From: Nitrospinota bacterium
GTDB taxonomy: Bacteria; UBA8248
Length of the DNA: 64,000 nucleotides
NCBI GenBank assembly: GCA_009839615.1
Contig: VXPH01000008.1
Span: 10,949 to 74,948 of the forward strand
Direction: 5' to 3'
Shown: one piece after another, positions 1 to 64,000 of the stretch
Layout of the letters: the number at the start of each line of letters is the position of its first letter
How positions within the stretch are numbered: position 1 is the stretch's first letter
Notes under the pieces: model-generated
Database searches by the model: none
Seen by the model: the letters and a program-made list of their open reading frames with translations, nothing else
What the model was told of the DNA's origin: nothing
Program-made: the position numbers and the translations under genes

Positions 1-242
1 GGCGCCAGGACGAACACGATCCTGTCCGCCTTGTCGGGAACGATGTCTTCCTTCAAGAACAGCTTCAGCCCGTCCGCGATGGGCTGCAAGAGCCCGTGCC
101 AGCCCACGCGCATGGGTCCCAGGCGCAACTGGGCGTGGGCGATCACCTTCCGCTCGACGTAGATCATATACGCCACCACGAGCTGCACCACGTTGACCAC
201 GATGAATATCTTTATCGCGGCGACCGCGACTTCAAGCGCCAT
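1..242 (-). CDS. nuoH: NADH-quinone oxidoreductase subunit H, second copy (N-terminal part only; gene runs off window start)
   Basis: Reverse-complement translation from ATG at ~242-240 gives [81 protein letters not shown], matching the N-terminus of the NuoH at 9469-10449 ([25 protein letters not shown]). AAGGAG SD sits upstream. Not in the ORF track because no stop lies in the window. Confidence 0.8.
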
Positions 243-260
243 GTCCAACGAAGCTACTCC

Positions 261-1403
261 TTACCGATCACACTCGCCCAACACGATGTCGATGCTTCCG
301 ATGATGGCCACCACGTCCGCGACCAACTGCCCCACGCACAGCTTCTTGAGTCCGCCGAGGTTGATGAACGAGGGCGGACGGATGCGGACGCGGTAGGGCG
401 TCGTCGTCCCGTCGCTCACGATGTAGAAGCCGAACTCGCCCTTGGGGTTTTCGATGCTGTGGTATATCTCGCCCTCGGGCGGCTTGATGGTTCGCGGCGT
501 CTTGCAGCTCACCGGCCCGCCGGGAAGCTGCTCCAGGCACTGCTGGATGATATAGATGCTCTGGCGCAACTCCTCGATGCGCACCAGATAGCGATCGTAG
601 ATGTCGCCGTTCTCGCCGATGGGCACGACGAAATCGAGATAGGGGTACGCCGCGTAGGGCTTGGCGCGCCTCAGGTCCCATTTTACGCCGCTGCCCCGGA
701 TGATCGGCCCCGTGAGGCCCAAATCCATCGCGTCCTCGGCGGAGATGATGCCCACGTCGCGCGTTCGCTGCAGCCAGATGCGGTTGTTGGTGAGCAGCGT
801 CTCGTAGTCGTCGACCCGGCTCGGGAAAATGTCGGCGAACTCCTGCGTAAGCTGCAGGAACTTGTCCGGCACGTCCTCGTGCAGGCCGCCCAGGCGGAAG
901 GCGTTCACCGTCAGGCGGCCGCCGAACGCCGTCTCGAAGAGGTCGAGCACCATCTCGCGCTCTCTGAAGCACCACAGGAACACCGTCATCGCCCCGATGT
1001 CCAGGGCGTGCGTGGCGAGCCAGAGCAGATGGCTGGCGATGCGGGAGAGCTCCCCCACCATCGAGCGGATGTACTGCGCCCGCATGGGGATCTCCCAGTC
1101 GAAGAACTTCTCCACCGCCGTGACCCACGCGAGATTGTTCGAGGGCGCCGCGATGTAGTCGAGCCTGTCCGTATAGGGGATGAACATCGTGTAGTTGATG
1201 TTCTCGCCGATCTTCTCCGTGCCCCGGTGCAGGTAGCCGATGTCGCAGTCGAGATCGTTCACCGTCTCGCCGTCGAGCTTGAGGATGACCCTGAGTACCC
1301 CGTGCGTGCTCGGGTGCTGGGGGCCCATGTTGATGACGAGTTCTTCGGTCCCGTGCAGCGTGCTCTGCTGCTCGATACGGGACACATTCGCTACGCCGAC
1401 CAT
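261..1403 (-). CDS. nuoD: NADH-quinone oxidoreductase subunit D (49 kDa), second copy
   Basis: 380 aa; NMGPQHPSTHGVLR...C-terminal IVLGECDR hallmarks of NuoD. Paralog of 15004-16230. Confidence 0.92.
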   Translation of the reverse strand: MVGVANVSRIEQQSTLHGTEELVINMGPQHPSTHGVLRVILKLDGETVNDLDCDIGYLHRGTEKIGENINYTMFIPYTDRLDYIAAPSNNLAWVTAVEKFFDWEIPMRAQYIRSMVGELSRIASHLLWLATHALDIGAMTVFLWCFREREMVLDLFETAFGGRLTVNAFRLGGLHEDVPDKFLQLTQEFADIFPSRVDDYETLLTNNRIWLQRTRDVGIISAEDAMDLGLTGPIIRGSGVKWDLRRAKPYAAYPYLDFVVPIGENGDIYDRYLVRIEELRQSIYIIQQCLEQLPGGPVSCKTPRTIKPPEGEIYHSIENPKGEFGFYIVSDGTTTPYRVRIRPPSFINLGGLKKLCVGQLVADVVAIIGSIDIVLGECDR

Positions 1404-1431
1404 TTCCTCATTCCCTCAAAAATGCGCCGTT

Positions 1432-2034
1432 CTACTCGCCGATTTCCTTGCGCTTCGGCTTGGTGTAAATCCGCTCTCCCCTGCCCTCGAGCGGGTAGTC
1501 CTTCCGCATGGGATGGCTGCCCCAGTTGTCGGGCAGCAGTATCCGCCTGAGATCCGGATGACCTTCGAATTCAATGCCGAACAAATCGTATACCTCGCGC
1601 TCCATCCAGTCCGCGCTGGTCCATACCCCCGAAACCGTGGGCACGGCCCGGCCTTCCTTGATCCGCACCTTGAGACGAAGCCTGCGGTTATGCTCGAAGC
1701 TGTAGAGGTGGTAGAGCATCTCGAAGGGGTCTTCGGCTTCGGGGTAGTGCGCCGCCGTCAAATCGGTGAGGAGCTTGAAGAGCGCATCGCCGTGGTCGCG
1801 CAGATGCGTGCACACGGCGACGATGGAATCGACGTCCAGCACGAACGTCGCCTCGTCCTCATCGTCCTCATAGGCGCTCTGCTCGAGCACCGCGCCGGGA
1901 AACGCCGACTCCACCACCTCCTTCAAATCCTCGCCGGGCGGGGTCTTTACGGCTTCGGCGATCTCTTCGGCGGATTCTTCGGAATCCGGCGCGCCGTTCG
2001 TTTCTTCGCTGTTTTCCACCACTTCGTCGGGCAT
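1432..2034 (-). CDS. nuoC: NADH-quinone oxidoreductase subunit C (30 kDa), second copy
   Basis: 200 aa; acidic N-terminus then the 30-kDa subunit core (EHNRRLRLKVRI..GVWTSADWMEREVYDLFGIEFEGHPDLRRIL). Position between nuoB and nuoD. Confidence 0.88.
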   Translation of the reverse strand: MPDEVVENSEETNGAPDSEESAEEIAEAVKTPPGEDLKEVVESAFPGAVLEQSAYEDDEDEATFVLDVDSIVAVCTHLRDHGDALFKLLTDLTAAHYPEAEDPFEMLYHLYSFEHNRRLRLKVRIKEGRAVPTVSGVWTSADWMEREVYDLFGIEFEGHPDLRRILLPDNWGSHPMRKDYPLEGRGERIYTKPKRKEIGE

Positions 2035-2061
2035 CTTCTTCCCTTGTGCGCCGTATGGCTT

Positions 2062-2538
2062 TTATTTGCGGATGTATTTTTCCTGTTCAATCTTTTTCTG
2101 AAGCTGCATGACGCCCCACATCAAGGACTCGGGCCTGGGCGGGCAACCCGGAACGTAGACGTCCACCGGGATGATTTCATCCACTCCCTGCATCACCGCA
2201 TAGTTCGCATACGGGCCGCCGCAGGTGGCGCAGTTGCCCATCGCGATCACCCAGCGCGGCTCGGGCATCTGATCGTAGACCTTGCGAATCGCGTCCCCCA
2301 TCTTGTGGGTGACGGTGCCCGCCACGATGATCACGTCGGACTGGCGCGGCGTGGCGCGGAAAATCACGCCGAAGCGGTCGAAATCGTAACGCGCCGCGCC
2401 CGAGGCCATCATCTCGATAGCGCAACACGCCAGGCCGAAGGTCATCGGCCAGAGCGCGCTCTTCCTCGCCCAGGCGACCAGGCTGTCGACTTTCGACGTG
2501 ATGAAGTTGTCACTGAACTTGCCCTCGACTATGCCCAT
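2062..2538 (-). CDS. nuoB: NADH-quinone oxidoreductase subunit B (20 kDa, Fe-S N2), second copy
   Basis: LACCAIEMM...[10 protein letters not shown]...VPGCPPRPE cysteine motifs of NuoB. Start set at internal Met (MGIVEGKF) with AAGGAG SD, overlapping the nuoA stop by ~10 nt. The longer ORF 2062-2757 has no support for its extension. Confidence 0.88.
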
Positions 2539-2930
2539 TCCAACGCTCCTTTTCGCCAAGCGTAGAAATAACCCACCAACAGGATGGCGATGAACAGCAT
2601 CATCTCGATGAATCCGAACAGCCCGAGGGCGTCGTAGCGAACCGCCCAGGGGAAGAGGAACAAGGCCTCCACGTCGAACAGCAGGAACAGGATGCCCAGC
2701 AGGTAGAACCGGATGGAGAAACGCTCGTGCGCCTCCATGAGGGGGGGCATGCCGCACTCATAGGGGGAGTTCTTCTCGGGGTCCGGGTTGTTCGGGCGGA
2801 TGATGAGCGCGAAGATCAGAATGCTCGCGGCGAGCGCGGCCGCCATGAGCGTGATCAGGAATATGGGGATGTAGGGATTGATGACCTCATAATCCCTGAA
2901 AAATGCGCCGACAACCTCCATCGCATCCAT
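2529..2930 (-). CDS. nuoA: NADH-quinone oxidoreductase subunit A, second copy
   Basis: 133 aa, three TM helices, PYECG and [12 protein letters not shown] motifs. Confidence 0.88.
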
Positions 2931-3046
2931 GCGTGGCTCCCCGCCAAAAACCGCTAGGGGTTATGAAAAAGCGCCGCCCTCATCTTTGCCGCAAGGCGGT
3001 CGTTTCCCTCGAAAACCCCTGGAACAAAAGCCTGAAATCGAACGAA

Positions 3047-3070
3047 CCGCCATGACTTATATCATGGCGG
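3047..3070 (-). terminator. perfect 9-bp hairpin (CCGCCATGA-TATAAG-TCATGGCGG) in nuoN-nuoA spacer; candidate intrinsic terminator/processing site between the two nuo clusters
   Basis: Inverted repeat read directly. On the minus strand it is followed by UUCGUUCGAUUUCAG. It lies 25 nt downstream of the nuoN stop. Confidence 0.45.
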
Positions 3071-3094
3071 CAATCGAAAAACCAACCCCTGAGG

Positions 3095-4573
3095 TCAATT
3101 AAAAAAGACTGCGGAGCGATGGGCGAAATCGAGCACCGAGGAGGGGAAAATCCCCAGTTGCAGGGTGCTCGCGACGGCCAGCGTAAGCGCCGCGACCGCA
3201 TAGGACCAGCCCGGATGCGGAACGCTGCTCGCGGCCTCGCCCTGCGGTTCGCGCATGTACATCACCACGACGAGCCTAAGGTAATAATACACGGCCACCA
3301 CGCTGTTGAGCACCGCGATGACGGTCAGCCAGACGTAGCCGCCGTTCAGCGCCGCGCTGAAGACGTGGAATTTCGCCACGAAACCCCCGGTGGGCGGCAG
3401 GCCGGAGAGCGACACCATGAACACGGCCATCGCCGCCGCAAGACCGGGCCGGAAGGAGGCCAGGCCCGCGAGGTTGTCCAGCTTCGTGCCGCCGTCCTCG
3501 CGCATGTTCGAGATGAGGATGAGCACGCAGAAAGCGCCCATGTTCATGAACACGTAGACGAGCATGTAATACAGGAACCCGCTCGTGGCCAGTTCCGCGC
3601 TCGAGCGCGATGCCACGAGCGCGACCATGAGGTAGCCGGCGTGCGCGATGCTGGAATAGGCGAGCATGCGCTTCACGCAGGACTGCCAGATGGCGACGAG
3701 GTTCGCCAGGCTCATCGTGAGGACGGCCATCACCCACAAAACCGAATCGAAGCTCCCGCCCGCGTCGCCCGCGGAGAGAAAAACCCGGAAGAAAGCGGCG
3801 AAAGCCGCCGCCTTGGGGCCCACGGACATGAACGCCGTCACCGCGGTGGGCGCGCCCTCGTATACGTCCGGCGTCCACATGTAGAAAGGCGCCGCGGCCA
3901 CCTTGAAGCCCAGGCCGACCACCATGAAGCCCAGACCCATCAGGAAGGCCGCCCCGCGCGAGGCGGGATTCTCGTGAAGCCGCGTCGCTATCTCGATCAG
4001 GTCGACCGAGCCGGTCGCGCCATAGACGAGCGCCATGCCGTAGAGCAGAAAGCCCGAGGCGAACGAACCGAGCAGAAAGTATTTCAAAGACGCCTCGTTG
4101 CCCTCGGGCCGCGCGCGCAGGTAACCCGCCAGGACGTAGAGCGACAGGGAGAACACTTCCAGACCCACGAATATCATCAGCAGGTTCCGCGTCGCCGCCA
4201 TGAGCATCATACCGGAGGTGGCGAAGAGGATGAGGCCGAAGTATTCGCCCGCCGGCGTATCGTCCAGCTCCCGCTGGGCCGCGGCGATGAGCACCGAGAA
4301 TATGCTCGCGAACAGGATGACGACGTAGAGAAACTGCGTGAACCCGTCGAAGAGGTACATGCCGCCGAACGAGGCGGCCAGGCCCGGCAGCGCGCGCGCG
4401 CCGAGCGTCACGCCCAGGGCGGCAGCCAGCGTCACCAGCGTGATGATGACGATGACGGAGCGCTCCCCTTTGGCGAGAAAAGCGTCCCACATCAACACCA
4501 GCACCGCCCCGCAGACCGGCAGGATCACCGGCAGCAGGTATCCCCAGTGGATCGTGGGATGAACGATATCCAA
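3095..4573 (-). CDS. nuoN: NADH-quinone oxidoreductase subunit N
   Basis: 492 aa polytopic antiporter-like subunit, last gene of the 14-gene cluster. Confidence 0.9.
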   Translation of the reverse strand: MDIVHPTIHWGYLLPVILPVCGAVLVLMWDAFLAKGERSVIVIITLVTLAAALGVTLGARALPGLAASFGGMYLFDGFTQFLYVVILFASIFSVLIAAAQRELDDTPAGEYFGLILFATSGMMLMAATRNLLMIFVGLEVFSLSLYVLAGYLRARPEGNEASLKYFLLGSFASGFLLYGMALVYGATGSVDLIEIATRLHENPASRGAAFLMGLGFMVVGLGFKVAAAPFYMWTPDVYEGAPTAVTAFMSVGPKAAAFAAFFRVFLSAGDAGGSFDSVLWVMAVLTMSLANLVAIWQSCVKRMLAYSSIAHAGYLMVALVASRSSAELATSGFLYYMLVYVFMNMGAFCVLILISNMREDGGTKLDNLAGLASFRPGLAAAMAVFMVSLSGLPPTGGFVAKFHVFSAALNGGYVWLTVIAVLNSVVAVYYYLRLVVVMYMREPQGEAASSVPHPGWSYAVAALTLAVASTLQLGIFPSSVLDFAHRSAVFFN

Positions 4574-4575
4574 AG

Positions 4576-6129
4576 CTATTTCACCTCGACTCTTTGCGCA
4601 TAAGCGAGCACGTTCTTTTGTATTTCAGGCGCAGGCGCTTTCTCCACGCGCAGCACCCGCCGGTTCACCTGCGAGAGCCAGGCCTTGGCCGAAGGCTCGA
4701 TCCGCTCGAACAACGGTTTGGGATACAGCCCGATCCAGAACATCAGGGCCACCATGGGCAGCATGACGAGCCACTCGCGCCTGTTCATGTCGGCAAGCCC
4801 CAGGTTCGCCCGCACGCTCACCTCGCCGAACAGGACGCGCTGCAGCATCCAGAGCATGTAGACCGCCGAGAGAACCACGCCGGTGGCCGCGATGGCCGCG
4901 AACCAGGCGTTGCGCTCGAACGCGCCCAGGAGAATCGTGAACTCGCCCACGAACCCGTTCAGCCCCGGAAGGCCGATGCTGCTGAGCGCGGTGATGATGA
5001 AAAACGTCGAAAATACCGGCATCACCCGGAGCAGGCCGCCGAATTCCTCGATCTGCCTCGTGTGCCGCCTCGAATAGATGAAGCCCACGATCAGGAAGAG
5101 CGCCCCGCTGCTGATGCCGTGATTCACCATCTGGATGACGCTCCCCGAAGCGCCCAGGAGATTGAAGGAGAAAAGCCCCAGCATCACGAAGCCCAAGTGA
5201 CTCACCGAGGAGTAGGCCACGAGCTTTTTCACGTCGGTCTGCACCATCGCCATGAGCGCGCCGTAGATGATCCCCACAAGCGCCAGGCATATGATGAGGA
5301 ACGCGAACTCGCGCGCGGCTGTGGGGAACAGCGGCATCGCCAGCCTCATGAAGCCATACGTGCCCATCTTCAGGAGGACGCCGGCGAGGATGACGCTTCC
5401 CGCCGTGGGCGCTTCCACGTGGGCGTCGGGCAGCCAGGTGTGAAACGGGAAAATCGGCACCTTGATGGCGAAGGAGATGGCGAACGCGGCGAACAGCCAC
5501 GGCTGGAGGCCGGCGTCCACGGGTTCTCTGAAATGCGCCAGGATGTCGAACGTGCCGACCCCGCTCGCGAAATACAGCCAGATGATCGCCACGAGCATCA
5601 GTACGCTTCCGGCCATGGTATAGAGGAAGAACTTTACCGCCGCGTAAATCCGCCTGCCCCCGCCCCAGACCCCGATGATGAGGTACATCGGAATCAGCAT
5701 TCCTTCCCAGAAGACATAGAACAGGAAGAAATCGAGCGCGAAGAACACGCCGAGCATCCCCGTCTCCAGGAACAGCAGGGACATGTAGTAGAGCCGCGTC
5801 TTTTTCCGCACGTCCTCGAAAGAGAAGAGGATCGCGACGGGCGTCAGGATGGTGGTCAGCATCACGAGCAGCAGGCTGATTCCGTCCACGCCCACCTTGT
5901 AGGAAATCCCGAACCTCGGTATCCAGGCCGCCTCCTCGACGAACTGCATGCCCGCATAATCGGGCCGGAAGCCCAGGTACATCACGGCCGAGAGGACAAA
6001 CGTGACGAGGGACACCACCAGCGCGAACGCGCGAACGCCGCTGTCTTTCCCCTCGCCCTCCCGCGCGAACAGGAGCAGCAGGCCCCCGATCATGGGCAAA
6101 AACAATATCGAGGTGATTATTCCAGGCAC
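4576..6129 (-). CDS. nuoM: NADH-quinone oxidoreductase subunit M
   Basis: 517 aa antiporter-like subunit; position between nuoL and nuoN. Confidence 0.9.
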   Translation of the reverse strand: MPGIITSILFLPMIGGLLLLFAREGEGKDSGVRAFALVVSLVTFVLSAVMYLGFRPDYAGMQFVEEAAWIPRFGISYKVGVDGISLLLVMLTTILTPVAILFSFEDVRKKTRLYYMSLLFLETGMLGVFFALDFFLFYVFWEGMLIPMYLIIGVWGGGRRIYAAVKFFLYTMAGSVLMLVAIIWLYFASGVGTFDILAHFREPVDAGLQPWLFAAFAISFAIKVPIFPFHTWLPDAHVEAPTAGSVILAGVLLKMGTYGFMRLAMPLFPTAAREFAFLIICLALVGIIYGALMAMVQTDVKKLVAYSSVSHLGFVMLGLFSFNLLGASGSVIQMVNHGISSGALFLIVGFIYSRRHTRQIEEFGGLLRVMPVFSTFFIITALSSIGLPGLNGFVGEFTILLGAFERNAWFAAIAATGVVLSAVYMLWMLQRVLFGEVSVRANLGLADMNRREWLVMLPMVALMFWIGLYPKPLFERIEPSAKAWLSQVNRRVLRVEKAPAPEIQKNVLAYAQRVEVK

Positions 6130-6165
6130 TCGCCCCTCACGCTCCTCAAAGAATCGAAAGAATCA

Positions 6166-8070
6166 TCAGCGCGCGGTGAGATACAGCAGAATCACCAGCG
6201 CGCCGACCAGCATCGAAACGGCGTAGCTCTTCACGTAGCCCGTCTGGAGACGTCTCAGGACGCCCCCCAGGGAGCTGACGAAAAAGCCCGCGCCGTTCAC
6301 GGCCGCATCCACCAGACCGTCCTCGAATGCTCTCCAGCACCAAATCGACGCCCGCTTCACCGGTTGAACGATGCAGGCGTCATATATCTCGTCCACGTAA
6401 TACTTGTTCACCAGGAGCCGGTGGACTCCCGGCCAGAGCTCCGCGTACGCGCTGCCGCCGTCGTCTTTCAGCACATAGAGATTGTAGGCCGCATAAATGC
6501 CGATGAAGGCGATAGCGAGCGAGAACACCATCATCAGTATCTCCAACACCACCTCATGGTGCGCCTCGGCGTGACCGCCGAAAACGGGCGCCAGGAAATC
6601 GCCGAAAACGTTCGCGCCCGTGATGATGGGAATCCCCACCCAGCCGCCGACGATGGAGAGCGCCGCCAGCACCTGAAGCGGGAGCGTCATGTTTGTGGGG
6701 GATTCATGGACTTTCTGCTGCTCCTCCAGGCTCAGGTTGCAGGCGCCGAAGAACACGCGGAACAAGAGCCTGAACATGTAGAACGCCGTCATCAACGCGC
6801 CTGCTGCACCCGCGAGCCACAGGAGCACCCCGCCGCGCTCGGCGGTCATGGCCGAGTAGAGAATGGCGTCCTTGCTGAAAAAGCCGGCGAAGGGGAATAC
6901 GCCCGCGATGGCCAGCGCGCCGATCACGAAGGTGTTGCTCGTTCGCGGAAGGGCCGCCTGGAGCCCGCCCATCCTGCGGATGTCCTGCTCGCCGTCCAGG
7001 GCGTGAATCACGCTACCAGCGCCCAGGAACAGGAGCGCCTTGAAGAACGCATGGGTCATCAGATGGAAGATCGCCGCGGAGAACGCCCCCACGCCGCAGG
7101 CGAGAAACATATAGCCGAGTTGGCTCACCGTGCTGTAGGCGAGCACTTTCTTGATGTCGGTCTGCACCAGGGCGATGGACGCGGCCATCAACAGCGTGAG
7201 CGCCCCGACGACGGCCACCACCAGCATCGCCGTGGCTGAAAGTTCAAAGAGCACGTACGTTCTCGCCACCATGTAGACGCCCGCGGTCACCATGGTGGCC
7301 GCGTGTATCAGGGCGCTGACCGGGGTGGGGCCTTCCATCGCGTCGGGCAGCCAGACGTAAAGCGGAATCTGCGCGCTCTTGCCCGTGGCGCCCGCGAATA
7401 GCAGCAGGCAGATGATCGTCGCCGCCGTGCTCTCGGGACTGAGCAGCCCAGGCGCCTTCGAGAACACCTCCGAGAAATCCAGCGAGCCGACGACGCTGTA
7501 GATGTAGAAAAGCGCGATCAGGAAGCAGAAATCACCCACCCGGTTCACGATGAAGGCCTTCTTGCCGGCTTCGGCCGCCGCCTTGCGCTCGTACCAGAAG
7601 CCGATGAGCAGGTAGCTGCAAAGACCCACCGCTTCCCAGCCCACGAACATGACCACGAAGTTATCGCCCAGAACGAGCGTGAGCATCGAGAGCGAGAAGA
7701 GGTTCAGATAGATGAAATAGCGCACCACGCCGCGGTCGTCGTGCATGTAGCCCATCGAGTAGAGGTGGATCAGCGTCCCGACGCCGGTGACGACGAGCGC
7801 CATGACGGCCGAGAGCGGGTCCAGCGAGAAACTCGCATTGACCTCGAAGGCGCCCACGGGAATCCACTCGAACAACACGACACGGATGAGCCGCCCGTTC
7901 TCGGGCATCGCCAGAAGGCGAAGCCAGCCCGCGAGAGACGCCGCGAACGCGAGCGCCATCGCCAGCGTCGCGGCCCAGCCGGCGAACTTCTCCCCGCGCT
8001 TCCAGCCGAAGAGCAGGTTCACCAGCACGCCGATGAGGGGGAACAGCAATATGAGAGTCAAACTATCCAT
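6166..8070 (-). CDS. nuoL: NADH-quinone oxidoreductase subunit L
   Basis: 634 aa; antiporter-like subunit with long C-terminal extension typical of NuoL. Confidence 0.9.
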   Translation of the reverse strand: MDSLTLILLFPLIGVLVNLLFGWKRGEKFAGWAATLAMALAFAASLAGWLRLLAMPENGRLIRVVLFEWIPVGAFEVNASFSLDPLSAVMALVVTGVGTLIHLYSMGYMHDDRGVVRYFIYLNLFSLSMLTLVLGDNFVVMFVGWEAVGLCSYLLIGFWYERKAAAEAGKKAFIVNRVGDFCFLIALFYIYSVVGSLDFSEVFSKAPGLLSPESTAATIICLLLFAGATGKSAQIPLYVWLPDAMEGPTPVSALIHAATMVTAGVYMVARTYVLFELSATAMLVVAVVGALTLLMAASIALVQTDIKKVLAYSTVSQLGYMFLACGVGAFSAAIFHLMTHAFFKALLFLGAGSVIHALDGEQDIRRMGGLQAALPRTSNTFVIGALAIAGVFPFAGFFSKDAILYSAMTAERGGVLLWLAGAAGALMTAFYMFRLLFRVFFGACNLSLEEQQKVHESPTNMTLPLQVLAALSIVGGWVGIPIITGANVFGDFLAPVFGGHAEAHHEVVLEILMMVFSLAIAFIGIYAAYNLYVLKDDGGSAYAELWPGVHRLLVNKYYVDEIYDACIVQPVKRASIWCWRAFEDGLVDAAVNGAGFFVSSLGGVLRRLQTGYVKSYAVSMLVGALVILLYLTAR

Positions 8071-8082
8071 GATTCCTTGGCT

Positions 8083-8385
8083 CTATAGCTTCAGCAGGTT
8101 GATCTCGTCGAGATCCGTGGATTCGCGGTTTCTGTAGATCAGCACCACGATGGCCAGCCCGATGGCGGCCTCCGCCGCGGCCACCGCCATCACGAAAAAC
8201 ACGATCATCTGGCCCGCCATCGAATCGAGGAAGCGGCCATAGGCCACGAACGCCAGGTTCGCCCCGTTCATCATCAACTCGATGCACAAGATGACGACGA
8301 TGGCGTTTCTGCGCACCACGACGCCCACGACGCCCAGGGAGAAGAGAACCGCACTCAATATCAGATAATGCTCGAGCGGCGCCAC
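8083..8385 (-). CDS. nuoK: NADH-quinone oxidoreductase subunit K
   Basis: 100 aa, three TM helices; position and size. Confidence 0.88.
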
Positions 8386-8397
8386 GTCCTACCCCTC

Positions 8398-8916
8398 CTA
8401 GCGGCTTCGCCGGCGCGCCAGTACCACGGCGCCGACGATGCCCACGAACAACAAGACGCCCATCGCCTGAAACGGCAGGACGTAATCCGTCAACAAGAGG
8501 TTTCCGATAATCTGCGTGTTGCCCAGCTCGCTCACGCGCTCGGGCGGAAAACTCCCCTTCTTTCCCGTCATGAGGGAGGTGGAGAGGAATACCTTGAGCA
8601 GCATGCTGAAGACGGCGAGCCCCGCGATGGCGCCCAGAAGCTTCTGGCCGGGCAGGCGCAACTCCCGCTTCTCCTCCCTCCCTAAGTTGATCAGCATCAC
8701 CACGAACAGGAAGAGCATCATGATCGCGCTGGCGTAGATGATCACCTGAACGATGGCGACGAACTGCGCGTGAAGCGAGAGATAAAGCCCCGCGAGGCCC
8801 AGGAAGGTCAGGATCAGGGCAAGTACGCTGTAGAGCGGGCTGGGGAACGCGACGACGGCTATTGCGCCCACTGTCGTCACCACCGCCAGGAAATAAAAAA
8901 ACAGGGAACTGGCCAC
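8398..8916 (-). CDS. nuoJ: NADH-quinone oxidoreductase subunit J
   Basis: 172 aa membrane protein; position between nuoI and nuoK. Confidence 0.85.
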   Translation of the reverse strand: MASSLFFYFLAVVTTVGAIAVVAFPSPLYSVLALILTFLGLAGLYLSLHAQFVAIVQVIIYASAIMMLFLFVVMLINLGREEKRELRLPGQKLLGAIAGLAVFSMLLKVFLSTSLMTGKKGSFPPERVSELGNTQIIGNLLLTDYVLPFQAMGVLLFVGIVGAVVLARRRSR

Positions 8917-8961
8917 TACCGCCCATCCTCCAGCGGGCGGGCGCCCGCTTCAAATCGAACC

Positions 8962-9441
8962 CTAGACATACGTGAGCAGGTTTTTCTCTTCATAGCGGGC
9001 ATGAAGCTCCGGATAATCCTCGGTCCGCTCCACGAGCAAATCGCCCTTCTCATAGAGGAACTTGCCCCGGTCGTCCTGACAGAATTCATACTCGTTGCCC
9101 AGTACGACCGCTCCGACCGGGCAGGCCTCTTCGCAGTATCCGCAGAAGATGCAGCGAAGCTCGTTGATCTCGTAAATGCTGGCGTAGCGCTCGCCCTTGG
9201 AAGTGGGCGCCTCGGGGTCGTTCTCCTCCGATTCCACATAAATACAGTCCACGGGACAGGCCGCCGAGCAGAGCTTGCACCCCACGCAGCGCTCGAGACC
9301 ATCCTCCCAGCGCAGCAGCTTGTGGAGGCCGCGGTAGCCCACGGGCATCTCCTCTTTGACGTCGGGGTATTGCACGGTCACGCGGTTTTTGAAGGAATGT
9401 CTGATCGTCAGCCACAACCCCTTGCAAATCTCGCCTAACAT
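8962..9441 (-). CDS. nuoI: NADH-quinone oxidoreductase subunit I (2x[4Fe-4S] ferredoxin)
   Basis: Two CxxCxxCxxxCP motifs (CVGCKLCSAACP, CIFCGYCEEACP). Confidence 0.92.
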   Translation of the reverse strand: MLGEICKGLWLTIRHSFKNRVTVQYPDVKEEMPVGYRGLHKLLRWEDGLERCVGCKLCSAACPVDCIYVESEENDPEAPTSKGERYASIYEINELRCIFCGYCEEACPVGAVVLGNEYEFCQDDRGKFLYEKGDLLVERTEDYPELHARYEEKNLLTYV

Positions 9442-9468
9442 GGAACCTCCTCCCCCTCACACGGCCCG

Positions 9469-10449
9469 CTAGCCGATGAAAACGACGGCGGCGGCCGTGA
9501 GTATCACGTTCACGATGGACAGCGGCAGAAGCACCTTCCATCCAAAACCCATCAGTTGGTCATAGCGCAGGCGCGGCGTGGAGGCGCGCAGCCACATGAA
9601 GAAGAACATGAACGCCAACACCTTGATCAGGAACCACAGGACGGGCGGCAGCAGCGGCCCGCGCCATCCGCCGAGGAAAAAAGTCGCCCCCACCGCCGAG
9701 AGCGTAATCATGCTGCAGTACTCGGCGATGGAGTAAACCGCAAAGTGCATGCTGCTGTACTCGGTATGAAAACCGCCCGTGAGTTCGCTCTCGGCCTCGG
9801 GCAAATCGAAGGGCGCACGGTTCGTCTCCGCCAGCATGCAGATGACGAACAGCAGAAAGCCCAGGGGCTGCAAGACGATGTAGGGCATCCCGGCCTGGCC
9901 CTCGACGATTCCCTTTAAGCTCAGGGTGCCCGAGATCATGACCACGCCCAGAAGCGACATGCCGAGCGAGAGTTCGTAGCTGATGAGCTGGGCCGCGGAG
10001 CGAAGGCCGCCGATGAGCGGATACTTGCTGTTCGAAGCCCATGAGCCGAGCACGATGCCGTACACGCCGATGCCCGCCATGGCGAAGATGTAGAGGATGC
10101 CGACGTTCACGTCGGCCAGCACCAGGTCCACCTTCTGGCCGAGCACGGTCACGGAATCGCCGAAAGGCACCACGGCGAAAGCGGCCAGCGCCGGAATGAG
10201 CGTGACGGCGGGTGCTAAAACGTAAATCACCTTGTCCGCCTGAGCGGGGATGATGGTTTCCTTGAACATGAGCTTGATCCCGTCCGCGATGGGCTGCAAA
10301 AGCCCCGAAGGACCCACGCGGTTGGGGCCTACGCGCACCTGTACGAGCGCGAACACGCGCCGCTCCATCCAGGTCATGTAGGCGGCGAGCAGCAAAAGCC
10401 CGCCGAAGCCCACGAGCACTTTCCCGAGTATGATGAGCAGCGTAACCAT
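9469..10449 (-). CDS. nuoH: NADH-quinone oxidoreductase subunit H
   Basis: 326 aa, 8 TM helices, [22 protein letters not shown] motif. Confidence 0.92.
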
Positions 10450-13047
10450 CTATGCGCCCACCTCCTGGGGCTTCTCCGCCTTGCGGACCTGGATCTCCAC
10501 GCCCTGGCGGCCCGGCGCGCCGCCGGTGTTCAGCGCCGATCCCCCGTGTGCGCGCAAACAGCCCTCCGGCGCGAAGGCGACGCCCACGGGCGCGTTCTTG
10601 TCGACATGCGCGGGAAGCCGCACGAGAACGCCTGCCACTTCGAATTCCATGAGTTCACCGTCCACAACTCCCAGACTCCCTGCATCGCTCGGCGAGAGGG
10701 CGAGCGCGGCTTCGGGCATGTCGGCCAGATGATGGGCCGACCCCGCATAAGCTCCCGAGAGCCACAAGACGGGCGTCAGCAGCATCCTCAAGCCCGGCGC
10801 CTGCGCTTCTTTCTCCGGAATCTGCGCGATCTGGTAGGCGCGCCGCCCTTCTCTCTTGAGATGCAGACCCTCGTCGGGAATACGGCCGAAGGCGTCCGCA
10901 TAATCGCCGACCAGCGAGCGCGCCTGAATCCGGATTTTGTCCAGCGCGTTCGCCCGCATGGGCCGCTCCATCGCCTTGGCGATATCGGCGAAGGCCCGCC
11001 ATGCTTCGGGGACCATCTTGTCGATCATCGGCTTGAGCGCGCGCGGGAGAGACTGCGCCCTGCGCTCCAGGTTCGTGACGCTGCCCGCCTCCTCATACAG
11101 CGTGGGCGCGGGGATCACGACGTCCGCGTATTCTGCGCTCGCGTTCAGGTGAGAAGTCTGCAGGACGACGAATTCGGCTTTCTCCAGCGCTTCTCTCGCC
11201 CGCGCGCCGTCGGGATGCTCAGCCACCGGGTCGCAGCCCAGAACGTAAAGCCCTTTCAGTTCACCGCTCCCGAGACCATCGAGTATGCCTCTTGCATCTC
11301 TGCCGGCTTGCGCGCCGGGCGCCCTTCCCCACGCCTCCGCGCAGGCGGCTCGCGCGGCCTCATCCGACAAATCGCCGCCGGGCAGGGATTCGGGGTGCAA
11401 GCCCATGTCGATTGCGCCTTGTAAGTTCGGCGCGCCGGCCGCGAAGAGCATGTTGGCGCGGAGCAGGAGCCCCAGGTTGATAGCCTCCGATACGGCGACC
11501 TTCCCGGTCTCCCCGGGGCCTGAGAGTATGCTCACGGGGCCGTCCGCCGCCAGGGTCGCCCGGGCGGCGGTCATGATGTCATCAGACGGCACATCGGCCT
11601 CTTCGCACAGGCGGTTCAAGTCCACGGAACCCAGGAGTGCGGCGTAGTCTTCCGCGTTCTCCCCTTCGGGTTTCGCGCCGCCGTCCGCGAGGCATATCGC
11701 CAGCGCGCGCAGCGTCCGCGAGATGCCGCCCAGCACCGGCACCAGATGATGCACCCGGCTCTGAACGCGCAAGTCGATGCGCCTTTGGTTCACGTTGACG
11801 ACCACCGCGCCCGCCCGGTGCGCTTTTCTGATCTGAAGCGCGAGTATGGGGTGCTGCGTGAACGGGTCGCTGCCCACGATGATGACGGCCTTCGAACGCC
11901 CCAACGCCTCGATGGAGCCCGCACCGCCTACGCCGTCCAGGGCGGCGCGCTGTAAGTCCGTCTGCACGATGTCGCGCGGATGAATCCGGCTATCCACGTG
12001 GTTGGTTCCCAGAACCGAGCGCATGAAGGCGCCGAACTGATAGGCGGTTTCGTTCGTGGAATGGGCTCCGCCCAGGCCGGCGATTGCGCCGCCGCCCGCT
12101 TCCTCGATAATTGAGCCCAAGCCCCGCTCCGCCTCGCCGATAGCCTCCGCCCAGCCGACTGGCGTCAGCTCGCCGTCTTTTCGGATCATCGGCTGGGTGA
12201 TGCGCCCCTCGCCGTGCGCTCCGCTCCAGCCAAAGCGCGCGACGTCGCAAATCCAGGTGTCGTTGACTTTTTCGTTCTCCGCCGCCGTGACGCGCTTGAT
12301 CTCGCCGTCCTTCGTCCAGACGCCCTGGCGGCAGCCCACGCTGCACAGCGTGCAGGGACCTTGCGTTTCCTGCATCTCCCAGACGCGGGCGGTGAAGCGG
12401 TATTTGTTGTCCGTGAGCGCGCCGACGGGGCAGATGTCGATGACGTTGCCGGAAACGATGCTCGTGAGCGGGAGGTCTTCGTAGATGCCCACCTCGGTCT
12501 TGTCGCCCCGCTGCGCCCAGCCGAACTCCGCCCCGCCGTCGATCTCCTCGGTGAAGCGGATGCACCGGGTGCAGTGCACGCAGCGGTTCATCTCCGGCTT
12601 GATGAAGGGGCTCATCTCCTTGGGCGGATAAATGCGCCGGAACTCGTGCGTCCTACTGATCGCCTTGCCGTAGGCCATGGTCTGATCCTGCAGGGGGCAT
12701 TCGCCGCCCTGGTCGCACACCGGGCAATCGAGCGGGTGGTTCTTGAGCAGGAACTCGAACACCCCCTCCTGGGCCTCGATGACGCGCGGGGTCACGGAGC
12801 TGATTACCATGCCCTCGGCCGCATACGTGGCGCAGGAGGGCTGGAGCTTGGGTATCGGCCTGCCGTTTCCGGCGTCGAGCACCTCGACGAGACAGGCCCG
12901 GCACTGGCCCACGATGGAGAGGTTCTTGTGGTAGCAGAAATGCGGAACGTGCGCGCCGATGCGGAGCGCGGCCTCCAGCACGGGCAGACTCTTGTCCATC
13001 GTGATGCTCTGGTCGTTGAATACGAAGGTTACCTGCTCATTCGACAT
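10450..13047 (-). CDS. nuoG: NADH-quinone oxidoreductase subunit G (75 kDa, molybdopterin-like)
   Basis: 865 aa. N-terminal 2Fe-2S and 4Fe-4S Cys clusters (CYHKNLSIVGQCRACLVEV; CPVCDQGGEC; CVHCTRCIRF), then a molybdopterin oxidoreductase-like domain. Confidence 0.92.
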   Translation of the reverse strand: MSNEQVTFVFNDQSITMDKSLPVLEAALRIGAHVPHFCYHKNLSIVGQCRACLVEVLDAGNGRPIPKLQPSCATYAAEGMVISSVTPRVIEAQEGVFEFLLKNHPLDCPVCDQGGECPLQDQTMAYGKAISRTHEFRRIYPPKEMSPFIKPEMNRCVHCTRCIRFTEEIDGGAEFGWAQRGDKTEVGIYEDLPLTSIVSGNVIDICPVGALTDNKYRFTARVWEMQETQGPCTLCSVGCRQGVWTKDGEIKRVTAAENEKVNDTWICDVARFGWSGAHGEGRITQPMIRKDGELTPVGWAEAIGEAERGLGSIIEEAGGGAIAGLGGAHSTNETAYQFGAFMRSVLGTNHVDSRIHPRDIVQTDLQRAALDGVGGAGSIEALGRSKAVIIVGSDPFTQHPILALQIRKAHRAGAVVVNVNQRRIDLRVQSRVHHLVPVLGGISRTLRALAICLADGGAKPEGENAEDYAALLGSVDLNRLCEEADVPSDDIMTAARATLAADGPVSILSGPGETGKVAVSEAINLGLLLRANMLFAAGAPNLQGAIDMGLHPESLPGGDLSDEAARAACAEAWGRAPGAQAGRDARGILDGLGSGELKGLYVLGCDPVAEHPDGARAREALEKAEFVVLQTSHLNASAEYADVVIPAPTLYEEAGSVTNLERRAQSLPRALKPMIDKMVPEAWRAFADIAKAMERPMRANALDKIRIQARSLVGDYADAFGRIPDEGLHLKREGRRAYQIAQIPEKEAQAPGLRMLLTPVLWLSGAYAGSAHHLADMPEAALALSPSDAGSLGVVDGELMEFEVAGVLVRLPAHVDKNAPVGVAFAPEGCLRAHGGSALNTGGAPGRQGVEIQVRKAEKPQEVGA

Positions 13048-13064
13048 CTATCGCCTCTCCCCCA

Positions 13065-14369
13065 TCACATCGCGGCGGGATACGGGCTGCCCAGCGGACA
13101 GCGCCCCAGAGAGATGTGCGCTTCGAACTCATCGTAAAACTTCGTCAGGAACGCGCCGAACATCATGGCGCACGCATCAGAGAGCACGCAGATGGTGTTG
13201 CCACGCATGTTGGGGTCTATCGACGCGAGCGTCTCCAGATCGTCGGGCACCCCCTCGCCCCGCTCGATGCGCGCCAGAATCTCGGACACCCAGCCGGTTC
13301 CCTCACGGCAGACCGAGCACTGACCGCAGGATTCGTGCTCGAAAAAGGCGGCGAGCCTGCCCGCGGCCTGCACCATGCACGTGGTCTCGTCCATGACGAT
13401 GACCCCGCCGCTGCCGCCCATGCTGCCCGCCTTCGCGAGGGAATCGAAATCCATCTTCACCTTGTCTTCATATACTTCCTTCGCGGTGAGGGCGGGCGCG
13501 CTCGCGCCGCCGGGAATCACCGCCTTGAGCGCCGCGCCGTTCCGCATGCCGCCGCAGTGCTCGTGAATCATCTCCTCGCACGTGAGGCCGAGCGGCAGTT
13601 CATACAGGCCCGGCTTCGCCACGTGGCCCGAGACGCAGTACATGCGGGTGCCGGAGTTTTTCTCGTCAATCCCGATGCCGGCGAACCACTCCGCCCCCTT
13701 GTTCACGATGTGGGGGAGATTCGCGAGCGTCTCCACGTTGTTGATGACCGTGGGCCGCGCATAGAGGCCGATGACCGCCGGGAACGGCGGCTTGAGTCGC
13801 GGATGCCCGCGCTTGCCCTCGAGCGACTCCAGAAGCCCGGTCTCCTCGCCGCAGATGTAGGCGCCTGCGCCGCGGTGGGTATAGATATCGCACGAAAATC
13901 CGCTGCCCATGATGTTCCGGCCGACGTAGCCCTTCTCATAAGCCTCGGCCAGTGCCTTTTCCACCGCGCGCCAGGGGGCGACGAACTCGCCGCGAATGTA
14001 GATGTAGGCCTTCTCGATGCCCACGGCGTAACACGCGATGAGGATGCCCTCGATGAGCTGGTGCGGGTCACGCAGCATGAGTTCGCGATCCTTGAACGTG
14101 CCAGGCTCTCCCTCATCCGCGTTCACGGCCAGGTATTTCGGCCCGTCCACCTGGGGCACGAAGCTCCACTTGAGGCCGCACGGGAAACCCGCGCCGCCGC
14201 GCCCGCGCAGGCCCGAGGACTTCACCATTTCGATGACGTCGGCAGGTTCGACGCCGCCCAGGAGCCCCCGGATCGCCTCATAGCCGCCCGTGGCCTCATA
14301 ACCTGCGATATGAAGCGCATCGGGATTATCGAACCGGCCCGTCACGATTTTCTCTAACACCAACGCCAT
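13065..14369 (-). CDS. nuoF: NADH-quinone oxidoreductase subunit F (51 kDa, FMN/NADH-binding)
   Basis: 434 aa; GAGAYICGEETGLLESLEG FMN motif and C-terminal CGQCSVCREG 4Fe-4S motif. Confidence 0.93.
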   Translation of the reverse strand: MALVLEKIVTGRFDNPDALHIAGYEATGGYEAIRGLLGGVEPADVIEMVKSSGLRGRGGAGFPCGLKWSFVPQVDGPKYLAVNADEGEPGTFKDRELMLRDPHQLIEGILIACYAVGIEKAYIYIRGEFVAPWRAVEKALAEAYEKGYVGRNIMGSGFSCDIYTHRGAGAYICGEETGLLESLEGKRGHPRLKPPFPAVIGLYARPTVINNVETLANLPHIVNKGAEWFAGIGIDEKNSGTRMYCVSGHVAKPGLYELPLGLTCEEMIHEHCGGMRNGAALKAVIPGGASAPALTAKEVYEDKVKMDFDSLAKAGSMGGSGGVIVMDETTCMVQAAGRLAAFFEHESCGQCSVCREGTGWVSEILARIERGEGVPDDLETLASIDPNMRGNTICVLSDACAMMFGAFLTKFYDEFEAHISLGRCPLGSPYPAAM

Positions 14370-14379
14370 TTTGAGGTCC

Positions 14380-14979
14380 TCAGCCCTGGCCTTTGCCGTC
14401 TGTTTCTTCGGCGCCTGCCAGAGCGGGCGATACCACCTCGTCCGCCCCGATGGGCGAGACGGCCTCGCCCTTTTCCAACGCGCCGAAGATATCGTTCATG
14501 ATCTCGGGCGTGACGCACTCGAAGTAGTGTTCGTTCACCTGCACGCAGGGAGCGCCCCCGCAGGCGCCCAGGCACTCGACCGCCTCTATGGAGAACTTCC
14601 CGTCCTCGCGCGTATGGCCGACGCGGCAGTCCAGGCGGTTTTCGATATCGCGCAGCAGCCTGCCCGCTCCCATAAGGGCGCACGAGAGGTTGTTGCACAC
14701 CTGTACGTGGTATTCCCCGATGGGCTGGGTCTTGAGCATGGTGTAGAAGCTCACCACGCCCCATACCTCCATGGGAGAGACCTCGAAGATCTCGGCCACA
14801 TGCTGCATCACCGCGCTGGTGATGAAGCCCTCCTGCTCCTGGGCCAGTTGAAGCGCGGGGATCAGGGCCGAGCGCTTCACCGGATATTTGGCGATGATGC
14901 GCTCTAATTCCGCGCGGTTCTCGGGCGTGAACTCGAAGCGCTCTTCCTGCCCGGAATGGGGAAACCGTATCAACGCCAA
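14380..14979 (-). CDS. nuoE: NADH-quinone oxidoreductase subunit E (24 kDa, 2Fe-2S)
   Basis: 199 aa; thioredoxin-like 2Fe-2S motifs (VCNNLSCALMG...CLGACGGAPC). Confidence 0.92.
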   Translation of the reverse strand: MALIRFPHSGQEERFEFTPENRAELERIIAKYPVKRSALIPALQLAQEQEGFITSAVMQHVAEIFEVSPMEVWGVVSFYTMLKTQPIGEYHVQVCNNLSCALMGAGRLLRDIENRLDCRVGHTREDGKFSIEAVECLGACGGAPCVQVNEHYFECVTPEIMNDIFGALEKGEAVSPIGADEVVSPALAGAEETDGKGQG

Positions 14980-15003
14980 AACAATACCACCCTCTATTTC
15001 ACC

Positions 15004-16230
15004 CTAGCGATCTATCTCGCCCAACACGATGTCGATGCTGCCGATGGCGGCCACGACGTCGCCCATCAGCCCGCCCCGGGTGATCTCGCCGAGCGCGTGG
15101 AGGTTCGCGAAACTCGGCGCGCGCACCTTTACCTTGTAAGGGTCCGGGCTGCCGTCGCTGATCATGTAAAAGCCAAGCTCCCCCCGGGGGGACTCGATGG
15201 CCTGGTACACCTCGCCCTCGGGCACGCTGTAGCCTTCGGTGAAAATCTTGAAGTGGTGGATCAGCGCCTCCATGTCGTGGGCCAGCTGCTCCTTGGGCGG
15301 CGGCACCACCTTGGGGTTGTCCGCCATGAGCGGCCCCTCGGGCATTCCCTCGAGCACCTGCATGGCGATGCGCCGGGACTCGCGCATCTCGGCAACCCGC
15401 ACCAGATACCTGTCCAGAATGTCGCCCCGCTCGCCCACGGGGACCTCGAAGTTGAACTCCTCATAGCCCGAGTAGGGCTCGTTCTTGCGGATGTCGTAGG
15501 GTACGCCGCAGGCCCGGAGCAGCGGCCCCGTGATGCCGAGCGCATAGGCCTGCTCGGCCGTCATGGCGCAAACGCCCTCCGCGCGCCTCAGGTAGATGGG
15601 GTTGTTCGTGAGCAGTTCCTCATACTCGTCCACGCGATCCGAGAAGGGTTCCAGAAACGCCCGGCAATCCTCGTAAAACTCCGGATACGGCTCGCGCGCG
15701 ACGCCGCCCACGCGGAAATAGCTCGTCATCATGCGCACGCCCGAGACTTTCTCGAAAATCTTCAGGAGCTGCTCGCGCTCTCTGAAGCAATAGAGAAAGA
15801 CCGTCATCGCGCCCAGATCGAGCGCGTGGGTGCCGAGCCAGACCAGGTGGCTGTTCAGGCGCGTCATCTCCGCGAGCAGCACCCGCAGATACCTACACCG
15901 CCTGGGAACCTCCATATCCAGGAGTTTCTCGACCGCCAGAACGAAGCCGAGGTTGTTCGACATGGGCGCCAGGTAATCCATGCGGTCGGTCATGGGGAGG
16001 GCCTTGTTGTAGGTTTTCTCCTCCATGTTCTTCTCGATGCCGGTGTGCAGGTAGCCGATGACGGGCTTGCACGAGAGCACCGTCTCGCCGTCGAGTTCGA
16101 GCACCACGCGCAGAACCCCGTGGGTGCTCGGGTGCTGCGGCCCCATGTTGAGCGTCATGGTCTCGGTCTGGATGGGACCGAGCATGTCGCTGTCGAGGGG
16201 GTCCGTCTGCCGGGTTTGCGTGGCCATCAA
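15004..16230 (-). CDS. nuoD: NADH-quinone oxidoreductase subunit D (49 kDa)
   Basis: 408 aa; NMGPQHPSTHGVLR...IVLGEIDR. Confidence 0.93.
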   Translation of the reverse strand: MMATQTRQTDPLDSDMLGPIQTETMTLNMGPQHPSTHGVLRVVLELDGETVLSCKPVIGYLHTGIEKNMEEKTYNKALPMTDRMDYLAPMSNNLGFVLAVEKLLDMEVPRRCRYLRVLLAEMTRLNSHLVWLGTHALDLGAMTVFLYCFREREQLLKIFEKVSGVRMMTSYFRVGGVAREPYPEFYEDCRAFLEPFSDRVDEYEELLTNNPIYLRRAEGVCAMTAEQAYALGITGPLLRACGVPYDIRKNEPYSGYEEFNFEVPVGERGDILDRYLVRVAEMRESRRIAMQVLEGMPEGPLMADNPKVVPPPKEQLAHDMEALIHHFKIFTEGYSVPEGEVYQAIESPRGELGFYMISDGSPDPYKVKVRAPSFANLHALGEITRGGLMGDVVAAIGSIDIVLGEIDR

Positions 16231-16245
16231 AGGCTCCTGTGATCC

Positions 16246-16806
16246 TTATTCCGCCGCCCTGGGCTTGCCCGCGGGGGTATCCCGGAAGGTGAACGCCACG
16301 GGTTCTGCGGAGATGTCGAAATCCTTGCGGTGGGGATGCCCCTCGAACCCCTCGGGCGTGAGGATGCGCTCGAGTTCGGGATGTCCCTCGAAGGTGATCC
16401 CCAGAAGGTCGTACGCCTCGCTCTCATGGAGCCTCGCGCCCGGCCATACCCCGCAGACGCTGGGCATCGCCGGTTCGAGATCGTCCGCGCAGGGGGCCTC
16501 GAGCCGCAGACGCTGCGATTTCTCAGGATTCAGGAGCGAATACGTCACCTTGAACCGGTAGGAAACCGGCAGTTCCAGACAATCCACCCCGCAGACGAAG
16601 CTCAGCAGCTTGTAGCCCCTCTCGTCACGCAGAAACCGCGCCGCATCGAGCAGGGCGGCCGGCGCGATTTGCGCGGAAATCTGGCCGCGATGCTCGCGCG
16701 CCCCGAGAAAACCCTCCCCGATTTTCGCCTGAAGCAAAACGAGGTCGGGGTCTTTGTTCTCGACCGGCTCTTCGGCCTCCGTCTGCTCCCGCTCCTCTTC
16801 GCTCAA
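16246..16806 (-). CDS. nuoC: NADH-quinone oxidoreductase subunit C (30 kDa)
   Basis: 186 aa; paralog of 1432-2034; position. Confidence 0.88.
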   Translation of the reverse strand: MSEEEREQTEAEEPVENKDPDLVLLQAKIGEGFLGAREHRGQISAQIAPAALLDAARFLRDERGYKLLSFVCGVDCLELPVSYRFKVTYSLLNPEKSQRLRLEAPCADDLEPAMPSVCGVWPGARLHESEAYDLLGITFEGHPELERILTPEGFEGHPHRKDFDISAEPVAFTFRDTPAGKPRAAE

Positions 16807-16913
16807 CGGCCCAATCCCTCATTTCTCAAAGGTTTGTATCGCACGAGAAAGCGCTCACCCCGCCCCTGCTCTGACTTTCAACTCACGTGGCGTGGGGAGC
16901 CTTCTCACATCAT

Positions 16914-17411
16914 CTAAAGCGAGGTGACGCCGGAATCCTCTCGGTAGAGCGTTTCATCCGCAATCTTCGCCTGGAGCTTCATGATCCCGTCGATGAGCGT
17001 TTCGGGACGCGGCGGACAGCCCGGCACGTAGATATCGACGGGCACGACCTCGTCCACGCCCTGCACGAGCGCGTAGTTGTTGAATATCCCGCCCGTGGAT
17101 GCGCACGCGCCCATGGAAATCACCCATTTCGGCTCGGGCATCTGATCGTATATCTGCCGGAGCACGGGCGCCATCTTGCGCGACACCCGGCCCGCCACGA
17201 TCATCAAGTCCGCCTGGCGCGGCGACGCGCGGAACACCTCGGCGCCGAAGCGCGAGATGTCGTATTTCGCCGCCGAGGTCGACATCATCTCGATGGCGCA
17301 GCACGCCAGGCCGAAAAGCGCCGGCCACAGGCTGTTCTTACGCGCCCACTTGATGACGTCGGTCGCGCGGCCCAGCACCACCTGGCCTTCGAGTTGTTGT
17401 TCTAGTCCCAT
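16914..17411 (-). CDS. nuoB: NADH-quinone oxidoreductase subunit B (20 kDa)
   Basis: [28 protein letters not shown] motifs. Start placed at internal Met (MGLEQQLEG), overlapping the nuoA stop by ~10 nt, the same arrangement as in the second cluster. The upstream 73-aa extension in ORF 16914-17630 is Arg-rich and unsupported. Confidence 0.88.
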
Positions 17412-17806
17412 TCGAGCGCTCCCCGGCGCCACTCGTATATCAGGCTGGCCACGAGCAGAGCCATGAAAGGCAGAACCGCGAGAAACGCGTATACGCCCAT
17501 GCTCTTGAGGTTCACCGCCCACGGATACAGGAAGATGAGCTCCACGTCGAAGACAATGAACAGTATCGCCACCAGAAAGAATTTCACGCTGAAACGCCCG
17601 CGCGCGTTCGATTCGGGCACGATGCCGCACTCATAGGCGAAGTCCTTCTCCACCGTGGACTTGCGCCTGCCCAGCAGGAACGTCACGCCCAGGTTCACGA
17701 CGGCGAACCCGACCGCCAGCGCTATCAGAATCAATATGGGCAAATACTCTTCCGGCATTTCCCGCCCCCACGGCGCTTGAATACGCACCTTTTTCTCATG
17801 CCACAT
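17402..17806 (-). CDS. nuoA: NADH-quinone oxidoreductase subunit A
   Basis: 134 aa, PYECG and [12 protein letters not shown] motifs. An alternative start 16 codons downstream (MPEEYLPIL) is possible. Confidence 0.88.
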
Positions 17807-18086
17807 GGGAATTCAAATCGGGCGCATCTTACGGCTGGCATCCCGTGGTGTCAACAATTCGCCGCCCCATACAATATAAACCAAAAACCGCCCCGAACGA
17901 CACGCAGTCCCTATTCCATTTCGTTGTGCGCGCGGCGAAAATTTCGGCGTTTTTCTCTCCTCGAAAATAGGGTATCTTGAAGCCGTGTGGAACCTTCGCC
18001 GCCATCCGGCGTCTAAAGTCGCGGGAGATGGGGTGCGGAGAAGAATCCAAAGGCCTCGCTCTCGCGCGAGCAGGAGGGCTTCAGCC
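17807..18086. promoter_or_regulatory. divergent intergenic region: promoter of the 14-gene nuo operon (minus) and of hdc (plus)
   Basis: 280-nt non-coding, relatively AT-rich spacer between divergently oriented genes. No specific boxes assigned. Confidence 0.4.
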
Positions 18087-19217
18087 ATGAACGAACCGAA
18101 TCCACTCATCAAAGCGCATCTCGACGCCTTGAAGCGCGACTTCGAGGAACTGGCCCGGCGGCAGGTGGGCTATCCCTGCAACCAGAGTTTCGACTATTCG
18201 GACTTGACGCCATTTCTGGAATACACCCTCAACAACATCGGCGACCCCTTTCACGACAGCAATTTCCGCAGCAACACGCATGAGATCGAGCGCGAGGTCA
18301 TCGCCCGGTTCGCCTCCCTGATGCGCCTGGAACAGGAGCAGGCCTGGGGCTACGTCACCGCCGGCGGAACCGAGGGCAACATGTACGGCATCTACATGGG
18401 ACGGGAGCTGTTCCCGGACGGCATGGTGTATTTCTCCCAGGACACCCACTACAGCGTCCTCAAGATTCTGCGCGTGCTGAACGTGCGCAACATCATGATC
18501 AAGAGCCGGGACGACGGAGAGATCGACTACGAGGACCTCCGCGAGACCATACGCATCCACCGCGACGTCCCCGTCATCTTCATGGCGAACATCGGCTCCA
18601 CGATGAAGGGCGCCGTGGACGACGTGGGCAAGGTGCGCGGCATCCTGGACGATCTGGCGATCACGAACGCCTACATTCACGCGGACGCCGCCCTGAGCGG
18701 CATGATCCTGCCCTTCGTCGACGAGCCGCAGCCCTACGGGTTCGACGCGGGCTTCGACAGCGTGTCCATCAGCGGCCACAAGCTCATCGGCTGCCCGCTG
18801 CCCTGCGGCGTCGTGCTGACGAAACGCGATTACGTGGCGCGCATCGCGCGCTCGATAGAATACGTCGGCGTGCTCGACACCACGCTGCCCGGCTCGCGCA
18901 ACGCGCTGACGCCGCTCATGCTGTGGTACGCCTTCGAGCGCCTGGGGATGGACGGGTTCCGGGAACTCGTGGCGGAGATGCTCGCGGTCGCCGAGTACGC
19001 GGTCGAGCGCTTCGGCGAATTCGGGGTCCCCGCGTGGCGCCACAAGAACTCGGTGACGGTCGTATTCCCGAGACCCCCGGCCGAGGTGTCGCGCAAGTGG
19101 CAGATCGCCCCGCTGGGAGACATCGCCCACATCATCACCATGCCGCACGTCACGCGCGAGATGGTGAACGAATTCGTCGACGACTGCGTGAAGCAAAAAC
19201 ACAGGCGAACGGCCTGA
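18087..19217 (+). CDS. hdc: pyridoxal-dependent histidine decarboxylase (Gram-negative Hdc type, group II decarboxylase)
   Basis: 376 aa from ATG 18087 with AGGAGGG SD. Full-length resemblance to enterobacterial Hdc as recalled from memory: WGYVTxGGTEGNM, SQDTHYSV, HADAALSGMILPFV, SISGHK PLP-lysine motif, NSITVVFP. Confidence 0.8.
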   Translation: MNEPNPLIKAHLDALKRDFEELARRQVGYPCNQSFDYSDLTPFLEYTLNNIGDPFHDSNFRSNTHEIEREVIARFASLMRLEQEQAWGYVTAGGTEGNMYGIYMGRELFPDGMVYFSQDTHYSVLKILRVLNVRNIMIKSRDDGEIDYEDLRETIRIHRDVPVIFMANIGSTMKGAVDDVGKVRGILDDLAITNAYIHADAALSGMILPFVDEPQPYGFDAGFDSVSISGHKLIGCPLPCGVVLTKRDYVARIARSIEYVGVLDTTLPGSRNALTPLMLWYAFERLGMDGFRELVAEMLAVAEYAVERFGEFGVPAWRHKNSVTVVFPRPPAEVSRKWQIAPLGDIAHIITMPHVTREMVNEFVDDCVKQKHRRTA

Positions 19218-19229
19218 GGAGGATTCTTG

Positions 19230-19622
19230 ATGAATCGAATCATCATCACGGTGCGGGACGAGGTCGGCGTCATCGCGGACATCAGCAAGGCGCTGGCCGA
19301 TGAGAACATCAACATCGAGGCGATCAACACCGAGGTCGCCGGCGAAAAGGGCGTCGTCATCCTGACCACGAACGAGCCCGACCGCGCCCTGCGCGTGCTC
19401 ATGAACGCGGGCTTCCGGGCGATCTCGGACGAAGCGACGGTCATCAGGCTGCGCGACGAGCCGGGCGCTCTCGCCAAGGTGGCGGAGAAATTCAAGGTCG
19501 CGGGCGTGAACATCCAGAGCATGCACATCCTGAACCGCCACGCCGGTTACGCGAACGTTGCCCTCACCGCGGACGACGAGGCGAAAGCCAAAGCCCTGCT
19601 CGAAGACGAGGACGTGCTCTGA
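19230..19622 (+). CDS. ACT-domain protein (tandem ACT, small-molecule-binding regulatory domain)
   Basis: 131 aa; two ACT-like bab-abb repeats (IIITVRDEVGVIADISKALAD...; VIRLRDEPGALAKVAEKF). GAGGAGG SD 7 nt before ATG at 19230; 10 nt after the hdc stop. Confidence 0.7.
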   Translation: MNRIIITVRDEVGVIADISKALADENINIEAINTEVAGEKGVVILTTNEPDRALRVLMNAGFRAISDEATVIRLRDEPGALAKVAEKFKVAGVNIQSMHILNRHAGYANVALTADDEAKAKALLEDEDVL

Positions 19623-19675
19623 GGATTCCGTCAGGGTTATTCCCGAAGCGCGAATGGTAATTGCGATGGTTTTGT

Positions 19676-19700
19676 AGGGACAGGCCCCCGTGCCTGTCCG
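19676..19700 (+). terminator. GC hairpin after ACT gene (GGGACAGGC-CCCCGU-GCCUGUCC), part of a GTAGGG-type palindromic repeat copy
   Basis: Inverted repeat read directly. No strong U-tract, so more likely a REP-like element than a classical intrinsic terminator. Confidence 0.35.
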
Positions 19701-19800
19701 AAGAGGGACAACCACAAAGGGCAGGACAACCCGAAAGGGTTGCCCCTATGGCAGGCGATACATCCCCTGCAATCGGAATTCCTCCCTCATCGGTCGGAAT

Positions 19801-20670
19801 TCACCCCGCCAGGATCAGAAGGACGATTCCCGCCAAGATCACCACGCCGCCCAGCAGCGTCTCACGCACGCGGTCTCGCTCCCTGAAGAAGACGTAGCCG
19901 ATGGCGATGGCCACGAGAATCTCGACCTGTTTCACCGACTCCACGTAGGAGGTGAGCGTGAGGCGGAAGGCCTCTGCCTGGGAGACGCTGGCGATGAAGG
20001 CGAACAGCCCCAAGGAGACGAAACCCTTCCAGAGTTTGGGGGCGTCCTTGAAGTGTTCGGCGGATTTCCAGATCGTGAGCGGCAAGACGACGAGCGACGC
20101 CGCCGCATAGGTCATGAGCGTTCCGAAGGCCGAATCCGAGAGCACCGCCGCCTGCTTGAAGGTGATCACCGAGGGCGCGTACAGCAGCGAGGAGAGCACG
20201 GTGTAGCGCATCCCCTTGTCGGTGAACAACGCGCGGACGGGCTCGAACCAGCCGATTCGGGCGCGCGAGACGTTCATCCCGTAGACGCCGGCCAGGGTGA
20301 TGAGGATGCCTGCGAACCCCCAGGCGGAGGGAACCTCGCCCAGTGTGATGAAAGCGAGCGCCACCAGCCAGATGATCGAGAGCTTCCACAGCGAGGTCAC
20401 CACGCCCATCGAACCGTAGAGGAGCGCCTTGGACAGCGAGAGCGTGGCCGCGGTCTGCAGAAAGCCGAACAGGACGCACATCCACCAGAAGCCGGGCTGT
20501 ATCTCGGGCACGCCCTTCATCCACACTGCCAGAGCCGCGAAGGGCAGCAGGAAGGCGAAGCGCCCCAGCACGTTGATGTACTCGTCCAGCTTGTGGCCGA
20601 TGGATTTCATCGACGCGTTTCTGAGCACCTGCCCGAGAGCCGCGATGACGGCGAGCGTCACCCAGTCCAT
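19801..20670 (-). CDS. EamA/DMT-superfamily transporter
   Basis: ~290 aa, 10 predicted TM helices, two EamA-like halves. Start taken at MDWVTLAV with AAGGAG SD. Confidence 0.75.
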   Translation of the reverse strand: MDWVTLAVIAALGQVLRNASMKSIGHKLDEYINVLGRFAFLLPFAALAVWMKGVPEIQPGFWWMCVLFGFLQTAATLSLSKALLYGSMGVVTSLWKLSIIWLVALAFITLGEVPSAWGFAGILITLAGVYGMNVSRARIGWFEPVRALFTDKGMRYTVLSSLLYAPSVITFKQAAVLSDSAFGTLMTYAAASLVVLPLTIWKSAEHFKDAPKLWKGFVSLGLFAFIASVSQAEAFRLTLTSYVESVKQVEILVAIAIGYVFFRERDRVRETLLGGVVILAGIVLLILAG

Positions 20671-20875
20671 GTCCTGCTCCTTTAGCGTGCAAAAAGCCAG
20701 GGCCTTTTCTACGCGCACTTCAGGCCTAAGTCCAACGACGGCGGGATTTCACGGGGTCTTGCGGCCAACAGTCATCCCAAAGCAAACCGGAAATTCCCTC
20801 TCCATGTCTGACACGGCTGCGCGCGGTGTGCTAATCTGGCGGGGGCAATCTGTTCTCCAAAAGGAGCATCGCAAC

Positions 20876-21904
20876 ATGATACGAGACGACGTATTCGTCT
20901 TCGACAACGTGGTGCATATGTACGACTACTCGGACGAGAACCTCGTCTCGGAGCAAAGCGAATACGACCGCCACTACCACGTGAGCAAGGTGCTGGGCAG
21001 GAGGCGGACCGCACCCACGGACGTCTACGCGAACTGGCACCCGGTGGAGGGCTTCAAGCGCCGCTGGAGCGTGGAGGACATGGGCCGCCTCGTCTTCGAG
21101 GATTCGGGCACCGACATGGCGATGGCCCAAGCCGTGCCCCTGTTCGATCTGTATAAAGACGGCTTCGCCCCCGTGAAGGCGCAGTATGCGTTCGCGCAGG
21201 CATATCCGGAGCGCTGCCTTTTCTGCGGGGCCGTGGACCCGATGTACCCCAGCGTGGCCGCGGCGTGCGAGGAGATGGAGCGCCAGGTGAAGGAGTGGGG
21301 TGCGAAATCCATCAAAATCTACAACGCCCACGTGGACGGGAAATCCTGGGCGTGCGACGACCCCGAAATCGCCTACCCCCTCTATGAGAAAGGCCGCGAA
21401 CTCGGCATCAGGGTATTCCAGTTCCACAAGGGAAACCCCATCACGCGGGCGAAGCTGAGTGACCTCTCACCGCTCGACATCGAGGGCGCGGCGCTCGATT
21501 TTCCGGATATGCTCTTCGGCGTCCACCACCTGGCGGTGCCGTATTTCGAGGAAGTCGTCTGGATGGCGAACCGCTATGAGAACGTCTTCCTCGTGTTATC
21601 TGGAATCGGCCACACGCCGATGATCGCGCCCAGAACCTTCACCGAATGGATGGGCAGGCTGCTGCGCGACGTGGGCTCGGAGAAAGTACTCTGGGGTTCC
21701 GAAATGGCGCTTCTGGGAAACGCGAAGCCGGTGATTGAGTGGATATGGGATATGGAAATCCCCGAATCCATGCAGGATGACTACGGCTACCCGCAGATCA
21801 CCGAAGAGGACAAGCGCAACATCCTGGGACTCAACCAGGCGCGCATCTTCGGCGTGGATGTGGAGGCCAAGAAACAGGAACTCTGGAACGGAGCGGCACG
21901 ATGA
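20876..21904 (+). CDS. amidohydrolase-2 (TIM-barrel metal-dependent hydrolase) family protein
   Basis: 343 aa from ATG 20876 (AAGGAG SD at -9). Amidohydrolase-2-like (HxH-type start FVFDNVVHMYDYSD, GVHHLAVPYFEEV..). First gene of a co-directional overlapping operon. Confidence 0.7.
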   Translation: MIRDDVFVFDNVVHMYDYSDENLVSEQSEYDRHYHVSKVLGRRRTAPTDVYANWHPVEGFKRRWSVEDMGRLVFEDSGTDMAMAQAVPLFDLYKDGFAPVKAQYAFAQAYPERCLFCGAVDPMYPSVAAACEEMERQVKEWGAKSIKIYNAHVDGKSWACDDPEIAYPLYEKGRELGIRVFQFHKGNPITRAKLSDLSPLDIEGAALDFPDMLFGVHHLAVPYFEEVVWMANRYENVFLVLSGIGHTPMIAPRTFTEWMGRLLRDVGSEKVLWGSEMALLGNAKPVIEWIWDMEIPESMQDDYGYPQITEEDKRNILGLNQARIFGVDVEAKKQELWNGAAR

Positions 21905-22239
21905 ACGAGCACGAAGCCCTCGTCACCGACGTCCAGGACATCATCGAGACACAAATTCGCCCGCTTCTCAAGATTCACGGCGGCGGCATCACGCTCGAGC
22001 GCGTGAGCGAGAACGGCGAAGTGTCGCTCCGCTTCGAGGGCGCGTGCCGCGGCTGCATGCTCAAGAGCGTCACCTACGCCCTGGGCGTCCGCCAGAAGCT
22101 CATGCAGCACCCGGGCGTCACGGACGTCGCTGTGGAGGGCGTTCGCCTTTCGGATCACGCCATCAAACGGGTGGAGAAATTCTACTCCGGCTATTCGTTT
22201 TGGGTGGGGCATCCGCTCAAAGACCAATCACCGTCTTGA
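21901..22239 (+). CDS. NifU-like (Nfu-type) Fe-S cluster scaffold domain protein
   Basis: 112 aa; IRPLLKIHGGGITLERVSENGEVSLRFEGACRGCM resembles the Nfu/NifU C-terminal domain with its CxxC pair. ATGA overlap with the upstream stop. Confidence 0.7.
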   Translation: MNEHEALVTDVQDIIETQIRPLLKIHGGGITLERVSENGEVSLRFEGACRGCMLKSVTYALGVRQKLMQHPGVTDVAVEGVRLSDHAIKRVEKFYSGYSFWVGHPLKDQSPS

Positions 22240-23525
22240 TCGCCTCGCGCTACCAAACACGAAAAGAACTGCGCCTGTGGTACGGGTGGGTGATCCTCCT
22301 CACCGTCTTCATCATACTGACGGTGACCGTCGGGATCCGGAATTCTCTCGGAGTCTTTTTCAAGGATATCTCCGGCGAGTTCGGCTGGAACCGCGCGCAG
22401 ACGGCCGCCGCCTTCACCATAGGCATGCTCGGGCAGGGGATGGTGGCTCCTTTCGCGGGCTGGGTGCTGGAGCGCTTCAACATGCGCTGGGTGATCGGGG
22501 CGGGCATTTTCGTGAACGGCGCAGCGCTGATTATCGGAGCCTACATCGGCGCGCTCTGGCATTTTTACGCCATGTATTTCCTGCTCTCGCTGGGCTTCGC
22601 CTTCACGGCCAATCTGCCCCAGGTCCAGCTGCTCTCGAACTGGTTCGTCATCAAGCGCGGGCTGGCCATGGGTTTCTCGCACGCCGCCCAGGGGCTGGCA
22701 CCCATCGTGAACATCTTCACCCCCCTGCTCATCGCGAGCCTCGGCTGGCGGGGAAGCTACCTGACGCTGGCGGGGGTCGTGCTTCTTTTCGTTTTTCCCT
22801 TCGCCCTGACGCTGCTGCGCGACCACCCCAGAGAGAAGCGAACCGCACCCGACGCGCCCTTTCTCACCTCCGAGGAGTTCTCCCGCGCCCGCGTCAGGGC
22901 CGCCGTCATCATTCCTGCGGACAAAGAGAAGGAAACCGCCTCCTTCTCTTTTTTCTTCACCCGCAGGTTCATGCTGCTCGGAGGCATTTACGGCAGCATC
23001 GCGTACATATTCACCGCCGTTCTGGTGCATCTGATCCCCCACGCGACGGACCAGGGCTTCTCCCCCTCGGGCGGAGCCGCGCTCTTCGCCCTCTACGGAG
23101 CGGCCCTCGTCGTGGGAAACGGGCTGAGCGCGATTTCGGATCGCATCGGGAGGCTCCCCACCTACATGGTGGGCGTAGTGTGCGGCGTGGCCGCTTGTTA
23201 TCTCCTGGCCGCCTTTACGCGCGAATCGCCCGCGTGGTGGATATACGCGGGCGCGATGGGCCTGGGCTTCGCCTTGGGCTTCGTCCGGCCCACGGCGTCC
23301 TCTCTTCTGGCGGATCATTTCGCGGGGCCGGGCTTCGGCCTGGTGAACGGGTGCGCGATGATGGTCTTCTCTTTTATAGGCGCTCTCGGGCCCCTCGTGA
23401 CGGGCATGCTTTTTGACGCGAGCGGAAACTACTACTCGGGCTTTCTCCTCGCGGGCGTCATGTTCATCGCGGGCGCGATTTTCGTCGTGAGCCTCTCGCG
23501 CATGCCGCGTGAAGAGCGCACTTAG
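22236..23525 (+). CDS. MFS transporter, oxalate/formate antiporter (OFA)-like
   Basis: 12-TM MFS protein (WYGWVILL..GIRNSLGVFFKDISGEFGW..). Start proposed at TTG 22236 overlapping the NifU-like stop (TTGA). The 5' part of ORF 21735-23525 is antisense/overlap artefact. Confidence 0.75.
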   Translation: MIASRYQTRKELRLWYGWVILLTVFIILTVTVGIRNSLGVFFKDISGEFGWNRAQTAAAFTIGMLGQGMVAPFAGWVLERFNMRWVIGAGIFVNGAALIIGAYIGALWHFYAMYFLLSLGFAFTANLPQVQLLSNWFVIKRGLAMGFSHAAQGLAPIVNIFTPLLIASLGWRGSYLTLAGVVLLFVFPFALTLLRDHPREKRTAPDAPFLTSEEFSRARVRAAVIIPADKEKETASFSFFFTRRFMLLGGIYGSIAYIFTAVLVHLIPHATDQGFSPSGGAALFALYGAALVVGNGLSAISDRIGRLPTYMVGVVCGVAACYLLAAFTRESPAWWIYAGAMGLGFALGFVRPTASSLLADHFAGPGFGLVNGCAMMVFSFIGALGPLVTGMLFDASGNYYSGFLLAGVMFIAGAIFVVSLSRMPREERT

Positions 23526-23529
23526 GACC

Positions 23530-24798
23530 ATGAACGTCATGCGGGACGATTCGCGCTTCTGGTACGGCTGGGTGGTTCTGGCCGTGGTCTTTTTCGTCAT
23601 GATCACCCTCATCGCCTTTCGCGCCACCATCGGGCCCTTCTTCAAGGAAATCTCGGGCGAGTTGGGCTGGAGCCGGGGAGCGACGGCGGCGGCTTTTTCC
23701 ATCGGCATGCTGGCCCAGGCGATCATCTCGCCCCTGGCGGGCATCTTTTCCGATCGCTGGAGCATCCGGGCGTCGATGTCGGCCGGCGTCGTGGTGTTCG
23801 GCCTCTCGCTGCTCATCGGAAGCCAAATCACCTCGCTCTGGCATTTTTATCTGATGTACATCGGCCTGTGCGCAGGCTTCGCCGCGAGCACGTGGATCGC
23901 CCAGGTGCCCACGCTCTCGAACTGGTTCGTGAAAAAAAGAGGCCTGGCCCTGGGCATTTCCAACACCTGCCAGGGAGGGGCCTTCTGTCTGAACATCGCG
24001 ACGCCCTACCTCATCGCGGCCCTGGGCTGGCGGATGAGCTATCTGGCGCTTGCGGGCGTGACGCTGCTCATCGTGCTTCCCGTCTGCATCATTTTTCACA
24101 GGGATCACCCCTCGGATAAAGGCACCATCGCCGACGCTCCCTTCGTTCAGAACCTGCCGGATGAAGAAGCGCCGAAACCAATGCCTTCATCCGCCGATGA
24201 GCCGCCGGTCTCTATGTATAACCTGCCGTTTTTCCTCTTTCTGGGCTCGTTTCTGCCCATGGCGTACGCCTTCGCGGGCATGCTCGTCCATCTCGTTCCC
24301 CACGCCACGGACCAGGGTTTCTCGCTCGAGACCGCGAGCGTGCTGTTCGCCATATGGGGACTTTGCCAGGTGGGGTCTAACCTCATCAGCCCGGTCTCCG
24401 ACAGGCTCGGCCGCGTGCCGACGTACCTCATCGGCAACGTGCTCGGAATCGCCTCCGCTCTGGTTCTGGCCACCTACGAAAAGGGAGACCCGGAGATCCG
24501 CTTCTACATCGGCACGATAACCAACGGCGCAGCCCTGGGCCTCATACGGCCCACCGGCTCGGCCATCCTTGCGGATTACTTCGAAGGCCCCGGCTTCGGG
24601 CGCGTGAACGGGGTGGCGATGATGGGGTTTGCCCTCTGGGGCTCGGCGGGGCCATGGACCACGGGTTTCCTCTTCGACCTGCACGGCTCCTATCTCTGGG
24701 GCTTGTCGGCCTTCGCGCTCATGTTTTTTCTATGCGGCTTCTTTGCCGTGTTGCTCGGCTGGACGAAAAGAGATAAGAGGGGAACGTCTCCCGCCTGA
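23530..24798 (+). CDS. MFS transporter, OFA-like, paralog of preceding gene
   Basis: ~422 aa; clear paralog of the previous gene (RFWYGWVVLAVVFF..FKEISGELGWSRG). Start at ATG 23530, or GTG 23509. Confidence 0.78.
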   Translation: MNVMRDDSRFWYGWVVLAVVFFVMITLIAFRATIGPFFKEISGELGWSRGATAAAFSIGMLAQAIISPLAGIFSDRWSIRASMSAGVVVFGLSLLIGSQITSLWHFYLMYIGLCAGFAASTWIAQVPTLSNWFVKKRGLALGISNTCQGGAFCLNIATPYLIAALGWRMSYLALAGVTLLIVLPVCIIFHRDHPSDKGTIADAPFVQNLPDEEAPKPMPSSADEPPVSMYNLPFFLFLGSFLPMAYAFAGMLVHLVPHATDQGFSLETASVLFAIWGLCQVGSNLISPVSDRLGRVPTYLIGNVLGIASALVLATYEKGDPEIRFYIGTITNGAALGLIRPTGSAILADYFEGPGFGRVNGVAMMGFALWGSAGPWTTGFLFDLHGSYLWGLSAFALMFFLCGFFAVLLGWTKRDKRGTSPA

Positions 24799-24827
24799 AT
24801 CATGGAACCACGAATTCGAGGATTACT

Positions 24828-25733
24828 GTGCCGATCGAAAGAGTCGATGGATTCTACTTTCATCCCACCTCGCGCGAGCGGGTCCTGGCGCAGCGCCACG
24901 CGGACCCGTCCAAAACGCCTTGGACCCCGATGGAAAAACCGCTCGCGGATAGCAAGGTCACCTTGGTATCCACGGCCGGCATCTTCATGAAGGGCGACGT
25001 TTCTTTCGATTACGATAGAGAGCGCCGCGAGGGCACGTGGGGCGACCCGACCCACCGGGAGATCTCCCGAACGGCGGGCCAGGACGACGTGGAGTACTCG
25101 CACTTACACGTCGACACTTCGTTCATGGCCGAGGACAGGAACGTGTCATGGCCGGTCGACATCTTCACGGATTTCGAGAGGGAGGGGAAAATCGGCGCAC
25201 TGGCCGAGACGCTCTATTCCATCATGGGCTACATCCCGAATTTCAACCCGCTCGTGAAGCGCACCGCGCCCCTGATGATCGAAAAGATGAAGGCGGAGGA
25301 CGTGGACGCGGCCTTTCTTTACCCGGTCTGACCCTTGTGCAACCGGTCCGGCGGACTGCTTCAGCGCGAAATCGAAAAGGCGGGAATCGCCACCGTCATC
25401 ATCTCGAACGTACCCGAGACCACCGAGCGCGTCTGCGTGCCCAGGGCCGTCTTCGTGCAGTATCCCTTCGGGCGGCAGTTGGGCCTCGTGGGTGATTACG
25501 CGGGCCAGCGCCGGATTTGCGAGGACATGGCCGCGCTGTTGGTGGAGGCGCAAGCGCCCAACGCCTACCGGCACCTGCCCTATGAGTGGCCCGAACCGCC
25601 CGAGACCACCAAATGGCAGCCGGACGTCCCGGCGCCCATCTTCGCCATCCGCCAGGCCAAAGCGGGCGGACAAAATCTGCTGGATGATTACAAGGACGAG
25701 GAACGCGCCGCGTATTCCGACGCCGAGCGCTAG
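24828..25733 (+). CDS. glycine/betaine/D-proline reductase selenoprotein-B (GrdB/PrdB) family protein with in-frame TGA (putative selenocysteine) at 25329-25331 in a U-P-L-C motif
   Basis: GTG start 24828 with GAGGA SD. The two ORF-track fragments 24828-25331 and 25335-25733 are in the same frame, separated by one TGA. Read-through gives ...AFLYPV-U-PLCNRSGGLLQREIEKAGIATVIISNV. This matches the remembered GrdB Sec region (..U-G-T-C-T-R-C-G...VKEIERAGIP.V.I..); the match is from memory and was not aligned. N-terminal VTLVSTAGI also matches. Confidence 0.6.
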
Positions 25734-25775
25734 GCGAAAGACCGGGGAACGTCACCCTACACCATCAGCAAAAAG

Positions 25776-27182
25776 CTACGCCTTCTCCAGCCTGGCGAAG
25801 TTGAGGTAAAACCGTCCGTCCGCTTCCACCCGCAAGAGGGTTTGCGAGAATTCTTTCGATTCCACCCGGTAGAGCCGCTCTTCTCCCATCGCACGGGGTG
25901 TTTCGGTGAGCGTCTCTCCATCGAGGCCGCAGGTCTCCTCCCCCATCAGGGAGAGGATGGTGGGGGCCAGATCTATGTTGCCCGTCGGCGCGTCCACCCG
26001 CGCGCCCGCCGGAAAAGCGGGGCCGCACGCAATCATGAAATTACGAAGCTCATAGGGGCTGCACGAGCCGTGCGTACCGCCGCTTCCCTTGTTGTTGACC
26101 GATGAATACCCCCAGCCGGGGAGTGCGCCCTTGCGGTTCTCGCCCGGCAAGAAACCATCGCCCCACTGAAAGCCCATGAGCAAATCCGGCGCGCGGGGTC
26201 CGCCGCAGCCCGCCAGGCCCAAGGACATCGTGCCCGGCAATGCGCCTTCTGCTCCGTTTCCATCTTTAGAGAATAGCGGCCCCGCCCAGTCCTTCGTCCG
26301 CAAAAAAGCGGCGAGTTCCTGAAGCGTTTTCTCCGATTCGGCGTAGAAAAGCGCCGCCCCCTCGCTGTGCGCCACTTGCCAACTATCACCACGGCCGGGG
26401 AGGTCCGCCATTTCCGCCTCCAGGTCGATCATCCCCGCCGTCGCCACGACCCCGTGATCCGAGAACAGGAGAAGATTCGTCTGCGGCCAATCATCGCGCT
26501 GCGCCTGAAACCTCTCCCAGAACGCACCGAACAGCCTGTCCACTCCCTCCAAGGCCCGGCGATGCGCGGCGCCTGCGGCGCCCTCGTGATGCTGCGTGTT
26601 GTCCGGCTCGCTCAGATGTATGACGAGCACAGCCGGTTCAAGCTTGGGAATCACGTAATCGAGCGCCAGGTCGAGCGCCCACACGCAGCGCGGAAGGTCC
26701 GGTTCGCCCCCAGCGGGGATTTTCCTGACCTCCTCGATTTTTCCGCGCCCCTCGGCAGGATACATCGCAACGGGGTGAATCAGGCGCGCGGCGCGGCCCG
26801 CGTTCCAGAGCCAGGCGGAACCGCTCGATGCGGCGCTGATGATGACGCCGCCGTCCAACCTCTCGGAAAAGGTGTCCCGCAGTAGCAGGCGCCCGCCCAT
26901 GGCGCGTTCCCAGGCAAGGAGATTCTCATACCGCCCCGTGGTGATGGTTTCGCCCAACTCGCGTGAATAGAGCGAATTGCCCGGCAGGCCGTGCTTTTCG
27001 GGGTAGACGCCGGTGGCAAGGCTCGATACGCAAACTCTCGTAGAAGTGGGAAACGTGCTGCGGTGATTCCGGAACCACGCGCCCCGCTCCGCCGCGGCCA
27101 GGAGATTCGGGGTTCTCTCCTCGCTCAGAGTATCGGCCCGTAAACCGTCGAACTGAATCGCGATGACGCGAGGCGAGGCCAT
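25776..27182 (-). CDS. alkaline-phosphatase superfamily enzyme (type I phosphodiesterase/nucleotide pyrophosphatase-like)
   Basis: 468 aa; N-terminal metal/nucleophile motifs (IQFDGLRADTL; FPTSTRVCVSS; GVYPEKHG) typical of NPP/PhnA-like AlkP-fold enzymes. Confidence 0.75.
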   Translation of the reverse strand: MASPRVIAIQFDGLRADTLSEERTPNLLAAAERGAWFRNHRSTFPTSTRVCVSSLATGVYPEKHGLPGNSLYSRELGETITTGRYENLLAWERAMGGRLLLRDTFSERLDGGVIISAASSGSAWLWNAGRAARLIHPVAMYPAEGRGKIEEVRKIPAGGEPDLPRCVWALDLALDYVIPKLEPAVLVIHLSEPDNTQHHEGAAGAAHRRALEGVDRLFGAFWERFQAQRDDWPQTNLLLFSDHGVVATAGMIDLEAEMADLPGRGDSWQVAHSEGAALFYAESEKTLQELAAFLRTKDWAGPLFSKDGNGAEGALPGTMSLGLAGCGGPRAPDLLMGFQWGDGFLPGENRKGALPGWGYSSVNNKGSGGTHGSCSPYELRNFMIACGPAFPAGARVDAPTGNIDLAPTILSLMGEETCGLDGETLTETPRAMGEERLYRVESKEFSQTLLRVEADGRFYLNFARLEKA

Positions 27183-27250
27183 CTGCTCTCCATCCCGAAA
27201 AAAAGCGGCGGGGGATTCCGCCCCCGCCGCACGTAAAGATCAGCCTGCTG

Positions 27251-28015
27251 TCAGGAAGCCTGCTCCGAGGCCTGCATGGCTTCTTCGAGTTGCGCGGGCG
27301 TCAGGGGGTCGCCCACGCCGATCATCGAATCGCGCGTCACGAGTTGGAAGAGCTGCGCCTCCGTCCAGTCCTCGGTTCCCGCCGGACGCTGGGGAATGAT
27401 GAGATAGCGGCAATCCGCGTTCGAATCGATGACGATGAGCTCCACGTCGTCGGGCGCATCGAAGCCCATGTCCTTCAAGGTTCCCCTCGGGTCCGTCACG
27501 GCTTTCGAGCGATAGGGAAAGCTCTTGTACCAGGTGGGGGGCTGCCCGAGGATCTGCCTCGGGTAGCACGAGCACAGCGTGCACACCACCATGTAGCGGG
27601 TCGTGTCGGTATTCTCGAGGGCCACCACGCGGTTGATCCCCGTGGTGTCGACCCCCACCTCGGCGCAGGCGGCGTCCGCGTCCGCCAAGAGCCTTTCCTT
27701 GAAGCCCTCATCCACCCAGGCGCGCGCGATGATGCGCGAACCGATGGCCGGGCTTTGGCCGTAAATCTCCTCCACCGCGCGCCGCATCTCGTCCGTCGTG
27801 AGGATGCCCTTCTCGCGGAGGATGCCCAACAGAGCCATAACGCGCACCTGATAGTAATCCAGATCGTGCTCGACCTGGGCCACGGCTCCTTCGCGGTAGG
27901 CGTCGTCGGACTGCATCCGCGCGTTGTGCGCTCCCGGATCCTGGCTGTAGGTGTGGGGATGGTCGCCGTGGTGGTGACCATGCCCGCCGTTGTGATGATC
28001 GTGTGAGTGCGCCAT
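27251..28015 (-). CDS. nitrile hydratase alpha / thiocyanate hydrolase gamma-like catalytic subunit (Co-type, VCTLCSCY) with His-rich N-terminal tail
   Basis: 254 aa. Residues 1-21 are MAHSHDHHNGGHGHHHGDHPH. The core carries the metal-binding claw VVCTLCSCYPRQILGQPPTWYKSFPYRSKAV and C-terminal IPQRPAGTEDWTEAQLFQLVTRDSMIGV, which resemble Co-type NHase alpha as recalled from memory. Confidence 0.85.
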   Translation of the reverse strand: MAHSHDHHNGGHGHHHGDHPHTYSQDPGAHNARMQSDDAYREGAVAQVEHDLDYYQVRVMALLGILREKGILTTDEMRRAVEEIYGQSPAIGSRIIARAWVDEGFKERLLADADAACAEVGVDTTGINRVVALENTDTTRYMVVCTLCSCYPRQILGQPPTWYKSFPYRSKAVTDPRGTLKDMGFDAPDDVELIVIDSNADCRYLIIPQRPAGTEDWTEAQLFQLVTRDSMIGVGDPLTPAQLEEAMQASEQAS

Positions 28016-28054
28016 GGTGTGCTCCTCGCTCTCGGGAGAGCCGGCGTATTCGTC

Positions 28055-28342
28055 CTAGACCGGCTCCAGCCAATGTTCGTAAATTTCGATATAGAGTTTG
28101 TCCTGCTTTTTCCCCGCCTCGTGATCCCAGAGATCGTTGATGTCGAACTCCACCCAATAGAGTTCCCTCATCGGCAGGCCGTCGCCGCCGTAGGCGAGAT
28201 TTTCGGGATTCTTGTATTTGCCGAAATAGCGGTTGATTAAACCGGTCTTGCCCTTCACGAAATACGTCGTCCGGTGGTGGCCGTCCGGGTACATCTCCTT
28301 GATGCGCACCCTGTCGCCCACGCGGAAGGTGGTTTCCTCCAT
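28055..28342 (-). CDS. nitrile hydratase beta subunit C-terminal-domain homolog (short, 95 aa; SCNase-alpha/ToyL-like half-beta)
   Basis: FRVGDRVRIKEMYPDGHHRTTYFVKGKTGLI...LYIEIYEHWLEPV matches the C-terminal SH3-like half of NHase beta. No N-terminal beta half was found in any frame nearby. Confidence 0.75.
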   Translation of the reverse strand: MEETTFRVGDRVRIKEMYPDGHHRTTYFVKGKTGLINRYFGKYKNPENLAYGGDGLPMRELYWVEFDINDLWDHEAGKKQDKLYIEIYEHWLEPV

Positions 28343-28425
28343 CGGAACGTCCCCTTTGCAGTTGAATCGACTCGAACTGAAATACTTACCTGAATTTTAC
28401 ACCGGGGAGGCTCTTTGTCCAGCCC

Positions 28426-29442
28426 CTATACCGCAAGCCCGTACACGCGCTTTGCGTTGGTCGTGAGAATCATCTCCTGCTCCGCTTCCGGGAGGCGGCT
28501 CAGGCCCGGAATATCCCGCGCGGGCTGGTGATAGCCCATGTCCGCCGGATAGTCCGTGCCGTAGAGAATCCGCTCCGCTCCGAGCGTCTTCGCCGCGAAC
28601 TCGAAGCAGTCCGCGTTGTGGATGATGGTGTCGTAGTAGAAGCGGCCGAAATACTGCTCGGGGTCCTTCGCGTCGTGCACCTTGGGTTCTCTGCGCTCGC
28701 CGTAGCCGTGCTGCCAGCGGCCCCGGATCCAGGGCACGAAGCCGCCCACGTGGGAGAGATAGAACCGAAGCCCCGGGAACCTGTCCATCACGCCGCCGAA
28801 TATCAGGCACGCCACCGCAACCGTGGTGTCGAGCGGGTTGCCGATGAAGTTCCTCAGGTAGAAATCCCTGAGCCGATCGTCTGAGCCAAGCACATTCGTG
28901 GGGTGCACGAACACGGGGGCGTCGAGAGCTTCGGCCTTCGCCCAGAAGACGTCCAGACCCGGATCGTCCAGATTCTTTCCCGCTACGTTCGAGGCGATCA
29001 TCACGCCTAAGTGGCCGTTCGCACACGCGCGTTCGAGTTCCGCCGCAGCGGCCTCTGGCGCCTGGAGGGGAACGGTGGCCATGCAGGAAAACTTGTCGGG
29101 ATACTCCCTGGCCAGCGCCGTCAAGCCGTCGTTCAGTGAGGCGGCCAGTTCCTTGTTCGCCTCCGCCTCCAATGTGTAGAGCGTCATGGCGGGGCCGATG
29201 GAGAGCACCTGGTGCGCGACGCCCATGCGCTCCATGTCGGCGAAACGCGACGGGAGCTCATAATAAAGGGGCGTGAGCTTGTTCCTGAGTTCCGACTCGC
29301 GCCCCAAAACCTTTCCACGCGTGATGAGCCACTCACCGTGTTGGTCGGCCTCTATCGACGCCGTGCGGCCGAAGCGGCCCGCGCGCACGTCCTCGATGAA
29401 CTGCCCGGGATAGATATGGGTGTGGGGATCGATCGCCGCCAT
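28426..29442 (-). CDS. amidohydrolase-2 family (ACMSD/LigW-like metal-dependent hydrolase or decarboxylase), copy 2
   Basis: 338 aa; DPHTHIYP start, conserved HVGGFVPWIRGRW, GTDYPADMGY. Confidence 0.8.
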   Translation of the reverse strand: MAAIDPHTHIYPGQFIEDVRAGRFGRTASIEADQHGEWLITRGKVLGRESELRNKLTPLYYELPSRFADMERMGVAHQVLSIGPAMTLYTLEAEANKELAASLNDGLTALAREYPDKFSCMATVPLQAPEAAAAELERACANGHLGVMIASNVAGKNLDDPGLDVFWAKAEALDAPVFVHPTNVLGSDDRLRDFYLRNFIGNPLDTTVAVACLIFGGVMDRFPGLRFYLSHVGGFVPWIRGRWQHGYGERREPKVHDAKDPEQYFGRFYYDTIIHNADCFEFAAKTLGAERILYGTDYPADMGYHQPARDIPGLSRLPEAEQEMILTTNAKRVYGLAV

Positions 29443-29528
29443 CTTCTTCTCTATCTCTTATAATAAAGGGAGGAGGCCCACACGGGCCCCCTCGCCGTAT
29501 GCCCGCCGGTTCGCTCTCGCCGCTGGCT

Positions 29529-30545
29529 CTACACGTCCAGCTTGTAGAGCTTCTTCACGTTCCCGTAGAGCATCTGCTCCTGCTCCTCCGCCGAGAAGCG
29601 CGAAAGCCCCGGGATATCCTTGGCCCCGGCCAGGTAGCCCATGTCGAAGGGATAGTCGGTGCCGTAGAGTATCCGGTCCACGCCGAGCGTCTTCACGGCG
29701 AACTCGAACGAATCCGCGTTGTGGATGATGGTGTCGTAATAAATCTTGCCGAAATACTGCTCGGGGTCCTTAGCACCATGCACCTTGGGTTCCCTGCGCT
29801 CGCCGTAGCCGTGCTGCCAGCGGCCTCTAATCCAGGGCGTGAAGCCGCCCACGTGCGAGACCAGGAACTTGATGTTCGGGAAGCGGTCGAACACGCCGCC
29901 GAAGATGAGGCAGGCGATGGATATCGTCGTGTCGAGCGGGTTGCCGATGAAGTTTCTGAGGTAATAGTCCTTGAGCCTGTCGTTGACCCCCATGACGTCC
30001 ACCGGGTGAATGAAGATCGGCACGTCGTGCTCGCACGCTTTGGCCCAGACGACGTCGAGCGCGGGGTCGTCGAGGTTCTTCCCCGCCACGTTCGAGCCGA
30101 TCTGACAGCCCAGATGACCGTTCTTCACCGCGCGGTCGAGTTCGGCCGCCGCGGCTTCTGGGTCCTGGAGCGGGATCTGCGCCATGCACAGGAAGCGATC
30201 GGGGTGTTCTTTCGTGAGCGCGGTGAGCGCATCGTTCAGCGATGCGGAGAGCTCCCTGTTGAGCCCTGCATCGAGCGCATAGTGCGTCATGGGCGGAACG
30301 ACTGAGAGTATCTGGATATCCACGTTCTGGTTGTTCGCCATGTCGCTCAGGCGCATCTCGACGTCGTAGGTTTCCTTCGGCAGCGGGTTCTTGTGAATCC
30401 GCTCCTCGCCGAGGACGGTGTTTTTCGTGACGAGTTGTTCCCACGGGTCGCCCGCTTCGATGGTGACGGCGTCGCCGAAGCGGCCCTGGCGTACGTCTTC
30501 GATGAAACTCTCGGGAGCGATGTGGGCATGGGGGTCGATGATCAC
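29529..30545 (-). CDS. amidohydrolase-2 family, copy 1 (tandem paralog of 28426-29442)
   Basis: 338 aa, GTG start with AAGGAG SD. About 65% identity to the neighbouring copy, visible also at nucleotide level (e.g. 28620-28680 vs 29700-29760). Confidence 0.8.
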   Translation of the reverse strand: MIIDPHAHIAPESFIEDVRQGRFGDAVTIEAGDPWEQLVTKNTVLGEERIHKNPLPKETYDVEMRLSDMANNQNVDIQILSVVPPMTHYALDAGLNRELSASLNDALTALTKEHPDRFLCMAQIPLQDPEAAAAELDRAVKNGHLGCQIGSNVAGKNLDDPALDVVWAKACEHDVPIFIHPVDVMGVNDRLKDYYLRNFIGNPLDTTISIACLIFGGVFDRFPNIKFLVSHVGGFTPWIRGRWQHGYGERREPKVHGAKDPEQYFGKIYYDTIIHNADSFEFAVKTLGVDRILYGTDYPFDMGYLAGAKDIPGLSRFSAEEQEQMLYGNVKKLYKLDV

Positions 30546-30671
30546 CTGGACTTCTCCTTATCGGTGCGTGAATGAGGAAAACCTGATTTCAGAAAATAGA
30601 TTCTCGGAAATTTCGAGGGGCGATTATGCACACTTTGCCGCCGCCGCGCCAGAGCGCGCGGCCTCGCGCCG

Positions 30672-31901
30672 TCAAAACGCCTTGTCGATCACGATGCGCA
30701 CATTCCGCTGCCCCACCCTCACCGGCTGCGCCGTGCGGCCCTCGAGATCGCCTGCGCCCGCAGGCCCCGCCGAGCCGTCCGCGTCGAGGCGCGCCGAGAG
30801 CGTTACCACCCCCTCGAAGGGGACGCCGGGAATCATCACGTTCCTCTTCGATATCTCGAACGCCAGCGGGAAGCGGGGGTTCGCCACGCGCACGACCGCC
30901 AGCGGGGGGCCTCCGCCGCCCTTGCGCGCGATCAGGAACAAGACGGGCTTGCCTTCGGCCTTGTCCCGCAAGGCGGGGGCAACCTCGATAACGCCCGAGA
31001 TCACGTCTTCAGCCCCTTGCGTCTGCGCGGGCCTTTGCGCGGCTTCGCCTTTCGCTTCTTGCGAGAGAACGATCTCAATGTCTTTAGCACCCACCTGCAC
31101 AGGCCCGCGCGCGCCGCCGAAAATATCACCCGGTTCGGTCCCGACCTTTCCGTCCCCGTCGAGCTTGGCGACGAGGCGGACTTCCCCTTCGAACGCCACC
31201 CCCTGCAACATGACGTTTTGCTCGCTCATGGTGAACTCCAGGGGAAAGGCGGGGTTCAGGATGCGCATGACCGCCAGGGGCGGGCCGGGCTGTTTCCCGC
31301 GCGCGATGATGAAAATCGCCGCCTTGCCCTTCGCCTTTTCCTTGAGATTGGGCGCGACGCGCACCACGCCGCGAATCGTCTTGCCGCTCCCGGCCGATGG
31401 CTTCGGCTCTGGAGGCTGAGCGGGTTTTGGGGGAGATTTTTTCGCCACTTTCGGCGGAGGGGCGGTTCCGATTTGATCGATCACCACGTCCACGTTCTCA
31501 GCGCCCACGGAAACCAGGCCTGCCGCCCTTCCCTCGAAATCGCCTCTGACCAGCGGCCCCGGAACGCCGTCCGCATCGAGGCGGGCGCGCACGCGGACGC
31601 GGCCCGCGAACTTTTGCCCGCGCATCATCATGTCGTCTTTGGTGATCACGTATTTGTAGGGAAACCGCGTCTCCACCAGGCGCTGCACGGCCAGCGGCAG
31701 CCCCCCTTCTTCGGGTTCCACGATGATGAAGAGCGTGCGCGTTCGCCACGCCTTTACGGGCAGATTTGCGCTCATTCTTATGGTGCCCGAGACGGATTCC
31801 TTCGGCGGGCCGAGTTCGGGGAGGAGATCGCAACCGCTCAGAATCACGGAGAGACAAACCGCCGAGAGAGCGGCGCAAGGATTTTTGAATATGCGCTTCA
31901 T
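30672..31901 (-). CDS. lipoprotein with three tandem ~105-aa repeats of an uncharacterised domain
   Basis: 409 aa; signal peptide with lipobox LSGC. Three repeats share the pattern G.I/V..AP.L..KA.GK..LFIIAR....GPPLAV.R..NP.FPL.F......VM..G..FEG.V.L.ARLDADG..GP...GD.EG....PV.VG..NV.IVID. Confidence 0.7.
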   Translation of the reverse strand: MKRIFKNPCAALSAVCLSVILSGCDLLPELGPPKESVSGTIRMSANLPVKAWRTRTLFIIVEPEEGGLPLAVQRLVETRFPYKYVITKDDMMMRGQKFAGRVRVRARLDADGVPGPLVRGDFEGRAAGLVSVGAENVDVVIDQIGTAPPPKVAKKSPPKPAQPPEPKPSAGSGKTIRGVVRVAPNLKEKAKGKAAIFIIARGKQPGPPLAVMRILNPAFPLEFTMSEQNVMLQGVAFEGEVRLVAKLDGDGKVGTEPGDIFGGARGPVQVGAKDIEIVLSQEAKGEAAQRPAQTQGAEDVISGVIEVAPALRDKAEGKPVLFLIARKGGGGPPLAVVRVANPRFPLAFEISKRNVMIPGVPFEGVVTLSARLDADGSAGPAGAGDLEGRTAQPVRVGQRNVRIVIDKAF

Positions 31902-32833
31902 GGACTTACCCGTGGTGAATTCGCCCGCAGAAAAGCTTCCACCTCGCTCAGGCGGGGAAGCGCGGCCCTTCCCCCGAGGGCGGCACAGTTCATCGCGGCG
32001 ACCGCGTTTGCGAAGCGCAACGTATCCTCAAGACTCATCTTGCGCAATACGCCGTACAGGAATCCGCCATGAAACGTATCGCCCGCCCCCGTGGTGTCGA
32101 GAACATCCACATGAAAGCCCGGCGATTCGTAAAACCGCGTCCCGTCGAATGCGAGCGCGCCGCGCGCGCCCAGGGTGACGCCCGCCACCTCGGGTCCCAT
32201 CGCATGGAGCCGGCGCAGGGCTTCGCGGTGCTCGGAAACGCCGGTGAGGAGAACGGGAAAATCTTCCGCCGCCATCAGGTAATCCGTGAGGCTTATCAGG
32301 TCTTCGATCCCATCAGGCGCGCGCTCGGCATCCAGGAACACGGGCGTGCCCTCCTCGCGCGCCCACCGCGCGGCTGTGATTTCCGCCTCGACGTGATGAC
32401 CATCCAGATGCAGGGCGCGGCCCGCGCGCACGATGGCCTCACGAACATCCGCAGAGGCCAGGGAAACCTCGCGCCGCCAGAGTATCGTCCGCGAGCCTTT
32501 CTCCTCCCCGTCGCCTTCTTGCTGCACGATGATGAGGGCGAACTGGCTCGCGCGTCCTTGTTGCGTGACGACGCCTTCCACGTTCACGCCCTCGGCTTCC
32601 AGACTCGCAAGGGAAAACGCGCCCGCCTCATCGTCGCCCACCGCGCCGATGTAGGCTGCGCGCATACCCAAACGCGCCAGCGCCGCCATGGCCGTCGCTG
32701 CCTGCCCGCCGCCTGCGCGCGCCATCTCTAGAACTCCGCTCTTGGTGTTCGGTTTCGGGTATTCGCGCACCACGCAGAACTGATCCGCCGAGTTCAGGCC
32801 GATTCCCACGGCGTCGAATTTTTTCTGCGGCAT
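31898..32833 (-). CDS. PfkB-family carbohydrate/nucleoside kinase (ribokinase-like)
   Basis: 311 aa; GG motif GAVGDDEAG and C-terminal PfkB signature DTTGAGDTFHGGFLYG. ATGA overlap with the downstream lipoprotein gene. Confidence 0.82.
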   Translation of the reverse strand: MPQKKFDAVGIGLNSADQFCVVREYPKPNTKSGVLEMARAGGGQAATAMAALARLGMRAAYIGAVGDDEAGAFSLASLEAEGVNVEGVVTQQGRASQFALIIVQQEGDGEEKGSRTILWRREVSLASADVREAIVRAGRALHLDGHHVEAEITAARWAREEGTPVFLDAERAPDGIEDLISLTDYLMAAEDFPVLLTGVSEHREALRRLHAMGPEVAGVTLGARGALAFDGTRFYESPGFHVDVLDTTGAGDTFHGGFLYGVLRKMSLEDTLRFANAVAAMNCAALGGRAALPRLSEVEAFLRANSPRVSP

Positions 32834-32849
32834 GTAAAGAGCTTCCGTT

Positions 32850-33602
32850 TCAGACGAATTCGCGCAGGCGGATGCCTTCGGGGTCTGCGGCTTCGAGTGC
32901 TGTACGCTCGGCCGGGGTGGGTTCGGGCGTGGCGGGAGTGTGTTCCAGATCGCCCAGGTCGAATCCCGTGGCCGCGCGCAAGGCGTCCGGCGTTACGCCC
33001 TGGTGAATCGAATTGACCCGCAGGCGACCGTCCGCCTTCTCAAAAATGCACAAGGGGGTCACTACCGCCTCCACGTTGCCGGAAGCCGTCACGAAGTCGC
33101 ATCGTTCGGGAAAACTCCTCGCGTCGTGCGCCGTCCGCCAGAGAACCGTCCGCCCGGCCGTGGGCAGAATATGCGCGCTGCCCGCGCCGCCCGGAAGGCG
33201 CACTTTGGGCGCAGCCGGATCTCCGATGAAGGAGAGGTTCATGTCGCCGCGCGCGTCGATTTGCGCGCCTCCCAGAAACGCCAGGTCGAGCTTGCCCCGG
33301 GCGGATAAATCAAAAATTTCCGTGAGGGTGAAATACGAAAGCGCGCCCTCCATGAGCTGCCGCGCCACGGTGGAGCCGGGAAGATAAGGGGGTTTGGGGT
33401 CTACGCCGCCCGGTATGTTCAGATAGGTCAGGTTCGGCGCATGGGTGTTCCGCGCCATGACGATGGCCGCCATCGGAAGCGGAGAAGCCACGCCGTGGAA
33501 CACGAGTTCCCCATCGCGGATGAATCTCGACAAAAAAACCGCCATCCTGTCCGCGGTGGCGCGCACCTCCTCGGACACGCCCTCGCGCAAGGCGACGCTC
33601 AT
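32850..33602 (-). CDS. CoA-transferase subunit B (glutaconate CoA-transferase GctB-like)
   Basis: 250 aa; family-I CoA-transferase beta-subunit pattern (TYLNIPGGVD, LAFLGGAQIDARGDMN). 4-nt overlap with subunit A. Confidence 0.7.
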   Translation of the reverse strand: MSVALREGVSEEVRATADRMAVFLSRFIRDGELVFHGVASPLPMAAIVMARNTHAPNLTYLNIPGGVDPKPPYLPGSTVARQLMEGALSYFTLTEIFDLSARGKLDLAFLGGAQIDARGDMNLSFIGDPAAPKVRLPGGAGSAHILPTAGRTVLWRTAHDARSFPERCDFVTASGNVEAVVTPLCIFEKADGRLRVNSIHQGVTPDALRAATGFDLGDLEHTPATPEPTPAERTALEAADPEGIRLREFV

Positions 33603-34441
33603 GCAACGCTCCCCGACGCCGCCGCGCTGCCCGCATGGTCCCGCTCCACCCAGGAATCCAGATGCGTTTGCAGTGATTCAGCACTTGACGCCGAATCGAG
33701 ATACGCGCCCACCGCGTCCTCGTCGATGTCGTAAAACGGATGGCATCCCCCGGGCCGCGCGCCTCCCGGCGCGTGAACCACCGCCTGCACCATGAAGGCG
33801 GGAATCGCCGTTCTGTCGGGTTTTTCGACGAAAAACGCCGTTTCCTCGATGTGCTCCGCCGTTAGAATCACCGACTCGGCCGCACGGGACATCAGCACGT
33901 CCTCGAACGCGCCACCCTCTATCCGCGCGTTTCCTTCCGCATCGGCGTACGCCACGTGGAGAACGGCAAATTTGGGCCTGATTCCGGGAACCATATAGAC
34001 CGGCTCGCCCGTGTAGGGGTCCTTCACCTGCCGGAAACCCGTATGCGCCGCCACGTCGCTCCCCTCCAGACCCGCCACGGGCTGGCTCGGCAAACCATAC
34101 GCAGAGGCCCTCAGACCCGCAATGACGGTGGAGCAGGCGTGCTCGACCGCCTGCACGCGGCCTTCCTCCACACCCCGGCGGTAGGATGGCGCCAGGCCGA
34201 AAAGGTTTTCGAACCCCACGTAGCCCGTCTGTGTCTGCGCCACGGCCCCCGCCGCGCAGAGCAAATCGACGTCATAGGCGCCGGCCGTCTTCACGAGACA
34301 CAAATTCTCTCGCCGCTGGCGGGCGAGTTCCCGGACGAAGGCGGCGGGAATCCTCGTGAGCGCGTTTCCGCCCAGGGCGAGCAAATCCCCATCCTGCACC
34401 AGGGCCGCCGCTTGCGTGAGAGAGATGATTTTGCCTGACAT
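33599..34441 (-). CDS. CoA-transferase subunit A (GctA-like)
   Basis: ~280 aa from MSGKIISLTQ (GAGGAGG SD); LALGGNALTRIPAAFVREL family-I alpha pattern. The upstream part of ORF 33599-34585 is unsupported. Confidence 0.7.
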   Translation of the reverse strand: MSGKIISLTQAAALVQDGDLLALGGNALTRIPAAFVRELARQRRENLCLVKTAGAYDVDLLCAAGAVAQTQTGYVGFENLFGLAPSYRRGVEEGRVQAVEHACSTVIAGLRASAYGLPSQPVAGLEGSDVAAHTGFRQVKDPYTGEPVYMVPGIRPKFAVLHVAYADAEGNARIEGGAFEDVLMSRAAESVILTAEHIEETAFFVEKPDRTAIPAFMVQAVVHAPGGARPGGCHPFYDIDEDAVGAYLDSASSAESLQTHLDSWVERDHAGSAAASGSVA

Positions 34442-34701
34442 CGATTCCTCCTCGTCGAGATTACCAGAACTCCGATTATCCCCCAGAGGCGCACACCCCT
34501 CAAGGCGGACGAGCCGACGCGTCGAGAAATAGACGCATAAGCGCTTGAATTTTTTTGAAAAATTCCGATTTTTCCCATTTGACAAGAATATCCATATTTT
34601 CTAGGCTTGATAGTAATTCTAGGGCGATGAAGGGCCTCCCCGCCCGTGGGCTCGTGAAATTGCCCGGTAATGACCGCTCAGTCCGCCCATCCGGGGTGAG
34701 C

Positions 34702-35631
34702 ATGAATCCCCCAGAAAATACGCCATCACCAGAAGGCTCGGCTCCGCCTTCAGAGGCGATCGACTTCGCCGATCTGCCCTGGGGCAGCGATATGTCCGCG
34801 GGAAATCCCGATAACTGGGAAATCCTGAAGACCGCTCCTGCGTCCGAGAAGGATTCCCCCGAGGGCCGGGAGTCCGCCTCCGGGGCTTCGGATGATTCCG
34901 AGCGATTCAACATCAAAATCGACGTCTTCGAAGGCCCCCTCGAACTCCTGCTTCACCTGGTGCGCGAGCACAAGCTGGATATCCACGACATTCCGGTCGC
35001 CTTCATCACGGATCAATACCTGAAATACGTGGAACTGCTCAAAAAGCTGAACATCAACCTGGCGTCGGAATACCTCGTCATGGCCTCTTACCTGGTCTAC
35101 ATCAAGAGCAGAACCCTTCTGCCCCGGACCGAGGACGACGCGGAAGAGGAAGACCCCGAAGTCCTGCGCCAGGAACTCCAGCGCCAGCTCATCGAGTACC
35201 AGAAGTTCAAGAAAATCTCTCAGGTGTTCCGCCATGCCGAGGAGGAGCAATCCTGGCTCTATTCGCGGGGCGCCGACCCCCTCCTTTTGGAAGATGACGA
35301 GGAAGAAGAAGCACCCAAGCTGCAGGTCACGGTGTTCGATCTCATCAGCGCCATGCAGCACCTCATCGAATCCATCGGGGAGGAGGGCGTGCACCTCGTG
35401 GACATCGACGAGCTCGAAGTTGCCGACATGAGAACCATGCTCATGGATACCCTGGAGGACGCAGGCGGGAACGGAGTGCTCTTCCACTCGTTGTTCCAGA
35501 CGAGGCGCGTGCTCGAAGTGGTGGCCATATTCCTGGCGCTTCTGGAGCTCATCAAGGGAAATCTTGTCGTGGCGCAACAGGCGTCCAATTTCGGTGAAAT
35601 CCGAATTACAAAGGCGGTGCGTGATGAATGA
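34702..35631 (+). CDS. scpA: segregation and condensation protein A
   Basis: FEGPLELLLHLVREHKLDIHDIPVAFITDQYL ScpA signature. Start uncertain (34702, or 34792 with a short N-terminus); weak SDs. Acidic Ser/Pro-rich N-terminal extension. Confidence 0.85.
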   Translation: MNPPENTPSPEGSAPPSEAIDFADLPWGSDMSAGNPDNWEILKTAPASEKDSPEGRESASGASDDSERFNIKIDVFEGPLELLLHLVREHKLDIHDIPVAFITDQYLKYVELLKKLNINLASEYLVMASYLVYIKSRTLLPRTEDDAEEEDPEVLRQELQRQLIEYQKFKKISQVFRHAEEEQSWLYSRGADPLLLEDDEEEEAPKLQVTVFDLISAMQHLIESIGEEGVHLVDIDELEVADMRTMLMDTLEDAGGNGVLFHSLFQTRRVLEVVAIFLALLELIKGNLVVAQQASNFGEIRITKAVRDE

Positions 35632-36556
35632 CCCCCAAGCAGAAAACCTGGAAACAGCGCGGGCGGAAACGGAAGTTCCCTTCGAGCTCGCTGAAGACGG
35701 TGCGTCGTCCCCGGACGCCGCGGCCAGGGCGCTGGCGGAACACCAGTTGGAGGCCATGGAGGAGCCTCGCCAGGAGACGCTCTTCGAGATTGAGGAACCG
35801 CAGGAAGGCGTCGAGATTGCCGAAGACGCGCCCGATGAGGAGGAAACCGGGGAGATCGACAAGAACGCGCCGCTCGTCATGGATCTGGACGAGGCGAAAC
35901 GAATCGTCGAATCCATCCTCTTCGTCGCGAGCGAACCGCTCAGACCGCGGGACATCTCTTTTCTGTTCAAGGGCGTCTCCAACGTGAACGTCAAGGTCGT
36001 CCGAAAACTCCTGGGCGAACTGGTCGAAGAATATGGCGATAAAACCCTGCAGATCATCGAAGTGGCCGAGGGCTTTCGCCTTTGCACGCGGGCGGAATTC
36101 TCCCCCTGGGTGAAGCGCTTCTCCAGGAGGGAGAGAAAAACCAAACTATCCCAGGCGGCGCTCGAAACGCTGGCCATCCTTGCCTACAAGCAACCCATTA
36201 CCAAAGCGGAGATCGAGGAGATAAGACGCGTGGATTGCGGCGGCGTGCTGCATACCCTGCTCGAGCGCGGCCTCATCCGCATCCTCGGGCGGCGGGACGT
36301 CGTGGGCCGGCCTATCGTCTACGGCACCACGCCCCTGTTCCTGGAGCATTTCGGCTTCAAAAGCCTCTCGGACATGCCAAAACCCGAGGAATTCGAAACG
36401 ACCGAGCGGCTCGACTGGGAGCCTGCGGGCGGCCAAGAGGAGGTCCTCGGACTCGAAGCCGAGCCGGAGACGCCGCCGGCGAACGGTCATGCAAACGGTC
36501 ACTCGAACGGACATACGGATACAGACCCCGAAAAGAAGGCGGAGACCACCCCCTGA
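35624..36556 (+). CDS. scpB: segregation and condensation protein B
   Basis: ESILFVASEPL...ALETLAILAYKQPITKAEIEEIRRVDCGGVLHTLLERGLI ScpB winged-helix core. ATGA-type overlap with scpA. His/Asn-rich C-terminal tail. Confidence 0.88.
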   Translation: MNDPQAENLETARAETEVPFELAEDGASSPDAAARALAEHQLEAMEEPRQETLFEIEEPQEGVEIAEDAPDEEETGEIDKNAPLVMDLDEAKRIVESILFVASEPLRPRDISFLFKGVSNVNVKVVRKLLGELVEEYGDKTLQIIEVAEGFRLCTRAEFSPWVKRFSRRERKTKLSQAALETLAILAYKQPITKAEIEEIRRVDCGGVLHTLLERGLIRILGRRDVVGRPIVYGTTPLFLEHFGFKSLSDMPKPEEFETTERLDWEPAGGQEEVLGLEAEPETPPANGHANGHSNGHTDTDPEKKAETTP

Positions 36557-36585
36557 CGAGAACCCCGGAATTCTGCTACAACCCA

Positions 36586-36625
36586 AAGGAGGAGAGCCTG
36601 GGCTTTCCTCCTTTTTTCTTTCCAT
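36586..36625 (+). terminator. intrinsic terminator after scpB (AAGGAGGA-GAGCCUGGGCU-UUCCUCCUU + UUUUCUUU)
   Basis: Stem-loop followed by T-run read directly from sequence. Confidence 0.6.
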
Positions 36626-36658
36626 GCGCGGCGCCAGACAAGCCGCTTTCTCCAGGAG

Positions 36659-37609
36659 TTGAACATGCGTTTCGGCATCATGGCGACAGGAGGCGTGGGC
36701 GGCTACTTCGGCGCCATGCTGGCGAGGGGCGGTAAGGAGGTCGCATTCATCGCGCGCGGCGCGCACCTCGAAACCATGCGAAAAGACGGGCTTCGCGTGG
36801 AGAGCGTGGCACCCGGAGAATTCAGCGTGCGTGACGGGGCGTTCACGGATTCTCCGGCAGAGGCGGGCGTATGCGACGTCATCCTCTACTGCGTGAAAAC
36901 GACCGCGAACGACGCCGCCATTCCCGCCATCGCGCCCATGGTCGGCCCGGACACCGTGATCATCAACCTGCAAAACGGCGTGGATAACGAGGAGAAACTC
37001 GCAGCCGTCTACGGCGCCGATCGGGTGATGGGCGGAGCCGCCTACATATTCACCTCCATCGCGGCGCCGGGCCTCATCCGCCAGATCGGGGGACCCAGGC
37101 GAATGGTTTTTGGCGAGATGGCCGGCGGCGCAAGCGCGCGCGGCGATGCGATACTGGCCGAACTGAAAGACGCGGAAATCAACGCCGAATACTCCGGAGA
37201 CATCGAGGCGGAGCTTTGGACGAAGTTCATCTTCATCTGCGCAGTGGGGGGGATGACGGCGCTCACGCGCTCATCCATCGGCGAAATCATGGCTTACGAG
37301 GGCACACGGAACATGATGCGAGAGACGATGCGGGAGGTCTACCTCGTCGGCCGGGCCAAGGGCGTGAACCTCCCCGAGGGCGCGGATGAGGGCCGCTACC
37401 GCTTCATCGACGAGCAAAACCCGGCCAGCAAGGGCAGCCTTTGTCACGACCTCGAAGCGGGTAGACGCCTCGAGATCGACGCTTTGTGCGGTACGGTCTC
37501 CCGCATCGGGTCGCAGGTGGGCGTCGAGACGCCGTGCAACGATTTCATCTCGCACACCCTGAAACTCGCAAACCTTCAGATCGCGGGCGAGGTGAAGCCT
37601 CCATCATAA
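36659..37609 (+). CDS. panE: 2-dehydropantoate 2-reductase (ketopantoate reductase, ApbA/PanE family)
   Basis: 316 aa; N-terminal Rossmann GIMATGGVGGYFGAMLA and ApbA C-terminal domain. Confidence 0.8.
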   Translation: MNMRFGIMATGGVGGYFGAMLARGGKEVAFIARGAHLETMRKDGLRVESVAPGEFSVRDGAFTDSPAEAGVCDVILYCVKTTANDAAIPAIAPMVGPDTVIINLQNGVDNEEKLAAVYGADRVMGGAAYIFTSIAAPGLIRQIGGPRRMVFGEMAGGASARGDAILAELKDAEINAEYSGDIEAELWTKFIFICAVGGMTALTRSSIGEIMAYEGTRNMMRETMREVYLVGRAKGVNLPEGADEGRYRFIDEQNPASKGSLCHDLEAGRRLEIDALCGTVSRIGSQVGVETPCNDFISHTLKLANLQIAGEVKPPS

Positions 37610-37705
37610 GCGCGCTGTCCGCTCATATTTCACCATCAGACTGAACGTGATAGTCTTTCCGGAACCCAAGTCTCATCCACGCCGACACATGGAGATGCGC
37701 TTTCG

Positions 37706-38173
37706 ATGGCCCGAAAATACTGGCTCATGAAGAGCGAACCGGACGCATACTCGTTCGACGACCTCATGGCGGAACCCGAGCAGACCGCCTGCTGGGACGG
37801 CATCCGGAACTACCAGGCCAGAAACTTCATGATGGAGATGAAAGTAGGTGACTTCGTTCTCTTTTATCACTCGAGCACGAAGCCGCCCCACGTGGCGGGC
37901 ACCGCCCGGGTGGCGCGGGAGTCGTACCCCGATCACACTCAATACGACAAGAAGTCCAAATACTACGACCCGAAAGCCCCCGCCGACGCCCCCCGCTGGC
38001 AGATGGTCGATTTGCAGGCGATGGAAAAGCTCCCCCGGCCCGTCTCGCTGAACGAACTGAAAGAAAACCCCAAGCTCGCCGAGATGCGCGTCACCCAGCG
38101 CGGGCAGCGCCTGAGCGTCCAGCCCGTGACCAAACAGGAATTCGACGAAGTGCTGCGCATGGCGAAGAAGTAA
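37706..38173 (+). CDS. EVE (PUA-like) domain protein
   Basis: 155 aa; KYWLMKSEPDAYSFDDL...VGDFVLFYHSS..HVAGTARVARESYPD is typical of EVE-domain proteins. Confidence 0.8.
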   Translation: MARKYWLMKSEPDAYSFDDLMAEPEQTACWDGIRNYQARNFMMEMKVGDFVLFYHSSTKPPHVAGTARVARESYPDHTQYDKKSKYYDPKAPADAPRWQMVDLQAMEKLPRPVSLNELKENPKLAEMRVTQRGQRLSVQPVTKQEFDEVLRMAKK

Positions 38174-38201
38174 TTTTCGCCGCGTACAGTATGAGCGCCC
38201 C

Positions 38202-39623
38202 CTAGCTCGCCAGGCGCTGTTTCATCGCCTCGAAGTCGGCTTCGTAGAAGAACTCCTTCTCTCCGAAGGCCGGCTTGAGGCCGGTGAGCCAGGTGGCGTT
38301 TTCGTCATACTCGGCGAAGAAGACGCGGCCCAGCCACTCGGGGTTTCTCGCCTGGAGGAACTGAAGCGCGATGATGCGCTCGCCGCGGACCTCCTCGATA
38401 CCCAGGACCTGCACCTTGCCGGGCGCCGCACTCATCGAGGGGCCCCGCGCGGTGCGCGCCAGACCGGACACTTGGGAGTACGCCTTCCGGTAGATCGCGT
38501 GCGCCTCCACCAGGGGTAACTCGAAGTAGCGCTTGGCGCCCGTGTCCCTTTCCACGAACATGTAATAGGGAATCAGGCCCAGCCGCACCTGCTCCTTCCA
38601 CATGCGCGCCCACATGTCCGCGTCGTCGTTGATGTGCTTGAGAAGGGGCGCCTGCGTCCGGATGACGGCGCCCGTATCCCGCACCCTTCGGATGGCCTCG
38701 CGCGCCATCGGGGTCGAGACCTCACGCTCGTGATTGAAGTGCGCCATGATGGCGATGTGCTTGCCGCCTTTCACCATCTTCTCGAAAAGGCGGAGCGCAT
38801 CGTCCGCATCGGCGTCGGTGGTGAAGCGATACGGCCAGAAGGTCAGCGCCTTCGTGCCGATGCGGATGTCGCGGATGTGCGCGAAGCGCGAATCATCCAG
38901 CAGGGGCAGCATGTAGCCCTCGAGCGCCTTGGTCTTCATGATCATCGGATCCCCGCCGGTGAACAGGACGTCCGTCACCTCCTTATGCTCGGCGAGATAC
39001 CTGTGCAGGATGTCCGCGTCCGTGGAGAGGAAGCGAAGCTCCTTGTCCCCCACGAACTGCGCCCAGCGGAAGCAGAAGGTGCAGTAGGCGTGGCAGGTCT
39101 GCCCCTGGCCGGGGAAGAAGAGCACCGTCTCGTGGTATTTGTGCTGCATGCCCTCCACGTGCTCTTCGTCGATTGTGGGCACGTTCAGCGTCTGCTGACC
39201 GGCGGGGTGGGGGTTCAGGCCCGCCCTGATCTCGTGGATGGCGGCGTTGAGCTGCTCCTTGGGCGCTTCCCGCCGCAGCAGGTCCGCCACGCAATCGAAA
39301 TCCTCTTTGGAGATCATCCCCTCCTGGGGGAAAGAGAGCTGGAACAAGGGGTCCTCGGGCACGTTGTCCCAATCGATGAGGTTCTCCACCATGTAGCGGT
39401 TCGTGCGGAAGGGCAGCACGTGCCCCACCACCTTCATGCTGAAGCGGATGTCGTCGGGCAGGCTCTGCAGTTCGGGAACCTTGTCGATTTGCTGGACCAC
39501 AATTGGTTTGTAGCGAGGCGGATCGATGGACAACAGGTTCTGGCCGTTCGGACCGCCGTTTTGGGCTTTTGACGTCCCCGCATCGGCAGGAACGGGATTC
39601 TCTGAAGAAGATGTGTTCATTTT
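38202..39623 (-). CDS. KamA-family radical SAM protein (lysine 2,3-aminomutase-like)
   Basis: CHAYCTFCFR CxxxCxxC cluster and KamA-family core. Start chosen at ATG 39623 (GGAGGG SD) rather than the TTG at 39674. ~70-aa N-terminal low-complexity extension. Confidence 0.8.
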   Translation of the reverse strand, partial: KMNTSSSENPVPADAGTSKAQNGGPNGQNLLSIDPPRYKPIVVQQIDKVPELQSLPDDIRFSMKVVGHVLPFRTNRYMVENLIDWDNVPEDPLFQLSFPQEGMISKEDFDCVADLLRREAPKEQLNAAIHEIRAGLNPHPAGQQTLNVPTIDEEHVEGMQHKYHETVLFFPGQGQTCHAYCTFCFRWAQFVGDKELRFLSTDADILHRYLAEHKEVTDVLFTGGDPMIMKTKALEGYMLPLLDDSRFAHIRDIRIGTKALTFWPYRFTTDADADDALRLFEKMVKGGKHIAIMAHFNHEREVSTPMAREAIRRVRDTGAVIRTQAPLLKHINDDADMWARMWKEQVRLGLIPYYMFVERDTGAKRYFELPLVEAHAIYRKAYSQVSGLARTARGPSMSAAPGKVQVLGIEEVRGERIIALQFLQARNPEWLGRVFFAEYDENATWLTGLKPAFGEKEFFYEADFEAMKQRLAS

Positions 39624-39865
39624 CTGGCCCTCCGGGCAGTGTCCTACGGGACTCGAATCAGAATTCGAAACCAACTCTGTGTCGTTTATCTCACCGAATC
39701 ACTATCTCCCGATGTCATATCCCATTCAATCCACCGGATTCATCCTTCCTATATAATAGATAATATCCCCATCTTTGAAAACATGCCACAAAATATGCCC
39801 CGTCTTCTCTTGGGAAAACCCGTATTTTCTGAAAAAAATGAAAGCGTTGCGAGACATAAGAGAAA

Positions 39866-39905
39866 AATCCCCGCCCGGGCGTCATTCATCACATGGGCGG
39901 GGATA
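39866..39905 (-). terminator. intrinsic terminator after metallophosphoesterase gene (AUCCCCGCCC..loop..GGGCGGGGAU + UUUUU on minus strand)
   Basis: 10-bp GC stem followed by a T5 run on the minus strand, directly downstream of the stop at 39916. Confidence 0.6.
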
Positions 39906-39915
39906 TTCCGTTCAT

Positions 39916-40656
39916 CTAGTGGGGCATGTGGGCGGGGTTCCAGAACTCGCCCGTACGGATCGTGTGAGCCTGCTTATCCCCGCCCGGGTCCCAGCTTTCC
40001 TCGTTCTTGCGCGCCTGCTCCTCGAAATCATACTCGACGCGGTGGATTTCTCCTGCCCAGTTCCCGCCCCCCTGGTATTCGAGCAGGACATAGGCCGGGC
40101 GGTTGTCCCCGTCCCAGTTCACGGCGGCGGAGGCGGCGCACACCAGGGTCTGATTCCCGACCTGACGGATATAGGGGCCGTGACACTGCCCGAACGCCAC
40201 GACTTCCGATTTCTCCCCCGCGAGGCGTTCGATGATCTCATCGTCGGTGAGCCTGAGCGGGAGCGCGCCCTCGTCGTTCCCCGGCGAGCCGTGAAAGATG
40301 CGGAGATCGTGGCCGGGTTCGGGCGTAAGCGTCATTTCGCGGGGCAGCCCCCGGAGCCAGTCGAGCTGATCTTCGCTCAGGTGCTCGCGCGTCAGGCGCG
40401 AACTATCGTTCCTGGCGGGAAAATCGTTTTCCCCCTCATCCACGTGGTCGATGACCCAGCGGTCGAAGTTCCCCAGTATGGGCAGGCAGTTCTTCCGGGA
40501 ACGCAGGCGATCCACCACCTCGCCCGGCTCCGGCCCGCCCATCACGTGGTCGCCGGGAACGATCTCCCAGTGCACGTCGTGCTTGTCGACTTCCGCCAGA
40601 ACGGCGTCCAGGGGTGCGAGTTGAGCATGAATGTCGGAATAAAGCGCAAGTCTCAT
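39916..40656 (-). CDS. metallophosphoesterase (calcineurin-like, YfcE/MJ0936-like)
   Basis: 246 aa; LALYSDIHAQ, GDHVMGGP, GNFD, C-terminal FGQCHGPY metallophosphatase motifs. Confidence 0.8.
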   Translation of the reverse strand: MRLALYSDIHAQLAPLDAVLAEVDKHDVHWEIVPGDHVMGGPEPGEVVDRLRSRKNCLPILGNFDRWVIDHVDEGENDFPARNDSSRLTREHLSEDQLDWLRGLPREMTLTPEPGHDLRIFHGSPGNDEGALPLRLTDDEIIERLAGEKSEVVAFGQCHGPYIRQVGNQTLVCAASAAVNWDGDNRPAYVLLEYQGGGNWAGEIHRVEYDFEEQARKNEESWDPGGDKQAHTIRTGEFWNPAHMPH

Positions 40657-40710
40657 TTTCGTTCTCCATGATGGGTGATGTATGAAAACCGGTATATGAC
40701 GATGAGCACG

Positions 40711-42045
40711 CTAGTGTAGCAATCTCCCCCCCGATTCCGCCAACGCCTCCATCTTCTCCACGAGGCGGGAGTAGAGCAGCTTACCGTTTTTCTTCACGAC
40801 CTTTCCGGCCACGAACACCGTGTCCACGTTGGCGAACGACGCCTGGAAAACGACCGTCTCGAGCGGGTCGTGCACGGGGAAGAGATTCAGGTCGTTCTTT
40901 CTGATCAGGACCACATCCGCCTGCTTGCCGAGCTTGAGCGTGCCCGCCTTGTATCCGAGCCCCAGGGCGTTGGCGCCGTCTATCGTCGCCCATTCCAGCG
41001 CGCGCCTCGCGGGAATCGCGATCTCCTGCGGGGAGGTTCTCCCGTCGAGTATCTTCTGGTTCTCCTGCGCGCGGGCGAACTGAAGCCCCACCCGCATCAT
41101 GGTGAACATGTCGCCGCTGACGTTCGATTCCACGTCGATCCCCAGCGTCGGCCTGCCGCCCAGGGCCAGAACCCGCCCGATGACGGGTTCGCCGTGACCC
41201 ATCTGCATCTCCACCTCGGGGCAAGAGGTGACCGAGCAGCCCGAATCGATGAGGATCCGCAACTCCTCCTCGCTCAACTGGTTCGCGTGCACGGCGTTGA
41301 AGTCCGGCCCCAGAAGTCCCTCCCGCGCCAATTGCCTGACGCCGTCGGGCGTCACCCGGTGGAATCCGCCGCCGATGTGCGCGCTCCAGAGTAAATCGTA
41401 TTCGCGGGCCAGGCAGATGTCGTGCACGCACATCTCGAGCGTGGAAAGGTCGGGACCTCTCGTGGCGAGGGCCAGTTTGATGAGGCCGTCGTTCGCAGCC
41501 AGCCTCCCCGCCCGCAAACGCCTGACCTCATCGGGGGGATGCGGCCTGTGGCTGAGCGGCGTCTCGCCCTCCGCAATTTTGGGCTTGGGCGTTCCGTGGC
41601 CGAAAACAGCGCGGACACCCGCCTCCTCCAGGCCGTCCAGACCTGCATCGGTGTGCTCGGGCGTGGGGTTGTTGTGGCACCAGTCGAACAGCGTCGTGAC
41701 GCCGCTGTTTAGCTGGTTCAACGCGCCCACGAGGTTCGCGAGGTATACGTCTTCCGGCTGAAACCGGGGGCCGAAACCCTCGTGCATCTGGCGGACATAC
41801 TCCACCAGAGTCCAGTCGCCGGCGATCCCTCGGATGCCCGTCTGCCAGGTATGCTGATGGGCGTTCACGAAACCCGGCATGACGATGAAATCGTCCGCGT
41901 CCATCTCCTCGGCCCCGGGCGCATGGACGTTATGGCCGACTTCTCTTATCTCATCGTCCTCGATGAGCAGGTCGCCGCCTTCGATATCACCCAGCACGGG
42001 GTCGAGCGTGAGGATGCTCCCCCCGCGCAGTATCGTCCTTCCCAT
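40711..42045 (-). CDS. amidohydrolase (chlorohydrolase/deaminase family, MtaD/SsnA-like)
   Basis: HxH motif (FVNAHQHTWQT), HANQL, DSGCSV, GIDVESN family pattern. ATG at 42045 with GGGAGG SD, overlapping the upstream stop (TAATG). Confidence 0.8.
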   Translation of the reverse strand: MGRTILRGGSILTLDPVLGDIEGGDLLIEDDEIREVGHNVHAPGAEEMDADDFIVMPGFVNAHQHTWQTGIRGIAGDWTLVEYVRQMHEGFGPRFQPEDVYLANLVGALNQLNSGVTTLFDWCHNNPTPEHTDAGLDGLEEAGVRAVFGHGTPKPKIAEGETPLSHRPHPPDEVRRLRAGRLAANDGLIKLALATRGPDLSTLEMCVHDICLAREYDLLWSAHIGGGFHRVTPDGVRQLAREGLLGPDFNAVHANQLSEEELRILIDSGCSVTSCPEVEMQMGHGEPVIGRVLALGGRPTLGIDVESNVSGDMFTMMRVGLQFARAQENQKILDGRTSPQEIAIPARRALEWATIDGANALGLGYKAGTLKLGKQADVVLIRKNDLNLFPVHDPLETVVFQASFANVDTVFVAGKVVKKNGKLLYSRLVEKMEALAESGGRLLH

Positions 42046-43154
42046 TACAATGAGCCTCCCACGGGCGGCGCGAACTCCCGGAGCGCCTCCTCTTTCCATT
42101 CCAATCCGAGTCCGGGTCTATCGGAGAGAACCAGGTTCCCGTCCCTGAACTCCATCGGCTCCTTGATGATGCACTCCCACCAGGGCATGTGCTCACACCA
42201 GACGCCGTGCTCCTCGGCACTCAGAAGATGCGCGGAAACCTCGTGGAACAGGTGCGGGGTCACCGGCTTTCCGAACTCCTTCGCCAGCGCCGCCGCGCGG
42301 CGCCAGCCCGTGACGCCGGAGCAGCGCTCCAGATCGGGCATGAGAATATCGGCCGCGCCCGCCACGAGCAGGTGGCGCATCCCGCGCGGGTTGTAGTTCG
42401 TCTCCCCGGTGCAGATGGGGATGCTGCTGGCCTCAGCGACCTCGGCGCACCCCCGGATGTCCTCGTGATCGACGGGCTCCTCCACCCAGTAAAGACCGAA
42501 GGGCTCGAACGCCTTGCACGCCCTTATCGCGGTTTCCACGTCCCAGGCCTGGTTGGCGTCCACCATGAGCGCGACCTCATCGCCTATCGCCCCGCGCACG
42601 GCGCGGATCCGCTCGACGTCGTCATCCACCCTCCCACCCACGCGGAGCTTCATGGCCTTGAAGCCGCGCGCCTTGAGCGCCGCGGCCTCCTCGACGAGTT
42701 CGTCTATCCAGAGATTGAGCCAAAGGCCCTCGCTCGCGTAGCAGGGAATTTCGCGCCTCTCGCCGCCCAGGTATTTCCAGAGCGGCTGGCCCGCCGCCTG
42801 GGCCGCAAGGTCCCAACAGGCGGTATCGAGCGCTGACATCGCCAGGGCGCTGATGCCGTCGCGGCCCACGAAGCTCACCGCCTTGCGCATCGCCTCCCAG
42901 TTCGCGTCTGCGTCCGCCGGATCCCTGCCCAGCAGGTTGGCGAACAGATCGCGCACCATCGCTATCATCGCGCGGGTGCGCTCGGGTCCGAAGGCGAAAC
43001 ACCAGCCGTGGCCCTTGAGGCCCTCTTTCGTGCGGAGGGTGACGCAGCAGGTGTCGACGGCGTGCACTTCGAACGTGGCCACCTTGAGCGGTCGCTCCAG
43101 CGGCACGCATACGTGCGCCGGCGTCATGCTGATGATGGTTTGGGAAGACGGCAA
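42045..43154 (-). CDS. mandelate racemase/muconate lactonizing enzyme family (enolase superfamily)
   Basis: 369 aa, TTG start with AAGGAGG SD; KLRVGG..D; LMVDANQAW; EEP metal ligands. Confidence 0.8.
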   Translation of the reverse strand: MPSSQTIISMTPAHVCVPLERPLKVATFEVHAVDTCCVTLRTKEGLKGHGWCFAFGPERTRAMIAMVRDLFANLLGRDPADADANWEAMRKAVSFVGRDGISALAMSALDTACWDLAAQAAGQPLWKYLGGERREIPCYASEGLWLNLWIDELVEEAAALKARGFKAMKLRVGGRVDDDVERIRAVRGAIGDEVALMVDANQAWDVETAIRACKAFEPFGLYWVEEPVDHEDIRGCAEVAEASSIPICTGETNYNPRGMRHLLVAGAADILMPDLERCSGVTGWRRAAALAKEFGKPVTPHLFHEVSAHLLSAEEHGVWCEHMPWWECIIKEPMEFRDGNLVLSDRPGLGLEWKEEALREFAPPVGGSL

Positions 43155-43214
43155 AACGGACCTCCTTCGCTGCGAGTGTGGGATTTCGCCCTGTTCATAA
43201 GTTTATGCGACAGG

Positions 43215-43244
43215 TTACCTTCTTCAGTTCCGAATGGCTATAAT
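43215..43244 (+). promoter_or_regulatory. candidate sigma70-type promoter for rluB (TTACCT-N18-TATAAT)
   Basis: Perfect TATAAT at ~43239-43244 with a TTACCT-like -35, ~48 nt upstream of the rluB ATG. Confidence 0.35.
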
Positions 43245-43291
43245 CGCCCGTCTTGAAGTTATCGGAGAAAATTGAGGGGGTAGAACAAGAG

Positions 43292-44158
43292 ATGGCCGCT
43301 ATCCGGCTCCAGAAAATCATCGCCCAGGCGGGCCTCGCCTCGCGCCGGGAGGCGGAGCGCCTGATCGCGGAGGGCCGCGTCCAGGTGAACGGAGAGCGCG
43401 TGCTCACCCTGGGCGCCAAGGCGGACCCGCTGGCCGATTCCATCAAGGTGGACGGTAAGCTCATCACCAGAAAAGAACTTCCGGTATATCTCGTGCTGAA
43501 CAAACCCAAACATGTACTCACCACCATGCGGGATGAAGAGGGCAAAGACAGGCCCACGGTGGCGGACCTCCTGCCCCAGGGCCTTCGGCGCGTATTTCCC
43601 GTCGGCAGGCTCGACTTCGACGTCGAGGGCGTCTTGCTGCTCACCAACGACGGCGAGATGGCGAACCGCCTCGCCCACCCGAGATACGAGATACCCCGCG
43701 TGTATGAAGCGAAAGTGAAGGGCATCCCCTCCGAAGCCGCCCTCGCCCGGATGGCGGATGGCTCATGGGTGCGCGGGCGGGGCAGGAAACCCGGGCCGGC
43801 CGGCGTGCGGATCGTCCGGGGCAAGACGGAGAAGAACGCGTGGCTCAGAATCGAACTCCGCGAGGGAAGGCAGCACCAGGTCAAGAAAATGTGCGAGGCC
43901 GTGGGGCATCCCGTCATCAAACTGGTCCGGCGCGCATACGGGGGCGTCACGGCCAAAGGCCTTCCCGGCGCCAAGGTGAGGACCCTCACACGTGATGAGG
44001 TCGAAAAACTTAAAATTATGACGAACATCCGCACCGAGGCGGCGAAGCGCCCGCCTTCCAGGACGGGCTGGGCCAAGGCCAGGACGAACCCGAAACGCAC
44101 GGCGCGAAAAGGGTCCGCGAAACAGCAGACGAAACAATCCGGGAAATCCGGCCCTTAA
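43292..44158 (+). CDS. rluB: rRNA pseudouridine synthase, RsuA/RluB family
   Basis: S4 domain (IRLQKIIAQAGLASRREAERLI), catalytic LVLNKP...VGRLDFDVEGVLLLTNDG, basic Lys/Arg-rich C-terminal tail. Confidence 0.85.
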   Translation: MAAIRLQKIIAQAGLASRREAERLIAEGRVQVNGERVLTLGAKADPLADSIKVDGKLITRKELPVYLVLNKPKHVLTTMRDEEGKDRPTVADLLPQGLRRVFPVGRLDFDVEGVLLLTNDGEMANRLAHPRYEIPRVYEAKVKGIPSEAALARMADGSWVRGRGRKPGPAGVRIVRGKTEKNAWLRIELREGRQHQVKKMCEAVGHPVIKLVRRAYGGVTAKGLPGAKVRTLTRDEVEKLKIMTNIRTEAAKRPPSRTGWAKARTNPKRTARKGSAKQQTKQSGKSGP

Positions 44159-44261
44159 TGAAACACACGCCCGATGAACAAGCCAGACAAAGGAAACCGC
44201 GAGGCTTCCTGTGTTATGATGCGGCAAAACGCGAGGGGAATGTAAAAAGGCCGCTTAGACG

Positions 44262-44867
44262 ATGAGCGCACCCGCTTCAAACAGATTAACGTTGGCGACC
44301 AAGATCACGCTGGTCCGGGTTTTCCTGATCCCCGTTTTCGTGATGTGTCTCGCCTACAAGAAGCCGGGAATCGCCCTGGCCGTCTTCATCATCGCGGGCG
44401 TGGCGGACGGCGTTGACGGCTATATCGCGAGACGGCGCGGCGAGATGACAGAGTTGGGCGCCATGCTCGACCCCATTGCGGACAAACTGCTCATGTTCAC
44501 CGCATACATGATGATGGGGCTTTCAGGACAAATCCCGATCTGGCTGGCCGTCTCAGTAGTAAGCCGGGATCTACTGCTGTCGATCGGCTGCCTGATGTTG
44601 TTCATGTCTGTGGGCTTCCAGACGCCGTCTCCTTCCATGCTGGGAAAAACCACGACGACCGCCCAGATGGTCACCGCGGGGGCCGCTCTTCTGGCGGCGG
44701 CGCTGGGAGCGGAGACGAACATCGTGCTGTTGTCCACCTACCTGATAACCTGCGCCCTGACGCTCGCCTCGGGGATTCATTATCTTTTCTTCGTTGGCAC
44801 CCGCATGATTTACGAGAAACCGGACGACGATCAGGCGGAGAATTCCACCCCTGCAACCCGAAACTGA
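44262..44867 (+). CDS. pgsA: CDP-alcohol phosphatidyltransferase (PgsA-like)
   Basis: 201 aa; DGxxAR...G...D...D motif (AGVADGVDGYIARRRGEMTELGAMLDPIADK). Confidence 0.8.
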   Translation: MSAPASNRLTLATKITLVRVFLIPVFVMCLAYKKPGIALAVFIIAGVADGVDGYIARRRGEMTELGAMLDPIADKLLMFTAYMMMGLSGQIPIWLAVSVVSRDLLLSIGCLMLFMSVGFQTPSPSMLGKTTTTAQMVTAGAALLAAALGAETNIVLLSTYLITCALTLASGIHYLFFVGTRMIYEKPDDDQAENSTPATRN

Positions 44868-44883
44868 GGCCAGGCTGACCGAC

Positions 44884-45930
44884 ATGGACAACCAACCCCA
44901 AATCCTCACTTGGAAGAGAATCTGGCTGATTCTCATTCTCATCGCCGCCGTCTGGCTTTTGGTGAGCGCCCGGGCGGCCCTGATTCCCCTGGCTGCTTCG
45001 TTCATCCTCTCCTATCTGCTCCAGCCCCTCGTCGATGCGCTGGAGAGGTGGAAAATACCGAGGCCCCTCGCCGTCCTGCTCCCCTTGCTGGGCCTGGGCC
45101 TGGGCCTGTTCATCTTGTGGGTCAGCATATCGCCCGTTGTGCAGGAGCAGGTAAAGGCTTTCGCCAAGAAACTTCCCGACTACATCAGCCTCACGCAATC
45201 CTGGCTCATCGCCACGCTCGACAGGTTCGACCTTCCCCAGACGGCCGAACTCAAGAAATACTTCACCGAGAACCTCTCCTTGCTGGGTCAATTTCCCGTT
45301 ACCGCGCTCAGGTTTCTGCTGAGAACGACAAGCGGGCTTTTCTCCATCGCCATCGGCATGATCTATCTCATCCTCATCCCCGTCATGACCTTCTACATCC
45401 TGCGGGACTGGAAAGAGCTATGGGCGGGGTTTTTCGCCTACGTGCACCGCGACTACCGCGCAGAGGTGGAGAAAAGAGTCTTCCGGCTCGACGAACTGCT
45501 CGGCTCGTTCATCAAGGGGCAGTTGCTGATCGCCTTCATCCTTTCCGCCTTGTATGTGCTGGGCTTCTTCATCGTGGACATGCCGCTGTGGCTGGTGATG
45601 GGTATCTTCACGGGTATCGCCTGCATGTTCCCCTATGTGGAATGGATTATCGCCCTGCCGATCGCCCTGCTGCTCTCCGCACTCGCCCACCAGGACTGGC
45701 TCCACCCGCTGGCGACGCTGGCCGTGTTCGGCATTATCTCGCCCGCTGCCGGCGTTTTCCTTGTGCCCCGCATTCTGGGCAACCGCATCGGGCTTCATCC
45801 CGTGGTGGTGCTCGCCTCCATCATGATAGGGGGCGAGTTGATGGGCTTCGCGGGAATTCTCCTGGCCGTCCCGCTCGCGGCGGCCATCAAGGTGATCCTG
45901 GAAGCCATCAGCGACTACTACCTCGCGTAA
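44884..45930 (+). CDS. AI-2E family transporter (PerM/UPF0118)
   Basis: 348 aa, 8 TM helices, typical UPF0118 C-terminal LAVPLAAAIKVIL. Confidence 0.78.
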   Translation: MDNQPQILTWKRIWLILILIAAVWLLVSARAALIPLAASFILSYLLQPLVDALERWKIPRPLAVLLPLLGLGLGLFILWVSISPVVQEQVKAFAKKLPDYISLTQSWLIATLDRFDLPQTAELKKYFTENLSLLGQFPVTALRFLLRTTSGLFSIAIGMIYLILIPVMTFYILRDWKELWAGFFAYVHRDYRAEVEKRVFRLDELLGSFIKGQLLIAFILSALYVLGFFIVDMPLWLVMGIFTGIACMFPYVEWIIALPIALLLSALAHQDWLHPLATLAVFGIISPAAGVFLVPRILGNRIGLHPVVVLASIMIGGELMGFAGILLAVPLAAAIKVILEAISDYYLA

Positions 45931-45984
45931 GTTCTTCGGGACGCTCCTGGAGAGATAACAATCTGCAATGCAGATCAGGGAGTT

Positions 45985-46012
45985 GTAGGGACAGGTCGCG
46001 ACCTGTTCCTAC
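45985..46012. repeat. GTAGGGACAGG-TCGCGA-CCTGTTCCTAC palindromic (REP-like) element, family copy 2
   Basis: Near-perfect 11-bp inverted repeat between convergent genes. Shares GTAGGGRCAG / CCCTAC termini with the elements at 19674 and 56345. Confidence 0.55.
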
Positions 46013-46090
46013 GAGGCGGTGCGGCTTTGACGGTGAAAACTCTCGATTGGGATGGCAACAGCCCTTTGGGAGAGCTTTTTCAACAACCCC

Positions 46091-46615
46091 TTACTCGGGT
46101 ACTTCCACTCCCCTGTCCACGGCGCGGGCCATGAGGAAGAGGAGGTCGGAGACGCGGTTAAGATAGACCAGCAGGTCGGGGTTATCGATGTAGCCCTCGT
46201 CTCGCAGCTTGACCGACCATCTCTCGCCCCGGCGGATGATGGTAAGCGCCATATCCAGGGTGGCGCCGCAGGTGGAATCGCCCGAGATCACCCAGTCGGT
46301 GATCTGGATCTCTTTCTCATAGCGCGCCACCTGCGCATCGGCCCACGCGACCTGCTCCGCGCCCACGCGCTCGGTAAGCCTGCCGAGCTTGCCCCGTAGC
46401 GTCGCCAGGTCGCTGCTCACGAGGTAGAGGTCTTTCTGGATTTTGAGGATTTCGGGCTTCAGCCATTCAGGCGCGGTCGAGCGGGCGAGGCCGAGCGCCG
46501 CCTTCGCCTCGTCGAGCGCGCCATAGGCCTGCACCTGGGGATGATATTTGGGAACCCTGTCCGCGAACCATAGATCGGTGTTCCCATCGTCTCCTCTCCT
46601 CGTGACGATGGACAT
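46091..46615 (-). CDS. ATP:cob(I)alamin adenosyltransferase, PduO type
   Basis: 174 aa; TRRGDDGNTDL start and PduO-type helix-bundle pattern. Confidence 0.8.
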   Translation of the reverse strand: MSIVTRRGDDGNTDLWFADRVPKYHPQVQAYGALDEAKAALGLARSTAPEWLKPEILKIQKDLYLVSSDLATLRGKLGRLTERVGAEQVAWADAQVARYEKEIQITDWVISGDSTCGATLDMALTIIRRGERWSVKLRDEGYIDNPDLLVYLNRVSDLLFLMARAVDRGVEVPE

Positions 46616-46632
46616 CGAACCGCTCCTTCCAG

Positions 46633-47697
46633 CTAGAGTCTCTTGATGACGTCGGTGGCGACGGACCTTGTCGTACCGGTGCCGCCCAGGTCCGCCGTGC
46701 GGTTTCCTTCGGCCAGATGCGCGCGAACCGCGCCGTCGAGCCGCTTCGCCGCGCGCTCCTCGCCCAGGTAATCGAGCATCAATGCGGCGGAGATAAGCGC
46801 CGCCACAGGATTGGCGATTCCCTTGCCCATGATGTCGGGTGCGGAGCCGTGCACGGGCTCGAACAGGCCGGGCGCGTCTCCCTTGGGATTCGTGTTCGCG
46901 CTTGCGGCGACCCCCAGTCCGCCGACGATGGCGGCGCCCAGGTCCGTCAGAATGTCGCCGAAGAGGTTCGTGGACACCACGACGTCGAAATGCTCGGGCC
47001 TTCTCACGAACTCCAAGGCGGCGGCGTCGACGAGATACTTCGCCGTCTTGACCCCCTTGTAGCGGGGCCTGGCCGCGACTTCCTCGAAAATCTCATCCCA
47101 CATCACCAGCGTATGGCCCTGCGCGTTCGATTTGGTGACGTTGGTCACGTGCTTTTTCCGCTTGAGCGCCGCCTCGAACGCCGCCTCGATGATGCGCTCA
47201 CACCCCATACGCGTGAAAAGCGTTATCTGGGCCGCCATTTGCGAGGGATGCCCCTCGTAATGCCTGCCGCCGATGGGACTGTACTCCCCCTCGGTGTTCT
47301 CGCGAAAGAAGAGGATGTCGATGTCGCCCGGCTCGTAACCGCGCAGCGGCGATTCGAGCCCCTCGTACAAGACGATGGGACGCATGTTGACGTAGAGGTC
47401 GAAACCCCTGCGCAACGGAAGCAGGAGCTGGTTGAGTGTGATGTGGTCGGGAATGTCGGGCCTGCCCACGGCGCCGAGCAGAATCGCGTCGTGTTTTCTC
47501 ACGCGCTCCAGGAAATTCTCCGGGCACATCCGGCCCGTCTCGTGATAGAAATCGCTCCCCCAGGGGTATTTCGTGAAAGAAAACGCAAGCCCGCGCTCGC
47601 TCTTCGCCAGCGCGCGCAGGACGCGCACCGCCTGACTCACGACCTCGGGTCCGATGCCGTCCGCGGGGATTAAACCGATGCTGTGCTTCGCCATCAC
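46633..47697 (-). CDS. isocitrate/isopropylmalate dehydrogenase family (tartrate/D-malate dehydrogenase-like)
   Basis: 354 aa; GLIPADGIGPEV, NLFGDILTDLGAAIVGGLGVAASAN signature. Confidence 0.78.
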   Translation of the reverse strand: MMAKHSIGLIPADGIGPEVVSQAVRVLRALAKSERGLAFSFTKYPWGSDFYHETGRMCPENFLERVRKHDAILLGAVGRPDIPDHITLNQLLLPLRRGFDLYVNMRPIVLYEGLESPLRGYEPGDIDILFFRENTEGEYSPIGGRHYEGHPSQMAAQITLFTRMGCERIIEAAFEAALKRKKHVTNVTKSNAQGHTLVMWDEIFEEVAARPRYKGVKTAKYLVDAAALEFVRRPEHFDVVVSTNLFGDILTDLGAAIVGGLGVAASANTNPKGDAPGLFEPVHGSAPDIMGKGIANPVAALISAALMLDYLGEERAAKRLDGAVRAHLAEGNRTADLGGTGTTRSVATDVIKRL

Positions 47698-47755
47698 TTC
47701 TCCTTCCTGGTTCCGCGCGCGGCTGGTGAACGGATCGCATCCAGACCGCGAAGAA

Positions 47756-49354
47756 TTAAAGTCCTCTTTCGATGAGATATTCCACCGGATTGTAATCGTC
47801 CGTCAAAACAGGCCCGTAGAGGCGCGCACCCGGCGGCGAAACGCGCGCGCGCGCGGCGAACGCGAATTTCTGGTCGCGGCGCATCGCCTCGCTCACGCGG
47901 CGGAAACGGCCCGGGTCCGCGTCCCGAAACGCGAAGATAAGGATGTTCTGCGCCGTATAGGGATTCGCGGGGTCCGTGCTGTAGATGAATATCTCCGGGA
48001 ACACCTCGTTCATCGTCCGGTAGACGGATGCGTAAATCGCCCCGCCTGCGCCTGCGCGGTAGCCGATCAGGTTCAGCATGAAGGCGCCGCCGGGCGCCAG
48101 GCGCTCGCGCGCTTCTTCAAAAAACTCCCTGGTGACGAGATGCGGCGGTATGTTCCGCAAGCCCCGGTAGGCGTCGCCCACGATGAAATCGTATTTTTCT
48201 TTCGACGAGCGCAGAATGCGCCTGCCGTCTCCCACCAGGTTCTCGAGCTTCGGGAATTTCCCCAGCCTGAAAAACCTGCTCCCCGCATCGACGACTTCCG
48301 CGTCGAGTTCGGCCACTTCGATGGACACTTCCGGCTTCATGAGATGCAGCGCCTTGGGCATCGTGAACGCGCCGCCGCCGATGAAGATCGCGCGCTTCAT
48401 GTGGGGCACGAACAGCGGCCCGAGTTCCAGGAAGCGGGTGTATTCGTAGAAAAACTTCCTGTCGTCGCCCAGGACCATCGCCCCTTCGGGCTGGTGATCC
48501 AGAAACATCTCGCGCACCCGCACACCGCCCGCTTCCGCCCGCTCGAACACGCGAATCATGTGGTACATGTTCTCGCGCACCCATATCGTGTTCTTGTCCA
48601 CCCCGGGGATAACGCCCAGCCAGGCCGCGCCCGTCCCCATCGTGGCCAAGACGAAGACCCCGAGAAACGTGCTCGCCCGTGCGTTTCGCTTCGAGAACAA
48701 AGACGCGAGGTCGCCGTAGAGATAGAGTCCAAAGAGCGCCGTCAGCACAAGCGCACCCGCCGTCGTCAGGAAGATGCCGTTCAGTCCGAAAAAGGGAATA
48801 AAAACGAAGCCCGTCGCGAACGTGCCGAGGATGCTTCCGACCGTGGACCAGGTGAAAAGGTTTCCCGTAACCGCCCCCAGGCTTCCCTCTCCCCTTGCGG
48901 CGAGCTTCACCGCGAAGGGCGTCAGCGTGGCGAGGACGCACCCCGGTGCGGCGAAGAGCAAGAGACCGGCGAACACCGGCCCCGATTGCAGGCTCAGGCT
49001 CTCCTCCATCGTGGGCAGCAGAATCCCCCGCAGGGCGGGCACCAGGGCCACCAGGCCCGCGCCGCCCAGCATGAGCATGAAGAACAGCTTCGTGGAGGGG
49101 TTCCTGTCCGCGAGCCTTCCCCCAATGGAATAGCCCAGGCTCAGCGCGGCCAGGATGATGCCGATCATCGAGGTCCAGGTGTAGAGCGTGTTGCCGAAAT
49201 GAGGAGCCAGCACGCGCCCCGCCGCGATCTCCATGACGAGAATCGAGCCGCCCGAGAGAAAGACGGAGAAATAGAGATAACGCCCCGCCACGCTCTTTCG
49301 TCCGCTCTCCGGCTCTTTGTCCTGCGGCGACCTTCTGGGCCGTTTCGCCACCAC
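47756..49354 (-). CDS. membrane-anchored spermidine-synthase-like (polyamine aminopropyltransferase) fusion protein
   Basis: 532 aa; N-terminal ~220 aa with 7 predicted TM helices, then a methyltransferase-fold spermidine-synthase-like domain (FIGGGAFTMP..DFIVGDAY). Confidence 0.65.
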   Translation of the reverse strand: MVAKRPRRSPQDKEPESGRKSVAGRYLYFSVFLSGGSILVMEIAAGRVLAPHFGNTLYTWTSMIGIILAALSLGYSIGGRLADRNPSTKLFFMLMLGGAGLVALVPALRGILLPTMEESLSLQSGPVFAGLLLFAAPGCVLATLTPFAVKLAARGEGSLGAVTGNLFTWSTVGSILGTFATGFVFIPFFGLNGIFLTTAGALVLTALFGLYLYGDLASLFSKRNARASTFLGVFVLATMGTGAAWLGVIPGVDKNTIWVRENMYHMIRVFERAEAGGVRVREMFLDHQPEGAMVLGDDRKFFYEYTRFLELGPLFVPHMKRAIFIGGGAFTMPKALHLMKPEVSIEVAELDAEVVDAGSRFFRLGKFPKLENLVGDGRRILRSSKEKYDFIVGDAYRGLRNIPPHLVTREFFEEARERLAPGGAFMLNLIGYRAGAGGAIYASVYRTMNEVFPEIFIYSTDPANPYTAQNILIFAFRDADPGRFRRVSEAMRRDQKFAFAARARVSPPGARLYGPVLTDDYNPVEYLIERGL

Positions 49355-49531
49355 GCGCTCCTCGAATAAACAAAATCACGCCCGAAAAAGAAAACCGCAC
49401 TCTATGGCACTAAAAGACCTGAGGCAAGCCGGGGGTCCGCCTGGATTTTTTCGGGTCGATGCCGCATAAATAGAATGAATTTCGCGCCGAGCGGCGCCCC
49501 GTGAACTTTTCCTCAACAAGAGAACGACGAT

Positions 49532-50221
49532 TTGACCTCTGATAAGGTGTATCCATCATCCAAAGCCGCCATCGCTGACATCCCCGACGGCGCCACCATT
49601 CTGCTGGGCGGGTTCGGCGGCGCGGGCATCCCGGAAAACCTCCTGGTCGCCATGGCCGATCATCCCGCGCGCGAGCTGACCGTCGTCACCAACCACGCGG
49701 GCTTCGGCGAGCGCGGCCTCGCCGTGCTGCTCCGGCAGGGGAAGGTGCGGAAGATCATCTGCAGCTACGCCTTCCACAGGAGCGCGTTCGTGTTTCGGGA
49801 ACTGTATCTGGAGGGGAAAATCGAACTCGAACAACTCCCCCAGGGAACCATGGCCGAGAGAATCCGGGCGGCGGGCGCGGGTATTTCCGCCTTCTACACG
49901 CCCACCGGCGTCGGCACGCAGGCGGCCGAGGGCAAGGAGACCCGCACGATTAACGGGCGCGACGTCGTGCTCGAACATCCCCTGCCCGGCGACGTGGCGG
50001 TCATCAAGGCGCACCGGGCTGACCGCATGGGGAACCTCACCTACCGGGGCACGGCGGCGAACTTCAACCCCGTCATGGCGACGGCGGCGCCACTCACCAT
50101 CGTCGAGGTGGAGGAAATCGTGGCCCCCGGCGTCATCGCGCCCGAGAGCGTGCACACGCCTTCGATATACGTGCAAAGAGTCGTCAGAGGAGAAGACCTT
50201 GACCTCCGATCCGAAACTTGA
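49532..50221 (+). CDS. 3-oxoacid CoA-transferase subunit A (ScoA/AtoD-like)
   Basis: 229 aa; GATILLGGFGGAGIPENL family-I CoA-transferase alpha. Confidence 0.85.
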   Translation: MTSDKVYPSSKAAIADIPDGATILLGGFGGAGIPENLLVAMADHPARELTVVTNHAGFGERGLAVLLRQGKVRKIICSYAFHRSAFVFRELYLEGKIELEQLPQGTMAERIRAAGAGISAFYTPTGVGTQAAEGKETRTINGRDVVLEHPLPGDVAVIKAHRADRMGNLTYRGTAANFNPVMATAAPLTIVEVEEIVAPGVIAPESVHTPSIYVQRVVRGEDLDLRSET

Positions 50222-50894
50222 AAGCTGCGCGCTGAAACCTGCCGACATCGCCCGGCGCGTAGCGGCGGAACTGCCAGGCGGCGCGGTAGTGAATCTTGGC
50301 ATCGGCATACCCACGCTGGTGGGGAACTACGTGGAGGCCGGACGCGGCGTGATGTTCATGGCGGAGAACGGCATTATCGGCGCAGGCCCGAGGCCCGAAC
50401 CCGGCGAGGAGGACAAGGACTACATCAACGCCTCGCGCGAGCCCATCACCACGCTTCCGGGCGCGTCGGTGTTCGGGCACGCCGACGCCTTCGCCATGAT
50501 ACGCGGCGGCCACATCGACATCGCCGTCATGGGCGCGCTGCAGGTCTCCGCCCGGGGCGACCTCGCCAACTGGACGGTACCGGGCGTGGGCAAGGGCGGC
50601 ATCGGCGGCGCGATGGACCTTGCGGCGGGCGCGCGCGAGGTCTACGCCATCATGGCCCACACCATGAAGGACGGCGGCTTGAAGCTCCTGGAAGAATGCT
50701 CCTATCCCCTCACCGCGAAAAGAGTCGTAACCAAGCTGTTCACCGACATCGCTTTCATCGAGATCACGCCGGACGGCCCCGTCTTAAGAGAAGTGGCCGA
50801 AGGCTTAACGACAGAGGACGTGCAGGCGGTGAGCGAACCGAGGCTCATCACGAACGGGCCGCCGGGCGTACTTTCGCGCGAGGAGGCCCCATGA
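50199..50894 (+). CDS. 3-oxoacid CoA-transferase subunit B (ScoB/AtoA-like)
   Basis: 231 aa; IARRVAAELPGGAVVNLGIGIPT, catalytic-Glu region MAENG. Confidence 0.85.
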   Translation: MTSDPKLESCALKPADIARRVAAELPGGAVVNLGIGIPTLVGNYVEAGRGVMFMAENGIIGAGPRPEPGEEDKDYINASREPITTLPGASVFGHADAFAMIRGGHIDIAVMGALQVSARGDLANWTVPGVGKGGIGGAMDLAAGAREVYAIMAHTMKDGGLKLLEECSYPLTAKRVVTKLFTDIAFIEITPDGPVLREVAEGLTTEDVQAVSEPRLITNGPPGVLSREEAP

Positions 50895-52111
50895 CGCGCG
50901 CGGGCAGCGGCCTCTCCGCGAATCCTGATTCCGCCGCCGCCGCGCGCGAAGCGATTGAAGAAGCCATGTCGGAGGCCAGGATCGACGACGCCTCTCTCGT
51001 TTTCCTGTTCGCGACGCCGGGACACCTGAGCAGATGGCCCGAGGTGGTCGCCGCCGTAGCGGAGGGAACGGGCGGCGCGCGGGTCGTGGGCTGCACCGGC
51101 TTCGGGGTCATGACGGCCCAGGGCGAAATCGAGCGCAAGCCGGGAATCTCGGTCCTGGCGGTCGGCGGAGACGCCCCGCCCGCAGCGCCGTTTCTCGTCG
51201 AGGGTCTGGGCGACGCTCCCGCGGAATGTGGACGCGCCATCGGCCGGGCGGCGAAAAAAGAACTGGGAGACGCGCTGTCCCCGGAGAGTCCGCCCCTCGT
51301 CGTCATCATGCCCGACAGCTATCACTTACAGGCCGATGCGCTCTTCGAGGGAATTCACGAGGAACTGGGCGAGGAGGCCATCATCGTGGGAGGCGGCGCC
51401 GCGGAGGACGGCACGGCGGGGCGAACCTTCCAGTTCCTGGACGGAGGGGTGCAGACGGGCGCCGTCTCGGGCGTCGTATTCGCGGGCGCGCCCAGGCGAT
51501 TCATCGGAATATCCCAGGCCTATCTGCCGGTGGGCGAGCCCAGACTCATCACCCGCGCGGAGGAAAACGTGGTCTGGGAAATCTCGGGCGAGCGCGCGTA
51601 CGACGCCTACGCCGAGGCGGCGGGTCCCGAATGGATGGAGAACATCCGCTTCGCGGCCATGAACCTGTTCATCGGCATTCCGGGAGACCCGGACAAGGTG
51701 ATGCTCGATCACGGCGAGTACATCGTGCGGCCCATCGTGGGCGCGGACGAGGAACGCGGGGTCATCGCGCTGCCGACGCCTGTCAGAACCGGCCAGGCCA
51801 TCACCTTCGCCAAACGCGACGGGTCGCGCGCGCGTGAGGACCTCCGCACCATGCTGGAGAAAGGCGCGCGCCGTTTCGCTGCCTCAGAAGATACGGATGC
51901 GCGCGCGTTCGGCCTTTATTTCAACTGCGCGGGCCGGGGCAGTTCCCTCTACGGGGAGATGGAGGTGGACGCCGGAGCGATTCGAGAGAAGATGCGCGGG
52001 CTGCCAGTCGCCGGGTTCTTCACGGGTTCGGAGATCGCGCCCATCGGAAAGATCGACCATCTCCACCAGTATTCCGGCGTCCTCGTTCTGCTGGGAGAGG
52101 ACACGGCGTAA
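50891..52111 (+). CDS. FIST-domain protein (FIST-N + FIST-C putative sensor)
   Basis: 406 aa from ATG 50891 (AGGAGG SD; ATGA overlap with the scoB stop); FIST-like pattern (CTGFGV..GGAAEDG...YFNCAGRG). Confidence 0.7.
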   Translation: MTRAGSGLSANPDSAAAAREAIEEAMSEARIDDASLVFLFATPGHLSRWPEVVAAVAEGTGGARVVGCTGFGVMTAQGEIERKPGISVLAVGGDAPPAAPFLVEGLGDAPAECGRAIGRAAKKELGDALSPESPPLVVIMPDSYHLQADALFEGIHEELGEEAIIVGGGAAEDGTAGRTFQFLDGGVQTGAVSGVVFAGAPRRFIGISQAYLPVGEPRLITRAEENVVWEISGERAYDAYAEAAGPEWMENIRFAAMNLFIGIPGDPDKVMLDHGEYIVRPIVGADEERGVIALPTPVRTGQAITFAKRDGSRAREDLRTMLEKGARRFAASEDTDARAFGLYFNCAGRGSSLYGEMEVDAGAIREKMRGLPVAGFFTGSEIAPIGKIDHLHQYSGVLVLLGEDTA

Positions 52112-52145
52112 GAGAAATTTCTCATCATCCACGGGAGTGCGTCTT

Positions 52146-52574
52146 ATGGGATACAGCACGGGCAACATCATCGTCACGACTCTTCACGTGCTGAGCGCGA
52201 TTCTGGCGGTCGGCGGCGTGGCCTTTCTTCGTCTCGTGGTCATACCCACGGCGGCGGACCTGCCCGAAGCGGAACGGGGGCCGTTCATGGCGAAAATCCA
52301 GAAACGGTTCATCCCGATCCTCCACGGCTCGTTCCTGATCCTGATACTGACAGGGCTTCACCACCTGGGCCGCCTCGTGGTCAGCGGACTCGCTATTCCG
52401 GGGTCTCTGATAGTCAAGATCGTCCTCGCGCTCGTGATCATCTTCGTAGGCGTTGCGCTCACCATTCCCAGGGGATTCGAGGGCATGAAGGCGCAGCGCA
52501 AGACCTGGCTCCTCTTCAATCTCATCCTCGCCTTGATTGTCGTCTACCTGGGCGTCTCATTCACCCACGGGTAA
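52146..52574 (+). CDS. small 4-TM membrane protein, unknown function
   Basis: 142 aa hydrophobic. Start from ATG 52146 within the longer ORF 51834-52574. Confidence 0.55.
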   Translation: MGYSTGNIIVTTLHVLSAILAVGGVAFLRLVVIPTAADLPEAERGPFMAKIQKRFIPILHGSFLILILTGLHHLGRLVVSGLAIPGSLIVKIVLALVIIFVGVALTIPRGFEGMKAQRKTWLLFNLILALIVVYLGVSFTHG

Positions 52575-52595
52575 GGCAGGCAAAGGAGATCGCAA

Positions 52596-53600
52596 GTGAT
52601 GCGGGCAGGCTGGTACGAGCGCAAGGGCGCGGCGCGCGATGTCATCGAGACAGGCGAGATGGCGACGCCGGAACCCGGCGCAGGTGAAATAAGAGTGCGG
52701 CTCCACGCCTCGGGCGTGAACCCCACGGACTGCAAGCGCCGCGGGGGCCAGGGATCCGATGATTGGGGCTATTTCGAGCATTTTCCCGATTTTCCGAGGA
52801 TCATCCCCCACAACGACGGCGCGGGCGTCGTGGAGGAACTCGGCCCTGGCGCGAGCGACCATGAAGCCGGCGACCGCGTGTGGGTCTACAACGCGCGCTA
52901 CAAACGCGCGTTCGGCACCTCGGCGCAATACGTCTGCCTCCCCGAGAAATTTCTGGTCCGCCTGCCGGAGGGAACCAGCTTCGTTGAGGGGGCGTGCCTC
53001 GGGATTCCCGCCATGACGGCCCACCGCTGCCTGTTCGCGGACGGCCCCATTGCGGGCAAGACGGTGCTGGTGACTGGCGGCGCCGGCCGCGTGGGCGTCT
53101 ACGCGGTGCAACTGGCCAAATGGGCGGGAGCGCGCGTCATCGCCACGGTGAGTTCGGCGTCCAAGGCGGAGCGGGCGTCGGCGGCCGATCACCTGATCAA
53201 CTACCGCGAAGAGGACGTCGCCGAAAGGGTATTGGAGATCACGGGCGGCGCGGGCGTGGACCGCGTGGTGGACGTGAACCTGGGCGTGAACTGGGAGACG
53301 AACTACAAAATCCTGAAAATCGGCGGCGTCATCACCTCTTATTCCTCGATGGGGGATCGCAACCCTCCTTTTCCCCACTACGAACTCATGCTGAACAACA
53401 TCACCATCCGCCTCGTGATGGTCCACTGCTGCCCGCCGGAGGCTTTGCTCCATGCGGCGGCGGACATCACCCGTGCCCTGGACGCAGGCGCGCTCTCCCA
53501 CCACATCGCGGAGCGGTTCCCGCTCGAAGAACTCGCCGGCGCGCACGAGACCGTGGAAGCGGGTGAGGCGGTGGGCAACGTGATCGTGGAAATCGACTAG
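52596..53600 (+). CDS. NADPH:quinone oxidoreductase / zinc-type alcohol dehydrogenase (MDR) family
   Basis: 334 aa; GVNPTD, VLVTGGAGRVGVYAVQLAK Rossmann. Confidence 0.82.
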   Translation: MMRAGWYERKGAARDVIETGEMATPEPGAGEIRVRLHASGVNPTDCKRRGGQGSDDWGYFEHFPDFPRIIPHNDGAGVVEELGPGASDHEAGDRVWVYNARYKRAFGTSAQYVCLPEKFLVRLPEGTSFVEGACLGIPAMTAHRCLFADGPIAGKTVLVTGGAGRVGVYAVQLAKWAGARVIATVSSASKAERASAADHLINYREEDVAERVLEITGGAGVDRVVDVNLGVNWETNYKILKIGGVITSYSSMGDRNPPFPHYELMLNNITIRLVMVHCCPPEALLHAAADITRALDAGALSHHIAERFPLEELAGAHETVEAGEAVGNVIVEID

Positions 53601-54820
53601 AAGATATTCAGCTTCTTGAGTCCCGATTCCAGGGCGTCGAGCGTCCGGTCGATCTGCGCTTCGGTGTGCGTCGCCATCAGGGTGGCCCGGAGCCTGCTGG
53701 TTCCTTCGGGCACCGTGGGCGGGCGGATGGCGAGCAGGTAGACGCCCGCCTCCATCAGATACTCCGCGAGCGCGAGCGTCTTTTCCGTATCCTTGATGAT
53801 GATGGGGAAAATCGGTATCTCGGCCCCCGGCGGGGGATCGCTCACGCGCACCCCGATGTGGCGAAGCCCGGCGCGGAAGCGCGCGCACAGATTCGCCAGA
53901 TTCTCCCGGCGACGCTCCCCCTCGGCGCCTTCCGCGACGCGAAGGGCGGCGCCAGAGGCGGCGGCCACGGCGGGCGGGAGGCTCGTCGAGTAGATGTAGG
54001 GACGCGCCTTGTTGACGAGGTAATCCACCACCGCAGAATCCGCGCAGGCGAACGCGCCGTAAGAGGCGAGCGCCTTGCCCAGCGTACCCATGGAGACCGA
54101 AACACCTTCTTCTACTCCGAAATACACGCCGCTCCCCCGGCCGCCCTCGCCGATGACCCCCGTGGCATGCGCGTCGTCCACCACGAGCATCGCGCCGTAT
54201 TTTCGAGCGAGTTCGCAGATGCCGGGAAGCGGGGCCAAATCCCCGTCCATGCTGAAGACGCCGTCCGTCACGATGAGCTTCCGGCGCGCGGAGGAGGCGC
54301 GCTTGAGAGCGTCTTCCAGGCGGTTGAGGTTCCCGTGCGGATAGATGTGGACGCGGGCCCGGGAGAGCCGGCAGCCGTCCACGATGCTCGCGTGGTTGAG
54401 CGCGTCGCTGAAAACGGCGTCTCCCTCCCCCGCCAGGGCGGTGATGAGGCTTAAGTTCGCCAGAAAACCCGAACCGAAGACGAGTGCGGCGCCCTTTCGC
54501 TTGAAGGCGGCCAGCGCGCGCGCCAATTCCTCGTGGGCGCTCATGTGCCCCGAGATGAGCGGGGAGGCGGCCCCGCTCGCGCCTGCGGTTCTCGCGGCCT
54601 CGACCGACGCCTCGATGATGGCCGAATAGCCCGCCAGTCCCAGATAGTTGTTGCTCGAAAAATTGACGAGGGTCCTGCCGTCGTGGCGCATGGTGGGACC
54701 CTGCATCCCCTCGACCGTGCGCAGCCTACGACGCAGGTTGGCTTCGGTGAGTTCTCGCAACTCATCTTCGAGCTGCGCCTTCCAGCCTTGTGTGGTGATT
54801 TTTTCGCGCGTCTCATCCAT
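53597..54820 (-). CDS. class-II aminotransferase: 8-amino-7-oxononanoate synthase / 2-amino-3-ketobutyrate CoA ligase family
   Basis: 407 aa; PLP-lysine region SMGTLGKA, N-terminal FSSNNYLGL. Confidence 0.8.
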   Translation of the reverse strand: MDETREKITTQGWKAQLEDELRELTEANLRRRLRTVEGMQGPTMRHDGRTLVNFSSNNYLGLAGYSAIIEASVEAARTAGASGAASPLISGHMSAHEELARALAAFKRKGAALVFGSGFLANLSLITALAGEGDAVFSDALNHASIVDGCRLSRARVHIYPHGNLNRLEDALKRASSARRKLIVTDGVFSMDGDLAPLPGICELARKYGAMLVVDDAHATGVIGEGGRGSGVYFGVEEGVSVSMGTLGKALASYGAFACADSAVVDYLVNKARPYIYSTSLPPAVAAASGAALRVAEGAEGERRRENLANLCARFRAGLRHIGVRVSDPPPGAEIPIFPIIIKDTEKTLALAEYLMEAGVYLLAIRPPTVPEGTSRLRATLMATHTEAQIDRTLDALESGLKKLNIF

Positions 54821-54954
54821 GCGGGCATTTTAGAGAACGAGGGCGCCCCCGAAAAGCGCGGGACGGCGAAACTCTTGCGCCGCCTCCGCAATGGTGTCAT
54901 TTTGCCGGGAAACCAAGGTCGTGCGGATCCCACCCGGCGGAAAGGAGCCTCGCT

Positions 54955-55328
54955 TGAACTGGCTATTGGTGGCGGCGGGCGGCGCGATCGGCAGCGCGCT
55001 GCGCTACGGACTGGCGCTCTTCGTGCAGCGATCGCTGGGCGCAGGCTGGCCCTTCGGCACTCTGGCGGCCAACGTCATCGGCTCGTTCATCATCGGCTGC
55101 ATGTACGAGTTGCTGGTCGCCAGGGAATTATTCAGCGAGGAAGTCCGCCTGTTCACGATGATCGGCCTGCTGGGCGGGTTCACCACGTTTTCCGCCTTCA
55201 GTCTCGAAACCTTGCTCATGTTCCAGGAGGGCGACTGGCTTCTCGCAGCGCTCTACGTGGCGCTATCAGTCGCCGGGTGTCTCCTCGCCGTCTGGGCGGG
55301 GTTTCAGTTCGCCGCGGCGGTGACATGA
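54955..55328 (+). CDS. crcB: fluoride ion channel CrcB/FluC
   Basis: 124 aa from TTG 54955 (AAGGAG SD); GGAIGSALRY...GFTTFSAFS CrcB motifs. Confidence 0.8.
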
Positions 55329-55487
55329 CGCATCAAAACTTGCCCGGCAGCGAATTTTTAAGCACAAAAAAATTCCCCGCGCCGCAGGGCAACGGGGACC
55401 ACCAGGCGAGCCTGATGGGTAGCCTTATAATTTTGCTAACTCAATTCACACCTTGTCAACATCTTATTCACCAGCGTGCACGGCCCC

Positions 55488-56282
55488 TCAGATCGAATAC
55501 ATCTCTCCCCCGTCGACCTGCAGCGCGGCGCCCGTGATGTAGCTCGCGCGCTCGCTGGCGAGAAAGGCCACCGCCGCCGCGAATTCCTCCGCCTCGCCGA
55601 GGCGGCCGATGGCGATGTCCTTCGTCACCTCGGCGTAGACTTCTTCTTCCGTGCGGCCGCTCTCCGCCGCCATCTTCGCGATGCGCTCGGGCCAGTGGGT
55701 GTTGAAGCGTCCGGGATTCACGATGTTGACCAGAATCCCGTCGCGCACAAACTCGCCGGCGAGTGATTTCGTGAAGTTCAAGAGCGCGGCCTTCGAAGCG
55801 TTCGAGACCACGCGGCGGGGCCGGGGCTGGCGGCTACTCGTGGAGCCCGTCATGATGATGCGGCCCCATTTCTGCCTTTGCATGTAGGGGATCACCAGGC
55901 GGCTGAACTCCGAAGCCGCGTAGAGAATACTGCGCATGGAGTAATCCCAGTCCGCGCGCTCCACGTCCAGGAAATCCCTGGTGGTGCTCACGCCCGCGTT
56001 ACTCACGAGGATGTGGACGGTCCCGAACAGGGCGACCGTCTCCTCCACCACGGCGGCGATGTCTTCCGCTACGCTCACGTCGCAGCGCACCGCGCGCACC
56101 ACGCCTTCCGAGACCGACTGGATTTCCCGCTTGGCCGCCGCCAGGCGCTCCTCGTTCCGCGCGCAGATGCAGACGTCGCAGCCTTCCTGTGCGAGCTCCC
56201 TGGCGACCGCGAGGCCCAGGCCCGAATTTCCGCCGGTGATGATGGCGGCCTTTCCGTCAAGTCCCAGATCCATGTCGTTCAT
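55488..56282 (-). CDS. SDR-family oxidoreductase
   Basis: 264 aa; TGGNSGLGLA cofactor motif, NAG, catalytic S..YxxxK region. Confidence 0.8.
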   Translation of the reverse strand: MNDMDLGLDGKAAIITGGNSGLGLAVARELAQEGCDVCICARNEERLAAAKREIQSVSEGVVRAVRCDVSVAEDIAAVVEETVALFGTVHILVSNAGVSTTRDFLDVERADWDYSMRSILYAASEFSRLVIPYMQRQKWGRIIMTGSTSSRQPRPRRVVSNASKAALLNFTKSLAGEFVRDGILVNIVNPGRFNTHWPERIAKMAAESGRTEEEVYAEVTKDIAIGRLGEAEEFAAAVAFLASERASYITGAALQVDGGEMYSI

Positions 56283-56344
56283 CCTCGTCTGATGCAGAAA
56301 ATTCCGTCTTTTCCGGGAGAACCGTTAGCCCCGGCCAAAGGAAA

Positions 56345-56439
56345 AATGAATGACGTAGGGGCAGACCTGCGTGTCCGCCCGCTCCAAGTTTTTCGCCGCA
56401 TTTGCCTATGGCTGGGCGGACACATGGGTCCGCCCCTAC
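56345..56439. repeat. GTAGGGGCAGACCTGCGTGTCCGCCC...GGGCGGACACATGGGTCCGCCCCTAC long palindromic element (26-nt arms, ~43-nt spacer), family copy 3
   Basis: Arms are reverse complements with ~4 mismatches. Lies in the divergent SDR / AhpD-like intergenic region. Confidence 0.55.
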
Positions 56440-56541
56440 AAAACCTACAGCATATCTCCGCACCCGATGGCGATTGAGAAATGCGGGTACGCCCCCTTAT
56501 AATCCACCGATTCCGCCGTTCGCCACCCGAGAGGAGAAAAA

Positions 56542-56814
56542 ATGACGGAGCGCGCCGATTTTCGCCAGTTCTACCGCGACGCCCATAAAGTGGACCTGCT
56601 CACCGACCGTGAGAAAATCCTGATGGGCCTGGCCATCGCCATCGTGCGCAATTGCCAGCCGTGAGTGGACCGCCGCCTGGCGGACGCCGGGAAAGCGGGA
56701 CTCGAAGAGGAGACGCTCGACGCCGCATTCGATTTGACCGCCGCCGTCATGGCGGGTATCGCCCAGAGCATGAACCAGCGCTACAAGGAGTCGCGGGCTC
56801 AGGGCGCTTCCTAG
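56542..56814 (+). CDS. AhpD-like (carboxymuconolactone decarboxylase family) protein with in-frame TGA at 56662-56664 in a C-x-x-U redox motif (putative selenoprotein)
   Basis: Not in the ORF track, because it is split by the TGA. ATG 56542 with GAGGAG SD. Translation MTERADFRQFYRDAHKVDLLTDREKILMGLAIAIVRNCQP-U-VDRRLADAGKAGLEEETLDAAFDLTAAVMAGIAQSMNQRYKESRAQGAS. Layout matches CMD/AhpD core ..N-G-C-x-x-C-x-x-x-H.. with the second Cys replaced by TGA. Stop TAG at 56812. Confidence 0.6.
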
Positions 56815-56824
56815 AGATCCTCTT

Positions 56825-57376
56825 ATGAAAGACTGGTTCAAGAGATTCACGGATTTCGACGATCCGAACAAGCTCATGCCCTGGAAGGACAAAAGCCCCG
56901 AACCCCAGGGGGAGACGCCCGAGGACCGGCCGGAGATCCCCATCAAGCCGGTCTGGTATTTCGCCATGTACTTCATCATGGGCGTGGGGTTCGACACCCT
57001 GTTCCCCACCTACGCGTTTCCCGAGAACGTGCGCTTCACGCTCGGGGTCGGGCTGGTGTTCGCGGGCGCCGTCCTGAATTCGATCTCACTCGTCCGCTAC
57101 AGGAACGCCCGCACGAACCACGAGACGAACAAGCCGGCGCACGTCCTCATCACGGAAGGCCCCTACAGCTTCTCACGCAACCCCATCTATCTGGGCTACA
57201 TGTGCCTCTTCCTGGGACTCGGGATTTTCCTCAACAACTTGTGGATATTCGTTCTGGGCGCGCCGCTGCTCGCCACGGTGCAGGTGGCCATCATCGCGCG
57301 CGAAGAAGATTACCTGGCGGAGAAATTCGGCGAGGAATACGGCGAATACTGCCAGAGCGTGCGCCGCTGGCTGTAG
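56825..57376 (+). CDS. isoprenylcysteine carboxyl methyltransferase (ICMT)/phospholipid methyltransferase-family membrane methyltransferase
   Basis: 183 aa; C-terminal ITEGPYSFSRNPIYLGYM...AREEDYLAEKFGEEY signature of the ICMT/PEMT family. Confidence 0.78.
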   Translation: MKDWFKRFTDFDDPNKLMPWKDKSPEPQGETPEDRPEIPIKPVWYFAMYFIMGVGFDTLFPTYAFPENVRFTLGVGLVFAGAVLNSISLVRYRNARTNHETNKPAHVLITEGPYSFSRNPIYLGYMCLFLGLGIFLNNLWIFVLGAPLLATVQVAIIAREEDYLAEKFGEEYGEYCQSVRRWL

Positions 57377-57439
57377 GGGTTGTTGAAGAAATCCTGATTC
57401 CGTGATCTAGCGTATATTACCTACCGGTGAGAGAGAAGA

Positions 57440-57615
57440 ATTACTCCCCCCTTGAGGGGGAGTCGGCAAGACGAGGACGTAGTCCGAAGTCGCGCCGGTG
57501 GGGGGAGTTTGTATATTTGGGGGTGTGTCCCCCCACCACATCGGCCTTCGTCCAAAGGCTCGGCCTCTGTCGGGCTTTCCCCTCGGGAAGCCCGACCCCC
57601 TCAAGGGGGGAGTGA
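57440..57615. repeat. highly structured intergenic element with nested inverted repeats
   Basis: Outer pair CTCCCCCCTTGAGGGGGAGTCGGC ... GCCCGACCCCCTCAAGGGGGGAG. Inner hairpins GGTGGGGGGAG..TCCCCCCACC and GTCGGGCTT-TCCCCTCGGG-AAGCCCGAC. Lies between convergent genes. No tRNA features. Confidence 0.5.
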
Positions 57616-57757
57616 ACTTCAAAAGCGTACACGCAGCCGAAAATCGCCTCCCAGGCCTTTTTCAACAGCCCCCTCCAGCGCGGCTCGCTCGAAAAGAAAG
57701 AGGCCGCCCCCGGCGGAGCGGCCCCTCGAAACTCGACTCGGATGATTCTCTCTGAAA

Positions 57758-58363
57758 CTACCTCACCCCCTTGGGCTTGGGGCGCGCCTTGCGCTTGGTG
57801 ATCTCTTTTTTGATCGCGGCGTCTGATTTCCCGTTCGTCTCGATGCCGAAGACCTCACCCACGCGGGTGTGCTTGTCCATCACGCGCATGAAGGAGATGT
57901 CGGTCATCTCGGCGATCACCATCTCGCAGGTGCTGAAGATGGTGCACCCCTCCACGAGGTGGCCGCCGAAGCACGTCGCCTCGGGCCGGCCCATCGAGAT
58001 GGTGACGTGGGCGTGGAGGTAGGGCTCGCCCGCCTCGGTCTCGGTGATGTTGCCGCTCATCTGCAAAAGCTCCAGCGGGCCGCCTATGGGCGTGAAAATG
58101 CGGCACTCGTCGTTGATGGGGAACGGGTTCGGGAACTGCCAGACGTTTCTTAACACCGCCTTTTGCAGGCTCGCCGCCACGCTCAGGATGACGCCCGCCT
58201 TCACGCCCTTCTCCTGGCATATCTTGAGCGTCGTGCCGAACAGGTCGTCCCCTGGCGCCATGCGGATGGCCAGGACGCGGCCGATACTCGCCTCGGCCAC
58301 GTCGTAGCGGGCCTTGCGGGTCTTCCAGTTGGAATTATCGAAATTCGTCAGTTTTCTCGCCAT
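57758..58363 (-). CDS. PPC/DUF296-domain protein (PCC-type DNA-binding fold)
   Basis: 201 aa; DUF296-like core (GRVLAIRMAPGDDL...GVILSVAASL...GGHLVEGCTIF), basic C-terminal tail. Confidence 0.6.
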   Translation of the reverse strand: MARKLTNFDNSNWKTRKARYDVAEASIGRVLAIRMAPGDDLFGTTLKICQEKGVKAGVILSVAASLQKAVLRNVWQFPNPFPINDECRIFTPIGGPLELLQMSGNITETEAGEPYLHAHVTISMGRPEATCFGGHLVEGCTIFSTCEMVIAEMTDISFMRVMDKHTRVGEVFGIETNGKSDAAIKKEITKRKARPKPKGVR

Positions 58364-58495
58364 GGATACTCATTCTCCTTGAGAGGCGTCCCGCCTCGTA
58401 TGTGAAAAGATGCGCTGTGCACGAAATTTTTCGGGGTTATACCACACCGAACCCCGGCGCGCATTCCGGGTTCGGGAGTGCGCTGCGAAACCGCC

Positions 58496-59770
58496 TCACG
58501 CGCTCGGCGCCTCGTAGCGGACCTCCCCGTTCGTGACCGTGCAGACGACGAACGCATCCGCCTCGAACACGTCACCCAGGTGCAAATCGCCCACTCCGCG
58601 CGGCGGGCAGACGACGCAGAAATCGGCCGCGCCGCCGGGCTTCAGAACGCCTATTTCCTCAAAGCCGAGCGCCTCGGCCCCTGCGCGGGTGCACATCTCG
58701 AGCAGTTCGGCGTCCGTGATCTCCGCATCATGTTCCCTGAGCGCGCGGGCCTCGTCCAGTAGCGAGAGCGAGGGGCTGCTCGCCAGGCTGTCCGTTCCCA
58801 GGCACAGGTCCAGCCCCGCCTCGCGCATGCGCGCCGCATCGGCGAAGGGGTGATCGAAAAAGCCCGCCGAGCGCGGACAAAGACAGACGCGCACCCCGTT
58901 CTTCCTGAGGAGCGTCCAGTCTTCGGCGTTGGTCTGGTTCGCGTGAACGGCGAGAGCGAGGCCACCCAGCGCGTCCGCCAGATCGAGATGCGCGACGGGG
59001 CGAAGGCCCGAGGGCTTGTAGCCGTCCAGTGCGCCGTTCAGCGCCCGGTGGACCCTCGCGAGCGCGCCGCCGCCGTCTTGCAGGAATTCGACCTCCTCCA
59101 TGCTTTCGCCCAGGTGCGTCGCCACGGGCCAGCCTCTCGCTCTCGCCTCCTCCGCCGCCGCGCGGTAAAGGGCGAGCGAGGCGCTATAGGGCGCGTGGGG
59201 ACTCAGACCGTGACGCACGGCGTTCGGGATTAAGCCCTTGTATTCCGGGAAGAGGTCGCAGGCTTCGAGCTTCGCCGCCAGAATCTCGTCCGCCCGCGCA
59301 GGATCCAGCCCCAGCACCTCGTGAAACACCACGCCGCGCATCCCCGCGCCCGCGATCGCCGTGGCGCTCTCGCCCGAAGTCGAGACGTCACCGACGCAGG
59401 TAACGCCCGCCGCCAGGCTCGCGGCGACGCCGATTTGGGCCGAGGCCAGGAACAGATGCGCGGGCCAGTCCCGCATCTCGCGCACGAGCGAGACGATCCA
59501 CTCCTCCATCGGGCCGGGCTTTCGCTTGACGCCGGAGAGTTCCAGGTGCGTGTGCGCGTTCACGAGGCCGGGAATCAGGATCGCGCGCCCGAAATCGCGC
59601 TCCTCGGCCGCGGGTTCCGCGGGACGAACGAAAGCCTCCTCCCCCACCGCCAGAACGCGGCCCGAAGAGGTGAGCAGCGCGCCGCGCCGGATGGGCGGCC
59701 CATCCACCGGACATACCAGGTCCGCCAGCCAAAGCTCCATCTTCTGCGTTCGGGGAGGTTCCGTCGCCAC
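58496..59770 (-). CDS. amidohydrolase-family deaminase (aminodeoxyfutalosine deaminase MqnX-like / chlorohydrolase family)
   Basis: 424 aa; HxH (LVNAHTHLELS), HLGES, GTDS motifs; adjacent to a Mqn radical SAM gene. Confidence 0.7.
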   Translation of the reverse strand: MATEPPRTQKMELWLADLVCPVDGPPIRRGALLTSSGRVLAVGEEAFVRPAEPAAEERDFGRAILIPGLVNAHTHLELSGVKRKPGPMEEWIVSLVREMRDWPAHLFLASAQIGVAASLAAGVTCVGDVSTSGESATAIAGAGMRGVVFHEVLGLDPARADEILAAKLEACDLFPEYKGLIPNAVRHGLSPHAPYSASLALYRAAAEEARARGWPVATHLGESMEEVEFLQDGGGALARVHRALNGALDGYKPSGLRPVAHLDLADALGGLALAVHANQTNAEDWTLLRKNGVRVCLCPRSAGFFDHPFADAARMREAGLDLCLGTDSLASSPSLSLLDEARALREHDAEITDAELLEMCTRAGAEALGFEEIGVLKPGGAADFCVVCPPRGVGDLHLGDVFEADAFVVCTVTNGEVRYEAPSA

Positions 59771-59782
59771 GGGAGAGCGTTG

Positions 59783-60874
59783 CTAGATCAGTTCGTAGAA
59801 GAAGTTGCGCCGCCGGGGCGTGAAGCCGGCGTTACGCGCCATGCGGTGGAGGTCGTCCTCGTTCAGGGCGTAAGTGGTGCCGGCGGCGCTCACGACGTTT
59901 TCCTCCAGCATGGTGGAGCCCATGTCGTTGCAGCCGTAGTGGAGCGACAACTCGCCCACCTTCATGCCCTGCGTCACCCAGGAGGACTGGAAGTTCGCGA
60001 TGTTGTCCAGATACAGGCGGCTGATCGCCAGCATCCGCAAATACTCTGCGCTGCCCACCGTCTGCGCCTTGAGGGGCGCTGCGCCGTCGTTCTGGAACGT
60101 CCAGCAGATGTAGGCCGTGAAGCCGCCCGTCTCGTCCTGAAGCGCGCGCAGGCGGTGGAGATGCTCGACCCGCTCCGCATCGCTCTCCACGTGGCCGAAC
60201 ATCATCGTGGCGGTAGAGCGGATGCCCAGGTTGTGGGCGACGCGCATGACCTCGAGCCAGCCCTCCGCGTCGACTTTGAGCCTCGAAATCTTATCGCGCA
60301 CGCGATCGACCAGAATCTCGCCGCCGCCGCCCGGCACCGAATCCAAGCCCGCCGCGCGCAGGCGCGTGAGCACCACCTCATAGGGCATGTCCTCGAGCCT
60401 CGCGATGTGGTGGATCTCCGGCGGGCTGAGCGCGTGGAGATGAAGGTCGGGAAACTCCCCCTTCATCCAGGAGAAGAGTTCCTCGTACCATTCGATGCGC
60501 AAGTCCGGATGGTGCCCCCCCTGGAGCAGGATCTGCCTGCCGCCGACGGCGTAGAGCTCGTCGAGCTTCTGCTTTATCTCATCGCGCGTGCGGATATAGG
60601 CTTCGGGGTGATCCCCCGGCGGGCGGTAGAACGCGCAGAACGTGCAGTAGACGTCGCACACGTTCGTGTAGTTGATGTTCCTGTCCACGCAATAGGTGGC
60701 GTAGCCTTCCGGGTGCAGTCGCGCGCGCACGTCGTCCGCCGCGGCGCCCAGCGCGACCAAGTCGTCGCCTTCGAGCAGGGCGAGCCCCTCCTCAAAGGAG
60801 AGCCGCTCGCCCGCCGCCGCCTTCTCTATCGCCTCGTAGAACGCCGTCGTCGCCGTGGTCATGGATTTCCTCAA
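59783..60874 (-). CDS. radical SAM menaquinone-biosynthesis protein, MqnC/MqnE family (futalosine pathway)
   Basis: 363 aa; CDVYCTFCAF cluster; GGxxxxP and C-terminal pattern of the MqnC/MqnE family. Confidence 0.75.
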   Translation of the reverse strand: MRKSMTTATTAFYEAIEKAAAGERLSFEEGLALLEGDDLVALGAAADDVRARLHPEGYATYCVDRNINYTNVCDVYCTFCAFYRPPGDHPEAYIRTRDEIKQKLDELYAVGGRQILLQGGHHPDLRIEWYEELFSWMKGEFPDLHLHALSPPEIHHIARLEDMPYEVVLTRLRAAGLDSVPGGGGEILVDRVRDKISRLKVDAEGWLEVMRVAHNLGIRSTATMMFGHVESDAERVEHLHRLRALQDETGGFTAYICWTFQNDGAAPLKAQTVGSAEYLRMLAISRLYLDNIANFQSSWVTQGMKVGELSLHYGCNDMGSTMLEENVVSAAGTTYALNEDDLHRMARNAGFTPRRRNFFYELI

Positions 60875-60914
60875 GGTTCGTTCAAGCCCTGGGAATAATG
60901 CGGGAGAGGCGCGA

Positions 60915-62654
60915 TCAGGTCAACAGATGAAACCGGCGCTGCGAGTCGTTCCCCCGCCCCAGCACCACGTCGCGGGGATTCTCGATGGCGCGGATGGTGA
61001 GCGGCGCTGCGCGGTTTCTCACCTCGATCTGGTGCGCGGGAAAGGCGGAGACGTCCGCGCCCGCGCGCTCCGCCACCTGGGCGGAGATGATGAGCCTGCA
61101 ACCGTATTCCTTGCTCAGGTCCTGCAGGCGGCTGGCCGTGTTCACCGTATCGCCCACCGCCGTGAGATACTTCGCCACGCCCCGGCCCATGTGGCCCACC
61201 ACGGTGGGGCCGGTGTGTATGCCGACCCCGACGCGGAGGGGTTCATCGAGTTCGTCGGCAAGCGTCTTGCTCATGCCGTCGAGCGCGTCCACGATGGCGC
61301 AGGCCGCCGAGAGTGCCTGCCTGCAACCCTCTTCGGGACCCTCCTCGACGCCGAAGAGCGCCATCACGCCGTCGCCCACGAACTGGTTGATGAGTCCGCC
61401 CTCCTTTGTGATCGCCTCACCCATCACGTCGAAGTAGCAGTTGAGGAAGAACACGACGTCATAGGGAAGTTTCTTCTCGGCGATGCGCGTGAAGCCCCTG
61501 AGATCCGCGAACAGGACGGCCACGCCGCGCTCCTGGCCCGAGGCGTAGCCGCGTTGCGCAAAACCCTGCGCCGCATCCGCGCCTGCGGGCAGAAGGAGGA
61601 GAACCGAGAGGTCATTTCCCGGACGCAACTGGCACGCCAGGCGAACGTCGGGCGACGCCTTGATGCGCTCCAGAACGCGCTGCTCCTCGGGCTGCGCGGA
61701 TGGCAGGGCGTCCCCTCCGCCCAGCAGTTTCACCCGGCAGGTGGAGCACCGCCCCCGCCCGCCGCATACCGAAGCGTGCGGGACGCCCGCGGCGCGACTC
61801 GCCTCCAGCACCGTGGAGCCCACCGGCGCGACGGCCTCGCGCCCGCCCGCATAGGCGACGCGGAACGTCTTGCGCATCCGCTCCCGCGCCCCGCGCGCGC
61901 CCCGCGCGAGAAGCACCAGCGCGATAAGGCCCAGATAGCCCCACCAGAGCGCGTCGCGCGCGAGATGGAGCTGCCCTCTCTGCGCGCGGTCCGGCATTCC
62001 GGTTCCGCGCAGCATATCGCGCCGCCACTCCGCATCCGCCGAGAGCCTCGCCGCCTCGCGGCCGCCCTGGCTGAAGCCGGCCAGCGAGAGAGCCGCGATG
62101 AGCACCATGACGGAAAGACACGCCGGAAACCACTTCGAGTACCAGGGCTTGAGCCGCAGCCAGTAGTGGAGACCCACGCAGGCGTGCGTCCAGGCGATGA
62201 GCAGGAAAATCGTTTGTTTGAGTCCTACGTCGGGTGAGCGCTCCCAGTAGAGGTACATCAGGCGCTGGTAGGTATCCATCGTGCCGAACCACTCATGGGC
62301 CAGGCGCGTGCCCACGACGTGCGAGATCATGAACAGGGGAATGGACAGGCCCAGGACGATCTGGAACGCCTCCCAGAGCGGCATCCGGAGGCTGCGGCGG
62401 CCATAGAGGCCGTACATCGCGAGCGCCGTATGCAGGATGAACGAGCCGTAGAACAAGAACGTCCCTGCGCCGCTTCGCCAGAACCCCAGAAACCAGTATC
62501 TGCCCGCGTCCATCGCGGCGAGCGAGGCCAGGCCCAGCGTGTGGTTCGCAAGATGCGTGATGAGAAAGAGAAAAAGAACGCAGCCGGTGCCCAGGCTCAT
62601 GCGTCTGCGCCAGTGTTCGATTTTCGAGGCGGCGGCAGGCGCATCGGTGGTCAT
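60915..62654 (-). CDS. membrane-anchored class III adenylate/guanylate cyclase with an internal 2Fe-2S ferredoxin-like domain
   Basis: 579 aa. N-terminal ~230 aa has 6 predicted TM helices. Ferredoxin-like CGGRGRCSTCRV...C. Then class III cyclase core (VLFADLRGFT...FVGDGVMALFG...GIHTGPTVVGHMG). Confidence 0.75.
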   Translation of the reverse strand: MTTDAPAAASKIEHWRRRMSLGTGCVLFLFLITHLANHTLGLASLAAMDAGRYWFLGFWRSGAGTFLFYGSFILHTALAMYGLYGRRSLRMPLWEAFQIVLGLSIPLFMISHVVGTRLAHEWFGTMDTYQRLMYLYWERSPDVGLKQTIFLLIAWTHACVGLHYWLRLKPWYSKWFPACLSVMVLIAALSLAGFSQGGREAARLSADAEWRRDMLRGTGMPDRAQRGQLHLARDALWWGYLGLIALVLLARGARGARERMRKTFRVAYAGGREAVAPVGSTVLEASRAAGVPHASVCGGRGRCSTCRVKLLGGGDALPSAQPEEQRVLERIKASPDVRLACQLRPGNDLSVLLLLPAGADAAQGFAQRGYASGQERGVAVLFADLRGFTRIAEKKLPYDVVFFLNCYFDVMGEAITKEGGLINQFVGDGVMALFGVEEGPEEGCRQALSAACAIVDALDGMSKTLADELDEPLRVGVGIHTGPTVVGHMGRGVAKYLTAVGDTVNTASRLQDLSKEYGCRLIISAQVAERAGADVSAFPAHQIEVRNRAAPLTIRAIENPRDVVLGRGNDSQRRFHLLT

Positions 62655-62678
62655 GAAACCAGTCTCCAGCGGGGCGGC

Positions 62679-63470
62679 TCAGAGGGGGTTTTTCTCCAGG
62701 AACTTCTCCATCTCCGCGATGAAGGCTTCGGGCTGATCCCAGAAGGAGCTGTGGCCCGCATCGGGGATGATGGAAGTGGCGCAATCGGGCACGTGTTCCG
62801 CATACACCGCGCTGAAGTCGATGGGGCCCGCGTCGTTTTCCCCGTGGCACACCCATGTGGGAACGGAAATCTTATGAAGCTCGTCCCGCAGAACCGGCAT
62901 CGTGAACAGCGCGTGCGCGGTATCGGCGAACGTCTGCGGCGTGTTCTTGAGGAAATTCTCCCTGTACTCCGCCGCCAGGGGACCCTCGCGCAGGCCCTCC
63001 GGAACTTCATCCCGGCGCAGCTTGAATTCGTGCAGCGCCTCCATCCCCTCGGATTCAGCCACTTGCAGGTGCGTCTCGAACATCTCCCCGTACGCGCCCG
63101 AAGGCGGGCCGGCGGAGGAGGCGGAGAGCATGAGGCGGCTTAAGCGCTCTGAATGCTGAATGCCCACCATGGTGCCCGTGCGCCCGCCCATGCTGTGCCC
63201 GAGATAATCGACCCGCTCGATACCGAGAGCGTCCAGAAAGCCCACGACGTCATCCGCAAAGGTCTGGATGGTGTAGGGGCCGCGCGGCTTGTCCGAATCG
63301 CCGTGGCCGCGCAGGTCGAGCGCGTACACGCGGAAGCGTTTGCTAAGCCAGTCGAAGAGGGGCGTGAAGGAGAAATGCGAGTTTTGGAACCCGTGCACCG
63401 CAAGGAGCGGCGTTCCTTCGCCCCGTTCGATATAGTGGATGTCGATTCCGTTCACATGCGCTTTCGGCAA
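62679..63470 (-). CDS. alpha/beta-hydrolase fold protein
   Basis: 263 aa; HGFQNS, nucleophile elbow GHSMGG, C-terminal His region. Confidence 0.8.
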   Translation of the reverse strand: MPKAHVNGIDIHYIERGEGTPLLAVHGFQNSHFSFTPLFDWLSKRFRVYALDLRGHGDSDKPRGPYTIQTFADDVVGFLDALGIERVDYLGHSMGGRTGTMVGIQHSERLSRLMLSASSAGPPSGAYGEMFETHLQVAESEGMEALHEFKLRRDEVPEGLREGPLAAEYRENFLKNTPQTFADTAHALFTMPVLRDELHKISVPTWVCHGENDAGPIDFSAVYAEHVPDCATSIIPDAGHSSFWDQPEAFIAEMEKFLEKNPL

Positions 63471-63541
63471 GGTTGTTCTCCTTTCATTTCATCACTCCGG
63501 CCCTTTGGCCGACGCTGTAGTTCTTTAGACGATTACAAGTT

Positions 63542-64000
63542 TCATGCCCCCACGGGCGGCCTTTCGTTCCTGAGTTCGGGCGTCGCCTCCTCATAGGCGT
63601 GCGCGACGCGCAGGACGTCCGTCTCGCGCCAGGGGCCGCCCGCGATCTGCAGCGAGGTGGGCATGCCCTCCGCGTTCCGGCCCATTGGGGTGACGAGCGC
63701 CGGGAAGCCCGTGGCGTTGTGCGGGCCGAGAAACGGCCTGTGGATGTTCTTGTACGATACGTCGCGCCCGTTCATCTGCGCGGTGAGCGTCGCAATCGGC
63801 GGGGCGACGCAAGGCATGGCGGGCTGGATGAGCGCGTCCGCGCCCTCAAAGAATGCGGCGGCCTCGCGCTGCATCAACACGCGCTCCCGCATGGCGCGCA
63901 CGTAGTCGTCCTGCCCGATCTTGAACGACCACTCCAGCCGCTCGCGCACGTCCTCGCCGTAACCCTCGGGGTTTTGCTCGAAAAACGGCCTGTGGAACTC
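63542..64000 (-). CDS. amidase-signature family enzyme, C-terminal part (gene continues beyond window end)
   Basis: C-terminal region typical of AS-family amidases/GatA (PALVTPMGRNAEGMPTSLQIAG). Frame stays open upstream of the listed Met to position 64000. Confidence 0.65.
   Translation of the reverse strand, partial: EFHRPFFEQNPEGYGEDVRERLEWSFKIGQDDYVRAMRERVLMQREAAAFFEGADALIQPAMPCVAPPIATLTAQMNGRDVSYKNIHRPFLGPHNATGFPALVTPMGRNAEGMPTSLQIAGGPWRETDVLRVAHAYEEATPELRNERPPVGA

Follow-up and report, generated by a model that had tools for sequence, protein, structure and literature searches.

Among the characterised enzymes of the complex I superfamily that have a NuoB/NuoD module (Nuo, Ndh, Fpo, Ech, Mbh, Mbx/Mbs, and Hyc/Hyf), none is known to lack a NuoI homologue, the 2x[4Fe-4S] subunit through which cluster N2 is fed. 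It is at this homologue that NDH-1 accepts electrons from ferredoxin. Electrons are described as entering the Q-module at NuoI (PMC11238625), which is also part of the 11-subunit enzymes encoded by nuoABCDHIJKLMN, which are found in Bacillota and others, such as Desulfitobacterium hafniense (PMC11238625; Moparthi and Hagerhall 2011, PMC3144371). Another organization is that of the acidobacterial nuoACDHJKLMN and nuoACDEFGHJKLMN operons, whose nuoB and nuoI are unlinked (Hausmann et al. 2018, PMC6018796). Nitrospina gracilis and other Nitrospinia, in turn, hold the sets known as NUO-1 and NUO-2 (PMC3578206, PMC10839748).

The locus described here, from an uncultured bacterium of the candidate phylum UBA8248, contains a complete nuo operon (set 1) and, directly behind it, a second set of nuo genes (set 2). 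It probably encodes two respiratory enzymes, where set 2 would encode another complex I-type proton pump, one of ancient divergence that has no NADH module and receives its NuoI in trans. The window, this being the whole stretch of 64,000 nt under analysis, was extended by 7 kb with the metagenome contig L001, which is 100% identical to it across 11,403 nt; together they cover ~70 kb around the locus. Gene identities were assigned with Pfam for the ORFs of the window and with NCBIfam models and their cut-offs for the set-2 proteins. The relatives used for comparison are 12 distinct UBA8248 loci, with NuoD2 identities down to 76% and a marine TARA scaffold among them.

Gene content of the two sets

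Set 1 comprises nuoA to nuoN, 14 genes in order and contiguous on the minus strand between 17806 and 3095, as the preliminary description had stated, and each of them matches the expected Pfam family (Table 1). Holding all the core genes and a NuoF accompanied by NuoE and NuoG, it has the composition of the canonical 14-subunit complex I and is a canonical NADH:quinone oxidoreductase.

The second nuoA, nuoB, nuoC, and nuoD and the start of a second nuoH, which had been noticed after the spacer, are all confirmed by Pfam. The gene nuoD2 runs straight into nuoH2, with a gap of 18 nt and no E, F, or G in between, again in agreement with the first reading. The two sets share a nuoA/nuoB overlap of exactly 10 nt (ATGGGACTAG at 17411-17402 and ATGGGCATAG at 2538-2529), one of the signs by which they had been recognized as paralogous, and their proteins are 39% (A), 56% (B), 47% (C), 50% (D), and 60% (H) identical. 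Since the paralogues share just 39-60% identity, the duplication is ancient. The notion of two paralogous nuo sets in direct tandem, the second one without nuoEFG, is thus borne out, with the addition of their ancient divergence.

On L001, set 2 continues past position 1 and shows the order A-B-C-D-H-J-K-L-M-N. Of the genes nuoIJKLMN that were to be looked for there, J, K, L, M, and N do follow, but nuoI does not, the gap between nuoH2 and nuoJ2 being only 19 nt. This absence is invisible in the window because the H2-J2 region lies past position 1, and the 11-subunit complex initially proposed has to be revised to 10 genes. The membrane arm (A, H, J, K, L, M, and N) is complete according to gene calls and NCBIfam, with L, M, N, H, and K above their cut-offs. 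The Q-module, however, is incomplete in the operon, where B, C, and D are present and nuoI is missing, and the same holds for the 12 relatives. The set-2 region has no CxxCxxCxxxC Fe-S motif, whatever the frame. Neither set 2 nor the 3 kb after nuoN2 contains nuoE, nuoF, or nuoG, which places set 2 outside the 14-subunit type; a relocation of nuoEFG behind nuoH2, considered beforehand as an argument against a distinct second complex, is not observed on L001.

Table 1. Coordinates of the nuo genes and spacer elements (positions of the window unless preceded by L001).
Feature	Position	Strand	Evidence or detail
nuoA1, first gene of set 1	17402..17806	-	Pfam Oxidored_q4, E=2e-34
nuoB1	16914..17411	-	Pfam Oxidored_q6; ATG at 17411
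nuoC1	16246..16806	-	Pfam Complex1_30kDa
nuoD1, long form	15004..16230	-	Pfam Complex1_49kDa, E=8e-116; 26-column insertion (PKEQLAHDMEALIHHFKIFTEGYSV)
nuoE	14380..14979	-	Pfam 2Fe-2S_thioredx
nuoF, NADH- and FMN-binding subunit	13065..14369	-	Pfam Complex1_51K, SLBB, NADH_4Fe-4S
nuoG	10450..13047	-	Pfam Fer2_4, NADH-G_4Fe-4S_3, Fer4_Nqo3, Molybdopterin
nuoH1	9469..10449	-	Pfam NADHdh, E=8e-125
nuoI1	8962..9441	-	Pfam Fer4 families; best PDB match T. thermophilus Nqo9, E=7e-46
nuoJ1	8398..8916	-	Pfam Oxidored_q3
nuoK1	8083..8385	-	Pfam Oxidored_q2
nuoL1	6166..8070	-	Pfam Proton_antipo_N, _M, _C
nuoM1	4576..6129	-	Pfam Proton_antipo_M; public gene call (L001) starts at 6093
nuoN1, last gene of set 1	3095..4573	-	Pfam Proton_antipo_M
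Spacer nuoN1-nuoA2, 164 nt	2931..3094	-	Read from sequence
Promoter-like element of set 2	3056..3085	-	-35 TTGGTT 3085-3080; 18-nt spacer; extended -10 TGATATAAG
Perfect 9-bp inverted repeat	3047..3070	-	CCGCCATGA-TATAAG-TCATGGCGG; arms 3070-3062 and 3055-3047
nuoA2, first gene of set 2	2529..2930	-	Pfam Oxidored_q4, E=2e-39
nuoB2	2062..2538	-	Pfam Oxidored_q6; NCBIfam NuoB 253 bits vs cut-off 116
nuoC2, acidic N-terminal extension of ~60 residues	1432..2034	-	Pfam Complex1_30kDa
nuoD2, short form, 380 aa	261..1403	-	Pfam; NCBIfam TIGR01962 NuoD 510 bits vs cut-off 459
nuoH2 5' end, first 80 codons	1..242	-	Pfam NADHdh
nuoH2 and nuoJ2-K2-L2-M2-N2 on L001	L001:11162-18122, continuing past window position 1		Gene calls; NCBIfam NuoH, J, K, L, M, N

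Conservation and integrity of set 2

The 14+10 tandem is found in 12 of the 12 relatives sampled, all of them members of UBA8248, and is a fixed trait of this clade. The genes downstream of set 2 are unrelated and differ between relatives. Two adjacent nuo sets are also present at one deltaproteobacterial locus (L070). The adjacency, which had been called unusual, is therefore uncommon but not unique, being clade-wide here and shared with that locus.

The incomplete gene content of set 2, without E, F, G, and I, could be read as that of a decaying or non-functional duplicate, or of a recent tandem duplication artefact. Against this, all of its ORFs are intact, without the inactivating lesions that would mark pseudogenes, dN/dS ranges from 0.05 to 0.25, and set 2 evolves more slowly than its neighbour, with a lower dN in B, D, L, and M. 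Columns with at least 95% conservation among homologues are almost completely retained across the set (B 39/39, D 83/83, H 56/56, J 9/9, K 14/14, L 110/110, and M 73/73). The degree of divergence between the paralogues speaks for the age of the duplication, and groundwater, soil, and marine samples have yielded the same arrangement in independent assemblies. A decaying duplicate is hardly credible, and this reading is effectively refuted by the present data.

The residues involved in catalysis lead to the same picture. NuoB2 holds all four cysteines of cluster N2 (CC, GNC, and PGC), and its best PDB matches are mitochondrial PSST. In NuoD2 the quinone-site residues H30, H34, R80, Y83, and D135 are present; H34, Y83, and D135, which we take to be the equivalents of H38, Y87, and D139 of T. 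thermophilus Nqo4, are invariant across 80 homologues. Judging from these sequence features, set 2 is intact, strongly constrained, and catalytically canonical, and looks functional.

Family placement of set 2

The best NCBIfam matches of the set-2 proteins are Nuo models, and several other memberships could be discarded. A photosynthetic NDH-1 does not fit the score of NdhH (396 vs. a cut-off of 583), and no NdhS/O/V-like genes are found nearby. For Fpo, the scores are 370 vs. 600 (FpoD), 293 vs. 475 (FpoH), and 466 vs. 1050 (FpoL), and FpoF/O-like genes are absent from the vicinity of set 2. A group 4 [NiFe] hydrogenase is incompatible with NuoD2, which has the motifs DCDIGYLH and GECDR and no NiFe CxxC pairs, and an Mrp antiporter with the presence of the B/C/D module; hydrogenase and Mrp models score far under their cut-offs.

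In the NuoD tree, NuoD2 adjoins a large lineage of clusters without nuoEFG, mostly from Acidobacteriota, Chloroflexota, and NC10. A 26-column insertion is present in 35 of the 35 NuoD proteins encoded beside nuoEFG and missing from 33 of the 36 encoded without it, and NuoD2 does not have it. This protein thus appears to belong to a short-NuoD lineage whose clusters lack nuoEFG. The preliminary description had asked whether set 2 groups with 11-subunit Ndh/Fpo-like complexes; the tree places NuoD2 beside the EFG-less lineage, and NCBIfam assigns the set-2 proteins to Nuo rather than to Ndh or Fpo.

These data bear on the alternative of a hybrid NADH-dependent isoform, where the quinone module and membrane arm of set 2 would assemble with NuoI1 and with NuoE, NuoF, and NuoG. 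The clade would then possess two NADH:quinone oxidoreductase isoforms differing in quinone/ion handling or in direction. The subunits missing in set 2 and single-copy in set 1 (E, F, G, and I) are precisely the electron carriers from NADH to cluster N6b, the tandem linkage has been kept in all 12 relatives despite the broken synteny downstream, and both NuoB2 and NuoD2 are very canonical. However, the short NuoD2 lacks the insertion common to all 35 nuoEFG-adjacent NuoD proteins and groups with the EFG-less lineage, and subunits are reported to mix only rarely between complex I clades (Spero et al. 2015, PMC4453560). This alternative is considered unlikely, and the spacer provides a further argument against it.

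The spacer and its promoter-like element

Both the length of the spacer and its perfect 9-bp hairpin, described before, are confirmed in the sequence, and the fold of the spacer has a z of -2.5 vs. shuffles. According to RNAfold, the stem grows to 11 pairs, two of them G-U. The loop of the hairpin is the -10 hexamer TATAAG of a promoter-like element that overlaps it, with the TG of the extended -10 at 3064-3063 and TATAAG at 3061-3056, which implies a 5' UTR of ~119 nt. Of the 10 clade spacers, otherwise diverged, 9 have the pattern TTGnnn-N14-16-TGnTATAnn 10-25 nt past the nuoN1 stop; on both strands of the 64-kb window it has a single occurrence. A simple consensus promoter scanner did not flag the element. 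The 9-bp repeat is kept in the window, in near-identical strains, and in a 95% relative; in contrast to the overlapping promoter-like element, it is not conserved in more distant relatives. Set 2 has a conserved promoter-like element of its own, its role as a promoter being judged from conservation only, and so would not simply be co-expressed with set 1, which argues against the hybrid isoform.

Possible source of NuoI and electron donor

In six-frame motif scans and tblastn, nuoI1 stands alone as a 2x[4Fe-4S] (CxxCxxCxxxC) gene across the window plus the 7-kb extension, and neither the window nor any clade locus has a further NuoI-like ORF. Since no characterised NuoB/NuoD enzyme is known to do without a NuoI-type subunit, the NuoI of set 2 is expected to be supplied in trans. 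Its source could, tentatively, be an unlinked orphan nuoI at another place in the genome, following the pattern of the acidobacterial nuoACDHJKLMN operons; a precedent for unlinked nuoB and nuoI exists (PMC6018796, supplementary table S2b). Among the clusters without nuoI outside the clade, nuoB is also missing in 49 of the 49 whose nuoB status can be judged, and no orphan precedent is documented for a cluster that keeps nuoB but lacks nuoI.

It is possible, although somewhat less likely, that set 2 is supplied by NuoI1, whose gene lies 6 kb upstream of nuoA2 and has the same orientation. The NuoI of the neighbouring EFG-less lineage is 27-36% identical to NuoI1, making the compatibility of the latter with set 2 uncertain. 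The broader proposal that set 2 borrows the single NuoI of the neighbouring operon, and possibly the whole NADH module, is about as likely; if true, one Fe-S wire would serve two interchangeable quinone/proton-pumping modules.

A different solution would be a 10-subunit enzyme devoid of NuoI, where a soluble or peripheral donor docks at the NuoI site and reduces cluster N2 of NuoB2 directly. The fact that nuoI is missing from the operon in 12 of 12 relatives points to an old and stable loss, the ~70 kb contain no other 2x[4Fe-4S] gene, and nuoB2 is kept in the operon, unlike in all the other clusters without nuoI. Nevertheless, no precedent for such an enzyme is known among characterised NuoB/NuoD relatives, and no set-2 protein holds a compensating Cys-rich extension. 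Orphan nuoI genes, on the other hand, are documented in relatives (PMC6018796), and a NuoI-less enzyme is regarded as quite improbable.

In the preferred reading, that of a second proton pump with NuoI in trans, set 2 would provide the full membrane arm and the quinone-reducing NuoB/C/D module. NuoI would join the enzyme in trans and feed cluster N2, allowing it to accept electrons one at a time from a donor other than NADH and to reduce quinone while pumping protons, or to run in reverse. Reduced ferredoxin, or a carrier like it that docks on NuoI, would be the most likely donor.

The genes surrounding set 2 do not point to a particular donor. Genes for ferredoxin, PFOR, hydrogenase, or other donors are absent from the 64-kb window and from the region downstream of nuoN2, and no fpoF/fqo-like, ferredoxin, or formate dehydrogenase module is attached to set 2. 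The alternative electron-input module sought after nuoN2 does not follow it, the genes there being unrelated and variable among relatives. With no input module attached, the locus itself does not reveal the donor, and the adjacency of the two sets does not by itself make the donor question addressable, contrary to what had been suggested.

Comparison with known systems

Like the 11-subunit enzymes, set 2 has no nuoEFG, a canonical Q-module and membrane arm, a short-type NuoD, and no donor gene attached to the operon. Unlike them, it also lacks a nuoI in its 10-gene operon and is located directly behind a complete 14-gene operon.

The acidobacterial-type operons, represented in this analysis by ~49 loci that include the cultured Acidipila rosea DSM 103428 (L087), are similar in that nuoH is directly followed by nuoJ without nuoI. 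They also share the presence of several nuo sets per genome and, as would apply to set 2, the supply of Fe-S subunits from elsewhere in the genome. As to NuoD, the EFG-less nuoACDHJKLMN operons contribute to the lineage adjoining NuoD2, whereas the nuoEFG-containing ones, such as L087, have a NuoD that groups with NuoD1. In contrast to these operons, where nuoB is missing throughout, set 2 of UBA8248 keeps a nuoB2 that overlaps nuoA2 by 10 nt, and the acidobacterial clusters were not found adjoining a full set.

The coexistence of two complex I gene sets in a genome, with a non-NADH donor or acceptor proposed for the second, is shared with Nitrospina. However, Nitrospina NUO-2 has scattered genes, keeps nuoI, and carries modified NuoE, NuoF, and NuoG with extra Fe-S clusters (PMC3578206), and set 2, a single compact operon from which E, F, G, and I are missing, is not of this type. 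Cyanobacterial and chloroplast NDH-1 and archaeal Fpo are likewise complex I relatives without an NADH module, but they keep NdhI and FpoI, while the set-2 operon has no nuoI.

Two nuo gene sets in direct tandem

The locus codes for two enzymes of the complex I type, encoded by consecutive gene sets on the minus strand, whose genes and proteins are distinguished here by the suffixes 1 and 2. The 14 contiguous nuo genes of set 1 (nuoA-N), already recognized in the preliminary description, were all recovered by ORF listing and Pfam, and set 2 follows directly, running past position 1 of the window. The nuoA/nuoB overlap, thought to be of the same size in both sets, measures exactly 10 nt in each. 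Protein identity between the sets is 39% for A, 56% for B, 47% for C, 50% for D, and 60% for H, so they are old paralogues and a recent duplication is ruled out. NuoI1 is canonical, with Nqo9 from T. thermophilus as its closest solved structure.

Table. Coordinates of the nuo genes and of the spacer between the two sets (window positions)
Feature	Position	Strand	Basis or length
nuoA1	17806-17402	-	ORF listing + Pfam
nuoB1	17411-16914	-	ORF listing + Pfam
nuoC1	16806-16246	-	ORF listing + Pfam
nuoD1	16230-15004	-	ORF listing + Pfam
nuoE	14979-14380	-	ORF listing + Pfam
nuoF	14369-13065	-	ORF listing + Pfam
nuoG	13047-10450	-	ORF listing + Pfam
nuoH1	10449-9469	-	ORF listing + Pfam
nuoI (nuoI1)	9441-8962	-	ORF listing + Pfam
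nuoJ1	8916-8398	-	ORF listing + Pfam
nuoK1	8385-8083	-	ORF listing + Pfam
nuoL1	8070-6166	-	ORF listing + Pfam
nuoM1	6129-4576	-	ORF listing + Pfam
nuoN1	4573-3095	-	ORF listing + Pfam
Spacer nuoN1/nuoA2	3094-2931	-	164 nt
nuoA2	2930-2529	-	Pfam
nuoB2	2538-2062	-	Pfam
nuoC2	2034-1432	-	Pfam
nuoD2	1403-261	-	Pfam
nuoH2, first 80 codons	from 242	-	Pfam

Set 2 beyond the window

Set 2 was followed past the window on public contigs carrying the exact NuoD2 protein. One of them, L001, matches the window over all 11,403 overlapping bases (100%), and two megabase-size contigs with the same NuoD2 differ from it at about 0.7% of positions. The genes continue as H2-J2-K2-L2-M2-N2, giving a whole set of A B C D H J K L M N. 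The continuation nuoIJKLMN2 that had been considered behind nuoH2 is thus present from J to N on L001 and the megabase contigs, but nuoI is missing, and the lack of nuoE, F, and G holds on the extending contigs. The H2-J2 gap measures 19 nt and contains no nuoI, and a six-frame search of the set-2 region for CxxCxxCxxxC gave no match, which rules out both a cryptic Fe-S domain fused to a set-2 subunit and a small ORF between H2 and J2. The sole ORF for a 2x[4Fe-4S] protein in the 64-kb window, its extension, and all loci of the clade described below is nuoI1. The second enzyme therefore combines a full membrane arm with the quinone module NuoB/C/D, without E, F, G, and I of its own.

An alternative electron-input module, which the preliminary description suggested looking for, is not attached to set 2: nuoN2 is followed by convergent, unrelated genes for a hydantoinase B and an aminotransferase, and in relatives by a HAD hydrolase and an AIR synthase instead. 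The rest of the window was annotated by GC3-based ORF choice and Pfam, and no donor-like genes were found across its 64 kb; scanning it for Rfam families and tRNAs gave no matches.

Several other genes of the window are recorded here. A 254-aa protein (27251-28015, minus strand) has a strong match to the nitrile hydratase alpha chain (239 bits) and a weak one to Frankia_peptide, and is surrounded by three Amidohydro_2 paralogues (20429-21904, 28426-29442, and 29529-30545). A 167-aa ORF (24828-25331, plus strand) matches only the C-terminal third of GRDB, the selenoprotein B of glycine/sarcosine/betaine reductase, and may be either a gene fragment or one piece of a selenoprotein gene that an in-frame UGA interrupts. 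Two long minus-strand ORFs of 490 aa (38202-39674) and 532 aa (47756-49354) have a GC3 like that of coding sequence and match no Pfam family at E <= 1e-5. Neither the protein at 30672-31901 (minus strand), which has three CycH Ig-like repeats and is related to cytochrome c biogenesis, nor the FIST sensor-domain protein at 50696-52111 (plus strand) has an obvious link to nuo.

Distribution in the UBA8248 clade

Relatives of NuoD2 with at least 76% identity carry the NCBI labels Nitrospinota or Candidatus Tectomicrobia MAGs, and one of them, GCA_016192135.1, is placed by GTDB in the candidate phylum UBA8248 (supplementary table, PMC10839748). The clade was sampled through 12 distinct members from groundwater, soil, and marine sources, the lowest NuoD2 identity being 76%. 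In 12 out of 12, nuoH2 is followed directly by nuoJ2, and nuoN1 lies directly ahead of nuoA2 in every clade locus that reaches upstream of nuoA2; the most divergent one, L094, starts within this gene. As the 14+10 layout is common to the clade members sampled, nuoI2 must have been lost, and the tandem linkage formed, before the clade arose. Gene order 3' of nuoN2 is not conserved among them.

Functional state of set 2

NCBIfam assigns every set-2 protein to Nuo, with NuoB, D, H, K, L, M, and N above the curated cut-offs. Assignment of set 2 to Ndh-, Fpo-, hydrogenase- or Mrp-like enzymes was rejected, since the corresponding NCBIfam models score well below their cut-offs and the motifs also speak against it. 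Between relatives at about 82% protein identity, set-2 genes show dN/dS values of 0.05-0.25, and dN of L and M is lower in set 2 than in set 1. Per-subunit alignments included 39-80 homologues for A, B, D, H, J, K, L, and M, and 14 usable ones for N. Of the columns that at least 95% of homologues share, set 2 has lost none in B (39/39), D (83/83), H (56/56), J (9/9), K (14/14), L (110/110), and M (73/73), one in A (11/12) and, in the alignment of 14, four in N (54/58). NuoB2 has all four N2 cysteines, and NuoD2 holds the quinone-site residues H30, H34, R80, Y83, and D135, which are invariant in 80/80 homologues. Residue retention and selection together indicate that set 2 is predicted to code for a working quinone-reactive, proton-pumping machine, and its reading as a remnant is rejected.

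The marine locus L098, on a TARA_B100000686 scaffold, is much more diverged from the window in set 1 (NuoN1 53%, NuoL1 60%, and NuoM1 66% identity) than in set 2 (NuoB2 97%, NuoD2 88%, and NuoM2 83%). This slower evolution suggests that set 2 may matter to the cell no less than the canonical enzyme does.

NuoD phylogeny and the missing insertion

In a neighbour-joining NuoD tree, D1 clusters with NuoD of nuoEFG-containing clusters, and the D2 clade adjoins a large nuoEFG-less lineage. The proposed grouping of set 2 with Ndh/Fpo-like complexes stands as to this neighbourhood and fails as to the family, given the NCBIfam result. A 26-column insertion (PKEQLAHDMEALIHHFKIFTEGYSV in D1) is missing from D2; it is present in 35/35 NuoD proteins encoded beside nuoEFG and absent from 33 of the 36 belonging to clusters without nuoEFG. 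Judged by sequence, tree position and missing insertion place set 2 with enzymes that would work without the NADH module, and the missing insertion argues against the possibility that set 2 simply docks the NuoEFG of set 1.

The site of the NuoD deletion is flanked in NuoD2 by Cys289 and Cys300 (residues 289-300 at L001:10865-10900, about 504-539 in the window). Both are invariant in 14/14 NuoD2 proteins of the clade, and none of 80 other NuoD homologues has a cysteine at the position of Cys300. Two further cysteines near the former NiFe site, C53 and C378, vary within the clade and were set aside.

The spacer between both sets

A simple scanner found neither promoter nor terminator in the spacer. 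When the spacers of relatives are aligned, one conserved block stands out 10-25 nt past the nuoN1 stop, the rest being diverged. It reads TTGG(T/A)T, 17-18 nt, and TGnTATA(A/G)n, as a -35 hexamer and an extended -10. The strict pattern is found in 9/10 clade spacers and exactly once in the whole window (minus strand, 3085-3056), from which we infer that set 2 is probably transcribed from a promoter of its own and that its 5' UTR measures about 119 nt.

The perfect 9-bp inverted repeat noticed earlier in the spacer is indeed present, and the loop of this hairpin is the -10 hexamer of the promoter-like element. Near-identical strains and a 95% relative share the hairpin, and more distant relatives lack it. 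This absence and an only weak U-tract rule it out as a conserved terminator; it could act as a local operator or as a weak read-through terminator.

Gene order in other nuo clusters

Gene order was determined by tblastn for about 150 loci from genome and metagenome scans. The genome-contig scan, made with the NuoD2 alignment and very general patterns, gave at least 80 comparison loci, the clade of the window not being among the matches listed. Among all loci mapped, clusters containing nuoEFG mostly follow the A-N order. The orders A B C D H I J K L M N, C D H I J K L M N, and A C D H J K L M N are found in many loci from Acidobacteriota, Chloroflexota, NC10, and Verrucomicrobiota, and Terriglobia, including the cultured Acidipila rosea, have A C D E F G H J K L M. 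The latter layout is seen in A. rosea DSM 103428 (L087, NZ_SMGK01000002.1, 9049-21132) and about 11 other loci. The A-C and H-J gaps of L087 (132 and 91 nt) are too small for nuoB or nuoI, so this cultured aerobe codes both small Fe-S subunits of an NADH-dependent complex I off-operon. None of the 87 direct nuoH-nuoJ junctions holds an Fe-S motif in its gap. Among the matches listed, nuoB is also absent from 49/49 nuoI-less clusters outside the clade in which it could be judged, and nuoB without nuoI occurs only in the clade, in 17/17 loci.

The NC10 loci L061 and L085 (Methylomirabilales MAGs) carry a reduced nuoACDHJKLMN, then ATP synthase a-/c-like genes, and then a nuoA 53% identical to NuoA1. 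They were discarded as a second tandem case because of these intervening genes; the loci end there.

Source of NuoI for the second enzyme

To our knowledge, clusters N6a and N6b of NuoI are the only route to N2, also in Ndh, Ech, and Fpo. With no other path known, the set-2 enzyme almost certainly receives NuoI in trans, and a truly NuoI-less enzyme is improbable. In enzymes without the NADH module, NuoI, with N6a and N6b, is also the docking site of the donor (PMC11238625).

Where this NuoI would come from can be answered only tentatively. An unlinked nuoI is a plausible candidate by analogy with peatland Acidobacteria, whose nuoACDHJKLMN operons are accompanied by nuoB and nuoI tabled as separate genes on other scaffolds (Hausmann et al. 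2018), making off-operon nuoI a documented solution in a related lineage. NuoI1 of the upstream operon is the other plausible source, rated somewhat less likely. In its favour are the conservation of the linkage, the fact that nuoB2 was retained, and how canonical NuoB2 and NuoD2 are; against it, NuoI of the nuoEFG-less lineage is just 27-36% identical to NuoI1, and complex I clades are reported to mix subunits rarely (PMC4453560).

Comparison with known systems

Complex I is usually regarded as a co-adapted unit in inheritance and assembly. As far as we know, its electron path always includes NuoI. Among Q-module genes, set 2 misses nuoI alone, and it is strongly conserved directly behind a complete, nuoI-bearing operon. 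The locus thus serves as a natural test for the exchange of core Fe-S subunits between complex I isoforms, or for their dispensability, and adds UBA8248, a little-known uncultured phylum, to the carriers of enzymes of the complex I type that lack the NADH module. Its practical value is limited, as the organism has not been cultured, the locus does not reveal the donor, and Acidobacteria already provide known cases of unlinked nuoI.

Two nuo sets per genome, nuoEFG-less sets, and nuoI-less operons are each already known; no description was found in the literature of a compact, nuoB-keeping set of 10 genes that misses no Q-module gene but nuoI and is fixed directly behind a full operon in a little-known phylum. 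The acidobacterial nuoACDHJKLMN operons lack nuoI like set 2, but they are missing nuoB too, whereas set 2 keeps nuoB2.

What the first reader, a model, noticed from the sequence alone, without database searches (positions are those of the whole stretch)
25776..30545. Atypical nitrile-hydratase/thiocyanate-hydrolase-family enzyme: His-rich-tailed catalytic subunit plus only half a beta subunit, embedded with two amidohydrolase-2 paralogs and an AlkP-family phosphodiesterase
Features that depart from described NHases or thiocyanate hydrolases:
- The catalytic subunit (27251-28015) has the full Co-type claw VCTLCSCY but begins MAHSHDHHNGGHGHHHGDHPH, a tail resembling metallochaperone His-stretches (HypB/UreE-like).
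- Its partner (28055-28342, 95 aa) corresponds only to the C-terminal SH3-like half of NHase beta.
- No gene for the N-terminal beta half, no activator/metallochaperone and no signature amidase appear in any frame of the cluster.

The flanking genes, all co-directional and tightly spaced, are two tandem amidohydrolase-2 paralogs and an AlkP-fold phosphodiesterase, with a PfkB ribokinase-like kinase further upstream. The combination suggests a pathway acting on a nitrile- or thiocyanate-bearing phosphorylated (perhaps nucleoside-like, cf. toyocamycin/preQ0) substrate. The His-rich tail may substitute for a cobalt-insertion accessory protein.
Basis: partly seen in the sequence, partly recalled or inferred. 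Interest (0 to 1): 0.8.

Follow-up and report, generated by a model that had tools for sequence, protein, structure and literature searches.

The report
Nitrile hydratase missing half its beta subunit
A small group of nitrite-oxidiser-related bacteria (Nitrospinota and relatives) carries a cobalt-type nitrile hydratase that has kept only the C-terminal half of its second subunit and always sits beside two decarboxylase-like enzymes, an arrangement I found in no paper and whose substrate is unknown.

Summary
Window 27251-28015 (-) encodes an NHase alpha with an intact Co-type claw (VCTLCSCY) and a His-rich tail. Window 28055-28342 (-) encodes a 95-aa protein that matches only the C-terminal domain of NHase beta. 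No beta-N coding sequence exists in any frame of the 64 kb.

The pair is real and conserved. A cassette of ACMSD-like amidohydrolase-2 (one or two copies), beta-C and His-alpha recurs in about ten different contexts (Nitrospinaceae, Nitrospinae and Tectomicrobia MAGs), never with beta-N. In contrast, 63 of the nearest other NHase loci have beta-N and beta-C as adjacent separate genes. Both genes are under purifying selection (dN/dS about 0.15).

- The AlkP gene is unique to this window and lies behind a strong terminator.
- PfkB is only a syntenic neighbour.
- Recurrent partners are the two ACMSD-like paralogs and, in three lineages, a gentisate-1,2-dioxygenase-like gene.
- His-rich N-termini are common among activator-less relatives.

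Best reading: a beta-N-less, probably self-metallating, variant of the three-subunit NHases, acting on a carboxylated, probably aromatic, nitrile. Whether beta-N is encoded elsewhere in the genome could not be tested.

The parts
29529..30545 (-). AH_A: ACMSD-like amidohydrolase-2 paralog, first gene of the conserved cassette
   Evidence: PF04909, 1e-34. Best PDB match is human ACMSD 4igm at 2e-47. Orthologs are present in every clade locus. The HxH, H, H and D metal and catalytic residues are visible in the alignment, and the ACMSD Arg47 position is His here.
28426..29442 (-). AH_B: second ACMSD-like paralog, 65% identical to AH_A
   Evidence: PF04909, 2e-32. ACMSD match at 9e-46, with both substrate arginines (human Arg47 and Arg235) aligned. 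Orthologs are present in most clade loci and missing in L010-L012.
28394..28421 (-). sigma-70-like promoter match (TGGACA-16-TAAAAT) just upstream of beta-C
   Evidence: It is a consensus match only: one was found and one is expected by chance.
28055..28342 (-). beta-C: 95-aa stand-alone homolog of the C-terminal (SH3-like) domain of NHase beta
   Evidence: PF02211, 6e-21. It matches TIGR03888 positions 137-226 of 226 and aligns to beta residues about 138-227 in the PDB. H22, R24 (the PtNHase beta-Arg157 position, by my numbering) and T25 are invariant in 20 homologs. dN/dS against L013 is 0.15.
27251..28015 (-). alpha: 254-aa Co-type NHase alpha with a His-rich N-terminal tail
   Evidence: PF02979, 4e-71. 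TIGR01323 scores 231.8 bits against a cut-off of 249.85. PDB sequence hits at 1e-52 to 1e-62. The AF2 model matches NHase alpha chains with TM 0.82-0.89. dN/dS is 0.145.
27953..28015 (-). His-rich tail, residues 1-21 (MAHSHDHHNGGHGHHHGDHPH)
   Evidence: Read directly from the sequence. His-rich in 23 of 25 clade members. Predicted disordered: residues 1-34 have pLDDT below 50.
27764..27889 (-). alpha N-arm segment, residues 43-84, that resembles the first half of beta-N (VEHDLDYYQVRVMALL...TTDEMRRAVEEI)
   Evidence: It is the only beta-N-like match in the window: tblastn E=3e-6. It scores 27.5 bits against positions 9-50 of the clean beta-N HMM. First-half hits above 25 bits occur only in beta-N-less or beta-N-truncated loci.
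27563..27586 (-). metal-binding claw V144-C-T-L-C-S-C-Y151
   Evidence: C145 to Y151 are invariant in 32 sequences.
27195..27230 (-). intrinsic terminator (GCGGCGGGGGCGGAATCCCCCGCCGC followed by TTTTTTT) between alpha and the AlkP gene
25776..27182 (-). AlkP/NPP-superfamily gene: a neighbour, not part of the conserved module
   Evidence: PF01663, 2e-31. PDB matches are weak and cover the N-terminus only. No homolog in any related locus.

Best explanation
The beta-C and alpha genes encode a functional two-subunit, cobalt-type member of the nitrile hydratase family. It descends from the three-subunit (alpha + beta-N + beta-C) NHases and has lost the beta-N subunit.

Shown:
- The alpha keeps the complete Cys-Thr-Leu-Cys-Ser-Cys metal site.
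- The beta-C keeps the arginine that, in canonical enzymes, hydrogen-bonds the oxidised cysteine ligands.
- Both genes are under purifying selection.
- The pair is always linked to one or two ACMSD-family metal enzymes.

Inferred:
- The enzyme hydrates a nitrile to an amide at a metal site that is more open than usual, because the beta-N residues that normally wall the pocket are missing.
- The disordered His-rich tail captures cobalt and delivers it to the claw in place of a P14K-type activator.
- The substrate is a carboxylate-bearing, probably aromatic or ring-cleavage-derived, nitrile.
- The neighbouring ACMSD-like enzymes decarboxylate or hydrate that compound. In some lineages a gentisate-dioxygenase-like enzyme cleaves it.
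- The alpha N-arm, which in this clade looks like the first half of beta-N including a DE-x-RR motif, may partly stand in for the lost subunit.
For: Domain and motif assignments.

Conservation of the cassette:
- It recurs in about ten distinct contexts, including non-syntenic ones: L009 (Nitrospinae MAG), L010 (Tectomicrobia MAG) and L097 (Nitrospinaceae).
- There is no beta-N within +-10 kb in any of them. In contrast, 63 of 63 split-beta relatives have beta-N adjacent.

Selection and key residues:
- dN/dS is 0.145 for alpha and 0.150 for beta-C against L013.
- Beta-C H22, R24 and T25 are invariant.

Partner enzymes:
- AH_A and AH_B have the ACMSD-type metal ligands and substrate arginines.
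- A gentisate/5-aminosalicylate-dioxygenase-like gene lies directly after alpha in L009, L010 and L011/L012.
- The convergent MFS transporters resemble monocarboxylate and oxalate/formate carriers.

His-rich tail:
- Tails are widespread in relatives whose loci show no activator gene.
- A His-rich stretch precedes the alpha domain in opisthokont fused NHases (PMC3323583).

Plausibility of activity without a full beta:
- Cobalt can enter the alpha of a three-subunit NHase without an activator (PMC7329996).
- An NHase alpha alone can be active and fully modified (PMC11672702, citing its ref 861).

The beta-N-like N-arm correlates with beta-N loss.
Against: - No activity or structure data exist for any member.
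- Beta-N normally supplies the second claw-stabilising arginine and most pocket residues, so full activity without it is unproven.
- The genome outside the 64-kb window could not be searched for beta-N.
- The DE-x-RR motif also occurs in some relatives outside the clade (P0026, P0031, P0033). Their loci were not retrieved, so I do not know whether they have beta-N; if they do, the N-arm compensation idea is weakened.
- AF2 of alpha alone places the N-arm as in canonical alpha chains.
- No amidase is in the cassette, so the fate of the amide is unexplained.
- AH homologs at 62-66% identity occur without NHase in other phyla, so the link may be lineage-specific.
- All members come from MAGs of one or two related phyla.
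Confidence: 0.55

Rival explanations
1. It is an ordinary three-subunit NHase whose beta-N subunit is encoded elsewhere in the genome and supplied in trans.
For: Only 64 kb of this genome and +-10 kb of the related genomes could be read. The nearest relatives are three-subunit enzymes. Canonical chemistry needs beta-N residues.
Against: In all 63 split-beta loci sampled, beta-N is adjacent to beta-C and alpha. The beta-N-less cassette is maintained in non-syntenic contexts and across 58-95% alpha identity. Independent beta-C + alpha-only loci exist in Chloroflexota (L025, L043).
Confidence: 0.15
2. The alpha/beta-C pair has a different chemistry or role from nitrile hydration. Examples are hydrolysis of an isonitrile or of a thiocyanate-like or cyanamide-like group, or a non-catalytic metal-binding role, with the ACMSD-like enzymes doing the main catalysis.
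For: Alpha and beta-C both score below the NCBIfam equivalog cut-offs (231.8 vs 249.85 and 72.5 vs 152.2). The substrate pocket normally built by beta-N is absent. No amidase is in the cassette. From general knowledge, NHases slowly turn over isonitriles; complexes such as 2zph and 2d0q appear among the fold hits.
Against: The claw and the surrounding alpha core are invariant and closest to Co-type NHases. The SCNase gamma model scores lower (171 vs a cut-off of 291), and there is no ScnB.
Confidence: 0.2
3. One reading: it is a pathway for a phosphorylated, nucleoside-like nitrile (toyocamycin or preQ0 type) that uses the AlkP phosphodiesterase and the PfkB kinase.
For: AlkP and PfkB are co-directional with the cassette in this window.
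Against: AlkP is unique to this window and lies behind a strong terminator. PfkB is missing from L013, L009, L006 and L097. The conserved partners point to aromatic or carboxylate metabolism.
Confidence: 0.03

Closest known systems
Three-subunit cobalt NHases (toyocamycin nitrile hydratase ToyJKL; Streptomyces canus AnhD/AnhE/AnhA)
   Same: The alpha has a Co-type claw, and the C-terminal half of beta is a separate protein of about 95 aa. There is no P14K-type activator gene. The gene order is beta-C then alpha. The nearest sequence relatives in genomes (up to 56% alpha identity) are of this type (PMC7329996).
   Different: The third subunit (beta-N, about 100 aa) is missing from the cassette in every clade member. 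The genomic partners are ACMSD-like enzymes rather than deazapurine or other nitrile-pathway genes.
Canonical alpha2beta2 Co-type NHase (e.g. Pseudonocardia thermophila, PDB 1ire; Bacillus RAPc8, 2dpp)
   Same: The alpha is 45-55% identical with the same fold. Beta-C aligns to beta residues 138-227 and keeps the Arg at the beta-Arg157 position.
   Different: There is no beta N-terminal domain and therefore no beta-Arg52, beta-Tyr68 or hydrophobic pocket residues (residue roles from general knowledge). There is no activator. The alpha has a long His-rich tail. The scores fall below the NCBIfam equivalog cut-offs.
Thiocyanate hydrolase ScnABC (PDB 2dd4)
   Same: The beta is split, with an SH3-like small subunit (ScnA) homologous to beta-C (6e-7). 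The gamma subunit is homologous to alpha (1e-37).
   Different: ScnB (beta-N-like) is absent here. The alpha scores 171 bits against a cut-off of 291 for the SCNase gamma model, and it is closer to NHase alpha.
Eukaryotic (opisthokont) fused beta-alpha NHases with a His-rich linker
   Same: A His-rich stretch lies immediately N-terminal to the alpha domain and has been proposed to relate to metal handling or spacing (PMC3323583). Bacterial beta-N-His-alpha fusions also exist (P0032, P0069).
   Different: Those proteins contain a complete beta. Here the His stretch is a free N-terminal tail and beta-N is missing.
ACMSD and related amidohydrolase-2 decarboxylases (for the two flanking paralogs)
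   Same: Full-length alignment at about 1e-46 with the metal ligands and catalytic His conserved. AH_B keeps both substrate arginines.
   Different: The match is distant (full-length PDB alignment only; identity not computed), and no NCBIfam model is matched. The genes occur as a tandem pair tied to an NHase. The substrate is unknown.

Membership tests
Nitrile hydratase (Co-type, EC 4.2.1.84) | Alpha subunit with the NHase_alpha domain and fold | tested here: met
   PF02979, 4e-71. PDB sequence hits at 1e-52 to 1e-62. The AF2 model matches NHase alpha chains with TM 0.82-0.89.
Nitrile hydratase (Co-type, EC 4.2.1.84) | Metal claw C-(T/S)-L-C-S-C with the Co-type context V-C-T-L-C-S-C-Y | tested here: met
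   V144 to Y151 read directly from the sequence. C145 to Y151 are invariant in 32 sequences.
Nitrile hydratase (Co-type, EC 4.2.1.84) | Full beta subunit (N-terminal helical domain plus C-terminal SH3-like domain) encoded next to alpha | tested here: not met
   Only NHase_beta_C is present, at 95 aa. There is no beta-N in any frame of the 64 kb, nor within +-10 kb in 14 related loci.
Nitrile hydratase (Co-type, EC 4.2.1.84) | Two beta arginines that hydrogen-bond the oxidised Cys ligands (PtNHase beta-Arg52 and beta-Arg157; roles from general knowledge) | tested here: inconclusive
   The beta-Arg157 position is R24 of beta-C and is invariant. Beta-Arg52 lies in the absent beta-N. Alpha R78/R79, in a beta-N-like DEMRR motif, is a candidate substitute but is unproven.
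Nitrile hydratase (Co-type, EC 4.2.1.84) | Score above the NCBIfam equivalog cut-offs | tested here: not met
   Alpha scores 231.8 against 249.85. Beta scores 72.5 against 152.2.
Nitrile hydratase (Co-type, EC 4.2.1.84) | Cobalt binding, Cys-sulfinate and Cys-sulfenate modification, and nitrile-to-amide activity | not testable with these tools
   This needs expression, metal analysis, mass spectrometry and assays.
Three-subunit NHase (ToyJKL / AnhDEA type) | Separate small beta-C-like subunit next to alpha | tested here: met
Three-subunit NHase (ToyJKL / AnhDEA type) | Separate small beta-N-like subunit in the same cluster | tested here: not met
   Absent here and in all clade loci, but present in 63 other loci.
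Thiocyanate hydrolase (ScnABC) | Gamma subunit above the equivalog cut-off, plus ScnB | tested here: not met
   TIGR03887 scores 171.2 against a cut-off of 291.45. No beta-N or ScnB-like gene was found.
ACMSD-type amidohydrolase-2 decarboxylases (AH_A, AH_B) | PF04909 domain with the HxH, H and D metal ligands and the catalytic His | tested here: met
   The motifs are IDPH(T/A)HI, (V/I)F(V/I)HP, SHVGG and GTDYP.
ACMSD-type amidohydrolase-2 decarboxylases (AH_A, AH_B) | Substrate-carboxylate arginines (human Arg47 and Arg235 from the partner chain; roles from general knowledge) | tested here: inconclusive
   AH_B has both. AH_A has His at the Arg47 position. No NCBIfam equivalog is matched.

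The most novel reading that the evidence does not exclude
A minimal NHase architecture (alpha + beta-C) is catalytically complete. The alpha N-arm, remodelled to resemble the first half of beta-N, takes over the role of the lost subunit, and the His-rich tail loads cobalt. This leaves an open active site that serves a substrate class not handled by known NHases, for example a carboxylated aromatic or ring-fission nitrile, or a non-nitrile C-N compound. The enzyme would work together with a heteromeric pair of ACMSD-like enzymes in a pathway so far found mainly in Nitrospinota and Tectomicrobia.
Probability: 0.3. Interest if true: 0.7.

Novelty: new variant of a known kind. Interest (0 to 1): 0.55.

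Why it matters
NHases are major industrial biocatalysts, and the beta subunit is regarded as essential for shaping the pocket and stabilising the oxidised cysteine ligands.

- A naturally conserved enzyme that dispenses with half of beta would define the minimal functional unit.
- It would offer an open-pocket scaffold for bulky or charged nitriles.
- It would give a natural test of activator-free cobalt loading by a His-rich tail.

Ecologically, it would add an organic-nitrogen or aromatic-nitrile transformation to Nitrospinota-type bacteria, which are regarded mainly as autotrophic nitrite oxidisers (general knowledge).

Tried and rejected
1. Pseudo-multimer AlphaFold run. The DNA reference for beta-C joined to alpha through the natural in-frame spacer was rejected because of the stop codon. 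The alpha/beta-C interface therefore could not be modelled.

2. AF2 of alpha alone. It gave a canonical alpha fold and says nothing about the missing-subunit question.

Only +-10 kb around each hit is readable, so absence elsewhere in the genome remains untested.

4. Rfam scan of 18-36 kb for a riboswitch that might name the ligand. It found nothing.

5. Literature searches. I searched for a beta-N-less NHase, for NHase with ACMSD, and for NHase in Nitrospina. No description of this architecture turned up. A search using 'gentisate 1,2-dioxygenase' failed on syntax.

6. Greedy ORF calling in L052 and L021, to read the contexts of distant AH homologs next to three-subunit NHases. It was unreliable in high-GC DNA and I abandoned it.

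7. The first iterated beta-N HMM drifted by absorbing alpha N-arms. I rebuilt it from 17 clean stand-alone beta-N sequences.

8. The SCNase reading, the ToyJKL-pathway reading and the phosphorylated-substrate reading were considered and rejected, for the reasons given under the rival explanations.


Full report
**1. What is in the sequence**

On the minus strand the window carries the following genes in order:
- AH_A, 29529-30545
- AH_B, 28426-29442
- a 95-aa ORF, 28055-28342
- a 254-aa ORF, 27251-28015
- a 468-aa ORF, 25776-27182

Pfam and NCBIfam assign them as follows:
- AH_A and AH_B: Amidohydro_2 in both.
- The 95-aa ORF: NHase_beta_C only. It matches positions 137-226 of the 226-position beta model.
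- The 254-aa ORF: NHase_alpha (4e-71). It scores 231.8 bits against TIGR01323, just under the cut-off of 249.85.
- The 468-aa ORF: Phosphodiest/AlkP.

Against solved structures:
- The alpha is 45-55% identical to Co-type NHase alpha chains.
- The 95-aa protein aligns only to residues about 138-227 of beta chains, and more weakly to SCNase ScnA.

The claw V144-CTLCSC-Y151 is intact, and C145 to Y151 are invariant in 32 homologs. The N-terminus is MAHSHDHHNGGHGHHHGDHPH.

**2. Is beta-N really missing?**

- tblastn with three beta-N sequences against all six frames of the 64 kb found only one hit below E=0.01, and it lies inside the alpha gene (27889-27728, E=3e-6).
- I built beta-N, beta-C and alpha HMMs and scanned 95 sources: the window, 14 loci retrieved through homologs and 80 genome loci.
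- Every locus of the alpha clade has beta-C directly upstream of alpha and no beta-N within +-10 kb. These are the window, L001-L004, L006-L013 and L015 (L005 is too short to show upstream).
- Among the other NHase loci, whose alphas are at most 56% identical, 63 have beta-N and beta-C as separate adjacent ORFs. Two have a fused full beta, and two have beta-N fused to alpha.
- The nearest relatives are therefore three-subunit NHases, a known kind (ToyJKL from general knowledge; S. canus AnhDEA, PMC7329996). This clade is that architecture minus beta-N.
- A few unrelated loci show the same loss. L025 (Dehalococcoidia) and L043 (Chloroflexota) have beta-C plus alpha only. L018 and P0028 retain only a stub of beta-N fused to alpha.
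- I could not search the rest of any genome, so a beta-N supplied in trans is not excluded.

**3. Is the pair functional?**

- The closest unsaturated comparison (window vs L013) gives dN/dS of 0.145 for alpha and 0.150 for beta-C.
- Beta-C keeps invariant H22, R24 and T25. By my counting from the alignment, R24 is the position of PtNHase beta-Arg157.
- AF2 of alpha alone gives a confident core (pLDDT above 90), a disordered tail (residues 1-34 below 50) and a moderately confident N-arm.
- The model superposes on NHase alpha chains with TM 0.82-0.89.
- The literature supports the plausibility of activity with less than a full beta. An alpha subunit alone has been reported to be active and fully modified (PMC11672702, citing its ref 861). 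Cobalt can enter the alpha of a three-subunit NHase without an activator (PMC7329996).

**4. Which neighbours belong to it?**

Gene contexts show a conserved core of AH_A, usually AH_B, beta-C and alpha in about ten distinct settings:
- Several are syntenic with the window: ScpAB, two CoA-transferase genes, sometimes PfkB, an Ig_CycH lipoprotein, then the cassette, followed by convergent MFS genes, EamA and nuo. This places the window in a Nitrospinaceae-like genome (L015, L097; source names).
- Three settings are different: L009 (Nitrospinae MAG), L010 (Tectomicrobia MAG) and L097/L098.

phmmer finds AH_A and/or AH_B orthologs in every clade locus that extends upstream of beta-C. It finds the AlkP protein only in the window and PfkB only in some syntenic loci.

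The position after alpha varies:
- AlkP in the window
- Exo_endo_phos in L001-L003 and L097
- nothing in L004, L006, L013 and L015
- a bicupin in L009, L010 and L011/L012. The bicupin matches gentisate 1,2-dioxygenase (PDB 3bu7, 3e-81) and scores equally well against the 5-aminosalicylate dioxygenase model.

In the window a textbook intrinsic terminator (10 G-C pairs, T7) lies between the alpha stop and the AlkP start. A promoter-like match precedes beta-C. The AlkP and PfkB genes are therefore neighbours and not pathway members, and the 'phosphorylated nucleoside-like nitrile' idea loses its basis.

**5. The partner enzymes**

- AH_A and AH_B are 65% identical. Their best structural relatives are ACMSD at about 1e-46, far ahead of other amidohydrolase-2 decarboxylases at about 1e-24.
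- The HxH, H and D metal ligands and the catalytic His are present in both.
- AH_B keeps both ACMSD substrate arginines. AH_A has His at the first of these positions.
- The family is larger than the alpha clade. More than 120 clusters are at least 59% identical, mostly from Nitrospinota.
- In other phyla a single copy occurs without NHase. In L095 it sits next to a molybdenum hydroxylase, an ABC transporter and an AMP-ligase. In L096 it sits with TctC, a cupin and an FAD oxidoreductase.
- These enzymes therefore look like stand-alone catalysts for carboxylated unsaturated or aromatic substrates. They do not look like structural substitutes for beta-N.
- The convergent operon encodes a third Amidohydro_2, a NifU-like protein, two MCT or oxalate/formate-like MFS transporters and a PrdB-like protein.

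**6. The His-rich tail**

- 23 of 25 clade alphas have at least 5 His in a 20-residue stretch before the core, but so do 41 of 95 non-clade relatives.
- Beta-N-His-alpha fusions also exist (P0032, P0069).
- Most relatives with beta-then-alpha gene order show no P14K-like gene in their loci.
- The tail is therefore a general trait of this activator-less branch, and it is longest in this clade. It parallels the His-rich linker of opisthokont fused NHases (PMC3323583). A cobalt-capture role is a reasonable inference, but it is not a distinguishing feature.

**7. An unexpected detail**

With a clean beta-N HMM built from 17 stand-alone seeds, the alpha N-arm of the clade aligns to positions 9-50 of beta-N at 26-35 bits. 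The segment is VEHDLDYYQVRVMALL...TTDEMRRAVEEI, residues 43-84. Positions 9-50 include the DE-x-R motif that, by my numbering, carries beta-Arg52.

Canonical alphas behave differently. They hit only the second half of the model, with scores of 3.6-30.7 bits, or do not hit at all. First-half hits above 25 bits occur only in beta-N-less or beta-N-truncated loci. This suggests that the N-arm may partly replace the lost subunit.

Three points argue for caution:
- The segment is collinear with the normal alpha N-arm.
- DEMRR-like motifs also occur in some relatives outside the clade whose beta-N status I did not check.
- AF2 of alpha alone shows the canonical arm position.

**8. Verdict**

The finding is real and is best described as a beta-N-less variant of the three-subunit cobalt NHases. 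It is conserved under selection and tied to ACMSD-like enzymes, and in some lineages to a gentisate-dioxygenase-like enzyme. This points to a carboxylated aromatic or ring-fission nitrile rather than a phosphorylated nucleoside.

The substrate, the fate of the amide, and whether beta-N is truly dispensable remain open. I found no paper describing this architecture.

Noticed in passing
window 24828-25733 (+), in-frame TGA at 25329-25331; also L013 12163-13068 (-): A PrdB/GrdB-like protein of about 301 aa is interrupted by a single in-frame TGA. The two halves match D-proline reductase PrdB positions 18-143 and 151-234 of 238. The context FPV*PLCNRSGG and the downstream frame are conserved in L013. 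It is probably a selenocysteine (U-x-x-C) protein. No convincing SECIS-like hairpin was found by folding (z = 0.47).
   Followed up: partly
window 20870-24798 (+): An operon converges on the cassette. It encodes a third, more distant Amidohydro_2 protein, a NifU-like domain protein and two MFS transporters resembling lactate/monocarboxylate and oxalate/formate carriers. It is syntenic in L013, L004 and L015. A functional link to the NHase cassette is unknown.
   Followed up: partly
P0032, P0069 (Chloroflexota); L042, L076: Natural fusion proteins of beta-N, a His-rich linker and alpha occur in bacteria. P0028, P0047 and L018 carry only a stub of beta-N before a His-rich stretch and alpha. These look like intermediates between the three-subunit and beta-N-less forms.
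   Followed up: partly
L025 (Dehalococcoidia chromosome OZ253584) about 9431-10582; L043 (Chloroflexota) about 9480-10582: These are independent beta-C plus alpha loci with no beta-N within +-10 kb and no ACMSD-like neighbours. Loss of beta-N may therefore have happened more than once.
   Followed up: partly
window 29470-29493 (-): A terminator-like hairpin (10 pairs, 8 of them G-C) with a weak T-tract lies in the 86-bp gap between AH_A and AH_B. It could be an attenuator or an RNA-processing site.
   Followed up: no
window 30672-31901 (-): A lipoprotein-like protein of 409 aa carries three repeats of the Ig_CycH domain (PF23892). It lies directly upstream of the cassette and is syntenic in L004, L011, L013 and L015. 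Its function is unknown.
   Followed up: no
L052 about 8118-9167 (-) and L021 about 3140-4105 (+): More distant ACMSD-like genes (171 and 110 bits to AH_A) lie next to three-subunit NHase clusters in a Burkholderiales MAG and a Binatia MAG. This hints that the link between NHase and amidohydrolase-2 is not confined to the beta-N-less clade.
   Followed up: no
window 27182-27205: The AlkP start codon lies only about 12 nt after the T-tract of the alpha terminator, which leaves no room for its own promoter. Expression would need terminator read-through or a promoter inside the alpha gene. This is consistent with a recent insertion downstream of the cassette.
   Followed up: no

What the first reader, a model, noticed from the sequence alone, without database searches (positions are those of the whole stretch)
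30672..31901. Lipoprotein made of three tandem copies of an uncharacterised ~105-aa domain, co-transcribed with PfkB kinase and glutaconate-type CoA-transferase
After a lipobox signal peptide (LSGC) the protein consists of three clearly related repeats. The shared pattern is ..R/EV/MAP.L..KA.GK..LFIIAR....GPPLAV.R..NP.FPL.F.......VM..G..FEG.V.L.ARLDADG..GP...GDLEG....V.VG..NV.IVID. I do not recognise it as any named domain. Its start overlaps (ATGA) the stop of a PfkB kinase, which follows CoA-transferase A/B, so it is translationally coupled into a metabolic operon rather than being an isolated surface protein. This suggests a periplasmic binding or sequestering role for the pathway's substrate or product.
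Basis: seen in the sequence. Interest (0 to 1): 0.55.

Follow-up and report, generated by a model that had tools for sequence, protein, structure and literature searches.

The report
Triple CcmI-type Ig-domain lipoprotein
The gene encodes a real membrane-anchored lipoprotein made of three beta-sandwich repeats, but the repeat is an already catalogued domain (Pfam Ig_CycH, the tail domain of the cytochrome c maturation protein CcmI), so this is an uncharacterised member of a known domain family, not a new domain.

Summary
ORF 30672-31901 (-) encodes a 409-aa protein with a lipoprotein signal peptide (LSGC, Cys24 invariant in 70 homologues). It has three ~108-aa repeats, 37-50 % identical to each other (pairwise E 3e-25 to 1e-36). 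Its ATG overlaps the PfkB stop (ATGA).

The protein lacks CcmI's transmembrane and TPR parts and sits next to no ccm genes. The family is large: 2253 clusters at 50 % identity, including 1-, 2- and 3-domain lipoproteins and true CcmI proteins.

The PfkB/CoA-transferase linkage, including the ATGA overlap, is conserved across Nitrospinota-type genomes, along with neighbouring housekeeping genes. It is absent in the other lineages sampled.

The middle repeat is an old duplicate of the C-terminal one. All three repeats are under purifying selection (dN/dS 0.12-0.27).

The most likely role is a membrane-tethered periplasmic protein-binding scaffold or chaperone. A substrate-binding role for the operon's cytoplasmic enzymes is unlikely. 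Interest is modest.

The parts
31833..31901 (-). Signal peptide (aa 1-23) of the lipoprotein. The lipobox L21-S22-G23-C24 spans 31830-31841.
   Evidence: Sequence read. Cys24 is invariant in 70 homologues. The GC+Asp motif is conserved in orthologous loci. dN/dS here is about 0.7-1.7, typical of a signal peptide.
31797..31829 (-). Conserved tether segment after the lipidated Cys (aa 25-35, DLLPELGPPKE). Asp is at position +2.
   Evidence: 73-100 % identical across the clade, with dN/dS 0-0.31. The motif is seen. Asp+2 as an inner-membrane retention signal is an E. coli rule and is an inference here.
31473..31796 (-). Repeat 1 (aa 36-143), Ig_CycH domain, N-terminal subtype
   Evidence: Pfam PF23892, 47.1 bits against a cut-off of 27. 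7-strand sandwich in the AF2 model. 49-65 % identical to domain 1 of the 2-domain orthologues.
31380..31472 (-). Linker 1 (aa 144-174), Pro/Lys/Ala-rich (IGTAPPPKVAKKSPPKPAQPPEPKPSAGSGK), predicted disordered
   Evidence: pLDDT below 50 for aa 153-172. Composition. Relaxed constraint.
31056..31379 (-). Repeat 2 (aa 175-282), Ig_CycH domain, an old duplicate of the C-terminal subtype
   Evidence: Pfam 53.2 bits. Closer to domain 2 (37-56 %) than to domain 1 (31-38 %) of the 2-domain orthologues.
31005..31055 (-). Linker 2 (aa 283-299), Ala/Gln/Glu-rich, predicted disordered
   Evidence: pLDDT below 50 for aa 285-297. Only 24-88 % identity in the clade.
30675..31004 (-). Repeat 3 (aa 300-409), Ig_CycH domain, C-terminal subtype. 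The stop codon is at 30672-30674.
31898..32833 (-). PfkB-family sugar kinase. Its stop overlaps the lipoprotein start (ATGA).
   Evidence: PF00294 at 6e-48. Below every NCBIfam equivalog cut-off. Junction read. The overlap is conserved in 18 loci.
32850..33602 (-). Family-I CoA-transferase, subunit B
   Evidence: PF01144 at 2.9e-16. A weak pcaJ/scoB match.
33599..34585 (-). Family-I CoA-transferase, subunit A. The real start is probably the ATG at 34441, giving 280 aa. Its stop overlaps the subunit B start by 4 nt.
   Evidence: PF01144 at 1.4e-21. Homologues are 270-295 aa. Coordinates.
29529..30545 (-). Amidohydro_2 enzyme, 126 nt downstream of the lipoprotein gene. No canonical terminator lies between them. 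A terminator-like hairpin follows at 29470-29493.
   Evidence: PF04909 at 1e-34. Terminator scan. The fold of the intergenic region is not exceptional, z = -0.84.

Best explanation
The gene encodes a lipid-anchored periplasmic protein with no enzymatic or cofactor-binding features. A Sec/Lgt/Lsp-type signal peptide with lipobox LSGC should be cleaved, leaving a lipidated Cys24. Asp at +2 suggests the protein is retained in the inner membrane.

The mature chain is three independently folding 7-strand beta-sandwich modules of the Ig_CycH family. These are strung on two flexible Pro/Lys-rich or Ala/Gln-rich linkers. The same module forms the C-terminal periplasmic end of the apocytochrome c chaperone CcmI/CycH. 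Here it occurs without CcmI's transmembrane helices and TPR array.

I read it as a membrane-tethered, multivalent protein-binding scaffold or holdase for one or more periplasmic client proteins. The client is unknown.

It is co-expressed with the CoA-transferase, PfkB and amidohydrolase genes, and translationally coupled to PfkB. It probably does not take part in their cytoplasmic chemistry.

What is shown: the gene, the lipobox, the three repeats, the domain identity, the fold, purifying selection, the operon coupling and its conservation in Nitrospinota.

What is inferred: inner-membrane retention, protein binding rather than small-molecule binding, and independence from the operon's pathway.
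For: Domain identity: PF23892 at E 1.7e-42 with three stretches. Each repeat alone scores 47-55 bits against a cut-off of 27.

Relatives with a transmembrane start, TPR_CcmH_CycH and 2-3 Ig_CycH domains are true CcmI proteins, matching TIGR03142 above its cut-off.

Lipoprotein status: the lipobox is present and Cys24 is invariant. About 70 of 150 family representatives carry a lipobox, and +2 is Asp in 22 of them.

The mature sequence has no Cys and no His, so a heme or His/Cys metal site is unlikely.

Selection: dN/dS is 0.12-0.27 in all three repeats and is relaxed in the linkers.

Operon: the ATGA overlap is conserved in 18 loci.
Against: No experiment and no client protein are known. I found no defined function for the Ig_CycH domain in CcmI itself.

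The structural similarity to pilotins is only at fold level. Foldseek found nothing at E < 0.001, and a sequence profile found no PDB entry.

The translational coupling to PfkB, conserved down to about 45 % protein identity (with only an 8-nt gap at 40 %), is more than a random passenger gene would be expected to keep. A link to the pathway therefore cannot be excluded.

The Asp+2 sorting rule has been established for E. coli, not for Nitrospinota.
Confidence: 0.5

Rival explanations
1. It is a trans-acting cytochrome c maturation factor, a 'split CcmI'. The lipoprotein would supply the Ig_CycH part of the apocytochrome chaperone, with the TPR and membrane parts encoded elsewhere. It would work with the heme ligation machinery.
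For: The only characterised proteins that contain this domain are CcmI/CycH. Some source databases name 2-domain homologues 'cytochrome c-type biogenesis protein CcmH'. A lipid anchor with Asp+2 would place the domain at the same membrane face as in CcmI (inference).
Against: No ccm or other cytochrome-maturation gene lies near the gene in the window. None lies near it in any of the nine distinct genomic contexts retrieved. The query has no TPR, no CcmI N-terminal domain and no NCBIfam hit. In the literature I could read, apocytochrome binding is attributed to the TPR part. Whether these Nitrospinota use System I at all was not tested.
Confidence: 0.2
2. The protein would be a periplasmic binding or sequestering protein for the substrate or product of the CoA-transferase/PfkB/amidohydrolase pathway.
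For: The 4-nt start/stop overlap with PfkB is conserved across orthologues down to about 45 % identity. The whole cluster, together with a nearby convergent MFS transporter gene, is conserved in Nitrospinota-type loci.
Against: The fold is an Ig/transthyretin-like sandwich, not a two-lobed solute-binding fold. MFS transporters do not use binding proteins (established knowledge). The pathway enzymes have no signal peptides and act on ATP or CoA-linked intermediates (inference). The same domain family in other lineages sits in unrelated contexts. The conserved neighbourhood also includes unrelated housekeeping genes (scpA/scpB, panE-like, EVE), so shared ancestry explains much of the synteny.
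Confidence: 0.12
3. It is an envelope spacer or pilotin-like assembly factor. A lipid-anchored string of sandwiches on extended Pro-rich linkers would reach across the periplasm. It would contact peptidoglycan or an outer-membrane complex, as pilotins (ExsB/YscW, AspS) do for secretins.
Confidence: 0.1

Closest known systems
CcmI / CycH (System I cytochrome c maturation; apocytochrome c chaperone; Pfam TPR_CcmH_CycH + Ig_CycH, NCBIfam TIGR03142)
   Same: It shares the C-terminal beta-sandwich domain (PF23892). That domain is also present in 2-3 tandem copies in some true CcmI proteins (P0139, P0156, P0164). In both cases the domain is periplasmic and membrane-tethered.
   Different: The query has no N-terminal transmembrane hairpin, no TPR array and no TIGR03142 match. 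It has a lipid anchor instead of helices, has no ccm neighbours, and sits in a metabolic operon.
Stand-alone Ig_CycH lipoproteins (uncharacterised; 1-, 2- and 3-domain forms in many phyla)
   Same: Same architecture class: lipobox followed by tandem Ig_CycH domains. The 2-domain Nitrospinota/'Tectomicrobia' proteins are direct orthologues in the same operon.
   Different: The query clade has a third domain, made by an old duplication of the C-terminal domain. Members in other lineages have different neighbours.
Pilotin lipoproteins ExsB/YscW (PDB 2yjl) and AspS (PDB 5wec)
   Different: Sequence identity is only 16 %. The query shows no sequence-level match. Pilotins are single-domain outer-membrane proteins linked to secretins, which are absent here.

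Membership tests
Pfam PF23892 Ig_CycH domain family | Match to the family HMM above the gathering score (27 bits) | tested here: met
   Whole protein scores 144 bits at E 1.7e-42 with three stretches. R1, R2 and R3 alone score 47.1, 53.2 and 55.5 bits.
Pfam PF23892 Ig_CycH domain family | Ig-like beta-sandwich fold | tested here: met
   AF2 gives 7 strands plus one short helix per repeat. The single-domain model has pLDDT 94.8.
CcmI/CycH protein (System I apocytochrome c chaperone) | N-terminal membrane-spanning CcmI domain (TIGR03142) | tested here: not met
   The query has no NCBIfam hit. Relatives P0139 and P0164 score 88.8 and 105.7 bits against a cut-off of 29.3.
CcmI/CycH protein (System I apocytochrome c chaperone) | Periplasmic TPR array (PF23914 TPR_CcmH_CycH) | tested here: not met
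   Only PF23892 is found in the query. The AF2 model has no helical repeat region.
CcmI/CycH protein (System I apocytochrome c chaperone) | Genomic or functional association with ccmF/ccmH | tested here: not met
   No ccm gene was found among the 19 window proteins scanned (25.8-34.6 kb and ten others) or in any related locus. Whether ccm genes are present elsewhere in the genome was not testable.
Bacterial lipoprotein (Lgt/LspA substrates) | Basic n-region, hydrophobic h-region and lipobox [LVI][ASTVI][GAS]C within about 15-35 residues of the start | tested here: met
   The N-terminus is MKRIFKNPCAALSAVCLSVILSGC. Cys24 is invariant in 70 homologues.
Bacterial lipoprotein (Lgt/LspA substrates) | Actual lipidation and membrane localisation | not testable with these tools
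   This needs biochemical fractionation or globomycin sensitivity.
Pilotins (YscW/ExsB PF09619; AspS) | Sequence match to the family, and a partner secretin gene | tested here: not met
   [not shown]
   The repeats are all-beta sandwiches. No SBP family appears in Pfam or NCBIfam.

The most novel reading that the evidence does not exclude
Stand-alone Ig_CycH lipoproteins may form a large, unstudied class of membrane-tethered periplasmic adaptors that work independently of cytochrome c maturation. The family has thousands of clusters across phyla. In Nitrospinota, one such protein has been translationally coupled to a PfkB kinase / CoA-transferase / amidohydrolase cluster across deep divergence. 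One explanation is that it physically links that cytoplasmic pathway to a periplasmic or envelope process, for example delivery or capture of the pathway's extracellular precursor. If so, studying it would also reveal what the unexplained C-terminal domain of CcmI does.
Probability: 0.12. Interest if true: 0.6.

Novelty: new member of a known kind. Interest (0 to 1): 0.3.

Why it matters
The domain is present in the textbook cytochrome c maturation factor CcmI, yet I could find no assigned role for it. The stand-alone lipoprotein forms are numerous but annotated as 'hypothetical' or mislabelled 'CcmH'. A tractable soluble three-domain version could be used to find what the module binds.

For this window the practical result is a corrected annotation: an Ig_CycH-repeat lipoprotein, not a new domain and probably not a substrate-binding protein. 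There is also a caution that its conserved operon position in Nitrospinota remains unexplained.

Tried and rejected
1. Sequence search of the PDB with the full protein and with a 35-sequence domain profile at E up to 10 found nothing.

2. Foldseek of the full-length model against the PDB gave only generic multi-Ig hits (pilins, complement MG domains) with TM of about 0.1-0.2. The domains have no fixed arrangement, so these hits are uninformative.

3. Foldseek of the single domain found nothing at E < 0.001. The AlphaFold database library was not available.

As a result I could not check whether these genomes carry ccmF/ccmH or a separate CcmI.

5. Literature: nothing was found for 'Ig_CycH' or 'PF23892'. 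Two primary CcmI papers were not held. Searches on Nitrospina cytochrome c maturation or biogenesis gave nothing usable.

6. A recent internal duplication was considered and rejected. Intra-protein identity (37-50 %) is lower than identity between orthologous positions across species.

7. An intrinsic terminator directly after the lipoprotein gene was considered. A GC hairpin exists but has no T-run, and the fold is not exceptional (z = -0.84).

8. A heme or metal site was considered and rejected as unlikely. The mature protein has no Cys and no His.

Full report
**1. The observation**

The minus-strand ORF 30672..31901 encodes 409 aa. It is the real frame. Its GC3 is 0.79 against a GC2 of 0.47, like its neighbours. 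About 70 full-length orthologues at 70-100 % identity exist. dN/dS against six orthologues is 0.12-0.27 in the repeats.

The N-terminus is MKRIFKNPCAALSAVCLSVILSG|C, which has a basic n-region, a hydrophobic core and a canonical lipobox. Cys24 is invariant in a 70-sequence alignment.

The three repeats are aa 36-143, 175-282 and 300-409. They align without difficulty at 37, 45 and 50 % identity, with pairwise BLASTP E-values of 3e-25, 9e-28 and 1e-36. They are separated by a Pro/Lys-rich 31-residue linker and an Ala/Gln/Glu-rich 17-residue linker.

The start codon overlaps the PfkB stop codon (CC-ATGA-AG).

**2. The repeat is a named domain**

Pfam assigns the protein to PF23892, Ig_CycH ('Cytochrome c-type biogenesis protein H Ig-like domain'), at E 1.7e-42 with three matched stretches. 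Each repeat on its own scores 47.1, 53.2 and 55.5 bits against a gathering score of 27. No other Pfam family and no NCBIfam model match.

The exhaustive search of 1.84 billion cluster representatives found 2253 relatives at E <= 1e-3. I counted domains with an HMM built from the three repeats. The best 150 fall into four groups:
- stand-alone proteins with one, two or three copies, about 70 of which carry a lipobox;
- proteins with a zinc ribbon, a membrane segment and two copies;
- proteins of 540-710 residues with a membrane-spanning start, a TPR region and two or three copies;
- assorted single-domain proteins with longer N-terminal regions.

Representatives of the long TPR-containing class match TPR_CcmH_CycH. 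They also match the NCBIfam CcmI model TIGR03142 above its cut-off, so they are genuine CcmI proteins.

The query shares only the tail module with them. It fails the CcmI membership tests: no membrane hairpin, no TPR, and no ccm neighbours.

**3. Structure**

With a 70-sequence alignment, AlphaFold2 gives three seven-stranded beta sandwiches. Confidence is mostly 80-95 within the domains and below 50 in the linkers, with pTM 0.39. This describes beads on a string with no fixed mutual arrangement.

Repeat 3 modelled alone reaches pLDDT 94.8 and pTM 0.88.

Two relatives give weak Pfam YscW (pilotin) hits on their Ig_CycH domains. This hints at a distant relationship, but the query itself does not show it.

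The mature protein contains no Cys and no His. That argues against a heme or classical metal site.

**4. History of the repeats**

It does not.
- Repeat 1 is 49-65 % identical to domain 1 of the two-domain orthologues.
- Repeat 3 is 45-62 % identical to their domain 2.
- The repeats are only 37-50 % identical to each other.
- Repeat 2 resembles domain 2 (37-56 %) more than domain 1 (31-38 %).

The ancestral Nitrospinota protein therefore had two already divergent domains. The C-terminal one was duplicated long ago in the clade to which this window belongs. That clade comprises 17 species-level Nitrospinota MAGs in the genome collection. The window's protein is identical to a GenBank 'hypothetical protein' of a Nitrospinae MAG.

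**5. Genomic context**

In the window the order on the minus strand is as follows:
- CoA-transferase A (33599-34585);
- CoA-transferase B (32850-33602, 4-nt overlap with A);
- PfkB (31898-32833);
- the lipoprotein (4-nt overlap with PfkB);
- a 126-nt gap;
- Amidohydro_2 (29529-30545);
- a second Amidohydro_2 (28426-29442);
- a nitrile-hydratase-like beta-C fragment and alpha subunit.

Terminator-like hairpins with T-runs lie after the first amidohydrolase (29493-29470) and after the NHase alpha gene (27230-27205). None lies directly after the lipoprotein gene.

The same order recurs in every Nitrospinota-type or 'Tectomicrobia'-labelled locus retrieved, down to 40 % protein identity and including the two-domain forms. 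The ATGA overlap itself is kept in 18 loci. This is good evidence for co-transcription.

Those loci also share the flanking scpA/scpB, panE-like and EVE genes and the nearby nuo operon. Much of the conservation is therefore plain synteny within one lineage.

In other lineages, stand-alone Ig_CycH lipoproteins sit beside ThiC and a CLC channel, a CDP-alcohol phosphatidyltransferase, a family-III CoA-transferase on a short contig, ThiC/DnaA, or the YggS/YggT cluster. None of these contexts contains ccm genes or a PfkB kinase.

**6. Mechanism**

Shown: a lipoprotein precursor with three Ig_CycH sandwiches, flexible linkers, purifying selection on all three domains, and operon coupling.

Inferred:
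- Asp at +2 is conserved in the clade and common in the family. Under the E. coli sorting rule, this suggests retention at the outer face of the inner membrane. That is the same place the domain occupies in CcmI.
- The fold class, the absence of cofactor ligands and the multivalent beads-on-a-string design suggest a protein-binding scaffold or holdase, not an enzyme or a small-molecule binder.
- The operon's enzymes lack signal peptides and use ATP or CoA thioesters. A direct role of a periplasmic protein in their chemistry is therefore unlikely.

I put 0.5 on this reading as a whole. The structural and identity part is near certain; the functional part is perhaps 0.4.

The rivals are:
- a trans-acting cytochrome c maturation factor (0.2);
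- a pilotin-like or spacer role in the envelope (0.1).

**7. Novelty and verdict**

The domain is catalogued and the architecture is common in sequence databases. The finding is therefore a new, uncharacterised member of a known domain family.

Two things remain open. One is the molecular role of Ig_CycH, for which I found no literature. The other is why Nitrospinota keep this gene translationally coupled to a sugar kinase.

Interest is modest (0.3).

Noticed in passing
window 27251-28015 (-) and 28055-28342 (-): This is an atypical nitrile-hydratase-like pair. The alpha subunit carries the Co-type VCTLCSCYP motif and a His-rich N-terminus (MAHSHDHHNGGHGHHHGDH). It scores just below the NCBIfam NHase-alpha equivalog cut-off (231.8 against 249.85). 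Its partner is only a 95-aa beta C-terminal fragment. The pair is conserved in the Nitrospinota loci (L002, L005, L006, L008).
   Followed up: partly
window 29529-30545 (-), 28426-29442 (-), 20429-21904 (+): There are three Amidohydro_2 (PF04909) paralogues within 10 kb. Two are tandem 338-aa copies downstream of the lipoprotein gene. The third is a 491-aa form with an N-terminal extension of about 220 residues. None matches an NCBIfam model.
   Followed up: no
window 24828-25331 (+): A 167-aa ORF matches only the C-terminal third of the GRDB profile (glycine/sarcosine/betaine reductase selenoprotein B, profile positions 217-344 of 347). A 167-aa GRDB ORF is also called in L005. It could be a stand-alone domain or the part downstream of an in-frame TGA (selenocysteine) codon.
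   Followed up: no
window 33599-34585 (-): The mechanical TTG start of CoA-transferase subunit A gives 328 aa, but orthologues are 270-295 aa. The ATG at 34441 (MSGKIISL...) is the likelier start. That would leave a divergent intergenic region of about 110 nt facing scpA.
   Followed up: partly
window 3095-17806 (-): This is a long run of minus-strand ORFs of 492, 517, 634, 100, 172, 159, 326, 865, 434, 199, 408, 186 ... aa. Their sizes and order fit a nuoN-to-nuoA NADH dehydrogenase operon, and related loci L001/L002 have nuoA-D in the syntenic position. The window ORFs were not scanned against Pfam.
   Followed up: no
L007 2618-3292, L030 2559-3254, L010 4010-4723, L011 2981-3664: A LON substrate-binding-domain protein (PF02190) lies within 1-5 kb of stand-alone Ig_CycH lipoprotein genes in two different subfamilies and contexts. 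This may be chance.
   Followed up: no
[not shown]
   Followed up: partly
window 27205-27230 (-) and 29470-29493 (-): Two strong intrinsic-terminator-like hairpins are present, each with 10 bp (8-10 of them G-C) followed by T-rich tails. One follows the NHase alpha gene and the other lies between the two tandem amidohydrolase genes. The second would split the apparent cluster into two transcription units.
   Followed up: no
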